This document shows, piece after piece, positions 1-50,561 of a stretch of 50,561 nucleotides of DNA. This DNA is from Sanchytrium tribonematis (lineage: Eukaryota). Where the stretch lies: NCBI GenBank assembly GCA_018985235.1, contig JADGIG010000014.1, positions 1 to 50,561 on the forward strand, in the 5' to 3' direction. Position 1 is the first letter of the stretch; every line of letters begins with the position of its first letter. Position numbers and translations under genes: made by a program. Under the pieces are notes generated by a model, which worked only from the letters and a program-made list of their open reading frames with translations, made no database searches and was not told the DNA's origin.

Positions 1-2
1 CA

Positions 3-344
3 GTATTATTAGATTTAAATACAAATACCGAATTGTTCTATACCTATTTTGAGGCAAAACACAACCGAGCCCGACAAGATGAGATGGCCCCAATACCATT
101 TAAACAATGGAGATCAGAAATAGACTTATTATCAAAGTCGTTGTTGCACAAAAGTACATATGACAAAGCAGAGTTGAAAGATATCAAGGAACGATTAACC
201 AGTTTCAGGAATACACAGGCCTCATCAGGTATTGTAGTTACAGCTAAATCTAATAGACCAAGTGATTCCACGAGTCCAGAGTCTGTAAATAAGAAACGCG
301 GTAACCCGAGTCCAGCTACTGGCACTCCTGCTTCTAAGAAATAA
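3..344 (+). CDS. 3' end of a gene truncated by the window edge (function unknown; tail weakly reminiscent of cyclin H)
   Basis: Frame is open from position 3 to TAA at 342-344, where the stop lies within AATAAA like neighbouring genes; Ser/Pro/Lys-rich tail. Confidence 0.55.
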   Translation, partial: VLLDLNTNTELFYTYFEAKHNRARQDEMAPIPFKQWRSEIDLLSKSLLHKSTYDKAELKDIKERLTSFRNTQASSGIVVTAKSNRPSDSTSPESVNKKRGNPSPATGTPASKK

Positions 345-427
345 AAATCGTTTAAACGAATTTCTTTTAATTGTGATTGGCTGTTGACTTCATTTAAGAT
401 ACAAACCGACAATTTTTTGATTGAAAC

Positions 428-1868
428 ATGCAAGTAGCAGCAGAATTTTTAGTTGATCCAGAAAATCTTAACATTTACAATGACAATGTTGTAGTGAATT
501 GTGTAGGAACAGGATGCGGTGCCACAAGTAAAAAGGAATTGTCCTACTTTTTTAAAACTACAAACTTTGGCCAGGACTTTGGTAATTTAGAAAAAGTACA
601 GGAGATTAAACATCTAGAAACTCAGAGTTTGATTTTGAATGAGACTGTGTACAAAATTCCAATTAAAGAGACAGAGCCAAACAGATTTCAATGGTTGCTT
701 ACAGGATTAAGATTGATTAATCCAGGTGAAGAAAAAATAGTTTACCTTGCTATTGTGACGATTATTGAGTTTTCTGATGCAATTGATAAAGTCCGAATTT
801 ATTGGGATCAAGCTTCATTATTGAAGCAGATTGGCTTTTTACATCATATTCAAGCGAAACCTAATACCTTTCAAACAGCTCCAAATTTTCAAACTCCGAT
901 CTTGGGGTCTTCACAAGCTGAGAAACTCATCGAAAATAAGGGGTTTAATACCTTTATCGAGAGTATTGTGGATGCTCAAGGAAAAGGCCAAAATTACAAA
1001 CAGCCGACTTCAATCGGCACCTGTTTAGACGACTCAGACTTGCAGCCTATTTTTGAGACTGGGAAAGCGGCCTCCCATAAATCCAGTATTGGTGGCAATG
1101 AAATGAGGTCTGCCCTGAAGGAATCTGAAGTATCCGAGAACAGATCAATAAGACAACTAAAAGAATCTCCATATAAACAAAAGGATTACATGAAAGCTTA
1201 CTTTGAAGGCACGGATAAGACAGACTGGCTTCCAAAAACCAAAATGATGGCTGAACCCGAAAAGTCCAAAGTTTTTGACGATGAACCAGTACCAGCGTTT
1301 TCCCATAAGCAAATCAATCCAAATAAGAATGCGTCTCATTTTTCCTTGACTGAAAATGAATATGAGAGCTCTCACAATCAAGCAACACTCAACAAAGCTA
1401 ATTCGGGTAGATCTCAAATATTTGATCAAGCGGATGAATTTAAACCAAGTACAAGAGTTTTGAATCCAGGTTGTACCGGGGGTAAGTCACAGATTCAATT
1501 CGGACTGGATGATGGCAGGCCAGGCAAACATGTTAATCCGGAAAAAAATCAATCTCATTTTTCTATAAGTGGTGACTTCTCTGATAAGTCTGCTTCCTTC
1601 AGAGAGCTTGGTTTAGCTGGAATAAAGTCATCCAAGGGTAATGAGTCTCATTTTGCCATATCTGATGCTGGAAGAACTGACCAGCCTGCTCCATCTCATC
1701 ATGGTCGTCGCTTGGTATATTTTATTCATTTAGTACAAGTCAAATCAATCCAGCTTCAGTCTCGGAGATGTCGATCCACTTGCGAAAGATTTCGAGAAAT
1801 TAAAAGTAAGACCCTCTTCGAAAGTTACGAATGTACCAGGAGGGCATTCATCGCTTAGACTTGGCTAA
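428..1868 (+). CDS. NTF2-like domain protein with repetitive low-complexity tail and RPSxxV..PGG motifs; join(428..1714,1734..1868), 473 aa
   Basis: RIYWDQASLLKQIG motif of fungal NTF2-like proteins; repeats KNASHFSL/KNQSHFSI/GNESHFAI; removing the 19-nt intron adds SNQSSFSL and RPSSKVTNVPGGHSSLRLG*. Confidence 0.7.
1715..1733 (+). other. 19-nt spliceosomal intron (gtatattttattcatttag), phase 0
   Basis: GT..AG; splicing gives a C-terminus that repeats the protein's own internal motifs and ends in TAATAAA. Confidence 0.85.
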
Positions 1869-1880
1869 TAAATTTATTTA

Positions 1881-4373
1881 CTACTGCTCGCACAATTCCT
1901 TAATTCTGGAATCTAGTTGGAGTATCAGCGGGTCAGTTGAATGGTATAAACCAGTAGAGAGCAATTCTTGCCTTTCATGACGAAGTCTGTCAATCTCAGG
2001 GTCGCCACTTGACTTTTTGGTGATTCCATTGAGTTCTTTTCGTAAAGATTCTAGCATTTTTAAATCGCTGTTATTTTTCTTTTGCTCTTCTTGAATTAGA
2101 TATCTCCACTTCAATTTCTCTACCATTTTTGAGTCAGTATCCAATTTTGACTGTTTGTCTTGCATGTTTGCAAGTTTAAAATTATCAAATTCAAATTGCA
2201 ATTTAATGCATCTTTCTTTAAAATGCTTTTTGACTTGTTCAGACTTTTGTAGTTTGAACTTAATATCGTTTAATTCACTCTGTAGTTTATGATTAGCGTC
2301 TTGAAGTTGAGTAGTTGTAGATTCAGCATTAATGTGTTTGATATGTATTAGTTTCTCATTAAGTTCATTGTATTTAGATTGAATCATATTATATTGAGAT
2401 TGGGCATCTTTTTGGGATTTCATAAGCTCTTTCACCTTTTCCTTGTATATCAAAAGTTCTTGTTCAGATTGTTTTAATTGCAGACTTTTTTCATTCTTTA
2501 TCTCCTCCATTTTCAAAACAACTTGCTGCTTTTCGAGTTCAAATTTGGCCAATAAAGCTTGTTTTTCCTTACTCATCGATGCCTCTCTTTTTTCAATATT
2601 CTCAGTCTTGAGCCTCAGTTCATCATCTAATGCTCGTAATTCGGTTAATTGTTGTTCAACTTCCTTGTAACTTGAAAAAAGCTTTTCAAGATTCCTTTTT
2701 AATGCTGGCTGATCCATCAACAAATGTTGAACGTCTTGTTTACTCTCATCTGTTTGGACAGCGATATTAGCAACCGGAGACTTGAATTTCAATGACAATT
2801 TTCTGTAAATTTCTTCATCCGTCTGGTGTGGCGTAAAGGTTGTGGCATCTATGGCTTTGAGTTTAGGAGACTCAGGTTGATTTTCAACATCAATACCAAA
2901 TTCTTTTAAGTAGCTAAGGTTATCTATTGGCTCACGCAGATCTTCCTTATGAATTTCAGGTATTTCTTTTTCTTGAAATTCTCCAAAATCTTCTAAAGCT
3001 ATCGTGGCCTTGAGTTGTCCTACATTTTCAATTAATATTGGGATGTCAATTAATTGCAAATCCCCCTGTCCATGAATTTCCGGAGTTCGTTCACTTTTGA
3101 GTACATTTCCTAAATTTATTTGACAGTTTCCCACCAGCGATTTCTTTTTGTATTGATCATGTGAAAAAACTTCAATATTCAATGGTTTTAGCAAAGCTTT
3201 TAAATCTGTAAAATTCATAACCATCTCGTAAGCACAGAATCCATTTTGAATAAAGGATTCAATGTTATTTTGTAGCATCACAGGCGGCCTAGTAGAAAAT
3301 TGATTTTTTGTGCCTAGAACGTAAAGCTCGTAATGAAACTCAACTGGTAATTTAATATTGGAATGTCCAATAATGCTTCTTAGATCGATACTGAGTCGAT
3401 ATTGATGAGCTTCATTTGATAAAGATGTGATTGAAGTAGATTTGGAAACAGGCACAGGAATTTTAGATACAGAGACATCCGAAATATCATTTTTAGTTGG
3501 AGATATAGATTTAGGTTTTCTGTTTTGAGAAATTTCATCCCTGGGGTATCCAATACATTCTAGTTTTATGTCGTAATTATTCAAAGAGATAATTTTCAGT
3601 GTTCCAGATAAAAAATCTATCAAGTGGAAACCTCTTTCCAACACTTTAATCGGTTTTACATTTTCATGTTTTACAACAAAAACCTTGAATTCCGTAGACT
3701 TCCAAAATTCTTGTAATTCACTCAAATGACCCTCAAATACAATTTGATGAATGCTAATTGGCTTATTCTTGTTTAAAATAATATGCTTATTCAATAGTTT
3801 CAATGCGACTGACTCTTTATCATCTTCAAAGTGACAAGATATTGTGGCTGTCATTCTGTAGACTTCTTTACCTTCGCCCACAACAATATTACCTTGATGT
3901 AAATTTAGATAAATGTTAGGACTCCAAATCATTAGGGCTTGGGTAATTAAACGCTCAGGACTCAGCTCATCCATCTCTAAGAATTGATCGGGCTGTTCCG
4001 GCACTAAACCGACTCCAAATCCGATTAAAACTTGTGGTCTAGGGGTATAATTGGTATTCATTAATGTGAACCACTTTTTACTTTCGGGTGGTAATTTGTT
4101 TTCAGCCCGTCGCATGTCAAGTAGAACAAATCCCACCAATTTCTTTGGCTTCTGATAGCAACTTAATTTGCAGTTTAAGCGATTTTGTTTTAAAAAATTA
4201 AATTGCTGCTCATTCAAGTAAAAAACTAATTCCGTGTCAATGGTCATTTCCGAAGTTGATACTAGTACTTCTGATGTTAATTTTTCATTGTTCAGTGTGC
4301 ACTCAAAATATATCGGAGATTTTGATGGTATGATGTGTTTAGCCTTATGCAAAACGATAAAAACCGAAAACAT
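1881..4373 (-). CDS. CEP120: CEP120-like centriolar protein (C2/DUF3668 domains plus C-terminal coiled coil)
   Basis: VGFVLLDMRRA..KWFTL, HQYRLSIDLRSI, TRPPV..NGFCAYE, long coiled coil, and the terminal ERQELLSTGLYHSTDPLILQLDSRI motif. Confidence 0.85.
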   Translation of the reverse strand: MFSVFIVLHKAKHIIPSKSPIYFECTLNNEKLTSEVLVSTSEMTIDTELVFYLNEQQFNFLKQNRLNCKLSCYQKPKKLVGFVLLDMRRAENKLPPESKKWFTLMNTNYTPRPQVLIGFGVGLVPEQPDQFLEMDELSPERLITQALMIWSPNIYLNLHQGNIVVGEGKEVYRMTATISCHFEDDKESVALKLLNKHIILNKNKPISIHQIVFEGHLSELQEFWKSTEFKVFVVKHENVKPIKVLERGFHLIDFLSGTLKIISLNNYDIKLECIGYPRDEISQNRKPKSISPTKNDISDVSVSKIPVPVSKSTSITSLSNEAHQYRLSIDLRSIIGHSNIKLPVEFHYELYVLGTKNQFSTRPPVMLQNNIESFIQNGFCAYEMVMNFTDLKALLKPLNIEVFSHDQYKKKSLVGNCQINLGNVLKSERTPEIHGQGDLQLIDIPILIENVGQLKATIALEDFGEFQEKEIPEIHKEDLREPIDNLSYLKEFGIDVENQPESPKLKAIDATTFTPHQTDEEIYRKLSLKFKSPVANIAVQTDESKQDVQHLLMDQPALKRNLEKLFSSYKEVEQQLTELRALDDELRLKTENIEKREASMSKEKQALLAKFELEKQQVVLKMEEIKNEKSLQLKQSEQELLIYKEKVKELMKSQKDAQSQYNMIQSKYNELNEKLIHIKHINAESTTTQLQDANHKLQSELNDIKFKLQKSEQVKKHFKERCIKLQFEFDNFKLANMQDKQSKLDTDSKMVEKLKWRYLIQEEQKKNNSDLKMLESLRKELNGITKKSSGDPEIDRLRHERQELLSTGLYHSTDPLILQLDSRIKELCEQ

Positions 4374-4418
4374 AAAAAATTGATTTCAAGGAGAAAAGAT
4401 GTTAAAATATACAGTTTA

Positions 4419-5414
4419 CTAAAAGTCGACAAATAAATCATGATAAATATCTTCTTGCACAGAGTGCTTGGTTTTTTCTTCAGGATAATGATCAAAATAA
4501 CTTGAATCACCAGGATGTTGTAGATGCGGAACAATCGGAGGTGTCAACTTCAAATTTTCAACATCCAGCCAATTAATTTGTGCAAAAAACAAATGATTTT
4601 TGATGTCATCAGTGCCATTTCTCAGGTTACCTATCCTATTAGTCAGATCGTGGGTCAAAAGTTGCCGTATTAAATCTTTTGCTGGAGAATGAAATTGAGC
4701 AGGAAAGATTAATTTAGCTCTGAGAATCTTTTCATAGATCCCAAATGGAGATTCATCATAAAAAGGAGGATACCCAACTAAAAATTCATAAATAAGTATA
4801 CCGAGAGCGTACCAATCTACGGCCTTAGTGTGTCCCTTACCTTTTATAATTTCTGGAGCAAGATATTCAGCAGTTCCACACAAGGTATATGTAACATCAC
4901 CTTCTGGTACAAATTTAGCAAATCCAAAGTCACAAAGCTTTAAATTTCCTTTTGAGTTTAATAATAAATTTTCTGGCTTAAGGTCTCGATAGATGCAGCC
5001 ATGATCATGAAGAAACCCCAAGGCGGTTGTAAGTTGAGCAGCATAAAAGACAGATGTGCTTAAGTTGAATCTTCCAGCTTTTCTTAAGTGACTAAATAAT
5101 TCCCCACCAGGAATATATTCCATAATCAGATATAAATTTGCGGATGATTGAAAATGATAGAGTAAATTCACAATTAAAGGATGCTTAAGTTTTTCTAAAA
5201 TCATTTTTTCATTTCTGATATGTTCTACTTGACGCAGTTTGACAATAGTCTTTTTTTGCAACACCTTCAATGCGTAATACTGAAATGGTGACAAGGTTGG
5301 TTTTGCAAATGCCGATGGTTTAATTCTGGTTAAATACACCCTTCCGAATGTACCCGTCCCGAGTGTATTTAAAAGTTCAAAATCGTGGTACGTAAAATCA
5401 TCCTCTTTAGTCAT
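4419..5414 (-). CDS. cAMP-dependent protein kinase catalytic subunit (PKA/PRKX-like)
   Basis: GTGTFGRV, YRDLKPEN, DFGFAK, TLCGTAEYLAPE, AGC tail GDSSYFDHYPEE..FVDF. Confidence 0.92.
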   Translation of the reverse strand: MTKEDDFTYHDFELLNTLGTGTFGRVYLTRIKPSAFAKPTLSPFQYYALKVLQKKTIVKLRQVEHIRNEKMILEKLKHPLIVNLLYHFQSSANLYLIMEYIPGGELFSHLRKAGRFNLSTSVFYAAQLTTALGFLHDHGCIYRDLKPENLLLNSKGNLKLCDFGFAKFVPEGDVTYTLCGTAEYLAPEIIKGKGHTKAVDWYALGILIYEFLVGYPPFYDESPFGIYEKILRAKLIFPAQFHSPAKDLIRQLLTHDLTNRIGNLRNGTDDIKNHLFFAQINWLDVENLKLTPPIVPHLQHPGDSSYFDHYPEEKTKHSVQEDIYHDLFVDF

Positions 5415-5443
5415 TGTTTGACAAGGGGTAAAATCACTAAAAT

Positions 5444-6268
5444 TTATTTCATCTTTTTTCCAGCTTCATCATATAAAAAGAATCCTGCTTTTGTTTTTAA
5501 ACCCAATTTCTTTTCATTAACCAAGTCAATTAAAGTTTTAGGGGGTTTACACCATTCCTGTTGGTTCTCTTTGTACCACCCTTCACTAATAAACAATAAT
5601 GTATCAAGTCCAACAAAGTCAGCCAATGTGAAAGGACCCATGGGATAACCAGCACCGAGTTTCATGGCTTTGTCTACATCACTCATTGAGGCATCCCCAC
5701 GTTCCACCAGTTTAATGGCTTCAAGAATATATGGAACTAGTAGTCGATTAACAATGAATCCTGGAGTGTTTTTACAAATGACAGGAGCTTTCTCAATATT
5801 TTTGCAGTATTCCTTTAATTGCGCAACTTTTTTTTCTTGATTTGAAGCAGTGTAAATTATCTCAACTAATGGCATTTTAGTAACAGGGTTGAAGAAATGC
5901 AGACCTAGAGCCTCTTTTCCACTAGGGAAGCATTTCTTTACATCCAAGCTACTGGTATTTGTGCATATAACTGCTTTAGGAGCAACGTCAAAAACTTGTT
6001 GCAGTAATTTTCTTTTCAATTCAAGAACTTCAGGTACTGCTTCAACAACTAAATCGCAGTCTTTAAATGATTTGATGTCAGTAGATAGCGTCAAATTCTC
6101 ATGATCATATTTTGACTTGAATTTGTCGAGCATCTTTTGATTTGCGTCAACCAAAACTGTTTTGTATTTCGGCAAAGATACACGAGCAATTCCGCCTCCC
6201 ATTTGACCGGCTCCCAAAATACCTATTTTGGTAAAAGACATTGTGCGAGTCAGATTCAACAAACTCAT
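5444..6268 (-). CDS. HADH: 3-hydroxyacyl-CoA dehydrogenase, probably mitochondrial
   Basis: GAGQMGGGIA Rossmann motif, VEAVPE, TNTSS, GLHFFNPV, PGFIVNRLL, GAGYPMGP; N-terminus resembles a transit peptide. Confidence 0.92.
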   Translation of the reverse strand: MSLLNLTRTMSFTKIGILGAGQMGGGIARVSLPKYKTVLVDANQKMLDKFKSKYDHENLTLSTDIKSFKDCDLVVEAVPEVLELKRKLLQQVFDVAPKAVICTNTSSLDVKKCFPSGKEALGLHFFNPVTKMPLVEIIYTASNQEKKVAQLKEYCKNIEKAPVICKNTPGFIVNRLLVPYILEAIKLVERGDASMSDVDKAMKLGAGYPMGPFTLADFVGLDTLLFISEGWYKENQQEWCKPPKTLIDLVNEKKLGLKTKAGFFLYDEAGKKMK

Positions 6269-6287
6269 AAACCGTTTGAAAAATTAT

Positions 6288-7517
6288 TTATTTTATATAT
6301 TTTTTAACATCATGCAAATACTTTTCGGGGATGCCAAGCTGCTGCAATTGCTTGACTTTTTCCATTTTTAATTGCTCAATGGCAATTTGTTTTGTTTGAA
6401 TCTCTTCATTAAATTGATGAAGCTCAGCGTAAAATTTGTTTGAACTTTCCAACTTGGCCTTTTTCTTTTCTTCGATTTGAGCCTTTATATCTATCAAAAA
6501 TTGGTTAAGTTGCTCTTTCTTTAGCTTTTGAGCTACTCTCATCTTTTCGTCGACTTCTTGCTGTTGTCGAAGAATGTCTTGGTATTCAAGTTTTGCTTTT
6601 TCAGTTTCCTTTGCTATAGTATTTTCTTTTAACAATTTTAATCTTTGCCTTTCTTCGATAAGTTGCAGTCTGGCAATATGTGCCTTATTTTTCTTCTCCT
6701 CCTCTTCCTTTCTGCTTTTCATTTCAAAATCATATGCAGCCTTCATTGCAGAAATGTCTTGCTTATTGCTCTTCATTTCTGATTTTCGTTTGTGCTCCAT
6801 CAAGCTTTTCGCATAAGCTCTCTCCATTTCTAAACGTTTTTCCTTTCTCTGTTTTTCTAATTGCTCTTCCTTTTCAATTTTTTGCAAAGTATATTGTAAC
6901 ATTTGCTTGTCCATGGCCAACTCATTTTCTTTGGCTTCTTGTCTCTTTGTAGAGGCTTGTTGGTTACTCTCTATGATAGCCCTGGTAAATTCCTTCTTCT
7001 TTTCCGTAAGGATTTTCTTCTTCTGCTCCTCTTCTTGAGACTGAAGCTGATATTGCTTTTGCTGGTTTTCACTTTCCTTCTTTCGCTCCTCCTTTTCAAT
7101 ACTAGATTTTAATCTTTTCTCAACCATTTGCACCTTTATATTCTTGGCATTTTCCTTTTGTTTTTCAAAAGTTAGATGGAAGCTTTCATCTTGTTTCCTG
7201 ATATTTTCTATACGAGCAACCTCCACTTCAAGGTCCATGTTTTGCTCGTATACTTCAAGCTCTTGTTTAATAAGCTTTTTTTCTATTAATTGTCTATCTC
7301 TTATGGCTGCGCATTTGGCTTGATTGATTAGAATGTTCAATGCTCGAATCTCGTCGTGGTCTTCATAATATGGCTTTACTTCATCTTTAGGAATAGTTGG
7401 GACTTCTTCCACATAAGGATGCGCTTGAATCTGAGCTATCAAGCTATCACTGTCACTTTCCTCTGAATTTCTTGGTTTCGTGGTGAGCTCTCGAAGACGA
7501 GAGGAATTGATAACCAT
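6288..7517 (-). CDS. CFAP45: CFAP45-like (trichohyalin-plectin-homology) axonemal protein
   Basis: DEIRALNILINQAKCAAIRDRQLIEKK and C-terminal KVKQLQQLGIPEKY motifs; E/K/Q coiled coil. Confidence 0.8.
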   Translation of the reverse strand: MVINSSRLRELTTKPRNSEESDSDSLIAQIQAHPYVEEVPTIPKDEVKPYYEDHDEIRALNILINQAKCAAIRDRQLIEKKLIKQELEVYEQNMDLEVEVARIENIRKQDESFHLTFEKQKENAKNIKVQMVEKRLKSSIEKEERKKESENQQKQYQLQSQEEEQKKKILTEKKKEFTRAIIESNQQASTKRQEAKENELAMDKQMLQYTLQKIEKEEQLEKQRKEKRLEMERAYAKSLMEHKRKSEMKSNKQDISAMKAAYDFEMKSRKEEEEKKNKAHIARLQLIEERQRLKLLKENTIAKETEKAKLEYQDILRQQQEVDEKMRVAQKLKKEQLNQFLIDIKAQIEEKKKAKLESSNKFYAELHQFNEEIQTKQIAIEQLKMEKVKQLQQLGIPEKYLHDVKKYIK

Positions 7518-7542
7518 GGCCTATAAAAAATATTTTTTTTAC

Positions 7543-8632
7543 TCAATACAAAAAGAATGTCCAGAGACCAGTAAGTAGCGCGTAAATACTCATAAAGTAT
7601 ACTTTTCTTCTCTTTCCACCTCTAGCAACATTCGGATCTTGATTTGCAAACATTATTGGCCGCAAGGCTCTGAGCTAAATAAATTTTGATTACTGTAAAA
7701 AAAGCTAAAGCTACAGATATGTATCCTCTCAAAGTCCATCCCAATATACCTTTGAATCCCAAAAGTGTTATAAAGCCATTGATTACAGCACCAACAAACA
7801 TGTACCCGATAAGAGCAGCCAGATCAAGCCATGATATGTAAGAGCCAACATTATTTAAATAAAGAAATAAAGATAGAACCAATAATTGTAATATATATAC
7901 GAATATGGTGAAAGAAGCGGTAATTCCTAATATGTCTGGATGAAAGGTTGACTTGCTTTTTGAACCATCTGCGATTGCTTTTGAGCCATCTAGACCAGTT
8001 TGTAAACCTACAAGCAATATATATGTTATAAAAGTCATCAAAGGAATATAAAGATCAAATTCACTACCAACTCTATTTCCATTTGGAATTTTGATTTGCT
8101 TGAAGGGAAATAAAATATTGGCTAGCCTGTAGACTACATACTGATGATTAACTCTGAAGTAAACTCTCAAAACATCAATATATCTTGAAGAATTTTTAAA
8201 ATATTGATTTGAAGCGTTCATAGCCATATTGAAAGTACCCAGACCCGCAGCTAAAGTATTACCATTAAAAGGAGATTGTCCAGAATCCTGATTATATTGA
8301 TTTGGATAGGAACTGGGCTGAGGGGCGTAATTTTGTGGATATTGCTGTTGTTGCATATTTGGTGATGCATTTGGATTTGCTTGATAATTGTTGTATTGTG
8401 GCTGATTCGATTCAGGTATAGGCATATTTGGCGGGTAACTAGTATCCGGTTGATAATTATATTGCTGAGGTGGTTGTTGCTGTAAATTTGGGGAATTTTG
8501 ATAGCTAGGAGGATATTGTGCAGGTGGCGGAGATTGGCGAGGCTGCTGCTTTTGAGGTCTTGCCTGTCCAGCATTTGGCCGCTGCTGAGTCTGTGCGTAA
8601 GGCTGTTGGTAATAATTTTGTTCGTTCGACAT
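7543..8632 (-). CDS. YIF1: YIF1-family ER-Golgi membrane protein; join(8632..7694,7674..7543), 356 aa
   Basis: YFRVNHQYV..ILFPF, DLYIPLMTFITYIL, FHPDILG, LDLAALIGY; splicing gives AFFT|LRALR and a final TM helix. Confidence 0.88.
7675..7693 (-). other. 19-nt spliceosomal intron (gtaatcaaaatttatttag), phase 0
   Basis: Removal restores the YIF1 FFxLRxL motif and last transmembrane helix. Confidence 0.85.
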
Positions 8633-8783
8633 CAATAAAAGTTTCAAAAATTATTTTTTATTCTAATATATTGTTCATATCACAATTACAATGTAAAGAT
8701 GTCGCATTTTCAGACGTGTCTATTGTTGCTTAAAAATGATGAAACCAACTTTTAAAGCAAAGTAATGTGAAACAATAATTAAA

Positions 8784-9341
8784 ATGGAAAATATCACTTT
8801 TGAAATTAACACTCCGGATGTTGCACACGACGACTATTTATTCTTGACCATCCTAATTGTGACTATGGTTCCATCTCTAACTTGTTTATATTACTATATC
8901 TCTGATTATTTTGATAGAGAGCCCACAAAATCACTACAATACCTAAAACTCGTCAATTTGTGTCTTATTGGACTCCACTTTGTCTGTTTTCTAACTCCTT
9001 TACCTAAAACTAATCTGTTGGTAGGCCTGATAAATTATTCTATCTACGCCATATTGAATATAAAAAGAAGCGAACCGAAATATCATTTACATACTAAGCC
9101 ATTTCATCTGAAGGCCCTGGTACCTTCCAATTTGGTGTCCAAAATATATATATTTAATATTGGGATTGTCATTTTGCACTATATACTTTGGATGCAATAC
9201 CTTTACCGCTTTAGCTTTGTGTTATTCATATTTTTATTTGTATTTTTCTACCCCATCATGGATTTATTTTACCAAATTCGATCAACTGTGTCCCTCCCTG
9301 TCTTTAACAAACATTATGCTGTAAGGTTTAAATCAGAGTAA
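8784..9341 (+). CDS. Svp26/Erv26/TEX261-like multi-pass ER cargo adaptor
   Basis: LYYYISDYFD (cf. LYYxxExxEE), LH...LP, HYILW; about four hydrophobic helices. Confidence 0.6.
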   Translation: MENITFEINTPDVAHDDYLFLTILIVTMVPSLTCLYYYISDYFDREPTKSLQYLKLVNLCLIGLHFVCFLTPLPKTNLLVGLINYSIYAILNIKRSEPKYHLHTKPFHLKALVPSNLVSKIYIFNIGIVILHYILWMQYLYRFSFVLFIFLFVFFYPIMDLFYQIRSTVSLPVFNKHYAVRFKSE

Positions 9342-9358
9342 GTAAATTCAAAATTTTA

Positions 9359-12300
9359 TTACTGACCTGTTCCTTTTTCCTTGACACTATCAGGATTAAC
9401 ATTGACTCTTTGCTGACTTTCAGTAATATAACTAATGTCGTCCCACTAAATAAATAAAAAAGTACAGGGTGGCGATATAGACCTTGCTTTAATCTCTTTT
9501 GGTCTAAATAATGAGCAGTAAAACCAATTGTTCTTCCTAAAACGAATAAACCATTCAAAGTACCAATTTTAATATATTCTTCTGCTTCTTCCTTTGAAAA
9601 AGCACCACTATGTCTTAGTAAATCAACAAATAAAACACCAATTGCACCATCCACATTTAAAATTAAATTGTCTTTCTTTTGGGTTGTGATTTCCTCAACC
9701 TTTAATGCGTAATCTAAAATAGGAGTGGCTGGAAAATGAGATTTTGCGTAATTTTTGACCAATTCTACTCTCATGTCTGGATTAGTTTTGCTCTTAATTT
9801 TATGTCCGATTCCCAAAATGAGCTTATTTTCTTTTCTCATTTCATCCACAAATTGTCTCGGAGTTTTGTTGCTATCGTATGCTTGGCTAAAAAGTAATGC
9901 AGCACCGTCTAAAGCACCACCAAATCTCTCTCCAATGGTCAACATTCCACTCACAACACTAGATATCAAATCTTTTCCCGCTCTAGCAGTCACAATGGTG
10001 TTATGGGCACCACTGACGGCTGGTCCGTGGTCCGCAGTTAGCATCAAAACCATTTCGATGAAGTGACAAGCATATTCTGGTAATCTTCTCTTAAACCACA
10101 GTAAGCTTACGACTCCTCCAACTCCCAAATTTTGATTAAACACTTGACTTATAGGCATTCCGGCGTATAAAAGTTCCTCTCCTCTATCATCGGTAATGGT
10201 GCTGATAAAATTTGCAGGCTTACGAATGAGTCCCAATTGTTGAGCCCAAGCGTAATCAATCGGAATCTTGGGCACTTCTGGCTCCTTCATAACATGAATG
10301 GTTCCGTTTTCAACAAGTTTGTTGTAAACCTCACTCAATAAATCGGGTAATTCTTCAAAAGTATTTGGAACGGAAATCCCACTTTCTTTCATTTTTTGAT
10401 TTTTATAATTAGCAGTTTCTTCCTTATTATTTGCATGAGCGCCAGCATGACCAAATTGCACATCAGTTGTCAGCAGATCAGCCACAGTACCAATACACCA
10501 ACCAACTATTGGTTTTGTAATAGTTTTAGATTTAACAGCTTCCATGACTCTGTATTCTTCTTTACCACCGACTTCACCCAGAAGAACAATCAGTTTGACA
10601 TGAGGGTCCTGCTCATACCGGAGGATGTGATCCAATAAAGTACTTCCGGGATACCTATCACCTCCGATAGCAATTCCTTCATAAACACCATTTGTGTGAA
10701 GACTGATCATATTGTTCAATTCATTACTCATACCTCCACTCTTGCTCACATAAGCAACACTACCAGGACGATAGAGCTTACTGCTTACAATATTATCCAT
10801 CATACCACCAGTATTTCCAATTTTGAAACATCCTGGTTTTATGCCTCCAACGGTTGCAGGCCCGATAATTAAAACATTTTTAGCTTTTGCCACATGTAGC
10901 AAGTGTCTCGTTCTTCTTTCAGGTACACCTTCAGCGATAATACAAATGGTTTTGATCTGATTGAAGTTCATAATATCCATTGTCGAAGAAAAGACACTTC
11001 TGCAGCTGGTAAAATTAATGATTGAATTAACCTCTGGGTGTGCCTCCAAGGCCTTTAACAAAGAATCATAAACTGGGATCATAATGTCTTGAGTACCCCA
11101 GTAATACTTCATATTTGAATCACCACCAAAGGGATAAATCATAGCAGCCACACTTGGGGTTTGTCGTTTACACATGTAATCAAAATCCAACATACCTTGA
11201 ACAGCTTTTGGTTGCATACCCCAAATAAAGCATCTGGTGGAATTAGTGAATGTAGGCGAAAAAGAAGCGGAAGGAGGCGGTGTTGTGACTCGCTCGATAG
11301 AAGAGTTTGTCGGACCTCTTGGGGTAGAGGTTGGTTTGGCCTTTGCCTGTTCAGTCCATTCTTCTTTCACATCTCCTTTTAATGCCATAGGTACTATGCT
11401 CGTTACATGGGTTTCGGGACCGTAAACATGCATATCTAAATTTAATTCGCTTGCGACTCTTTTGATATTTTGTAGTCCTTCTTGATAATTTGGTCCTGCA
11501 CGTCTTACAAAAATTCTGGTTTTATGTTGTTGTAACTGAATTTGGAATTCTTGCAAAGCTTTAATAATACCCTTGAAGGTGCTGGCGACATTTGTGAAAT
11601 TTGCGATACCACCACCAATCAAAAGAATTTTTCCATCTTTATGTTCATACTTTGTCATGAGCTGTAAAATAGTTTTAGCGTATAAATAAGTTTGTTCAGT
11701 AGATGGAGCACCAGAGTATTCTCCGTAATTTGCTAACTCATTAGCAAATCCATAATTGGCAATAGCATCTGCATATGCAACTGATGCACCTCCACCAGCA
11801 ACCATAGTCCAAACTTGCCCATGTGGGTTCAAAATTGTTAATTTTAGAGAAGCGCCGGTTTTAGCGTCTAGTTCTTGAATAAAAGCTTCTTCTTTACTCA
11901 ATACTCGTCCAAAAGGAGCAGGGTACTCAATTGAAGCAGATAAAGCTTGCTGAATTTTGTCACCCGTCTCGAACTCTGCGGTTTGGTCAAGTTTTGCTGC
12001 CAAATCCATCATAGAAATTGTATAAGGCTTGACGTTTCCACCGTTAGTGTCTAAAATGGCTTTGAGTTGCGGATTATTACTAATTTCTGATTGCTCTAGC
12101 AATACTAAAGGATTAATTTCCAAATAAGTGAAATGCAAATCAACATAAACTGCATAAAGACGGGAAATGAATTCAGTAAGAACCACCTTGTGTGCTGAAG
12201 GGACATTGGCAAGTAGTTTCGAAATATCTGTTGCCTTGAGAGTTTCCAATGCAAAAACATCTACTTTAATTGCTTTTTCTTCAACATCCCCGATGTCAAC

Positions 12301-12744
12301 ACCGCCTTCGTGATGAAAATAAATTGTGTCGCCTTGTCGATCACTAGAAATACAAATGTAATATTCAAGTTTATGAGGAATAAATGGTTCAATAATAAAA
12401 TGAGTGAGCGGGCCAGTCAGACTGCCAATTTGAGTCGTCGGGTGCCCTCGAATCCAATCTAAACATTCATCGACTTTCTTATTTAAACCAATTAGGCCGA
12501 GTTTACCTCTACGTTTAATCAACATATCTGGTTTAACAACATACTGCAAATGGATAGGTAATTGTTGCGATAATTGATTATTTGTAACTTGTGATAAATT
12601 TCCAGTCAAGAATCGAAAGGAAACTTGTTCTTGATCCTGAATGTGATCAATCTTAAAATCATTATTAAGTTGAATATGACTTCGATGTAAATGATAAGAA
12701 ATAAGTGATTTGCCGTCAATTTCTCTGATTGCTTTTGCAGACAT
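9359..12744 (-). CDS. ACLY: ATP citrate lyase, single-chain form; join(12744..9466,9445..9359), 1121 aa
   Basis: MSAKAIRE, KPDMLIKRRGKLGL, QFGHAGA phospho-His, ADHGPAVSGAHN; splicing restores GLYRHP|WDDISY. Confidence 0.96.
9446..9465 (-). other. 20-nt spliceosomal intron (gtacttttttatttatttag), phase 0
   Basis: Removal restores the conserved RHPWDDISY and removes the apparent overlap with the convergent gene. Confidence 0.95.
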
Positions 12745-13053
12745 TCGTTTCGCGGAGTTTCTCCGAAAAGCGTTTACAAAATTAAGGATATGATAGATTG
12801 AGGTATTTTAGGTGAGTTTTCATATCACCTTTAAATGAAGAAGCTCCTCCGATAAATATCTTGACATAGATTCAAAATGTTATTTAACTGAGCAACTTAG
12901 CAAAATTAAAAGTACTACCACTTTCGTTGCTTCAAAATTGCTGCAGATTTTTCATTTACAGAAACTTCAAGACAATTTTGTCTAATTTTTCTTACCCCGT
13001 AGTATTTTAAGGCCAAATTTGACCTTGTTCTAGAACATTGTGACAAACGGAGA

Positions 13054-14511
13054 ATGAATTTCTCTAAATCTAAAAACAAAAATAAATTTGGAGCATTTGA
13101 TCTTGTTCACGCTCCAATAATTGTGATATCTGTCGAAGAAGATCAGGATAGCTTCATATTCGCTAATAAGGAGGCCTTGGATTTATTTGAAGGCCTTGAA
13201 AATATTAGATCGAAATTTCCTAAATTGAATGATAAGCAAATATACCAAATTCAAGGAAAAAAGACAGTCACTTTCAAGTGTGAGTTCTCAGATTTACGTT
13301 CTACTGAGAAAGTAGTCACTTTAACGGTTTTATCTAATGATGTTTATTCGAGATTTAAGAGAGAATACTCAGTCATTTCAAAACTCGGAAGTGGTGGATT
13401 TGGAAGTGTTGTAAAAGCAAAACATTTACTAGACCATCAGATTTATGCCATCAAGAAAGTCAAAGTAGCACTTCAAGAAAAAAACTTGGAAACATTTTCC
13501 CTCAATCAGCCTGAAAGTGACATCAATAACAAATTACTTAAAGAGGTTACACTATTCGCTAAAATATCTCATCATCCCAATGTTATTCGCTATTACTCAG
13601 CGTGGTTGGAGCCAAGAATTAAGAAAGTGGACTCTGATTTCAACACTCATTTACTCTATATCCAAATGGAATGCCCTGGAGATACACTAAGAAATTGGAT
13701 GGATCATCGATCAATTTTGGATTCTACGCAAAACTTGAAAATATTCCATCAAATTTGCCTTGGTTTAGAACACATCCATTCTTTTCAGATTATCCACCGC
13801 GATTTGACTCCGTCTAATATTTTTATAGATCCTGCCTCATTACACATATACATTGGGGACTTTGGATTAAGTGAGGAAGTTCAACAAGGTTCGCCTAAAA
13901 AGGTCAACAAATTTGGAACTCCTACTTATTCTGCCCCAGAAGTCCTAAAATCTTCAAGGAACAGAGTAGGTATCCATTCAGACTGTTATTCTTTGGGAGT
14001 TATTTTATTTGAATTATTTAATGTCTTCAAGACTCACATGGAAAGAGCACAAGTCTTGTCAAAATTTAAAAAAGGAGAAATTAGCGTTGAATTTACTAAT
14101 AAGTTTACAAATGTCTATTCCACAATCTGTAGCTTGACTTCAGAGAATCCAGACGAAAGAATGACCGTAGAAGAGTTATTAAGATTGCCAGAACTCAGTT
14201 ATAAATCATCTGGGTTTTCACATTCTTGGAGCGGAGTTGCTGGAGACTGTACCTCCCTTTCAACTTTGAATAACACCCAATCATACTCCAGTAGTCCGCA
14301 CTCGTATAAAACGGACAAAACAGAGGTTTTTAAAAAGTATTTGACCTCTGTATTTGCCACTATGAACAAAACTAAAGCAGTGGAAAACTCTCAGGTCGAC
14401 ATGGTTGCTGCAGTCGCAGAAGAAATGTTTGGAATGGATATTCATGATAGTGGTGTTCCTTTTAGCGACTCAGAAGCTGAATCCTTGCAGTTTGTACTTG
14501 AACAAAAATAA
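13054..14511 (+). CDS. eIF2-alpha kinase family protein (HRI/GCN2-type catalytic domain) with possible PAS-like N-terminus
   Basis: SRFKREY..LGSGGFGSVVKAKHLLDHQIYAIKK, HHPNVIRYYSAWLE, LYIQME, HRDLTPSNIF, GDFGL, GTPTYSAPE, FKTHMERAQVL. Confidence 0.85.
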   Translation: MNFSKSKNKNKFGAFDLVHAPIIVISVEEDQDSFIFANKEALDLFEGLENIRSKFPKLNDKQIYQIQGKKTVTFKCEFSDLRSTEKVVTLTVLSNDVYSRFKREYSVISKLGSGGFGSVVKAKHLLDHQIYAIKKVKVALQEKNLETFSLNQPESDINNKLLKEVTLFAKISHHPNVIRYYSAWLEPRIKKVDSDFNTHLLYIQMECPGDTLRNWMDHRSILDSTQNLKIFHQICLGLEHIHSFQIIHRDLTPSNIFIDPASLHIYIGDFGLSEEVQQGSPKKVNKFGTPTYSAPEVLKSSRNRVGIHSDCYSLGVILFELFNVFKTHMERAQVLSKFKKGEISVEFTNKFTNVYSTICSLTSENPDERMTVEELLRLPELSYKSSGFSHSWSGVAGDCTSLSTLNNTQSYSSSPHSYKTDKTEVFKKYLTSVFATMNKTKAVENSQVDMVAAVAEEMFGMDIHDSGVPFSDSEAESLQFVLEQK

Positions 14512-14528
14512 ATGTTTTAGGCCTCAAA

Positions 14529-14813
14529 ATGAATACTGAGCAAAAAAATCTTTTCCCATTAGTTGTAAAGAATACTTTTCAATCAGATAGCGAGACAGAA
14601 ACTGTGGAAAACATATCCACCTTTATGGAGAAAAATGGAAATAATTACCATGAGGCAGCAAAGACTATGAAAGAATTTCTCGACAAGAGATTTGGCGGAT
14701 TCCACCAAGTAATCATAGGAGAATCTTTTGGTTTTAACATCTCACATGATTCGCTTCACCTTTTACATGTCCATTTTGGAAATGCCTCAATTTTGATATG
14801 GAAAAAGCAATAA
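14529..14813 (+). CDS. DNAL4: Axonemal dynein light chain 4-like
   Basis: FPLVVK..., AAKTMKEFLDKRFG..HQVIIGESFGFNISH...FG..ILIWK matches the DNAL4 subfamily pattern. Confidence 0.8.
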   Translation: MNTEQKNLFPLVVKNTFQSDSETETVENISTFMEKNGNNYHEAAKTMKEFLDKRFGGFHQVIIGESFGFNISHDSLHLLHVHFGNASILIWKKQ

Positions 14814-14829
14814 ATCTCCTTGAAAATAA

Positions 14830-17433
14830 ATGAGTTTTATTCAGCAAATTTATGATTTGCTAGATCCCGAATTGAGCCATTTAAATCCTCATCCTATCTA
14901 CGAATTTGCAGACGATGAAATATTTTACGATTCTCTGCTGCAAATTATTATGAATGATGAAATGGAATTAAGCAGACAACAACTTGCGGCAATTTTAGTA
15001 CAACAAACGAAATCTTATAAACCTAATCAAGTGAAAATAATTTTAAATTTAACGACATTTCAAAAGCATCAAAGTATTAGAGAATATTTGGTAAAGGGAT
15101 TGTGTCAATATTCTAGAAATCAATGGTACAACATTCCTGATTTTTTTAATCATCTGATTCAAAACATACAAATCAAACCAAGAGAAGGGCTTTATTGCCT
15201 TAAAAAAATACTAAAAGAGTTTTCCACCAAAAAATTTGGAAAAGATTTGCCAAAATTATATGAAGAGTATCAAAATCTGATAACATTTCTAACTTCCTGT
15301 TATGAGCAGTGCAATGAAGATATACTATTGAACTTGATAGTAGAGTGTGGTAGATATTGTATTTGTTGGAGTAAGATTGAGAATTCTCCATCTGTTTATA
15401 ACTTTGTCAAGTATTCTATACAACAAAGGGAAGCGAGCCCTTCTCCCAAACACTACAAATCTTTGATTAAATTTCACAGCGATTTGTTTTTATCCCTTTC
15501 GGTGCCTGTGATAGAAGGATTCCCTTCTCCTGTAAAAAGAATTATTTGGCTAAAAGATTTAGTTCAATTCTTAATACCAGTGGTGCTTGATACCTCCTCT
15601 CATCTATCTCAGCAGAAGAGTATTTTGGTTTTAAATAATATTTATCAAGGTATTGACCTGATGACGCCAGCAAAACACCCATTGTCAAATTTCTTCTTGA
15701 ATGACGACTTCATACATAATCTAATTCAATATATCCTTCAAGTATGTCGATTTGATCATATTTTGGTAGATTATGAGCTATCTATTGAGCAAATATCAGA
15801 AGAAAATGATGAGAGTTGGGAATTTATGGCCCTCTCAATATCGATAAACGACGACGGTGACTCAAATTATGTCGATTCTTTTATAGAACGATTTCTCAAA
15901 TGTTTGGATAATCCAGATGATGTCATAAAATTCTTGATACAATTCAAAACAGATGACATTCAAGTAATTGATGTTATTTTGAGATTTATTGCAGTTCGTC
16001 TTGGAGAGACTGAAGAAAATAGCTACATGATACATTTCATTAACAACGCGATACAGAAATTTTGTAATTTATCACAATTTAATTTAATTTTACTAAACAT
16101 TCGAATGTCTTCAATGATTTCTCTGCACCCTTTTTTATTTCAAAACGAAATATCTGCATTTTTTAATACTGTAATACAAAGCGTAGTTTCAAAACAAATC
16201 ACTCATCCTTTGGTTATAGTCAGTTCTTTATACGCGATTAAAAAGCTATTGGGCGAGGACGCTTCAGACGTGAACCTGGCCAAAAATGCACTTTTAATTA
16301 GCTTAAACCATCTCAACACATTGAAATCGGCTGAAGCAAAATGTGAGTGTTTGGCCGCAGCTAGCAAGTCTTTGGAAGTTTTAGGGAAAGAACAAGTGAC
16401 TGATCTAAGCGCCGATATTATATTTTGTTTATCTCAATCCTGGCAGGACACAAATTCAATAGTCAAACCTGTACTTATTGGAGTCATGCAGACTATGACT
16501 GAGTTGATGGAGACAGAATCCTATAAGATAAAAGACCCTATATATAGCATTCTAGAGAGCGCTTTCCATGCGGATAAGTCTCTCCTTTTCGATGATTCGC
16601 TTTATCTTTTGATAGCCTATCTTTCGTTCAATGAGGATATTAGTGAATTTAAACCATATGTGTTTGAAGTTTTGCAGCAGATTGAAAATGGCGTCGGAAC
16701 AAGTGAGCAAATATTTTGTTTCTACAAAGTAATTGAGATTTATTCATTTTATGCGGACTCTAGCGAGAAGAATACCATAATTTTTTCTGTTTTAAATTTA
16801 CTTCAGTATTGTGAAGACATTGGTATTGTAAATGCGAGCTTGACACTTTTGACTTCTATTGTTATAATTGCTCAATATCAAAAGCAAGATCTCTCACAAA
16901 GCACTTATCAGCAGATTTATTTCATGGCAACTCAATGTTTGGGAGATCAAGCGATACTAAGCATTTTGTCTCTCTCTCTGATAGCTCATTTGACTGAAGT
17001 CTTAAAAATACCAGACCCAGTTGTGATTCTTCAGCAATGTATAGATAAATGGGACAACATTTCCGATTCCCGCTACCAAAAATTGATTTGCATGCTAACT
17101 TGCACTCTTATAAACGATTGCACAACTGAAATGCTGGTTGCAATCGTACCATACTGGAGCAGTTTTCTTTTGGGACTGCAAGAAGTCAATGGCTGGGATG
17201 ACAGATATTTGGGATCGATTCCTTCAAGTTTAATGGGTCTCGGTATATCGACTTCTCCCCATGAACACAAAATGATACAGGTGGAGAAACATGTGCTTTC
17301 ATTCAACACCAAAAAAATGATGGGGCAAACTATTAGTTCATTTACTGATTTGCACCGAAATGTTTGGAATCAAGTTACTTCAGTGTTGGACTCCAATTTA
17401 GTTCAGGAATTTCAAAGAGCATTACTTCAATAA
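14830..17433 (+). CDS. HEAT/ARM-repeat protein, possibly a divergent importin (importin-11/Kap120-like)
   Basis: 867 aa all-helical composition; N-terminal FYDSLLQI..RQQLAAIL resembles an importin-beta N-domain. Confidence 0.5.
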   Translation: MSFIQQIYDLLDPELSHLNPHPIYEFADDEIFYDSLLQIIMNDEMELSRQQLAAILVQQTKSYKPNQVKIILNLTTFQKHQSIREYLVKGLCQYSRNQWYNIPDFFNHLIQNIQIKPREGLYCLKKILKEFSTKKFGKDLPKLYEEYQNLITFLTSCYEQCNEDILLNLIVECGRYCICWSKIENSPSVYNFVKYSIQQREASPSPKHYKSLIKFHSDLFLSLSVPVIEGFPSPVKRIIWLKDLVQFLIPVVLDTSSHLSQQKSILVLNNIYQGIDLMTPAKHPLSNFFLNDDFIHNLIQYILQVCRFDHILVDYELSIEQISEENDESWEFMALSISINDDGDSNYVDSFIERFLKCLDNPDDVIKFLIQFKTDDIQVIDVILRFIAVRLGETEENSYMIHFINNAIQKFCNLSQFNLILLNIRMSSMISLHPFLFQNEISAFFNTVIQSVVSKQITHPLVIVSSLYAIKKLLGEDASDVNLAKNALLISLNHLNTLKSAEAKCECLAAASKSLEVLGKEQVTDLSADIIFCLSQSWQDTNSIVKPVLIGVMQTMTELMETESYKIKDPIYSILESAFHADKSLLFDDSLYLLIAYLSFNEDISEFKPYVFEVLQQIENGVGTSEQIFCFYKVIEIYSFYADSSEKNTIIFSVLNLLQYCEDIGIVNASLTLLTSIVIIAQYQKQDLSQSTYQQIYFMATQCLGDQAILSILSLSLIAHLTEVLKIPDPVVILQQCIDKWDNISDSRYQKLICMLTCTLINDCTTEMLVAIVPYWSSFLLGLQEVNGWDDRYLGSIPSSLMGLGISTSPHEHKMIQVEKHVLSFNTKKMMGQTISSFTDLHRNVWNQVTSVLDSNLVQEFQRALLQ

Positions 17434-17585
17434 ACCCGTGGTGGTGGGGAGGTGCGCTGTGGTGTATTCATTTGAACCATTTATAACGAAAATATCATTG
17501 AAAATAAATTGATATGATAAACATAAAATTTTGCAACAGTTTAAGAACACAAGTTTCAACCTGATCTATTCAAGGAGGTGAGCTG

Positions 17586-17933
17586 ATGTCGAGAAAAGAT
17601 CGTAAATACCACTGTGGATGGGCAAAATGCATGTTTAGTTCCACTGATGGACTGGAATTAAAAAATCACGTCATCGAGCACCACTTATTACCAATTGAAG
17701 ATTGCAATTTCAAGTGCAAATGGGTGACTTATTATGACGGTTCCTGCACTGAAATTTGTAAATACAGAACTGACAAAATCCAGCGAATTAAATCACACAT
17801 CGACTCGCATATGGAGTACAGACCTTATGAGTGTATTGCATGCAACATTTCATTTAAAAGGAAGTTTGATAGCAAAAAGCATTACAAAACGGTTCACTTG
17901 AAAAATATAGAAAGTGTGCTGATTGACCAATAA
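17586..17933 (+). CDS. Small three-finger C2H2 zinc-finger protein with tandem CWCH2 fingers
   Basis: CGWAKC..HVIEHH, CKW..C..HIDSH, linker HMEYRPYEC, CIAC..F..HYKTVH. Confidence 0.85.
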   Translation: MSRKDRKYHCGWAKCMFSSTDGLELKNHVIEHHLLPIEDCNFKCKWVTYYDGSCTEICKYRTDKIQRIKSHIDSHMEYRPYECIACNISFKRKFDSKKHYKTVHLKNIESVLIDQ

Positions 17934-17963
17934 TACAAATAAACAAAAATTTACACCGCTTTA

Positions 17964-19461
17964 TTACGCTAAAAATTTGGTGGTGCTGTCGTTGCTGTCT
18001 GTATCACTTGACTCCTCATGAAAATTTGCCACATCTCTACGACCTCTTTCCAAATCGACAAAATGGTATAAAATTGGGATAGCAATAAGAAGCATTACTA
18101 TGAGAGCAAAGAACGAATTTCTGAAATCTCCACTTAAATCTCTTATCAATGCAGTCAAAAGGGGACCAATCCAAGCAGATCCCTTATCTGTAATTTCGTA
18201 CAAGCTGAAAAATTCAGCTTCTTTGCCTTTTGGAATTAATTCGGATAATATCGCTCTAGAGAGAGCTTGCCATGCACCTTTATAAATAAAAATTACCAAG
18301 AGTAAAGCCAAAAATTATACAAACTGGATAAATTTCCCATACTTGATGCAAGAAAAACGTCTTCGACCATTTTCCTAAGACAGCGTATATGGGGACTAGC
18401 AAAACTATAGATAGAACAATCAATAGAGTCTTTTTTGAGCTCCAATTCATGAACTTTTGCAGCCGTAACCAAAATACATTGCCAATACCTGCAATGAATG
18501 GAATTAAAATAGCATTAATTAATAAATGTTTGTCGGGCACACCCAATTCGCTTCGTGCAAATAAGATGGCGACAGTTGTCATAGTTTGTGCAGCATCAGC
18601 ATATAATGCAAAAGCAAGCAAAAAATAAAACGTAGTCGGAATTTTCCTACAATTTTTAACACTAATGTACAATCTTTCCCAAGAGAATGCAACATATACA
18701 TACGTTACATAAATTTTTCTTGTCAATTTTCTCACTAAGCTGAGATCCGCGGTACTACCACCAATTTTTCGCTGCATAGTTGGAGGTAAGGGCTCACCAG
18801 GATATGATTTCAAATTTACAAACGCTAAAGATCCGAATCCTAACCACCAAATTCCGGTTAAAATTAAGCTTAATTGCTTTCCATAGATTGGGCCTGTAAA
18901 CATATTAATTGTGGCAGCAATTATTAAACACAAAACACCGCCAACATAACCCCAGGCAAATCCATAGGATGAGAATTGAGAAGAGATATGATCCTCATCT
19001 AGTAAAGAAACTGGAGAACTAATTTCATCTAAGTTGGTTTCTCGGGTTTGAATTTCAGCTATGTGCTCCCTTACAATAAACGGCAGGTAAGCATTGTAAA
19101 CAACCAGACTAACACCGTATGCTACATTGGATAAAACAATAAAAACTGCGATAAATTGTATATTCCTTGATAATCCGATTAAAATACAGGACAGACCACC
19201 AATCCATGTTGTAAACACCAAAATGGCCTTCTTATTACCACCATAGTCTGCTAAACCTCCACTACTGATACAAAAAAGTGCCTGCATAAACACCGAGAAC
19301 GAGTTAATGTACATGGCAGTTGAATCATCGCTCAAAGATTCAACAATTAAAGGAAGAAAGAAAGTCATTGCCACGGTAGCATAAACTGTGTTAGCGAAGT
19401 CGTATAAATACCAGGCATAGACACTTCTCTTTGATTGAAGCGGTCCATTATGTGATTCCAT
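17964..19461 (-). CDS. Atg22/UMF1-like MFS transporter; join(19461..18297,18277..17964), 492 aa
   Basis: AWYLYDFAN, GGLADYG, YNAYLP, GYVGG, QALSRAILSELIPKGKEAEFFSLYEITDKGSAWIGP. Confidence 0.9.
18278..18296 (-). other. 19-nt spliceosomal intron (gtaatttttatttataaag), phase 1
   Basis: Joins two ORFs of the same family in frame (FGFTLG-AWQALSR); contains an in-frame stop if retained. Confidence 0.92.
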
Positions 19462-19649
19462 TAGACTTCACTGTTTGAGGGCTGATAACGGAGTTACGCA
19501 ATCTGGCAAATTTGCAAATTTGTGTAACGGTTTCACACAATTTGACGATGTAATTTATCGCTACGAGCTTCTTCAGATGTCTATTTCGAAGTTTTTAAAT
19601 GTACAATAGAGTAAAATAAAACGCTTCTAATTATTTTTGTAACACGGAA

Positions 19650-20240
19650 ATGTTATTTATCTCATTATTATCCGCTGCGTATTTTTATCTTGAAGGCAGC
19701 AAACGCTCTTGTTTTATAGAAGACGTACCTTCAGAAACAAACATATTTGGGCATTTCAAGTCGGAATTGAGTACAGGCGGCTCCTTTATAGAAGATGCAA
19801 GTGTAAAGCTTAAAGTTGCAATCAGTGAATCGCCTAGTGGACATGTCGTAAAAAATATGGCGCTATCTAGCAAAGGTAAATGGTCATATACTTCGTCCTA
19901 TTCAGGCCCACATCAAATTTGCATTTCATATCCAGATGGCGAAAATTTCGGAAATAGTAGAATTCATTTTGACATCACTATCGGAGAAGACTTCGATCCA
20001 ATAACTAATGTAGCTGACACTCTAAGCGACAGAATTAAGGATATTGACCGTTTAGTTCAAAATGCTCTTCGTGATGCTAGATTCCAAAGAACGAAAGAAG
20101 CAGAGTTTAGAGATCAATCTGAAAAAACTCATACTAAGATTTCTAATTGGACTTTTATCCAAATGATTATTTTAGGATTGACTTGCGTTTGGCAAATGAG
20201 AACTTTGAAAAATTTTTTCACGGCAAAGAAACTTTTGTAA
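19650..20240 (+). CDS. p24/emp24/gp25L GOLD-domain cargo receptor
   Basis: YFYLEGSKRSCFIE, GPHQICI, KEAEFRDQSE, WQMRTLKNFFTAKKLL dilysine tail. Confidence 0.92.
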   Translation: MLFISLLSAAYFYLEGSKRSCFIEDVPSETNIFGHFKSELSTGGSFIEDASVKLKVAISESPSGHVVKNMALSSKGKWSYTSSYSGPHQICISYPDGENFGNSRIHFDITIGEDFDPITNVADTLSDRIKDIDRLVQNALRDARFQRTKEAEFRDQSEKTHTKISNWTFIQMIILGLTCVWQMRTLKNFFTAKKLL

Positions 20241-20256
20241 AGATAAATAAAATTTA

Positions 20257-20907
20257 TTAGGTGAACCATGACCTGAGATACCACACTAAAAGCAACAAAA
20301 GTATGGCTGCAGCTGGTGGGCCATATTTGCGATATTTTAACATCAAATTCAAATAATTTGCATCTTTCCTATATTTCAAACTGGAGTCTTTCAGCTGATC
20401 AGATAGAGTTGTCATTCCTTCCAAGTTTTCACCTCTCAAGAGCATGTCTTCTAAGTTTTTGTTCATTATTTGATGGACGTCAGTAAGCTCTTGATTCAGT
20501 TGATGGAATTGTTGTTGTTTGACATCAGCATATTCCTTTTTGAGTCGATGTATATTGGTCTCAAATGAGAGGTAGTTATATGGTCTATTTTGCTGCATCG
20601 GATCATTAATACCATACAGCTGAAAAAATTCATTCTTGACTGCAACTAGAAAATCGAAAGCAGACTGCCTGGGAAATTGCTTGTTACATATAGTCAAAAA
20701 GCAAACGCTACTTTCTATTATGTAATGGAAAAGATAATCTTTAATTTGTACACTGCATTTTTGTTCTGAAGATTGATTCAGTACTTTAAATAATTTCTTG
20801 GCTTGTTGCTTTATGGAATTAAGATCATTTTCAGTGCGGTCATCATCAATACTGGCAGCTAGCGGAAGGGCATCACCCACTCTATAAATTAAACAGCTTA
20901 GAACCAT
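20257..20907 (-). CDS. SEC22: Sec22 longin R-SNARE
   Basis: IYRVGDALPLAASIDD, RPY..F, LNQELTDVHQIMNKNLEDMLLRGENL, C-terminal TM. Confidence 0.93.
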   Translation of the reverse strand: MVLSCLIYRVGDALPLAASIDDDRTENDLNSIKQQAKKLFKVLNQSSEQKCSVQIKDYLFHYIIESSVCFLTICNKQFPRQSAFDFLVAVKNEFFQLYGINDPMQQNRPYNYLSFETNIHRLKKEYADVKQQQFHQLNQELTDVHQIMNKNLEDMLLRGENLEGMTTLSDQLKDSSLKYRKDANYLNLMLKYRKYGPPAAAILLLLLVWYLRSWFT

Positions 20908-20973
20908 TAGAAAAGTTTCAAAAATTAATTTGCAGTCTTCAAGTCTTGATACAAAAGGAGTTTTGCAGTTTTA

Positions 20974-21972
20974 ATGGATTACGAGCTTTTAGAAGAGCTA
21001 GGCTCGGGATCATTCGGGAAAGTTTTTCGTGCTACCAATAACAATTGTCACTATGCCATTAAAAGAATTAAAAAATCCGCAAATCGAAGATTTATTAAAC
21101 CAGGGACTTCTGTTCAGAATCAAGAACAGGCCATTAAACGAGAAATAGCCATTTTAAAGAAATTGAATAATGATAATTGCATTAAATTAATAGATGCTTT
21201 GGAAGATGGAGTTTACTGGTTTTTAGTTTTTAAAGAATATCAATCAGTGGATCCTGATATGGACCCATTTTTCATTTTTAATAATGTGTTGCTTGGACTC
21301 GAGTATATTCATGCCCACGATATAGTTCACTTGGATGTTAAGCCAGACAATTTGCTATATGATGGGAAACAAGTAATTCTCTGCGACTTTGGGTTGAGTG
21401 TTATGATACCAGCCGAAGTTCGACCAGGTTCAGCACAATGGACCAAAGCAGGAACTTTGGGCTACACTGCACCGGAAAATATTGGAAATGACGAATTGAC
21501 AGACTTAAGTGATCTCTTTCGGGCTAAAATGGCTGATATGTGGGGATTGGGAATGTCTATATACCATTTTGAATATAAGAGACTTCCATTCGATGAACTT
21601 AATTCTTTAGATAGAATTGAGGCATTGAAAAATGAAGACATTATTTTTAAAAACAATTCCAATCTCTCTGCGGTTGTAAAGCACCTGTTGGATCGAAATG
21701 TAAAGGATCGATATGACACGGATAAATGTAGATATCACATTACGCAGCTTAAGGATTGGCCTACATTCAAAAGCAAAGTGGAAAATATTGGTAAACTTTG
21801 TATTGTTGATGATATTGAAATAGAAGGTGCGTTTAAAAGGGTCCATTTTATGGCAACAGTAATTAAAGCCGTTACTAGATTTAAAAGAGGTTCTAGAAGT
21901 AATGCCGATATGTCTACCGAATTAAAAAAAGTGGCAATCGATCAACTCACTGATAGTAGCAACTCCCAGTAA
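20974..21972 (+). CDS. Ser/Thr kinase, CaMKK-like
   Basis: LGSGSFGKV, KREIAILKKL, HLDVKPDNLL, DFG, GTLGYTAPE; basic amphipathic tail ATVIKAVTRFKR resembles a calmodulin-binding segment. Confidence 0.75.
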   Translation: MDYELLEELGSGSFGKVFRATNNNCHYAIKRIKKSANRRFIKPGTSVQNQEQAIKREIAILKKLNNDNCIKLIDALEDGVYWFLVFKEYQSVDPDMDPFFIFNNVLLGLEYIHAHDIVHLDVKPDNLLYDGKQVILCDFGLSVMIPAEVRPGSAQWTKAGTLGYTAPENIGNDELTDLSDLFRAKMADMWGLGMSIYHFEYKRLPFDELNSLDRIEALKNEDIIFKNNSNLSAVVKHLLDRNVKDRYDTDKCRYHITQLKDWPTFKSKVENIGKLCIVDDIEIEGAFKRVHFMATVIKAVTRFKRGSRSNADMSTELKKVAIDQLTDSSNSQ

Positions 21973-22135
21973 ATTTAAATGGTGCGCAATTATCTATTTA
22001 GGAACTACAAAATCTTGTATGACCCAAACGGTCTAAACGTCGACTATCACGATTAGTTTCAGGTTTGTGACGTAAACTTTTATAAGACAAATAAAGACGC
22101 TCTCTACCAAAAGACGTTAAACGACACAATTCTTA

Positions 22136-23497
22136 ATGCGAGAATTAATAGAATTTCTTAATGAATCCAAATTACCACAACCAAAACGAAAAGTTAGCGT
22201 CAGTAAGAAACATAGGCCATTAATGCAAAAAAAGCGAATCAGTATACATGAAAATAATTCGGTCTTAAAAATGCTAAAAACTGAATATAATAATTCAAAA
22301 AAGGTAGTGAGAAGTGCCGGACAAAACACGTTGAATAGAGACAATCGAAACAGCAACGCTCTAAGTTTAACAAGCATGAGTATTTCAAATTTGAGTATGA
22401 TGAGTGACGGATCTATTGATTCATTTATTAGCGATTTAGACGAAGAGGATGAAAAACCAGTCAAGCCTTTGCGTTACAAAAATCAACCTGCACATTATAC
22501 CACCCTCATTCCCACCGAAACTGAAAAGAATGAAGTTACTTCAGAAAATATTAAAAAGACTGATTTAAATAGAGATAATGCTCAAAATGCTGCTGAAAAA
22601 AGGATCTCACCTCCTAGACCACCGAAGCCAATGAGTTCAGAGTTGGCAGAAGTTGCTGATGTGATACATCAGTCAATTGAAACAGATGAAGAAGATATTA
22701 CAGATATAAGCTCTTTAACAAGCTCAAGTGATTCTAGCCAGTCTCTTCCTGCGGCCCATAAGCCTTTGAAAATTGCAATGCCCCTCCCTCAACCATCTCC
22801 CCAACAAAGTGCTGCCCAACAAAAACCATTAAAGTCTGTTACTAAAAGAGTTCAGTTCTCAGATGTAGATGTCATTAAACGCGATACCTCTCTAGAAGAG
22901 CTTGGTACCGTCGACTTAAACGATGATTTGTTGGATATGAAAGATTGGATGACGTCAAGAAGTACACAGACGCAACAGAATACTTGTGAAGAATATACAG
23001 ATTTGTCCAAGGAAGAACTTGTATCCCAATTGACCAAATATAGAGAAGAATGTTTTGCAGCTCAGGAGTCTCTCCATCTTCTAGTTGATGAGAACGGAGA
23101 ATATGCGAAAAAATATGATATCGCTTCTCGTCAAAATGATGAATTATTTATTAAGCATGATCAAGTTATGTCACAATATACTTTACTGAAGTCAGATTAT
23201 AATACAGCCCAAAATACATTAATACAAACAAGACAGCAACTTCAGCAGGCTACAAACAAATCCACTGATTTGGAAAAATTGTCGACTCGCGCTTTGAAAA
23301 AAATCAAAGACTTGGATGGAGAAAACAAGTTTTTGTCCATGCAAGTTGAGTGGCTGAGAAACAAACTTGTCAATCTTAATGTTCAAGATGACGACGACAT
23401 GGATGACTCATCCTATTCATCAAGTACCACGATGTCTAGTTTTGAGAAGCCAGCGATTAGAAGGAAAAGACTGAAAAAAAAAGAGGCATCAGTCTGA
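22136..23497 (+). CDS. Hypothetical protein: disordered Pro/Ser-rich region plus C-terminal coiled coil
   Basis: 453-aa ORF; PPRPPKP, KRVQF (RVxF-like), heptad-rich C-terminus. Confidence 0.7.
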   Translation: MRELIEFLNESKLPQPKRKVSVSKKHRPLMQKKRISIHENNSVLKMLKTEYNNSKKVVRSAGQNTLNRDNRNSNALSLTSMSISNLSMMSDGSIDSFISDLDEEDEKPVKPLRYKNQPAHYTTLIPTETEKNEVTSENIKKTDLNRDNAQNAAEKRISPPRPPKPMSSELAEVADVIHQSIETDEEDITDISSLTSSSDSSQSLPAAHKPLKIAMPLPQPSPQQSAAQQKPLKSVTKRVQFSDVDVIKRDTSLEELGTVDLNDDLLDMKDWMTSRSTQTQQNTCEEYTDLSKEELVSQLTKYREECFAAQESLHLLVDENGEYAKKYDIASRQNDELFIKHDQVMSQYTLLKSDYNTAQNTLIQTRQQLQQATNKSTDLEKLSTRALKKIKDLDGENKFLSMQVEWLRNKLVNLNVQDDDDMDDSSYSSSTTMSSFEKPAIRRKRLKKKEASV

Positions 23498-23536
23498 GGA
23501 TTCTGGCTGGGAAACAGAAATACAAACATAAATTAA

Positions 23537-23962
23537 TCATTTTTTTCTTTCCTTATTCAAAATCTTTAAATCGTCTCTGTGCTTTTTCAGTCTTTTCTCG
23601 ATTGTTTCTTTAGATTCAACTTTTGGTTGGAGATTTTCCCAATAAGCAATTCTTTCCAAAACTTGATCAATACTAACTTTCTCAGGCACATCACTTATTC
23701 CTGCTGCAATTTGATGCATTCTGCTATTTATATGTTCAAGATAAGCATTGGAATCTGAAAAAACCAAATCACAAACTTTACAAACATAACCTGCTTGTTG
23801 AGAAGTATGAATTAGCCTTTTTCCAACTGCATTTTGTAAATTCAAATTTAGTGTAGTAGAAACGCGCTCATTTTTTGGGGTGTATTTCAAGTCAGGCTTC
23901 TTTTTCTTCGCAATTGGAAGTGTATTAACATCGAATTCCCTTCGTTTCATGAACTCATACAT
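23537..23962 (-). CDS. ZMAT2: Snu23/ZMAT2 spliceosomal matrin-type zinc-finger protein (start at 23962 or 23950)
   Basis: GYVCKVCDLVFSDSNAYLEHINSRMHQ..G..EKVSIDQVLERI. Confidence 0.85.
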   Translation of the reverse strand: MYEFMKRREFDVNTLPIAKKKKPDLKYTPKNERVSTTLNLNLQNAVGKRLIHTSQQAGYVCKVCDLVFSDSNAYLEHINSRMHQIAAGISDVPEKVSIDQVLERIAYWENLQPKVESKETIEKRLKKHRDDLKILNKERKK

Positions 23963-24119
23963 TCTCGCAATCGTAATTCCGCTCTTAGCCTTATATTACG
24001 TACATTTAATGTGGGCATCAGACAAGGATTACTTGCTGCTAACTCCAACTGTATTTATGTTGTCTCTTGTGTATTCGATTGCTCAGTGGTGGGCCTTTAA
24101 CAAATTTAGACATAATTGA
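23949..24119 (+). CDS. PIGY: PIG-Y/Eri1-like GPI-GlcNAc transferase subunit, 56 aa
   Basis: Two hydrophobic helices, YLLLTP, and the terminal W...KFRHN* typical of PIG-Y. Confidence 0.75.
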   Translation: MNSYILAIVIPLLALYYVHLMWASDKDYLLLTPTVFMLSLVYSIAQWWAFNKFRHN

Positions 24120-24132
24120 ATGTATATTTACT

Positions 24133-25577
24133 TTACAAGTAATCATTTGAAAACTCTAACTCAGGAAATGAGGCATTTATATCCAGAACTTCTTCCTTTA
24201 TAGGTGAGTCGGTAGATTTTTTCCTCTTGTCCAGAATCGGCGAATCAGCAGATAATTCCTCATTAGAAGTATTTATAAGCGGTGGTATTGGTATAGCGAA
24301 GTAGTGGTTCTCGGAGTACTCCCCGTCAAATTTTTTCATAGTGACGGGTGGAAAAATTAAATCTACAAGATCACCTACATCGCCGTAGGAAGACTTAAAA
24401 TAGCTTTGTTCTAATTTCAAGGTTCCCAGGTGATCTACTACGAATATACGACTGTTAGGAATATCCACGCTTCTGTAAGATATTGCGTCCTATATTAGAT
24501 AAGTAATACAGTGTTTCTATTCCCAAATCCAGCGTAAAAAGGATTTCTAATTTTAAATACTCTCTTGATGTCTTTTAGGCAAGCCATTTTAAAAATTTCT
24601 GGACGCCTTTGTATTATTTCCCTTCGGAAAGCTGCATAAAGACGATCCGGAGATAGAAAAACGGGTCCTTCCGGTAATTTGTACGGTCCTTGCTCCACCT
24701 TCTCTAAATAATTTCTAGTGTAAGGAGCTTGGCCAATGGCTCTGGAAGTGAGATATAACATTTTGTACCCATTTTTATAAATTTTATGATATAGTCCACA
24801 AATACTAGCATGTGTCCAATCCTTTCCAACAAAAGCAAATAAGTGACCCAGAGCATCACTTTTTGTGATTGTTCCATCTATATCACTTATAACAACATTT
24901 ACGTTATGTTCCCATAAATAAATGTTGGCTGTGCACTTTTCTTCTCCATTGATGTAATAAATTAAATCATTTTTGCCTTTTTTCAATTCCAAGGCTTTCA
25001 ATTGTTCGGAAGACATCCTTAGGCTTTTAGGAGAATAACTCATCATAGAAACAGATTGAATTGGCATTAGTTCTGGAGAGCCGGAATTGGATCTTGAAAA
25101 TGTATTTGATGTGGACGGTTCTCGACTGAGTGGATTTTTCAAAGATATTCTATCCTCTTCACTTTTGTACCCTTGCTCATGACGGGTGGATCTAAAATCG
25201 TCCTCTGGTGGAGACTGATAACCTTCTGATCTTGTATCTAAATTTAAATCAATACTTCCTTCGTCAGAAGACATGGCATCTTGGTCAACCTCATCTAAAA
25301 CAAAATAACCTTCACCAACATCACCTACGCGCATCTGAGTGTCAATAATTTTTCCATTCACTTTTAAGTGTACAATTTGGTCTTGAGTTCTCAGTATAGA
25401 CAATTTTCCGAATCTCACGTGAAAAGGCGAACAACTTAAAGATCCGTCCAGGTGTTCGATAACAAGTATATCAATAGCACCGCTTAAAGTTGATGGATTT
25501 ATCTCGGAATATACATCTTTTATCCATGATACAGCACTGCTTGCATTTTTGTAAGCGTAAGAAGAGATTGATTGCAT
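24133..25577 (-). CDS. PAH1: Lipin/Pah1 phosphatidate phosphatase; join(25577..24510,24489..24133), 474 aa
   Basis: INPSTLSGAID, CSPFHVRFGK, DIDGTITKSD, LTSRAIGQA; splicing restores GFGNRNT|DAISYRSV. Confidence 0.95.
24490..24509 (-). other. 20-nt spliceosomal intron (gtattacttatctaatatag), phase 0
   Basis: Removal restores the lipin GNRxTD..SY motif; contains CTAAT with A at -6; in-frame stop if retained. Confidence 0.95.
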
Positions 25578-25729
25578 CTCCGGTTTTAACAATCAATTTA
25601 TGAATTTGTTTTTGAGCTATAAAACCTTCATTAATATTGGAAGTTGATGCAAAGTCGTGGCACTTATATATATATTATATAATAGCAGGTAGTATTATAT
25701 TTCAGTAGGAGAGAGTAAAACTTTTATTT

Positions 25730-26953
25730 ATGAATGAGCCAGAGATATCAATGTCAATTGAGGAGACAAATAAGCTTCGTGCACAGCTTGGTCTGAAGCC
25801 ACTAAAGGAGGAACAGAATCGCAAAGAAGAGCCTACCATACTTGAAAAATCTAATGATCGTATTGAAAACAATTTTTCTACTGAGGATTGGCTTTCAAAA
25901 ATGGCAAAAACATCCAAAAAAGTAGATAATAATTTTGAACTCAATGATCAGTTGGATTACAAGATCGGCCATGATTTCGAAGACTTAAAAACAGGAGAAA
26001 ATATTGTAACCTTGAAAGATTCAGATGAGATGATTTTAGAGGAACAGGGCATAAAAGATCTTGATCATATAAAAAAACAAAAAGATGTTTTTCAAAATTA
26101 TACTGGAACTAGAGACTCTGAAAAAAGTCTGTTGTATCAATATGAAAATCAAACTGGGTTCAGAATCGGTGACCCGGTGAAACGAAAACGCGAAGAACTT
26201 CTTGGAGAAACTGTTTCTACTCAAATTGAAAAGACTGAGCAGTCTGAATTTCGTCCAGTCAAGAAATTTAAAAAGGCAAATATCAGGACAATTGAAAAGG
26301 ATATTGGTGAACAAATAATGAATGAAATTGAAATTAAAAACATAAAGCCAAACATCAATCAAGTAATAGCATCAGTGAGGCCAAATATTGAATTAGATCT
26401 TAATCGACTTAAGGCAAGCAATGATATCACTGTCGAAGGAGAAGAATTTAATGAAGCTACTATTATCACATCTATCGTAAAACCTGAAGAGAAGGAAGAA
26501 AAATGTGAATTTACGGATGCAACAATGGAAGAAGCCGCCGAAGAAGAAATGGATATTGATGACGCACCAAGCGTTGACAATGATTATCTGAACAATATAC
26601 CAAACACAAAATATTTTGATTTGCCAAGTTTTTCTGTTGCACCTTTTCTGCCTCAGATAGTTAAAGTTTTTGATGAAGCACAATTTGATTCAGAAATGAA
26701 GCATATTGATGCAGAGATTGATATTTTAAAGATTAAAAGGAAAAACAGCAAGCGCAAGAAAGACATGAATCCTATTGACAAGAAAATTGATCAACTGGAG
26801 AAACAAAGAGCTTCATTGCTAATTCAGAAAATGAAACATTACAAACCAAATATTGATATCCAATATGTAGATAAAAATAGAGTTCTAACACCTAAGGAAG
26901 CTTTCAAGAAGATTAAATTCTATGGTCAAAAGGTCAAAGCTGCTAATAAATAA
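25730..26953 (+). CDS. SART1: SART1/Snu66 tri-snRNP protein (short, 407 aa)
   Basis: HIND motif SMSIEETNKLRAQLGLKPL, IGHD, VTLKDS, YKPNIDIQYVD..LTPKEAFK. Confidence 0.88.
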   Translation: MNEPEISMSIEETNKLRAQLGLKPLKEEQNRKEEPTILEKSNDRIENNFSTEDWLSKMAKTSKKVDNNFELNDQLDYKIGHDFEDLKTGENIVTLKDSDEMILEEQGIKDLDHIKKQKDVFQNYTGTRDSEKSLLYQYENQTGFRIGDPVKRKREELLGETVSTQIEKTEQSEFRPVKKFKKANIRTIEKDIGEQIMNEIEIKNIKPNINQVIASVRPNIELDLNRLKASNDITVEGEEFNEATIITSIVKPEEKEEKCEFTDATMEEAAEEEMDIDDAPSVDNDYLNNIPNTKYFDLPSFSVAPFLPQIVKVFDEAQFDSEMKHIDAEIDILKIKRKNSKRKKDMNPIDKKIDQLEKQRASLLIQKMKHYKPNIDIQYVDKNRVLTPKEAFKKIKFYGQKVKAANK

Positions 26954-26986
26954 GATTTATTCCTGCCAAGAATTCTCCGTGACACA

Positions 26987-29728
26987 ATGAATTTTTTCGG
27001 AGATGTTGATGATTTGGATCCAGAAATGCAAACTGCACTCAAATCTGATTACGCAAAAAATCTACTTCTTGGTGGAATTGTGGATGATGAGCAGCAATCA
27101 GATCACAACGGATATATGAGCGAAGATGATAAATGGCCTGAATTGCCGAAAATAAAAGTACAAATGGCCGAGGATACCCTGGATATAATGCTTAAAACTA
27201 AATACTATGCCCCACCAGATATCATTGAAACTGAAAAAGAAGAAAAAGAAGATCCCCATCACTCTTTAACGCTAGACGATTTAAAATGGAACATTCAATT
27301 AGATCAATGGGACAAAGCCATTACTTATGATAAATATTCGAAACCTCAACCAACTAATCATTATATGCTGTTATTTCCTATTCCTAATTATCACTTGATA
27401 CACAATATGCAACACCGTTCATCCGATGGCTGCGCGTTACTTTTGGATCAAAATGATCCTTATTTACATGTTGATTATTCGACACTGACACAACCGAAAA
27501 AAGTGGTAACCGTTAATGAAGCACTGTCTACTATAAAGCAAAAGTTCAATGGATTTATGTATCAATTGAATTCTGTAAGACAAACAATGCAATATCAGCT
27601 GAATCACACTGATATAGCCAAAAAACTTTATACTGCCTTTTATCCACTTCATTATACAAAATTCGACCTCAGGCATTACCATAGAGCGCCTTATGCTGCC
27701 AAAACCCATACAATGTTAACCTTTCAAGGACCTCGAAGCATACACAAAAAGAAAATTCAACTTGCAAAGGAAATACTTGCGAGAGATGGCAGAATTGTGT
27801 TGTTAGAATACAGTGAAGAATATCCTTTAATGATGCAAAATGTTGGTATGGTGACTTTATTTCAGAATTTTTATAGAAAGGAAGAAGGGTTTCAACCCCA
27901 CAAACCATACGGATCACTTATCAACCTGGAAGAAAACGAATTGAGCCCTTTATTTGGATTTGGTGATGTCGAAAAGGGTGAGATTGTCTCGTTAATCGTC
28001 AATAATCTGTTTCGAGCACCAATTGTTCAACACGCCCCTAAACAAACAGATTTCTTGTTTATACATTATAATTACAAAAACCAAGACAAGTACTATTTAA
28101 GAGAATTTCCTGATTTATTTGTGGTTGGACAGGCTCTTCCTGCAGATCAGATTCTTCCTCCGCAGAGCAGAAAACATTTGCTGATGCAGAAAAATAGAGT
28201 CAAACAAGCAGCATTTAGACTGATCAAAAAACATCCTAAAAGAGTTCTTCATATTGATAGTTTAAGACATCAACTACCTGGATATTCAGACACAAATTTA
28301 AAAGGTAAGTTACGGGATTTTATGGTTCCAGTGAAAAACAAGAAAAACAATATTTGGGCACTAAAACCTGGTATTGTTATATCTGACGATTTGGATGAAC
28401 TGTGTACACCGGAGCAAGTATGTTTACACCATGCGATGTTGGCGGGAGAGCAGAGACTTAAGGACCTCGGATTTACTTCTATCAGAGATGATGAAAATGA
28501 CCACAATATGGAACTTGAAGAAAAAGTAGCATCTTGGATTTTGTCTAGAAATTTTATTAATGCTGTACAAGGTAAAAACATGCTTCAATTGTATGGTTCT
28601 GGTGATCCCACAGGCGTTGGTTTGGGATTTTCATTCATTAAAACCGCTGCCAAAGATGTATTTTTGCGAGAAAATGAAACAATGGAAGATCGAATGAAAG
28701 AATTATCAAATAGACCAAAGAACGCTCAAAAATTCACCATTGCTGAGCAGCAAAATATTTACAATACAGAGATAATGAAAATTTTTAAGAGGCAAATGGA
28801 AGATCTTTGTAACCCAGTTGATTTTGAATTGGCTGAGGGTGAAAGCGTAACGCAGCAACAACCTCTTTCATTTGTCAAGGAAGATGAAAGCGTTAGCAAT
28901 GTAGTTCGCCAAACAAAGACTCTAGTTATTACGAGAAAAGTCAAAGTTGATGGTGCAGAGGAAATTCGTCAAGAGATTGTCAGAGACCTGCAAGTCATAA
29001 ATCAATATATTGCAATTAAGTCAAAAAACATACCAAAAGATGCCGGCGCTGCCGATGACAAAAGTGAAGTATCAAAAGTTAGAAAATGCCGTGCTTGCGG
29101 TTCAACAACTCATATTAAAACTAGTAAGTTGTGTCCAATGAATAAAAATCACGGGGAGCACTTGGAAAAGGAAAGAAATAGAAAAAGAAAGGCGTCTCAA
29201 GCAGGATCTAGAAACCCACCAGGTAATAGGCTATCAAACAAGGTCAAGTTAAATAATGTACTTGAAAAAATAGTCATGCAAATGACGAGCAATACTGAAT
29301 GCTTTGCATTTAATTACCCAGTTTCTGATGAAATAGCCCCAAATTATTCACAGGAAATAGAGACTCCTATGGATTTTGGTTCCATGTTACAAAAATGTAA
29401 AGATAAGCTATATAACTCAGCTGATGAATTTTTGCAAGACAATGCTTTGATCCGAGACAATTGTGCCAAATATAATGGACCAACAGCAGTTTTTTCCCAA
29501 CTGGCTGCAAAATTTGTGGCTATAGTTGAAAAGAAAGTGAAATCTAGCAAAAGAGTGTTGGAATTGACAGAAAACATGGCAAATTCTATCAACGACGACG
29601 CCAATACTATAGAAGATACTAATACCGAAACTCGTAAATTAGATGCAACACCTGATGGTGCTTTGTCTGACAAATCAAGTGATAGTGGCTTGGAAGATTT
29701 AGAAGCATTACTAAATCAAGATATTTAA
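26987..29728 (+). CDS. TAF1: TFIID subunit TAF1 (DUF3591, zinc knuckle, one bromodomain)
   Basis: LLEYSEEYPLMMQNVGM, NNLFRAP, GSGDPTGVGLGFSF, CRACGSTTHIKTSKLCP, APNYSQEIETPMDF..NCAKYNG. Confidence 0.95.
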   Translation: MNFFGDVDDLDPEMQTALKSDYAKNLLLGGIVDDEQQSDHNGYMSEDDKWPELPKIKVQMAEDTLDIMLKTKYYAPPDIIETEKEEKEDPHHSLTLDDLKWNIQLDQWDKAITYDKYSKPQPTNHYMLLFPIPNYHLIHNMQHRSSDGCALLLDQNDPYLHVDYSTLTQPKKVVTVNEALSTIKQKFNGFMYQLNSVRQTMQYQLNHTDIAKKLYTAFYPLHYTKFDLRHYHRAPYAAKTHTMLTFQGPRSIHKKKIQLAKEILARDGRIVLLEYSEEYPLMMQNVGMVTLFQNFYRKEEGFQPHKPYGSLINLEENELSPLFGFGDVEKGEIVSLIVNNLFRAPIVQHAPKQTDFLFIHYNYKNQDKYYLREFPDLFVVGQALPADQILPPQSRKHLLMQKNRVKQAAFRLIKKHPKRVLHIDSLRHQLPGYSDTNLKGKLRDFMVPVKNKKNNIWALKPGIVISDDLDELCTPEQVCLHHAMLAGEQRLKDLGFTSIRDDENDHNMELEEKVASWILSRNFINAVQGKNMLQLYGSGDPTGVGLGFSFIKTAAKDVFLRENETMEDRMKELSNRPKNAQKFTIAEQQNIYNTEIMKIFKRQMEDLCNPVDFELAEGESVTQQQPLSFVKEDESVSNVVRQTKTLVITRKVKVDGAEEIRQEIVRDLQVINQYIAIKSKNIPKDAGAADDKSEVSKVRKCRACGSTTHIKTSKLCPMNKNHGEHLEKERNRKRKASQAGSRNPPGNRLSNKVKLNNVLEKIVMQMTSNTECFAFNYPVSDEIAPNYSQEIETPMDFGSMLQKCKDKLYNSADEFLQDNALIRDNCAKYNGPTAVFSQLAAKFVAIVEKKVKSSKRVLELTENMANSINDDANTIEDTNTETRKLDATPDGALSDKSSDSGLEDLEALLNQDI

Positions 29729-29732
29729 TAAA

Positions 29733-30164
29733 TTAGGTTGAAAGTTGTTTGGATATGGGACTTCTAGAGTAATCTTGAGGTAAAAAGCCAAACTTATCTC
29801 TTAGAAGCTTAAGATGTGGATATTTCGACACTATTAATGAAATTATTTCCAAATTGTCTTCCATCATTGCCAAATGTAGTATTGTAGATTTGTCAATATC
29901 CAAAGCACAAGACAAGTCTTCAAATTTCAAAAAATAATTCAAGAGATCTAAATTGTTGCACAAAATACTCTCGTGGATGATCGTGCGCTTGGTACCTGAA
30001 CAATACACTAATTTAGGATCGTATTTTAAACAATCAAATAAAAAACGAAAGTGCCGAACATTTCCATTATAAACCAGATTTAAAATGTAAGATTCTTCGC
30101 TTAATAATTCAGGAAAAGTGCTTATATCGTGTTGAAATTTCTCAAATGCCAAGTTGATGTCCAT
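29733..30164 (-). CDS. Small ankyrin-repeat protein (start uncertain: 30164 or 30209)
   Basis: RTIIHES..NLDLLNYFL, STILHLA..NLEIISLIV, RDKFGFLPQD. Confidence 0.75.
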   Translation of the reverse strand: MDINLAFEKFQHDISTFPELLSEESYILNLVYNGNVRHFRFLFDCLKYDPKLVYCSGTKRTIIHESILCNNLDLLNYFLKFEDLSCALDIDKSTILHLAMMEDNLEIISLIVSKYPHLKLLRDKFGFLPQDYSRSPISKQLST

Positions 30165-30339
30165 GGTTTCGGAAATTAAAGACTGTCGAACGATGATCAT
30201 TCGAATCATTCATGTGAAATATAAAAAAATGATAATGGTATTTTACATTGGATAACTCTCTGTGCGAGAGTTCTATCTGAAAATTAATATTTAGCCAATC
30301 ACTTACTGTATGACTCCTTAAAATTCAAGTTTACCCAAA

Positions 30340-31290
30340 ATGACCACAATGGATGATCTTGATATTGACAAAAATAGTATTTATAATCTACTAGCTTGGA
30401 TTTTTTTACCAAATATGATCAGTAAGTTTATTTTATCAATAATTTACAAATTATTTGGGACTGCGGCTCCACAAAAGAAACAGCGCCATCAGAACATGGT
30501 ATATGCCGCGGTTATCTTGTCTTACTTGATTTATTCTGTTGGTACAACATACATCGATCTAGGTGATAATCATTTCAATACATTGGGTTTGACTGCAAGT
30601 GCAACCAATAAAGAGGTATCTTCTGCATACAGAAAATTGTCAGTACAATATCATCCTGATCGAAACGCAAACGCCAACCCTGAAATTTATTTAAAAATGA
30701 ATGCTGCTCATGAAGTTTTAAAAGACGCAAAGAGACGTTTCGTCTACGATAGATATGGCGACCTTAATTCTTGTCAACATTGTAAAACTCAGCATGACTA
30801 CTTTGAAAATTACATGACTTTTAAGTTCACAGTCTTCTATTTTGGTTTCGTCGTTGCAATGGGAGTCTTTATGGGAATTCAAAAGCCATATGCCATGTTT
30901 TGGAGATTTTTTTCTGTTTTAGCAATGGTGACTACGGAATTGATATTCGTGACGAATGGCTCACCTGATTGGTTTTTAGGTGACTTGACAACTGCTCAAA
31001 AGATATCTTTCTTACATTCTTCGTTTGTGTGGATAAGTGTAGCTCTTGGTCACCTAGGCCCCACTTTGGAGTATTTTATCGAAGGACCAAAGTTTATCAG
31101 CAAGCTAGAAGATCGTCTTGACACTATTGAGTCAACTCTAGACACTGCATTGATGGAATCACAGTTTGTTCTAAATTCTAAATTAAAAAACGTTCCTTTG
31201 AGCGAGAAAAAGACTTTAGTTAACGAGATGAACTTAAAATTAAAAGAAGAGCGTGCCTATTATGCGCAACAAGCGCAATATCGTCAATAA
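30340..31290 (+). CDS. Membrane-associated DnaJ-domain protein
   Basis: J-domain with AYRKLSVQYHPD and KRRFVYDRYG, flanked by TM segments. Confidence 0.88.
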   Translation: MTTMDDLDIDKNSIYNLLAWIFLPNMISKFILSIIYKLFGTAAPQKKQRHQNMVYAAVILSYLIYSVGTTYIDLGDNHFNTLGLTASATNKEVSSAYRKLSVQYHPDRNANANPEIYLKMNAAHEVLKDAKRRFVYDRYGDLNSCQHCKTQHDYFENYMTFKFTVFYFGFVVAMGVFMGIQKPYAMFWRFFSVLAMVTTELIFVTNGSPDWFLGDLTTAQKISFLHSSFVWISVALGHLGPTLEYFIEGPKFISKLEDRLDTIESTLDTALMESQFVLNSKLKNVPLSEKKTLVNEMNLKLKEERAYYAQQAQYRQ

Positions 31291-31333
31291 ATTTTGGATT
31301 TTATTGTATCAACATAATCCCCGTGAAACCAAA

Positions 31334-33364
31334 ATGACAGGTTTGAATTTGAAGAAGAAACACTACTCTGGACTCAAACAGGTCAACGTCGCAAGAGCAA
31401 TGAATTTAATGAACGTCATTTCATCAAAGTCAATAGCAATGGTTCCACTTGATACAACAATGTTTAAAATTTGCATACAGTACAACAATGAAATCGAGCA
31501 ATTATTGTGTACCAAATCAGAAATATCTGTTCCGATTACCATTCCTCAAGTATTAAAATTTTCAGAATTTAATCTTATTGGACGTTTGGCCAATATTGTA
31601 GATTCAAAAGATTATTGTGATTTTAAATACAATGGACTTCCCCAAATCGACATTTTTCAACAAAAATATCACCTAATAACTACCCAAGATAGCTATTATC
31701 TAATTTTTAAATTCAATCTTAGTGGCGTGCGTTTGATGGTATTTAAAATAGATGATTTACATGAAAGAATCAGAAATTTTCATCAAATCGCAACTCAAAA
31801 ACTACCGGTTGTTTTAGACCTTGACGACACTCTTGTTAGGGCAGTTTGTAGCTCGTCAGATATGAGTTTGAGTTCAAGAGTCATTTCAAAGGATCAGCGG
31901 TCACTTGTTATAAATCGGCTGAAACAATTACCACCAAATAATTTCAATATTGACGAAATAGCTTTAGCAACAAACGTTGAGACTTTTTTGGACCAATTGT
32001 CCCGTTTCGCTGACATCACTATATGTTCTGCTGGTAACGTTGATTATGTAAAAGCTGTTTGCTCATTATTAGATCCGGACAATTCCTATTTTAAGGATGT
32101 TGAATCAACTAGACACATGTATGATTATAATGTTATAAAGTACAAATCCTCTAGCTTGCCTACAAAAGATTTAGCAAGACTCTATCCATTTTGTATCCCG
32201 TGGGAGCACCACATTTTGGCCAAAAACATGCCTGAAATCATTGAAATGTCTAGGCAGCCAGTGATCGTAGACGATATTGACCAAGCTTGGTTGACTAATC
32301 AACGGCAGCAGGTTTATCTTATGCTTCCTACTAGTCGTGTTTGGGATGTTAATTTAGAATTATGTGCCTTAATTTTAAAGCATGTTCATGAAGGCTTTAC
32401 AACTTACAATCAATCTGATGTTCCGCATCTTCTTCGTCATAACATTATGGTTTTGGCTCATACCAAGCTTGTCCCATCTAGTAAAGATGAACCGGAGGAA
32501 GATATTGACGATGACGAATCTATTGGGGTGCAATCTACAACCAGTAGATTTGAAAACATTCAAGATACCCTCGAAGCCCCAGAAGAAAATGCCATGGCTG
32601 CAGATCTTGCTGTGTCAACTTCAGACTTTACTGCTATCAATACTTTTGAAATTGAAGATACTGAAATGGAAGAAGCTGCCTCGGAGCCTCAAATCGTAAA
32701 ACAAGAAGCTACTTTGGCTTCTAAAATTGTAGATGTCATTAATGGTGAATCAGTTTTATGTGTGGAACATCATGATACAATTAAAAATGCAGACTTGACT
32801 GCAGTTCAATCCGCAATCGTCGATGTTGTAGATGTAGCTAGCCAGCGATCTGAGAAAATTGATACAGTTACGGAAAATTCCGATAGCGACATAAAATCGC
32901 TTGGAAAATCTGAAATAGTTCGGCCAACTAAAGACGCTGTAATTAATTTAAATAGGCCGACACTATCTACAAAGTTTGAAAATACCTTCTCCGAACCGAA
33001 AACTAGTCCAACTAATACTATTTCATCTGGTAGAAGCAAGACTAAGGTTCAAGTTGATAGTATTTTGATAGATCAAAATTTCAAACCACAATCTAATATG
33101 TATACAAACGATCCGGCAGCAGAGGCACCTAGAGCAATTGATACTGGTCATAATGTTCCATTCGGCGCACAAGATACTAATCAGGTAGAAGATCGGGATA
33201 CTAGCACCATCCAAGAATCAAAATTAAATACTAATAATCAAGCACCTTCAAACTTACCTCCTTTATTGGAAAAAGCATTTCCTAATGTAAAAATAATTGA
33301 AATAATAGAAGATGCTCCCATAGTTCCTATGACCCTGGGAATTGATAAAAACCTGCCACAATAA
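31334..33364 (+). CDS. FCP1/SCP-like HAD phosphatase-domain protein with acidic disordered tail
   Basis: VVLDLDDTLV, FLDQLS..ITICSAG..YV..V..LLDP, KDL, VIVDD..W; ATG at 31334 avoids overlap with the DnaJ gene. Confidence 0.75.
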   Translation: MTGLNLKKKHYSGLKQVNVARAMNLMNVISSKSIAMVPLDTTMFKICIQYNNEIEQLLCTKSEISVPITIPQVLKFSEFNLIGRLANIVDSKDYCDFKYNGLPQIDIFQQKYHLITTQDSYYLIFKFNLSGVRLMVFKIDDLHERIRNFHQIATQKLPVVLDLDDTLVRAVCSSSDMSLSSRVISKDQRSLVINRLKQLPPNNFNIDEIALATNVETFLDQLSRFADITICSAGNVDYVKAVCSLLDPDNSYFKDVESTRHMYDYNVIKYKSSSLPTKDLARLYPFCIPWEHHILAKNMPEIIEMSRQPVIVDDIDQAWLTNQRQQVYLMLPTSRVWDVNLELCALILKHVHEGFTTYNQSDVPHLLRHNIMVLAHTKLVPSSKDEPEEDIDDDESIGVQSTTSRFENIQDTLEAPEENAMAADLAVSTSDFTAINTFEIEDTEMEEAASEPQIVKQEATLASKIVDVINGESVLCVEHHDTIKNADLTAVQSAIVDVVDVASQRSEKIDTVTENSDSDIKSLGKSEIVRPTKDAVINLNRPTLSTKFENTFSEPKTSPTNTISSGRSKTKVQVDSILIDQNFKPQSNMYTNDPAAEAPRAIDTGHNVPFGAQDTNQVEDRDTSTIQESKLNTNNQAPSNLPPLLEKAFPNVKIIEIIEDAPIVPMTLGIDKNLPQ

Positions 33365-33400
33365 AATTTATTTTTCATTTGTTTTATAAAACAAGGAGAT

Positions 33401-33935
33401 ATGCCAGTTTATCATTCTCAATTCGATGGAACAAAATTTCAAAGTATTGGAGGAATGGCTTTACTTCCATTTCAATCTAAATTTAAAGGACCAGCTGCAC
33501 CTACTACGGAAGAAGATATTGTTGAGGAATCGGTCATTTCTTTTAGAATTAATTGCTTTTTTAAGCATTTCGACATTAAAAGTTCGGCTGATAGAACTTT
33601 GATTTATGGTATTCTATTTGTTTCCGAATGTTTGAGTAAATTGAAGCCAAATATGTCTCAACAAGAAGCTTACAAGACTTTGCAAAGTTTTGCTGTCAGT
33701 GGATTTGCACTTCCTGGCGATGCTGGTATTTGTAATTAATTCAGGATTCCCTTTAAATGCATTATATCCCACACCTGCTAATAGAGGTGAATACGATCAA
33801 TTAAAAGCGTATATTTTACAATTTAGACAGGAACTTGCGCAAAGATTTAGCGAGAGGGCATTCGTCAACAATCAGCCTTCCAAATGGTGGATGGCATTTC
33901 AGAAAAAGAAGTTTTTAAATAAAACTCTATCTTGA
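33401..33935 (+). CDS. ARPC3: Arp2/3 complex subunit 3; join(33401..33725,33745..33935), 171 aa
   Basis: MPVYHS, FKGPA, ADRTLIY, spliced FALPGDAGFPLNALY, PSKWWMAFQKKKFLNK. Confidence 0.96.
33726..33744 (+). other. 19-nt spliceosomal intron (gtatttgtaattaattcag), phase 1
   Basis: Removal restores the conserved PGDAGFPLN; in-frame TAA if retained. Confidence 0.96.
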
Positions 33936-35255
33936 TGTTTTTGTGTAATTTTCAAAGTAAAATTCATTGTGTCGATACTTCAAATGTGATACTTTGACAG
34001 CCTTTTTACTTAGCCAACCCAAATACAGCTGCATAAAGGTCCAAGAACCTATCAAAGTCATCAGAGAAATAAAACCAAAGACTGTATTTTTCCAGTGCAA
34101 ATTGATCAATTCTTGAATATTTGGAGGTGTTGGTAACGTTTTGTAGATGTTTTCCGTATCCCTCGCAACGCTTTTCCAGGAATACATTGACTTAAGTTTT
34201 TCATGGAAAGTTGGATTGCAGCTAATGTTATATAGATGGCGATAGTTTATGACATGTTCGATTGCCTTAATCAAATTATCTTGCAAGTCAACTGGGTTGG
34301 GTTCTGCCAGCAGCACCATTTCGTCAGGGAGAACCTCTGGAATGCCTCCGACATTTGTAGAAACAACAAGCAATCCACAACTAGCAGCTTCTAAAATAGC
34401 AATGCAAAATGCCTCCGTTAAAGAGGTATTTAAGAAAATTGAGCCTTGCACTAGCACGTCGCGGACTTTTCCGAGTGGGATAGCACCGAGAAGAGTAACT
34501 CTTTCAAAAAGAATATGCTGATCGATCATTTTTTCAAGTTCAACGCGTTTTTCCCCATCACCAGCAATTAGAAAATTGATATTGCTAAATTTTTTACACA
34601 TTTTGGGGATTATATTGATAAGTAAATCAGTTCCTTTTCGATAGACTAGCCTAGACACCACCACAATTGTGATGTTTCCTTCTGGACTTGCTGGAGAAGC
34701 AAGTGGAGTAAATTCTTCACTTATTATTGCATTAGGAATAACATGACAATCATTCTTACTTACCCAGCTCCTCAAGCAGATATTATCTCTGCTAACTTTC
34801 GAAACGCAGAAAAAGGCTTGTGTAGCTCGCAATGAAAACTTGCAACATTTGTTTAAAAATATTGGACCATTTAATCTAAATGAAAACAATGAATGGTCAG
34901 TAAATGTGGAGTGAATACCCATTAAACTAGCATGAATACATGCCTCCAGGGCCAAAGCGCTAGAACTTTGATGGCCGTGCACTAAATCAACATCTTCTTC
35001 GTAAAATATTTTTGAAAGAATTGGTAAATTGCCTAAAATTGTCGGAAATACGCATCCTTGATAAACTATTGGTAAAGCCAAATAGTAAACCTTTAAACAA
35101 CCAATAAAATGAATTCCTACAAAATTCTCATAAGCATGAGTTAAAATTATGACAGTGTGTCCTAACTTTATCAATTCGTGACTCAAATGTATTATGTGAC
35201 TCTCAACACCGCCAATTTTTGGATGAAAAAAGTCGCTTACCATGGCAATGATCAT
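33927..35255 (-). CDS. PIGA: PIG-A/Spt14 GPI-GlcNAc transferase catalytic subunit
   Basis: IAMVSDFFHP..GGVESHI, FTDHSLF, SRLVYRKG, FLNTSLTEAFCIAILEAASCGL. Confidence 0.95.
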   Translation of the reverse strand: MIIAMVSDFFHPKIGGVESHIIHLSHELIKLGHTVIILTHAYENFVGIHFIGCLKVYYLALPIVYQGCVFPTILGNLPILSKIFYEEDVDLVHGHQSSSALALEACIHASLMGIHSTFTDHSLFSFRLNGPIFLNKCCKFSLRATQAFFCVSKVSRDNICLRSWVSKNDCHVIPNAIISEEFTPLASPASPEGNITIVVVSRLVYRKGTDLLINIIPKMCKKFSNINFLIAGDGEKRVELEKMIDQHILFERVTLLGAIPLGKVRDVLVQGSIFLNTSLTEAFCIAILEAASCGLLVVSTNVGGIPEVLPDEMVLLAEPNPVDLQDNLIKAIEHVINYRHLYNISCNPTFHEKLKSMYSWKSVARDTENIYKTLPTPPNIQELINLHWKNTVFGFISLMTLIGSWTFMQLYLGWLSKKAVKVSHLKYRHNEFYFENYTKTSR

Positions 35256-35315
35256 TTACCAAGATTAAAATTATTCAAAACAAAAGGGATCTACTATTTA
35301 TCAACTTCAAAGTAC

Positions 35316-35660
35316 ATGAGTTACAATTACATAGATCCAAAAGCCTTACACGAGAATCTTGAAAAATATGTTATCATAGACGTAAGAGATTATGATTTTG
35401 ATGGCAAATTAATAAATGGTGCATTGAATGTGCCATTTGAAGCCTTGTCATCAAATACAAGCAGCGAAAATAAGAAATTGATTCAGGAACACGTCACTTA
35501 TAGATCTGATATTGTGGTTCATTGCATGTTGTCTCAAGTACGAGGTCCCAAAAGCGTGAAATTTATAAAAGAAGCTTTTCCATACACCAATATTCTAGTC
35601 CTAAGAGGAGGATACGAGACATATAGTCAGTTGTACCCTCAAGATATAATGAAGCAATAA
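35316..35660 (+). CDS. Cdc25-like rhodanese-fold phosphatase/arsenate reductase (Ych1/Ibp1/Acr2 type)
   Basis: IIDVRD.DF.G..I.GA.NVP, active-site HCMLSQVRGP, VLRGG. Confidence 0.88.
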   Translation: MSYNYIDPKALHENLEKYVIIDVRDYDFDGKLINGALNVPFEALSSNTSSENKKLIQEHVTYRSDIVVHCMLSQVRGPKSVKFIKEAFPYTNILVLRGGYETYSQLYPQDIMKQ

Positions 35661-35918
35661 ACTAATTTTTACAGCTCAAATGCACTACCTTTCCTTAATT
35701 GTTTCAAATTAGTAATTGCAAATATGTTAGACCTTTGGGAGAATTCTGTCGATACATATTGTGTTCATCCCAAGACTTGACTATTTCAATTTGTGAGAGA
35801 TTGTTGATTGGCAATGTTACATCTAGATGTACGATCACCTCTTTGTCTTACCCCAACTTTGACTGATTGGTACTTGGATGAGGACATTTTTTGAAGGGAC
35901 CCTTGTTACGGTACGCAG

Positions 35919-38900
35919 ATGCTTTTAATCATAAGTGCCATTGTATTGATTTTGCTAAGTGGCTATGGTGTTGCTGCACCTATGATTATAAGAGACATTC
36001 TTGGTAACGGTGATATATTCGTATACCCAGACCATGTCAGTCTGGATCTTAGACCGCAAGAAACGAATGTATACTTTAAGGGTGAATTTTTTATCACTAG
36101 AAACAACATAGATGCATATATCCATGAAACATTTTATCGGATTTATTACCGGAATCAAGTCGCTCTGGGACTAACTCTGAGTGATATGCAAACTTATACC
36201 GACAAAAGAACAAACCTTGACTTTCATACTCAGTTATTAGTATTTAATGCATCATTAATTGATCAATTGCTAAGAGAAGCCATTAAAGGTGAAAATGCTG
36301 ATGTTATTATGCAAGGGTATATGGGAGTAAGTGTATTTAAAGTGCCCATGTATTCCAAGGTATTTGTTGAAAGATACCTGCTTCCTAAAGAAACTAATCT
36401 CAGGCAACAATTGCAAGATTTCATGGACGGGACTCTACCACCTGGTTCACTTGATCCAACTTTAAAACAATATCCAAAACCGGTCATTCCGCCTCTGAAT
36501 ACGCCAAAAATTAACGGGCTAACCTTGTACAGAAAGTCCAACCAGATTGGTATCAATATAAAATTTGAGTGGAAAAATGATTTTATTGAGTTGCACGTTG
36601 CAGAAATTCGGATTCCTTTACTTCTGTACAATGTAAATTTTGGTGGACTTTATCTTGAAAATTTGAGACTGACAAATGGCTTGGTGAAGGGAAATGTAAA
36701 TATTGGATTATACCTTTTAACTGGAGATGAGATCAAGAAAGCTTTCCAACACGCTTTTAAAATGCTGATTAAAGAGCTTACCATTCAAGTTGGTGTTGTG
36801 GGACCATTACGTTTTGTCGCTGAAGAATCAGTTGTTTGGATTGCAAATGCAACAAAATCTCTCAACGCAAGTCTCACGATAGATATACCGAGAGTTACCG
36901 AACGATTTGGTATCTCGCTGCCGTCAGCTCCTAAAGCTATGCTTGATTTGAAGCACATGAGCTTGGAAATCAAGATTAGAACAGTGAAAAAATCAATCGA
37001 TTTAGGGCTAGAGTTGCATTTACCTTCAAAGTTTCCGAAGCTCCCAAAAGTAGAGTCTCTAATTGGAGTTGCTCTAAAACTGGGATATATAAAGGATTTG
37101 ATCCAAATTGAAGTTGGAAAGTTGCATATTGTAAATCAGTTCGTTCAATTGGGGACACGTATTAACTTTTTTGATCAACCTAGAGAATTGCGTGCTTTAG
37201 TCGACAGATTTATGGGAAAGAAAAGCGACCAGACAATTCATGCCCACGATATGGAGTTCTTCCCAAGCTGCCCTACATGCAAGCAGTTTGACAATATTGA
37301 TTTTTCTATTGATCCTCCTGAAATCAATTTTTCGCAATATGTCAAATTTGGTAAATCCATTCTTAAAAATACCAATTTGGGATTAAAGATTTATTCATTA
37401 AGCGTGATCCAAAAAGAAAGATCATTTTTTATCGATGTTGATTTTCAACTTGATTTATTGCTGCCAATAGATGCGTTTATTGGATATTTAGCAGTGACAC
37501 TTCAAATCAATCATGATGACTTTTTGACTCTGAGCATTGAAAATTTAAGATGGAGTAAAACAAACAGGCATAAATTATCATTAGAGATTACTTTCCACAA
37601 ATCTTCTCAGCTCTCGCTTTTGATACCACATTTACTGGATTATCTGAACAATAAGAACTCGATCCCTGACATCATTACAATATCTTCAATCAAAATTGGA
37701 GAATCCAAGCAAATGTTTAGTAGCTTGTTTTCTGAAATTGATATAGACATTAAAATAAGCGAATTATTAGAGTCAATTTCTTTACCTCAATTGGATCTTA
37801 ATTTGGATAATGTATTGGAACCTACTTTTTTGACTTTGATAGCTAGAGACACTATAAAATTAGGGTTGAAAAGCATTTTCAATAACCCGTTAGATTTTGA
37901 TTTGCACGTTCATTTGGACCCGATAAAAGCTTCGATTGACAACTCTATATTCTTCAATATTGCAGAGTTGAATCTGTCCCATAACCTAGAGTTGGAAGCC
38001 GAGATATCTTTTAAAAATGCAAAAGCCATCATTCAACCAATTTTGGAGGATTTTCTAAATCATAAATTTAACAGAATGATATCTCTTTCATTGGGAAGTA
38101 TAACATTTCTAGAAAATGCGAAAGTTGACATCAACATCCCAGAATTGTCTTTGAGCAGTGGTTTGATAAATTTGAGTCATATGAATTTAAATAACCCAAT
38201 TTCAAATTTTAAACCAGATAATATTGATATTAATCATCACGGGAACTCAATCAAGGCTGCTTTAGGAGTAGACCTGACCATCAATGTACCAATAGTAGTG
38301 GACATCTCCAGCATTCAAGTCGGGGTGCGGCTACAAAAGAACAAATTTTTGAAGTTGTCAACTGGCGCCATTAAAATTCATCAAGGCTTGAATGAGATAA
38401 ACTTACCGCTGGAATTACAATTCAACGAATGTACAGTTTGTGAAACTGAAGTGAATCAATTAACCCAAAACCTCTTGAGTGGAAATCTAATTGAAACCAT
38501 TATTGGGATTCAGGATCTCCACATCGGGGAAATTGAGGATCTTGAGTCTATCTCTGTTGATCTTTTTGTTTCTCAAAATATCCATTTGCCGAAACTTCCT
38601 GCCATTCAACTTCCAAATATATCTCCCAAGAATTTGGCTATATCTGTTCATGACAAAACTATTAATGCCAAAGGGTCATTATCTTTAGACTTGAACTGGA
38701 TTAAGGCTCATTTTCAAAGAATTTCATTATATGTCACTTTGAATAATCAAGATCTTGTCCGAATTTTGATTCATCATTTGGATGTAAATCGAGGGGTGAA
38801 TTTTGAAATCAGCCTTGAATTTTTTGATGCATCAAAAGAAGTTTTGCAACTTTACAATTATTTAACAGTTGGATACAATGAGATCAATATTGGTGTTCAC

Positions 38901-41900
38901 ACAATTTCTCTTGACCAAATATATATTTTGAGGTCAATTAACGCAGCACAACCAGTTGGTAGATTTGTCGAGCCTGCTATCATTCATTTGGATGAAGTAC
39001 TAAATAAGCCTCTACCTGCGTTGCCTTTAGAATCAGTTGACATTGTCTCATTAGACCAATGGATTGTTCTAGATATTCTTGCCAAAATTCCTATTGATGT
39101 CAAAATCGATGCTTCGCTTGCTTTACAAGTTGCTTTGAATGACCATTCCTTATTGAATTTAAAATTATCATTAAGCGGTCACAACATGATCCGAATTGGA
39201 GCTAAAATAATGCTGTTTGATATTGCAGAAAATATGAAAACTATTGGAAGTATAATCTCGAATGTATTATCTTCAAGAGACTTGAGTGGTTCTATCAGTA
39301 TTAAGCAAATAGTTGTAGGAAACATCAATTCATTTGAAAGAATATCTGTAGACATTCCTCTCAGTATAATTAAAGTACCAAGTCTAACGTTGCCGGCAAT
39401 AAAGATGTCTGGTTTAAGCGTTAAAAATGTCGAAAAAGATGTTGAAGTCAAATTACATCTTCCTATAAAGCTACCTAAGCTGCCATTCAAAATTGATGTT
39501 TTACTTGTTCAATTGCATATTTTTGATAGTGCGTTTGTAACGCTTTCTCTCAATCCAATTTTTAAAAATGGTGTTGATTTAACGATCCTTGCTCATTTTG
39601 AGAAATATGATAATCCTGAAATCAATACAATGATAAACAGTTTCTTAGAAACAAAAAATTTAGATTTACAAGTGGGTATAAGTAAAATCGCTTTGAAAAC
39701 CAATAAGGGATTGTATAAAATATCAAACAAGATTCCCATCGATATTCATCAGAAAATGACACTACCGCAATTATCTCTACCAACTTTAGAACTAAAAAGC
39801 TTAAATATACACACAGATGAAAATAAGCTAATTGCTCAAATTGAAAATCCTTTACCAGTTCACCTGGACTATTTCCAAATCAGTTTAGGCCATAATCAGA
39901 ATTTAGTCACCATATCTGCGGTACTCTCCAGCAAAATTGATATTTTTTTGGAGTTTAATAATGCTGGCGCAGATGAAATGAAAATTTTACTAGAAAAGTT
40001 TGATTTTGTCCAAATATATGGTATGAAAATTGGGACTAGTAGAGACTTTCACCAGTTTAATTTAGATATACACTTTCCGTTGCATATACTTCCAAAATTC
40101 GACTTTCCAATTCCAAGTCTACCTTCAATCAAGATTTCACCTGAAAATGTACAATTAGAAACAATACAAGATCACGGTTTAATGGCAAAGCTTAGAATTC
40201 AGGCTGCTCTACCAATTGCATTGAATTTGAATTCTCAAAACATTAAAGTGAAATTGGGACTTGGAAATCCAATGATATTGGCAGAAATTGATTCTATCAA
40301 TATAACTGGAGACGAAGTTTTTGTCAGTCTCAAATTATTTATGGACAATCAATACAGATCCCAGATTGCTGAAGAAATATCAAAGCTTTTACATAAAGAG
40401 CAGTCACATCTCTTTGTTAGTGAATTAAAAATAGATAGCATTATGCTCTTTTCTTCGAGTAGGTTTGAGGTCCCAATTCATTTGCCAATCGACGAGTCAA
40501 AGTTGGGTAGTTCATTGAATGATTTGACATCACAGCACGCTGAAACTTTGTCTAATATTACCATAAACCACGTCAAAGCTGTTGTAAACCCAGATAATTC
40601 TCTTACAACTTCCTTGAGCATTAATTTTCCTTTTGATTTCGATATCAAAGTCGCAATCAATTATTTGCAAGTTGGTTTGCGAATCAACGAACAATCTCTA
40701 TTGTTGGCTGAAATTCAGCCTATTAAGATACAAAAAGCAATGGAACTAGACGTCAAGTTGAAATTAAATTCCTGGGCATATTCAAAAATTGAAAAGGTAG
40801 GTATAGAATACCTAAAAATAGGTTATAGCGATGAAGATTATATCTCATTGTTCGAAGATGTCAAATTAGATGTAAATATTGATTTAAAAAATATCAAGCT
40901 ACCAAGTCTGCCGAATATTGATTTGTCGATCAAGGCCGATTCCGCCAATTTGAATATTGACCAAAATATATCAGGACTAGCAAAATTAAAGATTCCAAAT
41001 ATATTCCTTTCAATTCCTTTTATTAGAGTCAGTCTAGGTGCATTAATGCCAAGCATTTTTATACAGTTAAGCGTTATAACTAGCGAGTTAATTGAAGTTA
41101 ATTTTCTAATTGATGGGCATGCTGATGACAATGAACTACTAGCAATGAGGCAACTTGTTGATAAGTTTCTCAATGGAAATGTTGATGTGTTTTTAGACGA
41201 ATTGCAATTTGGTCATAGTAGAGATTCTTTTGTTAGTTTAAAAATAGGACAACAGATTAAGACAAAAGCTCCAAAATTGCCAGCAATCAAATTACCTTCC
41301 TTGGTGGTTGACCCTAATAATGTAAAGGCTAGTATTTCTGAAAAGATCACGTTGAAAACATCAATTAATTTGGATGTTCCTGTTACTTTTAATGTCAAAA
41401 ATATCGAATTAGAAGTATTCATTAACGAGAGACTTGCAAATATTCACATTGATGCGATCAAAGCAGACGGAGTTGCAGAGATTTCAGTAATAGTTGAACC
41501 ACACAATGTGCAAGAGAGCACACAATTGCAATTAAATGAGATTCTCAACAATATTATTCAAAAGACACCGTTAAATGCAGATGTTTATATCGATAGGATT
41601 ATTCTAGGAAATTTGAACAATTTGGAGCTCATTCACCTGAAATTACCTAATTTAGATTTGCCACAGATTACTTTACCAAAAATTGAACCTATTTTGAACT
41701 TGGATAAGGCTAATATCAATTTAATAGGAGACAATCAGCTCTTTTTGACAGCAAAAGCTGGTGTTTCAGTAGGATTTTCAATTGATGCTCAGCTTGATAA
41801 ATTAGGGTTGAGTGTCGGTATTTTGGATAATCCATTTTTGGAAGCTAGAATAAGTGGAGATGTGAAGGATGTTGCAGATGTTGAAGTCAATTTAAGTCTG

Positions 41901-42971
41901 CAGAAAAATCCAAATCTAAATGCACTAGTGCACCACTTTCTAAATGACGAGAAATTTACCGAGTACATCATGGTTGGTATTAAGTTGCAACAGAATTTAT
42001 TAGACAAGGTCAAAATTAAAATCAATATCCAAGATCTATTGTCTAAAAATTTAGTAGCCTCATCAGAGCCAGCGAAGCAACTTATCAAGTCAGTTCAAGG
42101 TGCAATTGTGTCTGATGGCATCGCTGCTAGCATCGAGTTAGATTTGCCAATTAGTAGTAATATTAACTCCATTACTGCAGTTATTCATAAAGGTGGAGAT
42201 TCTATTTTCAATATTGCCGTAGATGCACAATTACCATCAGTCAATGCCCATTTAAAACCAATTTTTCCTGCAATGCAATTTCATATGAGTCAAATTTACA
42301 GAAGAATGAAACTGGGTGTTAATTTAGTGTCGGATATTTCAATAGGTGGTATTTTATTATCGAATGAATATAAGCTGAATATCCTAGAAGATATTTTTGT
42401 AGATAAGTTACCAGATGTAAGTTATGTAGAGGGTATACTGCCATGTCGAATGCACACGCTGAACCCTATAAAATTAATTAAAGATCCTGGAATTGGTACT
42501 GATGTTTTCTTTAAAGCAAGCACTTTACCATTTCCAGTCGATCTCGATTTGGGAACTCTCTACTTCGATGTTTTAGACTACAATGTATATAATGATACGC
42601 TGAAGTATGAAGTTACTATGGATGATGAAAGAGCGCATATTAACGAGCTGGTTTATCCAGTCAATCCAGCTGCTATCGGAAACTATAGCAAAGTTGATTA
42701 TACTCGAAATTGTATTCATAATGACCATATCAAATATTACAATGTAAATACTGGTCTGTTGTTCTTTATTAGATGGGTGAATAATCCTCTTAAAGCTGTT
42801 GATGGATTGTTTAAATTAGGACGCAAAAAATTATTACGAAATTTTAAAATTACAAGGAATGGCGAAGAAATGAAATGGCTCGGTGAAATGATGTTAAAAA
42901 CAAATGTATATGTTCACGTCAAACTCGACCATGTACCTGATTTTGAAAAGAATCCAAGGCCAGATCGATAA
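35919..42971 (+). CDS. 2350-aa membrane-anchored repetitive beta-rich protein (possibly Tag1/DUF3712/LEA_2-like repeats)
   Basis: Uninterrupted 7-kb ORF; N-terminal hydrophobic helix; alternating I/L/V pattern with recurring LPxLxLP linkers. Family assignment is inference. Confidence 0.7.
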   Translation: MLLIISAIVLILLSGYGVAAPMIIRDILGNGDIFVYPDHVSLDLRPQETNVYFKGEFFITRNNIDAYIHETFYRIYYRNQVALGLTLSDMQTYTDKRTNLDFHTQLLVFNASLIDQLLREAIKGENADVIMQGYMGVSVFKVPMYSKVFVERYLLPKETNLRQQLQDFMDGTLPPGSLDPTLKQYPKPVIPPLNTPKINGLTLYRKSNQIGINIKFEWKNDFIELHVAEIRIPLLLYNVNFGGLYLENLRLTNGLVKGNVNIGLYLLTGDEIKKAFQHAFKMLIKELTIQVGVVGPLRFVAEESVVWIANATKSLNASLTIDIPRVTERFGISLPSAPKAMLDLKHMSLEIKIRTVKKSIDLGLELHLPSKFPKLPKVESLIGVALKLGYIKDLIQIEVGKLHIVNQFVQLGTRINFFDQPRELRALVDRFMGKKSDQTIHAHDMEFFPSCPTCKQFDNIDFSIDPPEINFSQYVKFGKSILKNTNLGLKIYSLSVIQKERSFFIDVDFQLDLLLPIDAFIGYLAVTLQINHDDFLTLSIENLRWSKTNRHKLSLEITFHKSSQLSLLIPHLLDYLNNKNSIPDIITISSIKIGESKQMFSSLFSEIDIDIKISELLESISLPQLDLNLDNVLEPTFLTLIARDTIKLGLKSIFNNPLDFDLHVHLDPIKASIDNSIFFNIAELNLSHNLELEAEISFKNAKAIIQPILEDFLNHKFNRMISLSLGSITFLENAKVDINIPELSLSSGLINLSHMNLNNPISNFKPDNIDINHHGNSIKAALGVDLTINVPIVVDISSIQVGVRLQKNKFLKLSTGAIKIHQGLNEINLPLELQFNECTVCETEVNQLTQNLLSGNLIETIIGIQDLHIGEIEDLESISVDLFVSQNIHLPKLPAIQLPNISPKNLAISVHDKTINAKGSLSLDLNWIKAHFQRISLYVTLNNQDLVRILIHHLDVNRGVNFEISLEFFDASKEVLQLYNYLTVGYNEINIGVHTISLDQIYILRSINAAQPVGRFVEPAIIHLDEVLNKPLPALPLESVDIVSLDQWIVLDILAKIPIDVKIDASLALQVALNDHSLLNLKLSLSGHNMIRIGAKIMLFDIAENMKTIGSIISNVLSSRDLSGSISIKQIVVGNINSFERISVDIPLSIIKVPSLTLPAIKMSGLSVKNVEKDVEVKLHLPIKLPKLPFKIDVLLVQLHIFDSAFVTLSLNPIFKNGVDLTILAHFEKYDNPEINTMINSFLETKNLDLQVGISKIALKTNKGLYKISNKIPIDIHQKMTLPQLSLPTLELKSLNIHTDENKLIAQIENPLPVHLDYFQISLGHNQNLVTISAVLSSKIDIFLEFNNAGADEMKILLEKFDFVQIYGMKIGTSRDFHQFNLDIHFPLHILPKFDFPIPSLPSIKISPENVQLETIQDHGLMAKLRIQAALPIALNLNSQNIKVKLGLGNPMILAEIDSINITGDEVFVSLKLFMDNQYRSQIAEEISKLLHKEQSHLFVSELKIDSIMLFSSSRFEVPIHLPIDESKLGSSLNDLTSQHAETLSNITINHVKAVVNPDNSLTTSLSINFPFDFDIKVAINYLQVGLRINEQSLLLAEIQPIKIQKAMELDVKLKLNSWAYSKIEKVGIEYLKIGYSDEDYISLFEDVKLDVNIDLKNIKLPSLPNIDLSIKADSANLNIDQNISGLAKLKIPNIFLSIPFIRVSLGALMPSIFIQLSVITSELIEVNFLIDGHADDNELLAMRQLVDKFLNGNVDVFLDELQFGHSRDSFVSLKIGQQIKTKAPKLPAIKLPSLVVDPNNVKASISEKITLKTSINLDVPVTFNVKNIELEVFINERLANIHIDAIKADGVAEISVIVEPHNVQESTQLQLNEILNNIIQKTPLNADVYIDRIILGNLNNLELIHLKLPNLDLPQITLPKIEPILNLDKANINLIGDNQLFLTAKAGVSVGFSIDAQLDKLGLSVGILDNPFLEARISGDVKDVADVEVNLSLQKNPNLNALVHHFLNDEKFTEYIMVGIKLQQNLLDKVKIKINIQDLLSKNLVASSEPAKQLIKSVQGAIVSDGIAASIELDLPISSNINSITAVIHKGGDSIFNIAVDAQLPSVNAHLKPIFPAMQFHMSQIYRRMKLGVNLVSDISIGGILLSNEYKLNILEDIFVDKLPDVSYVEGILPCRMHTLNPIKLIKDPGIGTDVFFKASTLPFPVDLDLGTLYFDVLDYNVYNDTLKYEVTMDDERAHINELVYPVNPAAIGNYSKVDYTRNCIHNDHIKYYNVNTGLLFFIRWVNNPLKAVDGLFKLGRKKLLRNFKITRNGEEMKWLGEMMLKTNVYVHVKLDHVPDFEKNPRPDR

Positions 42972-43001
42972 ATAATAAATCCATTGTGCAATTTTTGAAA
43001 C

Positions 43002-43706
43002 ATGCAGTACATCAAGTGTCTGTTTGAGCAGGCCAAAAAACGTGAAATCTCTACAGGAAAGGAAAATGAAACTGATGAGAAAATTATCGAGGTGATTGAA
43101 AATTTTAGTATCCATTCATTACATTTTGGTTTATTTTCGGAATTTGCATTTGAAGACCAAATTGTACAAAACAATACCACATCGTTTGAAAATGAAAATT
43201 TATCAATTACGAGCAATAAAGCAGTTTCGGATAACGAGTCAATCAAATCTATTGAAAGTGAACATTTAAATACGACGCCGCTTGATGTTACTCAAAATGA
43301 AAGCATGGTACCAGATTCTCAAGATCAAAACTTGGAGCCAGTGTCCACTGTCGATGATATATTGAGTAGATCCCAATTAAAGAGAGACATCGATACCGAA
43401 ATTAGAAAGTTTAAAAAGAGAAAAATCCCAATACAGCACAACGGAGCAGATGATGAAAATTTATTGCAAAATTTTTGTAGTATAAATTCCAATATCGCAA
43501 AATTATCAACAGATTATAAAGCAAATCACGGTGCAATTCAAAAAGTTAGCAATTTAGTTCAGAAATTAAATGCAATGATTCCTACTACTGATAATGATAT
43601 GCAAATCGTAGAAACGATTCAAAATTTGTTAGAGTTGAGACGAACAGTAGAAAAATCTGCAAATGATTTAGATCAAATATTAATGAACCTTAAAGAAAGA
43701 ATCTAA
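43002..43706 (+). CDS. Hypothetical acidic/coiled-coil protein
   Basis: 234-aa ORF filling the gap, preceded by the AATTTTTGAAAC motif; RKFKKRK NLS-like patch. Confidence 0.65.
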   Translation: MQYIKCLFEQAKKREISTGKENETDEKIIEVIENFSIHSLHFGLFSEFAFEDQIVQNNTTSFENENLSITSNKAVSDNESIKSIESEHLNTTPLDVTQNESMVPDSQDQNLEPVSTVDDILSRSQLKRDIDTEIRKFKKRKIPIQHNGADDENLLQNFCSINSNIAKLSTDYKANHGAIQKVSNLVQKLNAMIPTTDNDMQIVETIQNLLELRRTVEKSANDLDQILMNLKERI

Positions 43707-43709
43707 ATT

Positions 43710-44630
43710 TTATTTTTCCGGAAGAATAGTTCGAATAATATCAACAACAGGTCTATGGTGTCCCAATATAAATGCATGAGGAATGGTGCTATCTGTCAAA
43801 TATATCCCACCTTTTTCTGATTCTTTTGCAGTTTCTTTCTCAATAATTTTGTCCGGAAACTCGTTGCAAAGATTTCTATAAGTGTTAATTTTACACCAAC
43901 CATCAAATGGAGCAAACACAAAGTAGCATTTATCAATGACTCTAACAGGATCTTCATCTAATGAAGAATCTTGCCTTTTATGTCGACCAAGTGCTGCCAT
44001 ATCTAATGGTTTAATCTTATCGAATTCATCTCGACTAAGACCTACAGCATTTGCAACTACTCGGTGATGAAAAATTCTAGAGACAATCATTCTCTGGTCG
44101 TAACCCAAGCGAGGTTCTACGTAGTGTGCCAAGTGAAATTTTACTGTCAATGGCAATATTTCCAACAACCAACTAAGCATAGACATGATGAAAATACCCA
44201 TGGGTGTAAATAAAAACCACATCATTTTGGCATTTTCTGTGTTTTTCAAGTCATCAATAGCTGGAAATAATAACACGATACGGTCTGCTAAAGACTCCAA
44301 TCTAAGTGCCAAATAGCCTCCCAAAGAGTGTCCAAATAAATAAATTTTGGCATTCGGTTGTTCAAATTTGATGCTCAAGATCTTTCTTCTACAATACTCG
44401 AGTTGATGTTCAATCAAAAATTGCTCCGGGGAAGGAGTGGTGTGACCTAGATAGTCGATAGAATAAATGTCGACTTTCTCTTCATATCTTTGGTGCAAAT
44501 ACTCCATAAAATCTAAATAAAGATCAGAGCAGCCAGGGTTCCCTGGTAAAAGTATAAAGACAGTTTCTGGCTCCGTTGCACTTGCATAATACTTCATGAT
44601 TTCGAGGGGTGTTTTTGCCGCTATCCTCAT
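43710..44630 (-). CDS. LDAH: Lipid droplet-associated serine hydrolase (LDAH family)
   Basis: LPGNPG..Y.DF, GHSLGGY nucleophile elbow, LLFP, DGWC, IPHAF. Confidence 0.88.
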   Translation of the reverse strand: MRIAAKTPLEIMKYYASATEPETVFILLPGNPGCSDLYLDFMEYLHQRYEEKVDIYSIDYLGHTTPSPEQFLIEHQLEYCRRKILSIKFEQPNAKIYLFGHSLGGYLALRLESLADRIVLLFPAIDDLKNTENAKMMWFLFTPMGIFIMSMLSWLLEILPLTVKFHLAHYVEPRLGYDQRMIVSRIFHHRVVANAVGLSRDEFDKIKPLDMAALGRHKRQDSSLDEDPVRVIDKCYFVFAPFDGWCKINTYRNLCNEFPDKIIEKETAKESEKGGIYLTDSTIPHAFILGHHRPVVDIIRTILPEK

Positions 44631-44673
44631 GGAGAAATAAATTCAAACACAATTTATCTATAAATATATTTAC

Positions 44674-45801
44674 TTAAAACTTGAAAAATCTGATTTCATT
44701 CGCGTCATAACAAGGAACCATGAGCAAATCCTGGCCACCTAAAGTATCATAATGAAGTTCACCCACTGTACCACCACAATTTGTGATTACTTGAACGTCG
44801 TAAGAGAGTGGAGTATCACGAGGTACCAATAGGTAAGCTTCTTGAGAGCCATCCCCTCCAGCTGCTAAGTATGGATATCCTTTGCTATTTTTGATTGGAA
44901 GAGATATTGCTGTTCCTGGAGCAGCTTCATTTTGTCCTGAGTTTCTAACAGGAATGTTATCAAATAAGATTGTTTTCTTCCAAGTCCAGTTTTCAACAGT
45001 TCCTGATTTGTTAGGTGAGAAAGCATAAATTTTGCCAGTAATTTTATCTTTTGTACCTTGGTGGTTTGTGACCAGCAAATCGCTAATACCGTCATTGTTC
45101 AAATCTACTAACTCCAAATTAAAGGCTTTTCCGATATCTGTTGCAATGTCCACAATTCTCAAGTCAGCCGCATTATTAAATTTTCCAGTTTTTGAAACAA
45201 TAATAGAAAGTCGTTGACTCCAAAATCCAGAAAAGATTATTTCTTTCTTACCATCTTTGTCCAAATCTGTAATGATAAAGTTAACATCACAGCCATCCAT
45301 TATTTCTACTTCTTCAAATTGTTTGCTGCCATCAAACCAAACAAGCTTAGATTGTGTTGCACCAAATAAACTTGTTTTAGCTCTACAGGAGACAATATCC
45401 ATAATTCCATCTTGATTGACATCTAACTCTAGTGCCTTGTGATAAAACCACCCATTCTGTTTCTTAGTAAGTTGACTGGCTTGTCCATCTTTTAAAAACC
45501 AGATGGCACCATTAGAATGGCCCGGAACCAAGAATCCATCTCCAATCAATGCTCCAGCAGAAGGGGTATTTGTTGGCACTATTTCATTAGGCCATGCCAT
45601 GCCAGTGGATTGTCCCACAGTAGTGCCTTCACTGAAGTCTAAAGCGAAGGAGGACATTTGATACCCAAATTGAGTCACTTTGCATTTGAATACCCCGAAA
45701 GAACTAACAGTCAATTTATCATCAATCACATTAAGAAATGCAGGATGATCTGTCTTTAAAGTACTGAACAATTGAATGGCTTGTAGAGTTGTAAATATCA
45801 T
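44674..45801 (-). CDS. Putative secreted FG-GAP/VCBS-repeat beta-propeller protein
   Basis: DVNQDGIMDIV, DLDKDGKKEII and DLNNDGISDLLVTNH Ca-binding loops; WPNE, GFLVPGH, WFYH; short hydrophobic N-terminus. Confidence 0.75.
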   Translation of the reverse strand: MIFTTLQAIQLFSTLKTDHPAFLNVIDDKLTVSSFGVFKCKVTQFGYQMSSFALDFSEGTTVGQSTGMAWPNEIVPTNTPSAGALIGDGFLVPGHSNGAIWFLKDGQASQLTKKQNGWFYHKALELDVNQDGIMDIVSCRAKTSLFGATQSKLVWFDGSKQFEEVEIMDGCDVNFIITDLDKDGKKEIIFSGFWSQRLSIIVSKTGKFNNAADLRIVDIATDIGKAFNLELVDLNNDGISDLLVTNHQGTKDKITGKIYAFSPNKSGTVENWTWKKTILFDNIPVRNSGQNEAAPGTAISLPIKNSKGYPYLAAGGDGSQEAYLLVPRDTPLSYDVQVITNCGGTVGELHYDTLGGQDLLMVPCYDANEIRFFKF

Positions 45802-46036
45802 TTTGAAATTTAAAGATATTTCTACTATTTATAGAATATAAGAGTTGCATGTGATGACTATGTCAGTGGAATTCTACTTCAGGATCCATAGGAAATTCAA
45901 CTTTAAAATCTCAATCCATAAATCGTAAGGACGAGGATCCATAGATGAATACCCCGCGTCTTATGTCCCTGAAATCGTGCTGGCTAAAAAAGGTCGAGAG
46001 GTGAGTTGATAATGGATTGTTGAGACACATGATTTA

Positions 46037-47945
46037 TTATGACGACTTGTCAAGGTATGGAAGATATTTGCCAAATTTTAGATTAGGAGTATCAAGGTCA
46101 ATTGCTTCTAGATTTTGATTGCAGCGAGTGGTAAAGGTCTCTATCAAGTCATTTGCAACGCCGCTTGCGAATTTATCCCAGTTTTCATATACCTTTAATC
46201 TAGACGATATATTTTTGCAATTATTGAGAGCTTCAATAATTTCTTTCTTTAAATCACTTTTGGGAATACTTTTTACCGATTCTACCTTTTTTTGTAAATG
46301 ATTGTATTTCAAAGATGGAGGAGAAGCAGCTATACCAAGTACTCTATATTGCTGTTGGAATCTATGAGCCATAAAATCATCAGTATAGATGTCCAACTGA
46401 AACGGTACAGAGAGATTAATATTGCAATAAAGTAGCAATTTTGTAAAAGCTCCATAATATATTTGATGAAATTGTACAAAAAGACCTTCGAATGAGTGCA
46501 GCTCTTGGACTTCTAGAGAGACTTTTGGCAGATCAGAGATACTTCCACAAAAATATCGAATATGATCAGATTGGAAATCTTTGAGAGATTTCTTTTTCTC
46601 AAGTGTTTTGAGAAAAAATCTACTAACATACTCCATTTGAACAGAAAAAGCCAAAATATCATGCTTTTCTATCAATTCAAGATAATATCCTAAGTTTAAC
46701 CATTGAAAACAAGCAAAGTTGGACATAACATCAACCGATATTTTTAAGTATGGTGTATTATGCTTCTAAGTAAGTATTAAGTACATCACGCAGCATTTTG
46801 CTAAGTAAATCATCATATTGATCAAATGGAATTTTTTTGATGGACTCAATATATCCATTTAACATTCGTCTATATCTTCCCGAATTATGAGCAGAGCTAT
46901 GGATTAAATCCCCAAATACAGAATTAAGACCTGGTAAAAGGTTGGATAACAAATCATGAAGATGCATCGGAGGCCATGGGATTTCTGCACTACCCAATTT
47001 CTGAATTTCCTCTTTTGAGTGAGTGGCTATCGTATGACTTATTTCTCTCAACTGAAGTAGAAAAAAATCGTTTATCGGATGTCCCTGAATCTTTTTGTCT
47101 CTCATCAAAACATGGTTTCTTGTGCTAAATAAAAAGTCTAAAGGAATCTGGCTTTTCTCAATTCCATCGATATCAATGTCGTATGTATTGAATAACTTCA
47201 CCCCCACTTCAGAAAAGTAGCAGGATCCTATAGAATAAAAGAAATTTCTCCAATATAAATTAAGGCCAAACTCTGCTGGCAAAGAGTAGCTTGAATGAAT
47301 ATCATTATAAAACTTGTACATAAAATTGTAAATAGGCTCAATTCTATTATTAGGAATTAAATGAAATGGTCTGGGTGGAGAAAGTAGCATTTCTGGCAAT
47401 TCGTTTAGATTTACATCGAACGGGATTTCTTTAGATTTACATTTAGTGCTAGTGATTTTGGAAGCCCACAAGAAATGATGAGCTGAAGATGGAAAATTAT
47501 CAGGCTTGATTTTTAATTGAAATTGTGGAGCCGATTCTCCTTTCATCATCTGTAAAATATCCAGAGCTAGATTATCCAGCTTCAAATGATCGTTATAAGC
47601 ATTTCCGTGCTTACATATAATGCTGCAATCATGACTCACGATCTCCTCCTCTTCATACAAACCATATTTTCTTAATTCTTGAACAACTGCTGTAAGGTGT
47701 TGGTGCGGATAGTAGCAAGTCGTCAATGACTGACCGCAAAGAAAGTGGAGAAAAAGACAGATTCCATTATCTTGATTCAGTATAGGCGCCTCATGGTCTG
47801 CCAATGCTGTAAAATAATCCATTTTAAAATCCATCATTTCGATAGCTGCAATGCTGTCTAGCAACTTAATTGTATTTGAAATGGAAAACGTTTCGAGAGA
47901 GTCACAATACGAATTAAACTCTTCCGTACATTCTATCCAATTCAT
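46037..47945 (-). CDS. NAA35: NatC auxiliary subunit Mak10/NAA35-like; join(47945..46785,46765..46037), 629 aa
   Basis: MNWIECTEEF..LLDSIAAIEMMDFKMD, GQSL, LYEEEE, HNSGRYRR, LGYYLEL, HRF. Confidence 0.75.
46766..46784 (-). other. 19-nt spliceosomal intron (gtacttaatacttacttag), phase 0
   Basis: Joins the 395-aa and 229-aa ORFs in frame (LRD|KHNTPY...MSNF) and fits the same consensus. Confidence 0.88.
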
Positions 47946-47971
47946 TACAAAGGAGTGTAAAAGTTTATTTT

Positions 47972-48889
47972 TTAAGTTTCTGTTGTATCTCCAAATTCTT
48001 GTATTTTTGATTCGTATTCCTGCTCGAGTCTCTTCAGTGCTTCTTCAAGCTTGATTTTTATAATAGCATTAGGAGCAGATTCAATCTGTTGCTTCTTTTC
48101 TGCTATTTGTTCTTTAATTAATAATATATCGTCATTTAATTCATTCAAATCTTCCAGGTCTTCTACCTCGTTATCGTCATTTTCGCTGTCATCTCTTTCT
48201 TGTTGAAGTTCTCTTTCAAGATCCGCAACCAAGCTGTCATCATCACTCAAATTATCCTGAATAATTTGCGATGGCTCATTTTCAAAGCTCATTTCGTCAT
48301 CTTCATCCTCTACCACTTCATATTTGACATCGAATGCTTCATCATCACGTTCTAAAAGCTTCTTGACTTGCTCTTCAATGGTTTCAATTTCATGCTTTGG
48401 TGTTCTCTTTCTAAATCTTCTTTGTCGAACATGTTGCAATGGTGGAGTTAATCCGTGTGGATAAATGTAATCTGTTCTATCTAAATCTGGCAGCCTCGCA
48501 CTTAATTCATCAATGGTCAGACCCTCTCTTTCTTTCTCAAAAGGCTCTTCATCAACCAAAATCATTTGTGAAATGTCTCCACTTTTATAAAATTGCTTTT
48601 TATCAACAGTCTTTTGAGTTTCCAAAATACAAGGTAAATCCACCAACTTGAACATATATATATCTTTTTGGTAGATAAATATACCTTGTCTATCATTCAA
48701 GTACTCCATTTTTATATTGTCGTAATTTCGATCTTTAATTTCAGAAGAAACACGGTCTGCCAATTGTTCAGGTAGTCTCAAAATAAGATGCTTTTCAATT
48801 GGTATATTCGCGCCATCCTCTAAATTATCTGCGGATATCTTTATTTTGTTTTTCTGACTTTTGCCAACTGGAATCGTGATTTTTACCAT
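47972..48889 (-). CDS. TAF7: TFIID subunit TAF7
   Basis: IEKHLILRLP, KLVDLPCILETQKTVDKKQFYKSGDISQM, YPHGLTPPLQHVRQRRFRK. Confidence 0.93.
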   Translation of the reverse strand: MVKITIPVGKSQKNKIKISADNLEDGANIPIEKHLILRLPEQLADRVSSEIKDRNYDNIKMEYLNDRQGIFIYQKDIYMFKLVDLPCILETQKTVDKKQFYKSGDISQMILVDEEPFEKEREGLTIDELSARLPDLDRTDYIYPHGLTPPLQHVRQRRFRKRTPKHEIETIEEQVKKLLERDDEAFDVKYEVVEDEDDEMSFENEPSQIIQDNLSDDDSLVADLERELQQERDDSENDDNEVEDLEDLNELNDDILLIKEQIAEKKQQIESAPNAIIKIKLEEALKRLEQEYESKIQEFGDTTET

Positions 48890-49729
48890 TGGAAACAATC
48901 GGGGTAATCATGCCCAATAAATTTGAAAACTACCCAAAAAAAGAAACTAAATTGAGCCTCACACCTAGTTCTTGAGCTTATTTACCAAATATTTTTAAAT
49001 TTTTAATCGCGAATAAAGTTACACATGATGAAGCAGTTACTACCAAATACAATATATAACACCGAAATACAATACAATAAATGCAATGATATCTCCATTA
49101 AATAATTTGAACTCCTCCGTATGCAATATAATGTCTCTGTGTCATTATCTAAATTTAAAAGGGACTAGATATAGAAATATATTATAATTATTTAATTAAA
49201 AGTTTGGTTTTGTATTCTCATCAACTAGCTCATACGAGAAAGAAATGTGTTCGTGGTCATTGTCTTGTGTAGTAGTTCGTTATTGTAAATCATTAATTGA
49301 TTAGTAGATGACAATTTACTTTTAAAAAAACTCTTTCAATCACTTTGAATTAATTGGACTTCCCTTATGCGGAGGTATCGGGAATATGAAGCAGCGCAGG
49401 CATGGTATATTACAATAGCAATACAACAGATGTTGCAATAGAAACCTAATACTCCACCTAGACATTTAAATACGTGGTGCCGCAAGTTGAAAGAGTTTTG
49501 TAAAGAACAGAGACACTAACATATACATTGGGTAAATTGCCAGATAATAGGAATCGAATCAAAATGTGTTATTGAATATAATTAACGAGAATGGGTTTTT
49601 GTTCAATTTGGCGCAAAGGTGTCTTTAGTCATGCGTAGGCTTTCAAAAAATAAGCATTCGCCGTCTTTTGATTAGGATCCAGCCTTGTTAAAGGACTTAG
49701 AACTCGATTCATTCTTTTTTAGCAATCTT

Positions 49730-50520
49730 GTATGACCGTCCTGTTATAATATTGCTGCAACTCCATGGTCACATGCATCCACTTCTATCCTAAATGGGTT
49801 TTCAAAATTTGTGTGTTTAGGCAAAATGGGATATTTTTTCAACTCATTGATCGAAATTTCACTCCTTTGCGAAATGATAGCAAATTTTGAACAGAGCCTT
49901 AAAAATCACTAGCCGTATTGTTTGTTGGTGATTCAAAATCTAATATGGGGCAACTTGGTCTGACTTTGGTTTTACAACTTGCCCATTCTAATTGAATCTT
50001 AAATAAGTTGCACTGAGAAGCATAAAGTCCACATGTTGCAATACACCTTTAAATTGTTTTTCTCGGTCACTACTTTTGGTTATTGATTGAAAAATGTTTT
50101 GTAGCAATCTTCTAAATACTCCGATAGACAGTAGTCCTTCATTATATCTTTATCAATAATATTGATCGATAATCCTGAGTTCATTGGTTGGTCCTCAATC
50201 TGTACTGGTAGCCATGAGGTCTTTGCTGCCATTATTACAATTGCATGAGATCTATCAAAGTCCATATTTATTAGTATAATTTCGTGCCTAATATGGGGCA
50301 TTGCAAATATAACGTTTCAAACTTTTGTCCTTAATCTTGTTAAACCCTTCGGTTTTATATTTATTCTGATTATTATTATAGTTTGGTTTATTATTGTGGT
50401 TGCCTTTCCAACTGTTATTGTTGTTACTATTTTTATTATCTTTTCGATGGCTGCCACGAAACTGCTAGTATTCTGTGGTTGAATTGTGTTCTTTTTGCGG
50501 TTTGAATATAAGTGACCATA
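49730..50520 (-). mobile_element. Highly decayed Ty3/gypsy-type LTR retrotransposon relic (gag zinc knuckle, protease, RT end, RNase H fragments); boundaries approximate
   Basis: In minus-strand order: Asn-rich gag-like stretch then RYICNAPY*ARNY, MNSGLSINII, VKPKSDQVA/ILDFESPTN, and PILPKHTNFENPFRIEVDACDHGVAAIL*QDGH; many stops, frameshifts and deletions. Confidence 0.75.
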
Positions 50521-50561
50521 CATTTCTTTAATTGACTTATCCTTCTAACTTAGTGTCGCAT

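What the first reader, a model, noticed from the sequence alone, without database searches (positions are those of the whole stretch)
1715..46784. A system of ultra-small 19-20 nt spliceosomal introns in a fungus-like nuclear genome
Seen in sequence: seven GT-AG introns at 1715-1733(+,19), 7675-7693(-,19), 9446-9465(-,20), 18278-18296(-,19), 24490-24509(-,20), 33726-33744(+,19) and 46766-46784(-,19). Removing each restores the frame, in several cases inside conserved motifs (ACLY RHP|WDDISY, lipin GNRNT|DAISY, ARPC3 PGDAG|FPLN). I found no longer intron. Established knowledge: introns this small are known mainly from heterotrich ciliates (15-16 nt) and chlorarachniophyte nucleomorphs (about 18-21 nt), and typical fungal introns are much longer. 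Inference: an independent origin of miniature, length-constrained splicing in a zoosporic opisthokont. Gene predictors with default minimum intron sizes would likely miss these. I cannot verify whether this has been reported for this lineage.
Basis: partly seen in the sequence, partly recalled or inferred. Interest (0 to 1): 0.93.

Follow-up and report, generated by a model that had tools for sequence, protein, structure and literature searches.

The report
Ultra-short introns in sanchytrid fungi
Seven genes of an alga-parasitising sanchytrid fungus are interrupted by 19-20-base segments that are very likely spliceosomal introns; they would be shorter than any fungal intron I found in print, and the public protein sets for this group read through them and cut the proteins short.

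Summary
All seven GT-AG segments are at the stated coordinates. ACLY groups the window with Amoeboradix gromovi (81% identity), i.e. Sanchytriomycota. In four genes the best-scoring deletion against homologues is 19 or 20 nt long. Relatives break at the same codons in ACLY, lipin and ARPC3; their read-through tails back-translate to 19-22-nt introns, which argues strongly against assembly error. An intronless relative spans junction 7 without a gap. No RNA run was listed, so splicing is inferred; no whole genome was held, so the length distribution rests on 7 + 6 introns. Equally short introns are known from ciliates, Mikrocytos, nucleomorphs and myxozoans; microsporidia start at 22 nt. Four literature searches found no report for sanchytrids. 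The scan earlier noted 26-30-nt Rozella and 40-41-nt Neolecta introns, none in sanchytrids. New variant of a known kind.

The parts
1715..1733 (+). 19-nt intron, phase 0, in an unnamed gene 428-1868 (NTF2/SnoaL-like N-terminus is a weak lead only); putative branch A at 1728; 0.91 of the CDS
   Evidence: weakest case, no homologue test
7675..7693 (-). 19-nt intron, phase 0, in YIF1 (7543-8632); putative branch A at 7680; 0.88 of the CDS
   Evidence: no homologue test
9446..9465 (-). 20-nt intron, phase 0, in ATP-citrate lyase (9359-12744), YRHP|WDDISY; putative branch A at 9451; 0.98 of the CDS; same break in A. gromovi and ENA relatives
18278..18296 (-). 19-nt intron, phase 1, in an ATG22-family transporter (17964-19461); in-frame stop inside; putative branch A at 18283; 0.79 of the CDS
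24490..24509 (-). 20-nt intron, phase 0, in lipin/PAH1 (24133-25577), GNRNT|DAISY; in-frame stop inside; putative branch A at 24495; 0.75 of the CDS; same break in 3 relatives
33726..33744 (+). 19-nt intron, phase 1, in ARPC3 (33401-33935), PGDAG|FPLN; in-frame stop inside; putative branch A at 33739; 0.63 of the CDS; same break in A. gromovi and ENA relatives
46766..46784 (-). 19-nt intron, phase 0, in a divergent Mak10/NAA35-like gene (46037-47945); putative branch A at 46771; 0.62 of the CDS; absent in relative P0253, which aligns without a gap across the junction
25730..26953 (+). SART1/Snu66-like gene (HIND motif): a spliceosomal protein encoded in the window
   Evidence: PF19252 E 2.9e-13; the family's role in the tri-snRNP is recalled
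23537..23962 (-). C2H2 zinc-finger protein, probably Snu23/ZMAT2-like
   Evidence: zf-met E 4.4e-06; the name is recalled, not from a call

Best explanation
These are very likely genuine major-spliceosome (U2-type) introns of a sanchytrid fungus, shrunk to 19-20 nt here and by inference to about 19-22 nt across the lineage, and predicted to be removed by measuring from a branch point at a fixed position. Shown: 5' GTA (7 of 7), YTNAY at -9..-5 with A at -6 (7 of 7), A at -10 (6 of 7), only three bases between that A and the AG, 91% A+T inside, and positions shared with relatives. Inferred: U6 (and perhaps U1) reads GUA at the 5' end; U2 pairs with the W-A-Y-U-N-A-Y element and bulges the -6 A; a lariat ring of 14-15 nt forms; with no room for a polypyrimidine tract, the 3' AG is chosen by distance from the branch. 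About 6 nt of 5' site, a 2-nt spacer, 7 nt of branch site and NNAG add up to 19, which would set the floor against a deletion bias in a compacted parasite genome. The genome appears intron-poor (7 introns in 46 kb of CDS, 0.15 per kb; roughly 1,500 genome-wide if the window is typical).
For: Frame restoration and gap-free profiles. Best deletion is 19 or 20 nt in 4 of 4 genes tested. ACLY: 113 of 120 proteins with YRHP continue WDD; 5 continue with V (GTN): the window, A. gromovi and three ENA proteins (two of them near-identical); 2 are point variants. The window, A. gromovi and two ENA rows form one clade (SH-aLRT 97, quick tree). Lipin: 115 of 119 continue with D; the 4 exceptions are the window and its three closest hits, all V. 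Back-translation: 8 of 13 relatives' tails reach exon 2 and each allows one length, which after collapsing two near-duplicates gives 19, 19, 22, 19, 20, 19; shuffled tails fit in 3-32 of 400; YTNAY is allowed in 8 of 8 and A at -6 is forced in 4 of 8. YTNAY at one offset in all seven: 0 of 200,000 shuffles. Intronless relative P0253 is collinear over junction 7. A. gromovi annotation lists PRP8, BRR2, SF3B1, a U2AF subunit, CWC25 and ISY1 (PMC8371127 supplement file 4). Stentor's branch A is also sixth from the 3' end: position 10 of 15 and 11 of 16 (PMC9505925).
Against: No spliced RNA or lariat was seen. No snRNA lies in the window and no genome was held, so U2 pairing is untested. The branch motif was chosen after looking at the seven sequences. 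The exon-2 residue sets in the back-translation were set by hand from homologues, and 5 of 13 tails stop too early to inform. The window's own ACLY control returned the true 20 but also a spurious 53, and 92 of 400 of its shuffles fit some length. Introns 1 and 2 lack homologue tests. SLU7, PRP18, MSL5 and SNP1 were not found by name in the supplement, but that file was cut. Relatives' introns are detectable here only when they break the frame, which biases the sample.
Confidence: 0.88

Rival explanations
1. The seven are real introns, but the window is not representative: the genome also holds many longer or in-frame introns, so there is no strict length limit.
For: Only 7 introns seen directly; A. 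gromovi ARPC3 is already 22 nt; an untested 30-nt in-frame consensus match sits in the importin gene; in-frame introns are hard to see without homologues.
Against: 7 of 7 here and 6 of 6 inferred in relatives fall in 19-22 nt; 94.7% coding density and a median gap of 33 nt leave little room; two 18-nt look-alikes proved to be coding, in lipin and in ARPC3 exon 2.
Confidence: 0.08
2. The segments stay in the mRNA and the frame is restored by ribosomal frameshifting or transcriptional slippage.
For: The inserts are T/A-rich, with short homopolymer runs; no RNA shows splicing.
Against: 3 of 7 hold an in-frame stop; homologues lack the 6-7 extra residues; both +1 and +2 shifts would be needed; GT, AG and a fixed YTNAY are shared across unrelated genes and species.
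Confidence: 0.02
3. They are assembly or amplification insertions, or frameshifts of pseudogenes.
For: The only run that holds the DNA (X1) may be the window's source, so its identical contig over 7000-25700 is not independent.
Against: A. gromovi and ENA metagenome proteins break at the same codons in three genes with different insert sequences; downstream exons are open and conserved.
Confidence: 0.01

Closest known systems
Stentor coeruleus / heterotrich 15-16-nt introns (PMC9505925, passages read)
   Same: GUA start, AG end, A/U-rich, branch A sixth from the 3' end, very narrow length range.
   Different: Ciliate; 4 nt shorter, with a lariat of about 10 nt against 14-15 here; no strong branch consensus, whereas these keep YTNAY; 8,806 introns against an intron-poor genome.
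Chlorarachniophyte nucleomorph introns, 18-21 nt (PMC6009652, passages read)
   Same: Almost the same length range, GT-AG, AU-rich.
   Different: Relic endosymbiont nucleus, 3.1 introns per gene, no discernible branch adenosine; here a main nucleus with about 0.2 per gene and a fixed branch motif.
Mikrocytos mackini 16-17-nt introns (PMC10245619, section 7 read)
   Same: Parasite with few, conserved, length-constrained introns (224 in 179 genes).
   Different: Rhizarian, shorter, only 17-19 spliceosomal proteins, none in metabolic or transporter genes; here ACLY, lipin and an ATG22 transporter carry them.
Encephalitozoon cuniculi introns, 22-76 nt (PMC3629993 and PMC2483917, passages read)
   Same: Holomycotan parasite, intron-poor, strict branch motif (TAAYTT) near the 3' end.
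   Different: Longer and variable; only 37 introns; strong GTAAGT-type donor; microsporidian introns are often 5'-located in ribosomal protein genes (PMC10245619), whereas these are 3'-located.
Myxobolid myxozoan (median 22-27 nt) and Dicyema introns (PMC13644364, main text read)
   Same: Opisthokont parasites, donor reduced to GTa, no room for a polypyrimidine tract.
   Different: Animals; weak A stretch whose distance from AG grows with length, rather than a fixed -6 A; longer medians.
Fixed branch-to-AG spacing in Yarrowia lipolytica, Trichomonas vaginalis and Giardia (PMC2483917, passages read)
   Same: Intron-poor genomes with the branch site anchored to the AG; Y. lipolytica has 2 nt between the motif and AG, the same spacing as here.
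   Different: Near-invariant ACTAAC motif and, in Yarrowia, long introns; here the motif is degenerate and the whole intron is minimal.

Membership tests
U2-type spliceosomal intron | GT...AG ends whose removal restores the conserved protein | tested here: met
   7 of 7 ends and frames; homologue test met in 4 of 4 genes tried, profile continuity in ATG22
U2-type spliceosomal intron | Branch-site motif with adenosine near the 3' end | tested here: met
   YTNAY with A at -6 in 7 of 7; 0 of 200,000 shuffles; compatible in 8 of 8 relatives' tails. Use as branch point not shown.
U2-type spliceosomal intron | Removed from mRNA via a lariat | not testable with these tools
   No RNA holder listed
U2-type spliceosomal intron | Major spliceosome encoded (Prp8, Brr2, SF3b, U2/U6 snRNA) | tested here: inconclusive
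   Proteins listed for A. gromovi in PMC8371127 supplement 4; SART1-like gene in the window; snRNAs not testable beyond the window
U12-type (minor) intron | RTATCCTTT 5' site and CCTTAAC branch site (consensus recalled) | tested here: not met
   None of the 7 sequences has these motifs (listing)
Ultra-short, length-constrained intron systems (heterotrichs, Mikrocytos, nucleomorphs) | Nearly all introns of the genome within a range of a few bases under about 22 nt | tested here: inconclusive
   7 of 7 in the window, 6 of 6 inferred in relatives; genome-wide count not possible
Sanchytriomycota | Groups with Amoeboradix gromovi on a long stem, compact genome of about 35% G+C | tested here: met
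   One-gene quick tree SH-aLRT 97; A. gromovi is the best named hit in 3 of 3 searches (names); window G+C 35.1% against 34.6-36.3% (PMC8371127)

The most novel reading that the evidence does not exclude
The whole phylum Sanchytriomycota splices only 19-22-nt introns, the shortest in Fungi, with a spliceosome that converged on the Stentor geometry (branch A fixed at -6) while keeping a recognisable U2 branch site. It kept or gained introns mainly in the 3' part of genes, the reverse of other intron-poor fungi. About a fifth of its published proteins are then truncated, so some inferred gene losses may be artefacts.
Probability: 0.55. Interest if true: 0.85.

Novelty: new variant of a known kind. 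Interest (0 to 1): 0.74.

Why it matters
It adds an independent origin of near-minimal introns inside true Fungi, below the microsporidian 22 nt, in a lineage whose sister group is intron-rich (Blastocladiella emersonii: 19,375 introns in 10,031 genes, PMC9730499). Because the branch motif is still readable, the parts add up (5' site + spacer + branch site + NNAG = 19), which gives a testable account of what sets the minimum intron size; such sequences could be tried in yeast or Cryptococcus splicing assays. The 3' position bias (7 of 7 beyond 0.62 of the CDS) runs against reverse-transcriptase-mediated 3' loss reported across fungi (PMC8476143). In practice, the two sanchytrid proteomes were called by TransDecoder on genomic contigs without intron models (PMC8371127 methods), and all three A. 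gromovi proteins I retrieved are read-through truncations, so phylogenomic and gene-loss work on this phylum needs re-annotation.

Tried and rejected
No whole genome was held. No RNA holder listed; this is no evidence either way. A metagenome pattern scan for an ACLY intron of 14-74 nt gave 5 loci, all false. Lipin scans of prokaryote genomes and viral contigs found nothing. Rfam: 0 matches in the window. PDB searches with the two Mak10-like exons: 0 hits and one chance hit. Atlas search of gene 1: best 0.85, a lead only. Relaxed motif scans give many hits on both strands and do not reveal extra introns. Two 18-nt look-alikes (25238-25255, 33809-33826) were rejected as conserved coding sequence. 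The SART1-like ORF end was checked by eye and needs no intron. The ACLY tree is the quick version; three outgroup rows were cut by a fallback rule and have long branches, so the root and the sister relation to Blastocladiomycota are not resolved by it and are taken from PMC8371127. The Stentor genome paper PMC5659724 was not held. Literature searches returned nothing relevant.

Full report
Observation. All seven segments are present as described: five of 19 nt and two of 20 nt, each GTA...AG, each restoring the frame when removed. The window is a compact eukaryotic stretch of 35.1% G+C; 34 genes cover 94.7% of 1-48907 with a median gap of 33 nt. Pfam names most genes and shows profiles running on across the lipin, ARPC3 and ATG22 junctions. 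Against full-length homologues the stated splice pair was the best frame-keeping GT/GC-AG pair in 4 of 4 genes, and the best deletion of any kind was also 19 or 20 nt long; the GT-AG placement tied for best in three and was second by one base in Mak10. Introns 1 and 2 rest on frame, motif and weak codon-usage support only.

Organism. The closest named ACLY, ARPC3 and lipin relatives are from Amoeboradix gromovi (81%, 83%, 84% over the searched regions; names). In a quick maximum-likelihood tree of 38 of the 122 ACLY proteins then held, the window, A. gromovi and two ENA proteins form a clade on a long stem (SH-aLRT 97). PMC8371127 places sanchytrids as sister to Blastocladiomycota, with genomes of 10.5-11.2 Mb and 34.6-36.3% G+C. 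The window is therefore a sanchytrid other than A. gromovi; Sanchytrium tribonematis, the other species in that paper, is the obvious candidate (inference, not tested).

Shared with relatives. Public ORF calls for this group ignore introns, so their tails read into the insert. For ACLY, 113 of 120 proteins with YRHP continue WDD; five continue with V, the residue a GT donor gives: the window, A. gromovi and three ENA proteins, two of them near-identical. For lipin, 115 of 119 continue with D and the four exceptions are the window and its three best hits. For ARPC3, the window and four relatives break after PGDAG while two distant homologues run through. I asked which intron length lets each tail be read as GT...AG followed by the conserved exon 2. 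Of 13 relatives' tails, 8 reach exon 2 and each allows one length; collapsing two near-duplicates gives 19, 19, 22, 19, 20, 19 nt. Shuffled tails fit in 3-32 of 400. Five tails stop too early to inform. The window's ACLY control gave the true 20 plus a spurious 53 with a one-base overlap, and 92 of its 400 shuffles fit; the exon-2 residue sets were set by hand. For the Mak10-like gene a relative on a 19.5-kb contig (P0253) has no break and aligns without a gap across the junction (184 of 387 and 82 of 242 identities), so this intron has been gained or lost within the group. Different inserts at the same codons in several organisms argue strongly against an assembly artefact.

Anatomy. Aligned on the 3' end, all seven have Y at -9, T at -8, A at -6 and Y at -5; six have A at -10. 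YTNAY at one offset in all seven arose in 0 of 200,000 shuffles, and an all-A column in 0.15%; the motif was picked after inspection, but it matches the general WCTRAYN branch consensus (PMC2483917). In relatives it is allowed in 8 of 8 informative tails and the -6 A is forced in 4. A strict scan of both strands found 12 matches: the seven, three antisense matches, a 40-nt match sharing the YIF1 acceptor, and an untested in-frame 30-nt match. All seven introns lie at 0.62-0.98 of the coding length (chance that all fall in the 3' half 0.008; that the mean is this high 0.0025). The strict scan found no consensus intron near gene starts, though weaker 5' introns could be missed. Density is 0.15 per kb, against 1.30 in Allomyces and 2.53 in Rozella (PMC8476143).

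Mechanism (inferred). A major spliceosome defines the intron as a unit: GUA at the 5' end, U2 paired to W-A-Y-U-N-A-Y with the -6 A bulged, a 14-15-nt lariat ring, and the AG chosen three bases further on without a polypyrimidine tract. The parts add up to 19 nt, which would be the floor against deletion pressure in a compacted parasite genome, as argued for Mikrocytos (PMC10245619). The A. gromovi annotation lists PRP8, BRR2, SF3B1, a U2AF subunit, CWC25 and ISY1; SLU7, PRP18, MSL5 and SNP1 were not found by name in a file that was cut, which shows nothing. The 3' bias is unexplained; one idea is that late introns are tolerated because retention leaves most of the protein. Frameshifting is unlikely: three inserts hold in-frame stops and homologues lack the extra residues. 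No RNA was available, so splicing is not shown.

Comparison and novelty. Introns this short are known from Stentor (15-16 nt, branch A also sixth from the end), Mikrocytos (16-17), chlorarachniophyte nucleomorphs (18-21, no visible branch A), myxobolids and Dicyema (median 22-27) and Encephalitozoon (22-76). The kind is known. What I did not find is a report for sanchytrids or a fungal set below 22 nt. Searches for Sanchytrium, sanchytrid, Amoeboradix and Sanchytriomycota with 'intron' listed 8, 2, 9 and 1 papers; in the three I opened, 'intron' occurs only in a reference title (PMC8371127; PMC10459994) or for Blastocladiella (PMC9730499); the rest were judged from the listing. Broader searches added none. 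Subscription papers are not searched, and two large supplements of PMC8371127 (MOESM1, MOESM4) could not be read and may bear on this. That paper called ORFs with TransDecoder on contigs, which explains why the introns would have gone unseen.

What I read. PMC8371127: abstract, passages, section 6, supplement list and two searches in file 4 (cut; only the A. gromovi sheet appeared). PMC10245619: passages and section 7. PMC13644364: parts 1-2 of 3 (main text). PMC9505925, PMC3629993, PMC6009652, PMC2483917, PMC8476143, PMC9730499, PMC10459994: passages. The U12 consensus, the names Snu23 and CEP120, and roles of spliceosomal proteins are recalled. Earlier scan notes on Rozella and Neolecta were used as unchecked context only; none exist for this genome.

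Verdict. Observation confirmed; real introns very likely (0.88); new variant of a known kind; interest 0.74.

Noticed in passing
window 35919-42971 (+): A 2,350-residue ORF with no Pfam match at E 0.1 and an apparent hydrophobic N-terminus.
   Followed up: no
window 49747-49905 (-), region about 49700-50500: Decayed retroelement-like remnant: RT_RNaseH_2 match, E 2.3e-4, below the curated cut-off; neighbouring frames are short and broken.
   Followed up: partly
window 25730-26953 (+): SART1/Snu66-like protein of 407 aa with a HIND motif but no match to the main SART-1 profile: possibly a shortened spliceosomal protein.
   Followed up: partly
window 15620-15649 (+): 30-nt in-frame match to the intron consensus inside an importin-like ORF; may be an in-frame intron or chance.
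   Followed up: no
window 46037-47945 (-): Mak10/NAA35-like gene so divergent that only 3 of 1.84 billion representatives match, one being itself; Pfam Mak10 E 8.9e-4, below cut-off.
   Followed up: partly
P0132 and P0251: ENA lipin and ARPC3 relatives both list 2 contigs with the longest at 17,737 bases: possibly the same contig, which would mean the window's gene linkage is conserved.
   Followed up: no
window 1881-7517, 14529-14813: Possible centriole or cilium genes (C2-domain coiled-coil protein, trichohyalin-plectin-homology protein, dynein light chain) in a lineage with a reduced flagellum.
   Followed up: no
window 1-48907: Intergenic gaps as short as 3-4 nt and three apparent overlaps of 9-69 nt counted from the first ATG.
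   Followed up: partly
P0002-P0013: Environmental proteins of about 1,020 aa that outscore fungal ACLYs against the C-terminal half but lack the ATP-grasp and citrate-binding Pfam domains; possibly duplicated alpha-type domains.
   Followed up: no
P0127: A more distant ARPC3 relative (67%) breaks at the same place with tail G-Y-S-stop, which would imply a GTT rather than GTA donor.
   Followed up: no

What the first reader, a model, noticed from the sequence alone, without database searches (positions are those of the whole stretch)
24490..24509. Branch point apparently fused to the 3' splice site: invariant A at -6 in all seven introns
Aligned on the 3' end, the last 9 nt are ttcAtttag, tttAtttag, tttAtttag, tttAtaaag, tctaAtatag-type ctaAtatag, ttaAttcag and cttActtag. 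All 7 fit Y-T-N-A-Y-N-N-A-G (T at -8, A at -6, pyrimidines at -9 and -5), and 6 of 7 also have A at -10. All start GTA. YTNAY is the canonical U2 branch consensus. Inference: a lariat loop of only 14-15 nt with no polypyrimidine tract, and the 3' AG chosen by fixed distance. This would leave U6 and U2 pairing sites almost adjacent and, as I recall, parallels the branch A position in Stentor tiny introns. AT richness inflates chance matches, so the sample needs enlarging.
Basis: partly seen in the sequence, partly recalled or inferred. Interest (0 to 1): 0.82.

Follow-up and report, generated by a model that had tools for sequence, protein, structure and literature searches.

The report
Tiny 19-base introns in sanchytrid fungi
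An algae-parasitising sanchytrid fungus interrupts about one gene in five with introns only 19-20 bases long, whose likely branch-point A always sits six bases from the end; this layout is known from ciliates, Yarrowia and microsporidia but was not found described for this fungal group, whose public proteins are cut short at these spots.

Summary
Confirmed. Seven GTA...AG segments of 19-20 nt break seven reading frames, and a gene model blind to the motif recovers all seven. Homologues fix the cut for lipin (the focal intron), ATP-citrate lyase and ARPC3, and support it for NAA35. T at -8 and A at -6 are invariant (0 of 200,000 shuffles; 9 for any common register). The organism groups with Amoeboradix gromovi (Sanchytriomycota). 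In six orthologous introns of relatives (19-22 nt, decoded from unspliced protein tails), 21 of 30 motif cells are forced matches and none is violated. The motif follows the 3' end, not the 5' end. Best reading: U2-type introns with the branch A likely at -6 and a 14-17-nt lariat loop. No RNA, lariat or snRNA data were available, and a ruler cannot be told from first-AG choice. The same -6 geometry is published for Stentor, Blepharisma and Yarrowia, so this is likely an independent case of a known kind. Two extras: G at +5 is missing, and all seven introns lie in the 3' part of their genes. The scan noted similar layouts on other DNA (Rozella, Neolecta), not on this genome.

The parts
24490..24509 (-). 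Focal 20-nt phase-0 GT-AG intron in the lipin/Pah1 gene; in-frame TAA if retained
   Evidence: Best canonical cut among 636 stop-free cuts scored against 30 homologues (220.4 vs 198.1 for the next); Pfam LNS2 positions 1-178 and 179-226 on the two sides; shared with 3 relatives
24494..24498 (-). Branch-like motif CTAAT at -9..-5; predicted branch A at window 24495 (-6)
   Evidence: Sequence; column statistics; predicted U2 pairing; branch use inferred
24510..25577 (-). Lipin exon 1 (356 codons)
   Evidence: Pfam Lipin_N and LNS2
24133..24489 (-). Lipin exon 2 (118 codons plus stop)
   Evidence: Pfam LNS2 179-226; matches homologue residues after the junction
1715..1733 (+). 19-nt phase-0 intron in a gene of no known family (428-1868)
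   Evidence: Motif-blind gene model; exon 2 resembles the protein's own repeats by eye; no homologue test
7675..7693 (-). 19-nt phase-0 intron in YIF1
   Evidence: Motif-blind gene model; exon 1 stops at Pfam position 196 of 245, but exon 2 alone gave no Pfam hit
9446..9465 (-). 20-nt phase-0 intron in ATP-citrate lyase
   Evidence: Only canonical cut among 412, and tied for best score; shared with 3 relatives
18278..18296 (-). 19-nt phase-1 intron in an ATG22-like transporter; acceptor AAG
   Evidence: Pfam ATG22 70-402 and 394-481 on the two sides; motif-blind gene model
33726..33744 (+). 19-nt phase-1 intron in ARPC3
   Evidence: Best canonical cut among 981 (219 vs 201.5); shared with relatives
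46766..46784 (-). 19-nt phase-0 intron in an NAA35/Mak10-like gene; a second AG lies 3 nt downstream
   Evidence: Intron-less relative P0250 aligns without a gap across the junction; the 19-nt cut scores 242 vs 232 for 22 nt, though a non-canonical cut scores 245; family
25730..26953 (+). Snu66/SART1 homologue (tri-snRNP protein), 407 aa: a major-spliceosome gene in the same window
   Evidence: Pfam HIND; PDB hits to human (800 aa) and yeast (587 aa) chains
23537..23950 (-). Snu23/ZMAT2 homologue (B-complex protein), 137 aa
   Evidence: PDB hits to human (199 aa, E 2e-10) and yeast (194 aa) chains

Best explanation
These are 19-22-nt GT-AG introns of sanchytrid fungi with a branch-like motif fixed at the 3' end, and they are likely removed by the major (U2) spliceosome using the A six bases from the end as branch point. 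Shown: the segments break conserved reading frames and removing them restores them; the consensus is GTA, an A/T-rich stretch of 6-9 nt, then A-Y-T-N-A-Y-N-N-AG; the motif keeps its distance from the 3' end while length varies (19, 20, 22). Inferred: U2's GUAGUA box pairs with -11..-5 and bulges the A at -6; the lariat loop is 14-17 nt; the acceptor is the first AG, at about the shortest usable distance, so no polypyrimidine tract is needed; with G+5 gone, 5' site pairing to U1/U6 is weak and the branch motif carries most of the information. Likely origin: deletion-biased shrinkage in a compact parasite genome down to a spliceable minimum, independent of ciliates, microsporidia and Yarrowia.
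For: Frames and boundaries. Column statistics and decoys. Relatives: in 6 introns whose length is fixed by the downstream exon, 21 of 30 motif cells are forced matches and 0 are violated; chance 2-3e-8, or about 2e-4 counting one per gene; sliding the motif by -4..+2 gives 9-18 violations. Two variants of one ARPC3 intron (P0245, P0254) differ in the 5' interior but keep the residues that cover the motif. 4-5 of 6 positions can pair with GUAGUA in every window intron (the U2 motif as stated in PMC13685798). Two spliceosome genes are in the window. Placement with A. gromovi SH-aLRT 100, with Blastocladiomycota 99.
Against: No spliced read, lariat or snRNA was seen. In the six fixed-length relatives T at -8 is only compatible, never forced, and A at -6 is forced in 3 of 6. 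Two tails (P0002, P0122) have no fixed length: if their stop codon is the acceptor they are 15 and 18 nt with the A at -5. P0246 would start GTT rather than GTA. Most predicted U2 pairs at -9 and -5 are G-U wobbles, and -7 mismatches in 5 of 7. A letter-blind test gives only P = 0.023. The relatives' introns are orthologues of three window introns, so they are not fully independent. Two window introns (gene at 428, YIF1) lack a homologue test.
Confidence: 0.82

Rival explanations
1. The introns are real but the branch is the A at -10 (position 10 of a 19-nt intron), giving a 10-nt loop as modelled for Stentor; the T-N-A at -8..-6 is then a protein-binding 3' signal.
For: A at -10 in 6 of 7 window introns and in 5 of 6 fixed-length relatives; second-best register, U2 score 20 vs 33.
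Against: The focal intron has T and P0244 has G at -10; sliding the motif to this register gives 9 violations against 0; an A four bases before the branch A is itself part of the AYTRAY/WCTRAY consensus (bioRxiv 10.1101/2022.06.08.495308; PMC2483917).
Confidence: 0.07
2. The 3' AG is set by a strict ruler from the branch (exactly 5 nt on), built into a remodelled spliceosome, rather than by taking the first AG. This is the reader's version; it refines the best explanation and does not exclude it.
For: No variation in motif-to-AG distance in 7 of 7 window and 6 of 6 fixed-length relative introns; an AAG acceptor is tolerated; the proximal AG of the tandem acceptor at 46766 fits better.
Against: The AG used is the first AG after the motif in 7 of 7, so first-AG choice plus deletion pressure explains the same data; P0002 and P0122 may have the A at -5.
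Confidence: 0.4
3. The 3' pattern is only AT-richness plus avoidance of internal AG and G, with no fixed branch.
For: Intron interiors are 91% A+T with 1 G in 107 nt; two invariant columns arise somewhere in 2.3% of shuffles.
Against: Composition-preserving shuffles give the T-N-A column 9 times in 200,000; AT-rich decoys carry the motif 2 of 36 times; relatives show 0 violations.
Confidence: 0.04
4. The segments are not spliced: they are assembly errors, pseudogene lesions or sites of recoding.
For: No RNA evidence was available; the only run laid may be the source of this DNA.
Against: The same breaks occur at the same codons in A. gromovi and in metagenome relatives at 67-84% protein identity; all have GT..AG ends; exon 2 stays conserved in frame.
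Confidence: 0.02

Closest known systems
Heterotrich ciliate tiny introns (Stentor coeruleus, Blepharisma undulans, Fabrea salina)
   Same: GTA start, A/T-rich body, conserved A at -6 (10th of 15, 11th of 16; PMC9505925 passages); the Blepharisma 15-nt motif has A or T at +5 and the same A (PMC13685798 passages); low density; F. salina is reported to have extreme 3' enrichment of introns.
   Different: 15-16 nt and mostly 3n there; 19-22 nt and never 3n in 13 of 13 here. The branch region has no strong consensus in Stentor, but a clear AYTNAY here. Different supergroup, so convergent.
Yarrowia lipolytica and other yeasts with a constrained branch-AG distance
   Same: A fungus with the branch motif 2 nt before the AG (A at -6) and no 3' polypyrimidine tract (PMC2483917 passages).
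   Different: Yarrowia introns are long (median 204 nt) with strict ACTAAC; here the whole intron is 19-22 nt and the motif is degenerate and T-rich.
Microsporidian introns (Encephalitozoon cuniculi)
   Same: Fungal relatives with very short GT-AG introns and a strict branch motif (PMC3629993 passages; PMC2483917).
   Different: 22-76 nt, about three dozen in the genome, with a GTAAGT-like 5' site; here shorter, far denser (7 in 33 genes), no G+5, housekeeping genes of many kinds, and 3' placement. Still shorter microsporidian introns in Pseudoloma are recalled, not checked.
Mikrocytos mackini 16-17-nt introns; Trichomonas type B 23-25-nt introns; Entamoeba invadens
   Same: Narrow length range with conserved sequence (PMC10245619 passages); branch site fused to the 3' motif (PMC12316389 passages); AYTRAY motif at a fixed place (10.1101/2022.06.08.495308 passages).
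   Different: Branch at -8 in Trichomonas and E. invadens; other supergroups; different lengths.

Membership tests
U2-type (major) spliceosomal intron | GT..AG termini whose removal restores the conserved reading frame | tested here: met
   7 of 7 restore a frame; best canonical cut against homologues in 4 of 4 tested
U2-type (major) spliceosomal intron | Branch motif able to pair with U2 GUAGUA around a bulged A | tested here: met
   4-5 of 6 positions pair, many as G-U; register -6 beats all shuffles; the organism's own U2 was not seen
U2-type (major) spliceosomal intron | 5' site pairing with U1/U6 (GTAAGT/GTATGT-like, G at +5) | tested here: not met
   GTA in 7 of 7, but +5 is T in 6 and A in 1; G is excluded at +5 in the 9 relative tails decoded. 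The same departure is seen in heterotrich U2 introns, so it does not exclude membership
U2-type (major) spliceosomal intron | Excision as a lariat; spliced mRNA | not testable with these tools
   No RNA run was listed
U2-type (major) spliceosomal intron | Major spliceosome present in the genome | tested here: inconclusive
   Snu66 and Snu23 homologues are in the window; no spliceosomal snRNA in this 50 kb; no whole genome held
Constrained branch-AG introns (Yarrowia, Trichomonas, Giardia type) | Branch motif at a fixed distance from the terminal AG, whatever the intron length | tested here: met
   Same register in 19-, 20- and 22-nt introns: 7 of 7 window, 6 of 6 fixed-length relatives; 2 further tails undetermined
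Constrained branch-AG introns (Yarrowia, Trichomonas, Giardia type) | No polypyrimidine tract between branch and AG | tested here: met
   Only 3 nt between A-6 and AG; the T-runs lie upstream of the motif
U12-type (minor) intron | Extended RTATCCTT 5' site and TCCTTAAC branch (consensus recalled) | tested here: not met
   The columns show neither
Sanchytriomycota (host organism) | Groups with Amoeboradix gromovi next to Blastocladiomycota; GC about 35% | tested here: met
   ATP-citrate lyase tree, SH-aLRT 100 and 99 (one gene, quick search); best named hits are A. gromovi at 73, 78 and 83%; GC 32-41% per kb against 34.6 and 36.3% published

The most novel reading that the evidence does not exclude
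Sanchytrids have a remodelled spliceosome that reads a 19-nt intron as one unit: with G+5 lost, the 5' site is defined without normal U1/U6 pairing, the U6 and U2 helices abut on a 14-nt loop, the acceptor is fixed by distance, and introns survive only in the 3' part of genes because their recognition leans on 3'-end processing. This would be a fungal system in which to test how the roughly 50-nt 5'-site-to-branch limit of the human spliceosome is bypassed.
Probability: 0.15. Interest if true: 0.78.

Novelty: new member of a known kind. Interest (0 to 1): 0.52.

Why it matters
It adds a likely independent origin of near-minimal introns, inside the Fungi and outside Microsporidia, with the same -6 geometry as heterotrich ciliates. 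That points to a shared physical floor for branch-to-acceptor spacing. The human spliceosome needs about 50 nt between 5' site and branch (PMC6692369); here it is 14-17. There is also a practical effect. The published sanchytrid proteomes were called as plain ORFs on genomic contigs (PMC8371127 methods), and the three A. gromovi proteins seen here all end in read-through intron sequence. If the window is typical (7 of 33 genes), about a fifth of sanchytrid proteins may be truncated in public sets, which bears on claims of domain or gene loss. The 3' placement runs against the usual 5' bias of intron-poor genomes and has one reported parallel, Fabrea salina.

Tried and rejected
No whole genome is held, so a genome-wide logo and an snRNA or splicing-factor survey could not be run. 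Sequencing runs: no RNA holder listed; the one DNA run matched 17001-34900 without differences but may be this DNA's source, so it is not independent. The metagenome scan with the ATP-citrate lyase alignment returned 79 loci, none sanchytrid-like; in 45 of the 79 the junction is visible and none has an intron there, but some are probably mRNA contigs. Rfam found no spliceosomal snRNA in the window (one chance-level snoRNA hit, E 0.42); short snRNA core words occur only without their context. PDB and ESM Atlas searches did not identify the gene at 46037-47945; its relative P0250 did. The motif-blind gene model made 13, 19 and 36 calls at three intron priors. The calls other than the seven were 25-118 nt; the six at the strictest prior join separate neighbouring genes across stop codons, and all were set aside as artefacts without further test. 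A search for missed 5' introns gave 11 upstream-exon candidates at 33 gene starts, none a GTA intron with the full motif. The careful tree search did not finish; the quick tree is reported. The Stentor genome paper (Slabodnick 2017) is not held. Nonsense-mediated decay as the cause of the 3' placement was considered and not adopted: three retained forms end within 20 codons of the normal length.

Full report
1. What the window is. It is a gene-dense eukaryotic contig in the standard code, GC about 35%. ATP-citrate lyase, lipin and ARPC3 have their best named matches in Amoeboradix gromovi (73, 78 and 83% identity), with unnamed ENA metagenome proteins at 67-84%. A 30-row ATP-citrate lyase tree (30 of the 120 listed hits, chosen for named spread; quick search) groups the window with A. 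gromovi and two ENA relatives at SH-aLRT 100, within a set with Blastocladiomycota at 99. The organism is therefore a sanchytrid other than that A. gromovi proteome. No whole genome is held.

2. The observation. All seven segments exist as described, five of 19 nt and two of 20 nt. All start GTA, with T at -8, A at -6 and pyrimidines at -9 and -5 in 7 of 7, and A at -10 in 6 of 7. In shuffles that keep each intron's composition, T-8 with A-6 in all seven came up 0 times in 200,000. T-N-A in any shared register came up 9 times, and a U2-pairing score as high in any register 0 times. Against this, two invariant columns of any letter arose in 4,510 shuffles, so the strength depends on the prior expectation of a branch-like T-N-A. 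Among other GT..AG 19-20-mers in the window, 16 of 528 carry the full motif.

3. Are they introns, and were they picked by the motif? A gene model with a flat 12-120-nt length prior and no branch term recovered all seven with the same ends at each of three priors. Its coding model was trained on ORFs that I delimited, so it is not fully blind to exon-1 ends. Its other calls (6, 12 and 29) were set aside as artefacts. All stop-free cuts near four junctions were scored against homologues: 30 of 56 ATP-citrate lyases, 30 of 51 lipins, 2 full-length ARPC3 and 1 NAA35 relative. The proposed intron was the best canonical cut in 4 of 4. It was tied for best overall in 3 of 4; for NAA35 a non-canonical cut scored 245 against 242. 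ATG22 is supported by Pfam continuity. YIF1 and the gene at 428 rest on the gene model and frame only; YIF1 exon 2 alone had no Pfam hit.

4. Enlarging the sample. Relatives' proteins were called as plain ORFs and so run into the intron, which leaves a readable tail. Eleven distinct tails were seen; ten were decoded by script and P0254 by eye. In six, the out-of-frame tail also spells exon 2, which fixes the length at 19, 19, 19, 20, 22 and 19 nt. Across five motif positions (R-10, Y-9, T-8, A-6, Y-5), 21 of 30 cells are forced matches and none is violated. Simulated AT-rich introns do this with probability 2-3e-8, or about 2e-4 counting one per gene; slid registers give 9-18 violations. Limits: T-8 is never forced in these six, and A-6 is forced in three. 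P0245 and P0254 fit with T-8 and A-6 forced if their stop is the TAG acceptor (20 nt). P0002 and P0122 fit at 20 and 19 nt, but would have the A at -5 if their stop is the acceptor (15 and 18 nt). P0246 is too short to decode and seems to start GTT. The 22-nt A. gromovi ARPC3 intron shows that the motif is anchored to the 3' end. One relative lacks the NAA35 intron (P0250).

5. How it likely works. Shown: GT..AG ends, frame restoration, a 3'-anchored AYTNAY motif, and three bases between its A and the AG. Inferred from established splicing chemistry: U2 GUAGUA pairs with -11..-5 (4-5 of 6 positions, mostly with G-U wobbles) and bulges A-6, which attacks G+1 to give a 14-17-nt loop. The AG used is the first one after the motif in 7 of 7, so a ruler is not separable from first-AG choice. 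The 5' site is GTA followed by T at +5 in 6 of 7. G at +5 is absent from all seven and excluded in the 9 tails decoded, which predicts weak or altered U1/U6 pairing. Snu66 (407 aa against 587 and 800) and Snu23 (137 aa against 194 and 199) homologues lie in the window and are shorter than their yeast and human counterparts; two genes do not show a reduced spliceosome.

6. Further patterns. All seven introns lie at 62-98% of the coding sequence (mean 0.79; P 0.003 under a uniform null, noticed after the fact). A check of 33 gene starts found no motif-bearing 5' intron. None of the 13 introns with known length is a multiple of three. Stop-free 3n introns are hard to see; four GTA-starting candidates of 24-30 nt inside ORFs were not tested. 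Density is 7 introns in about 46 kb of coding sequence.

7. Comparison with what is known. Stentor introns have the putative branch A at position 10 of 15 and 11 of 16, that is -6 (PMC9505925, passages). Blepharisma is similar, and Fabrea salina shows extreme 3' enrichment while other intron-poor ciliates are 5'-biased (PMC13685798, passages). Yarrowia has a branch-AG distance of 2 nt and no 3' pyrimidine tract (PMC2483917, passages). Entamoeba invadens has AYTRAY at -8 (bioRxiv 10.1101/2022.06.08.495308, passages). Trichomonas has a branch site fused to the 3' motif and 23-25-nt type B introns (PMC12316389, passages). Mikrocytos has 16-17-nt introns (PMC10245619, passages), E. cuniculi 22-76 nt (PMC3629993, passages), and myxozoans medians of 22-27 nt (PMC13644364, first third of the text). 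The human 5'-site-to-branch minimum is about 50 nt (PMC6692369, passages; PMC10158995, passages). PMC8476143 (passages) gives 1.3 introns/kb for Allomyces; no sanchytrid appears in the passages seen.

8. Is it in print? Searches: 'sanchytrid' with 'intron' gave 2 papers; 'Sanchytriomycota' with 'intron' gave 4; a four-term search listed 5 papers naming both genera with 'introns'. In PMC8371127 and PMC10459994 'intron' occurs once each, in a reference title, and 'splic' not at all. The genome paper predicted proteins with TransDecoder on contigs (section 18 read). The other listed papers were seen only as search listings; supplements and subscription journals were not examined. So I found no description of sanchytrid nuclear introns, which is not proof that none exists.

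9. Verdict. The finding is real and well supported as sequence. The branch assignment is likely but unmapped, and the ruler is undecided. The architecture is a known kind reached again, apparently independently, in a fungal phylum where it seems undescribed and where it corrupts public protein sets. Interest 0.52.

Noticed in passing
all seven introns (1715-46784): Every intron lies in the last 40% of its coding sequence (62-98%), opposite to the usual 5' bias of intron-poor genomes; P about 0.003, post hoc.
   Followed up: partly
window 45858-45877 (-): A 20-nt GTA..AG segment with a near-perfect branch motif at the same spacing lies between the NAA35-like and FG-GAP genes; a possible UTR intron, but less AT-rich (60%) than the seven.
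   Followed up: no
window 15620-15649 (+): A 30-nt, 83% A+T, stop-free 3n GTA..AG candidate with the motif inside an importin-like ORF; probably coding, untested.
   Followed up: no
window 25730-26953 (+) and 23537-23950 (-): Snu66 and Snu23 homologues flank the lipin gene; both are shorter than the yeast and human proteins.
   Followed up: partly
window 48907-50561: No long ORF; 49747-49905 (-) has a weak RT_RNaseH_2 match (E 2e-4, below the Pfam cut-off), which suggests a decayed LTR-retrotransposon remnant.
   Followed up: partly
window 23949-24119 (+): A 56-aa membrane-protein-like ORF starts back-to-back with Snu23, with essentially no space between the start codons; faint PIG-Y match (E 0.65).
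   Followed up: no
window 35919-42971 (+): A 2,350-aa intron-free ORF with a signal-peptide-like start and no Pfam hit.
   Followed up: no
whole window: Intergenic DNA totals only about 2.4 kb over the first 49 kb; several neighbouring genes touch or overlap at their ends.
   Followed up: no
proteins P0003, P0004, P0122, P0124, P0244-P0246, P0250: Unnamed ENA metagenome proteins show at least two further sanchytrid-like lineages that share these introns; P0122 and P0254 are both listed on a 17,737-nt contig, as lipin and ARPC3 are neighbours here.
   Followed up: partly
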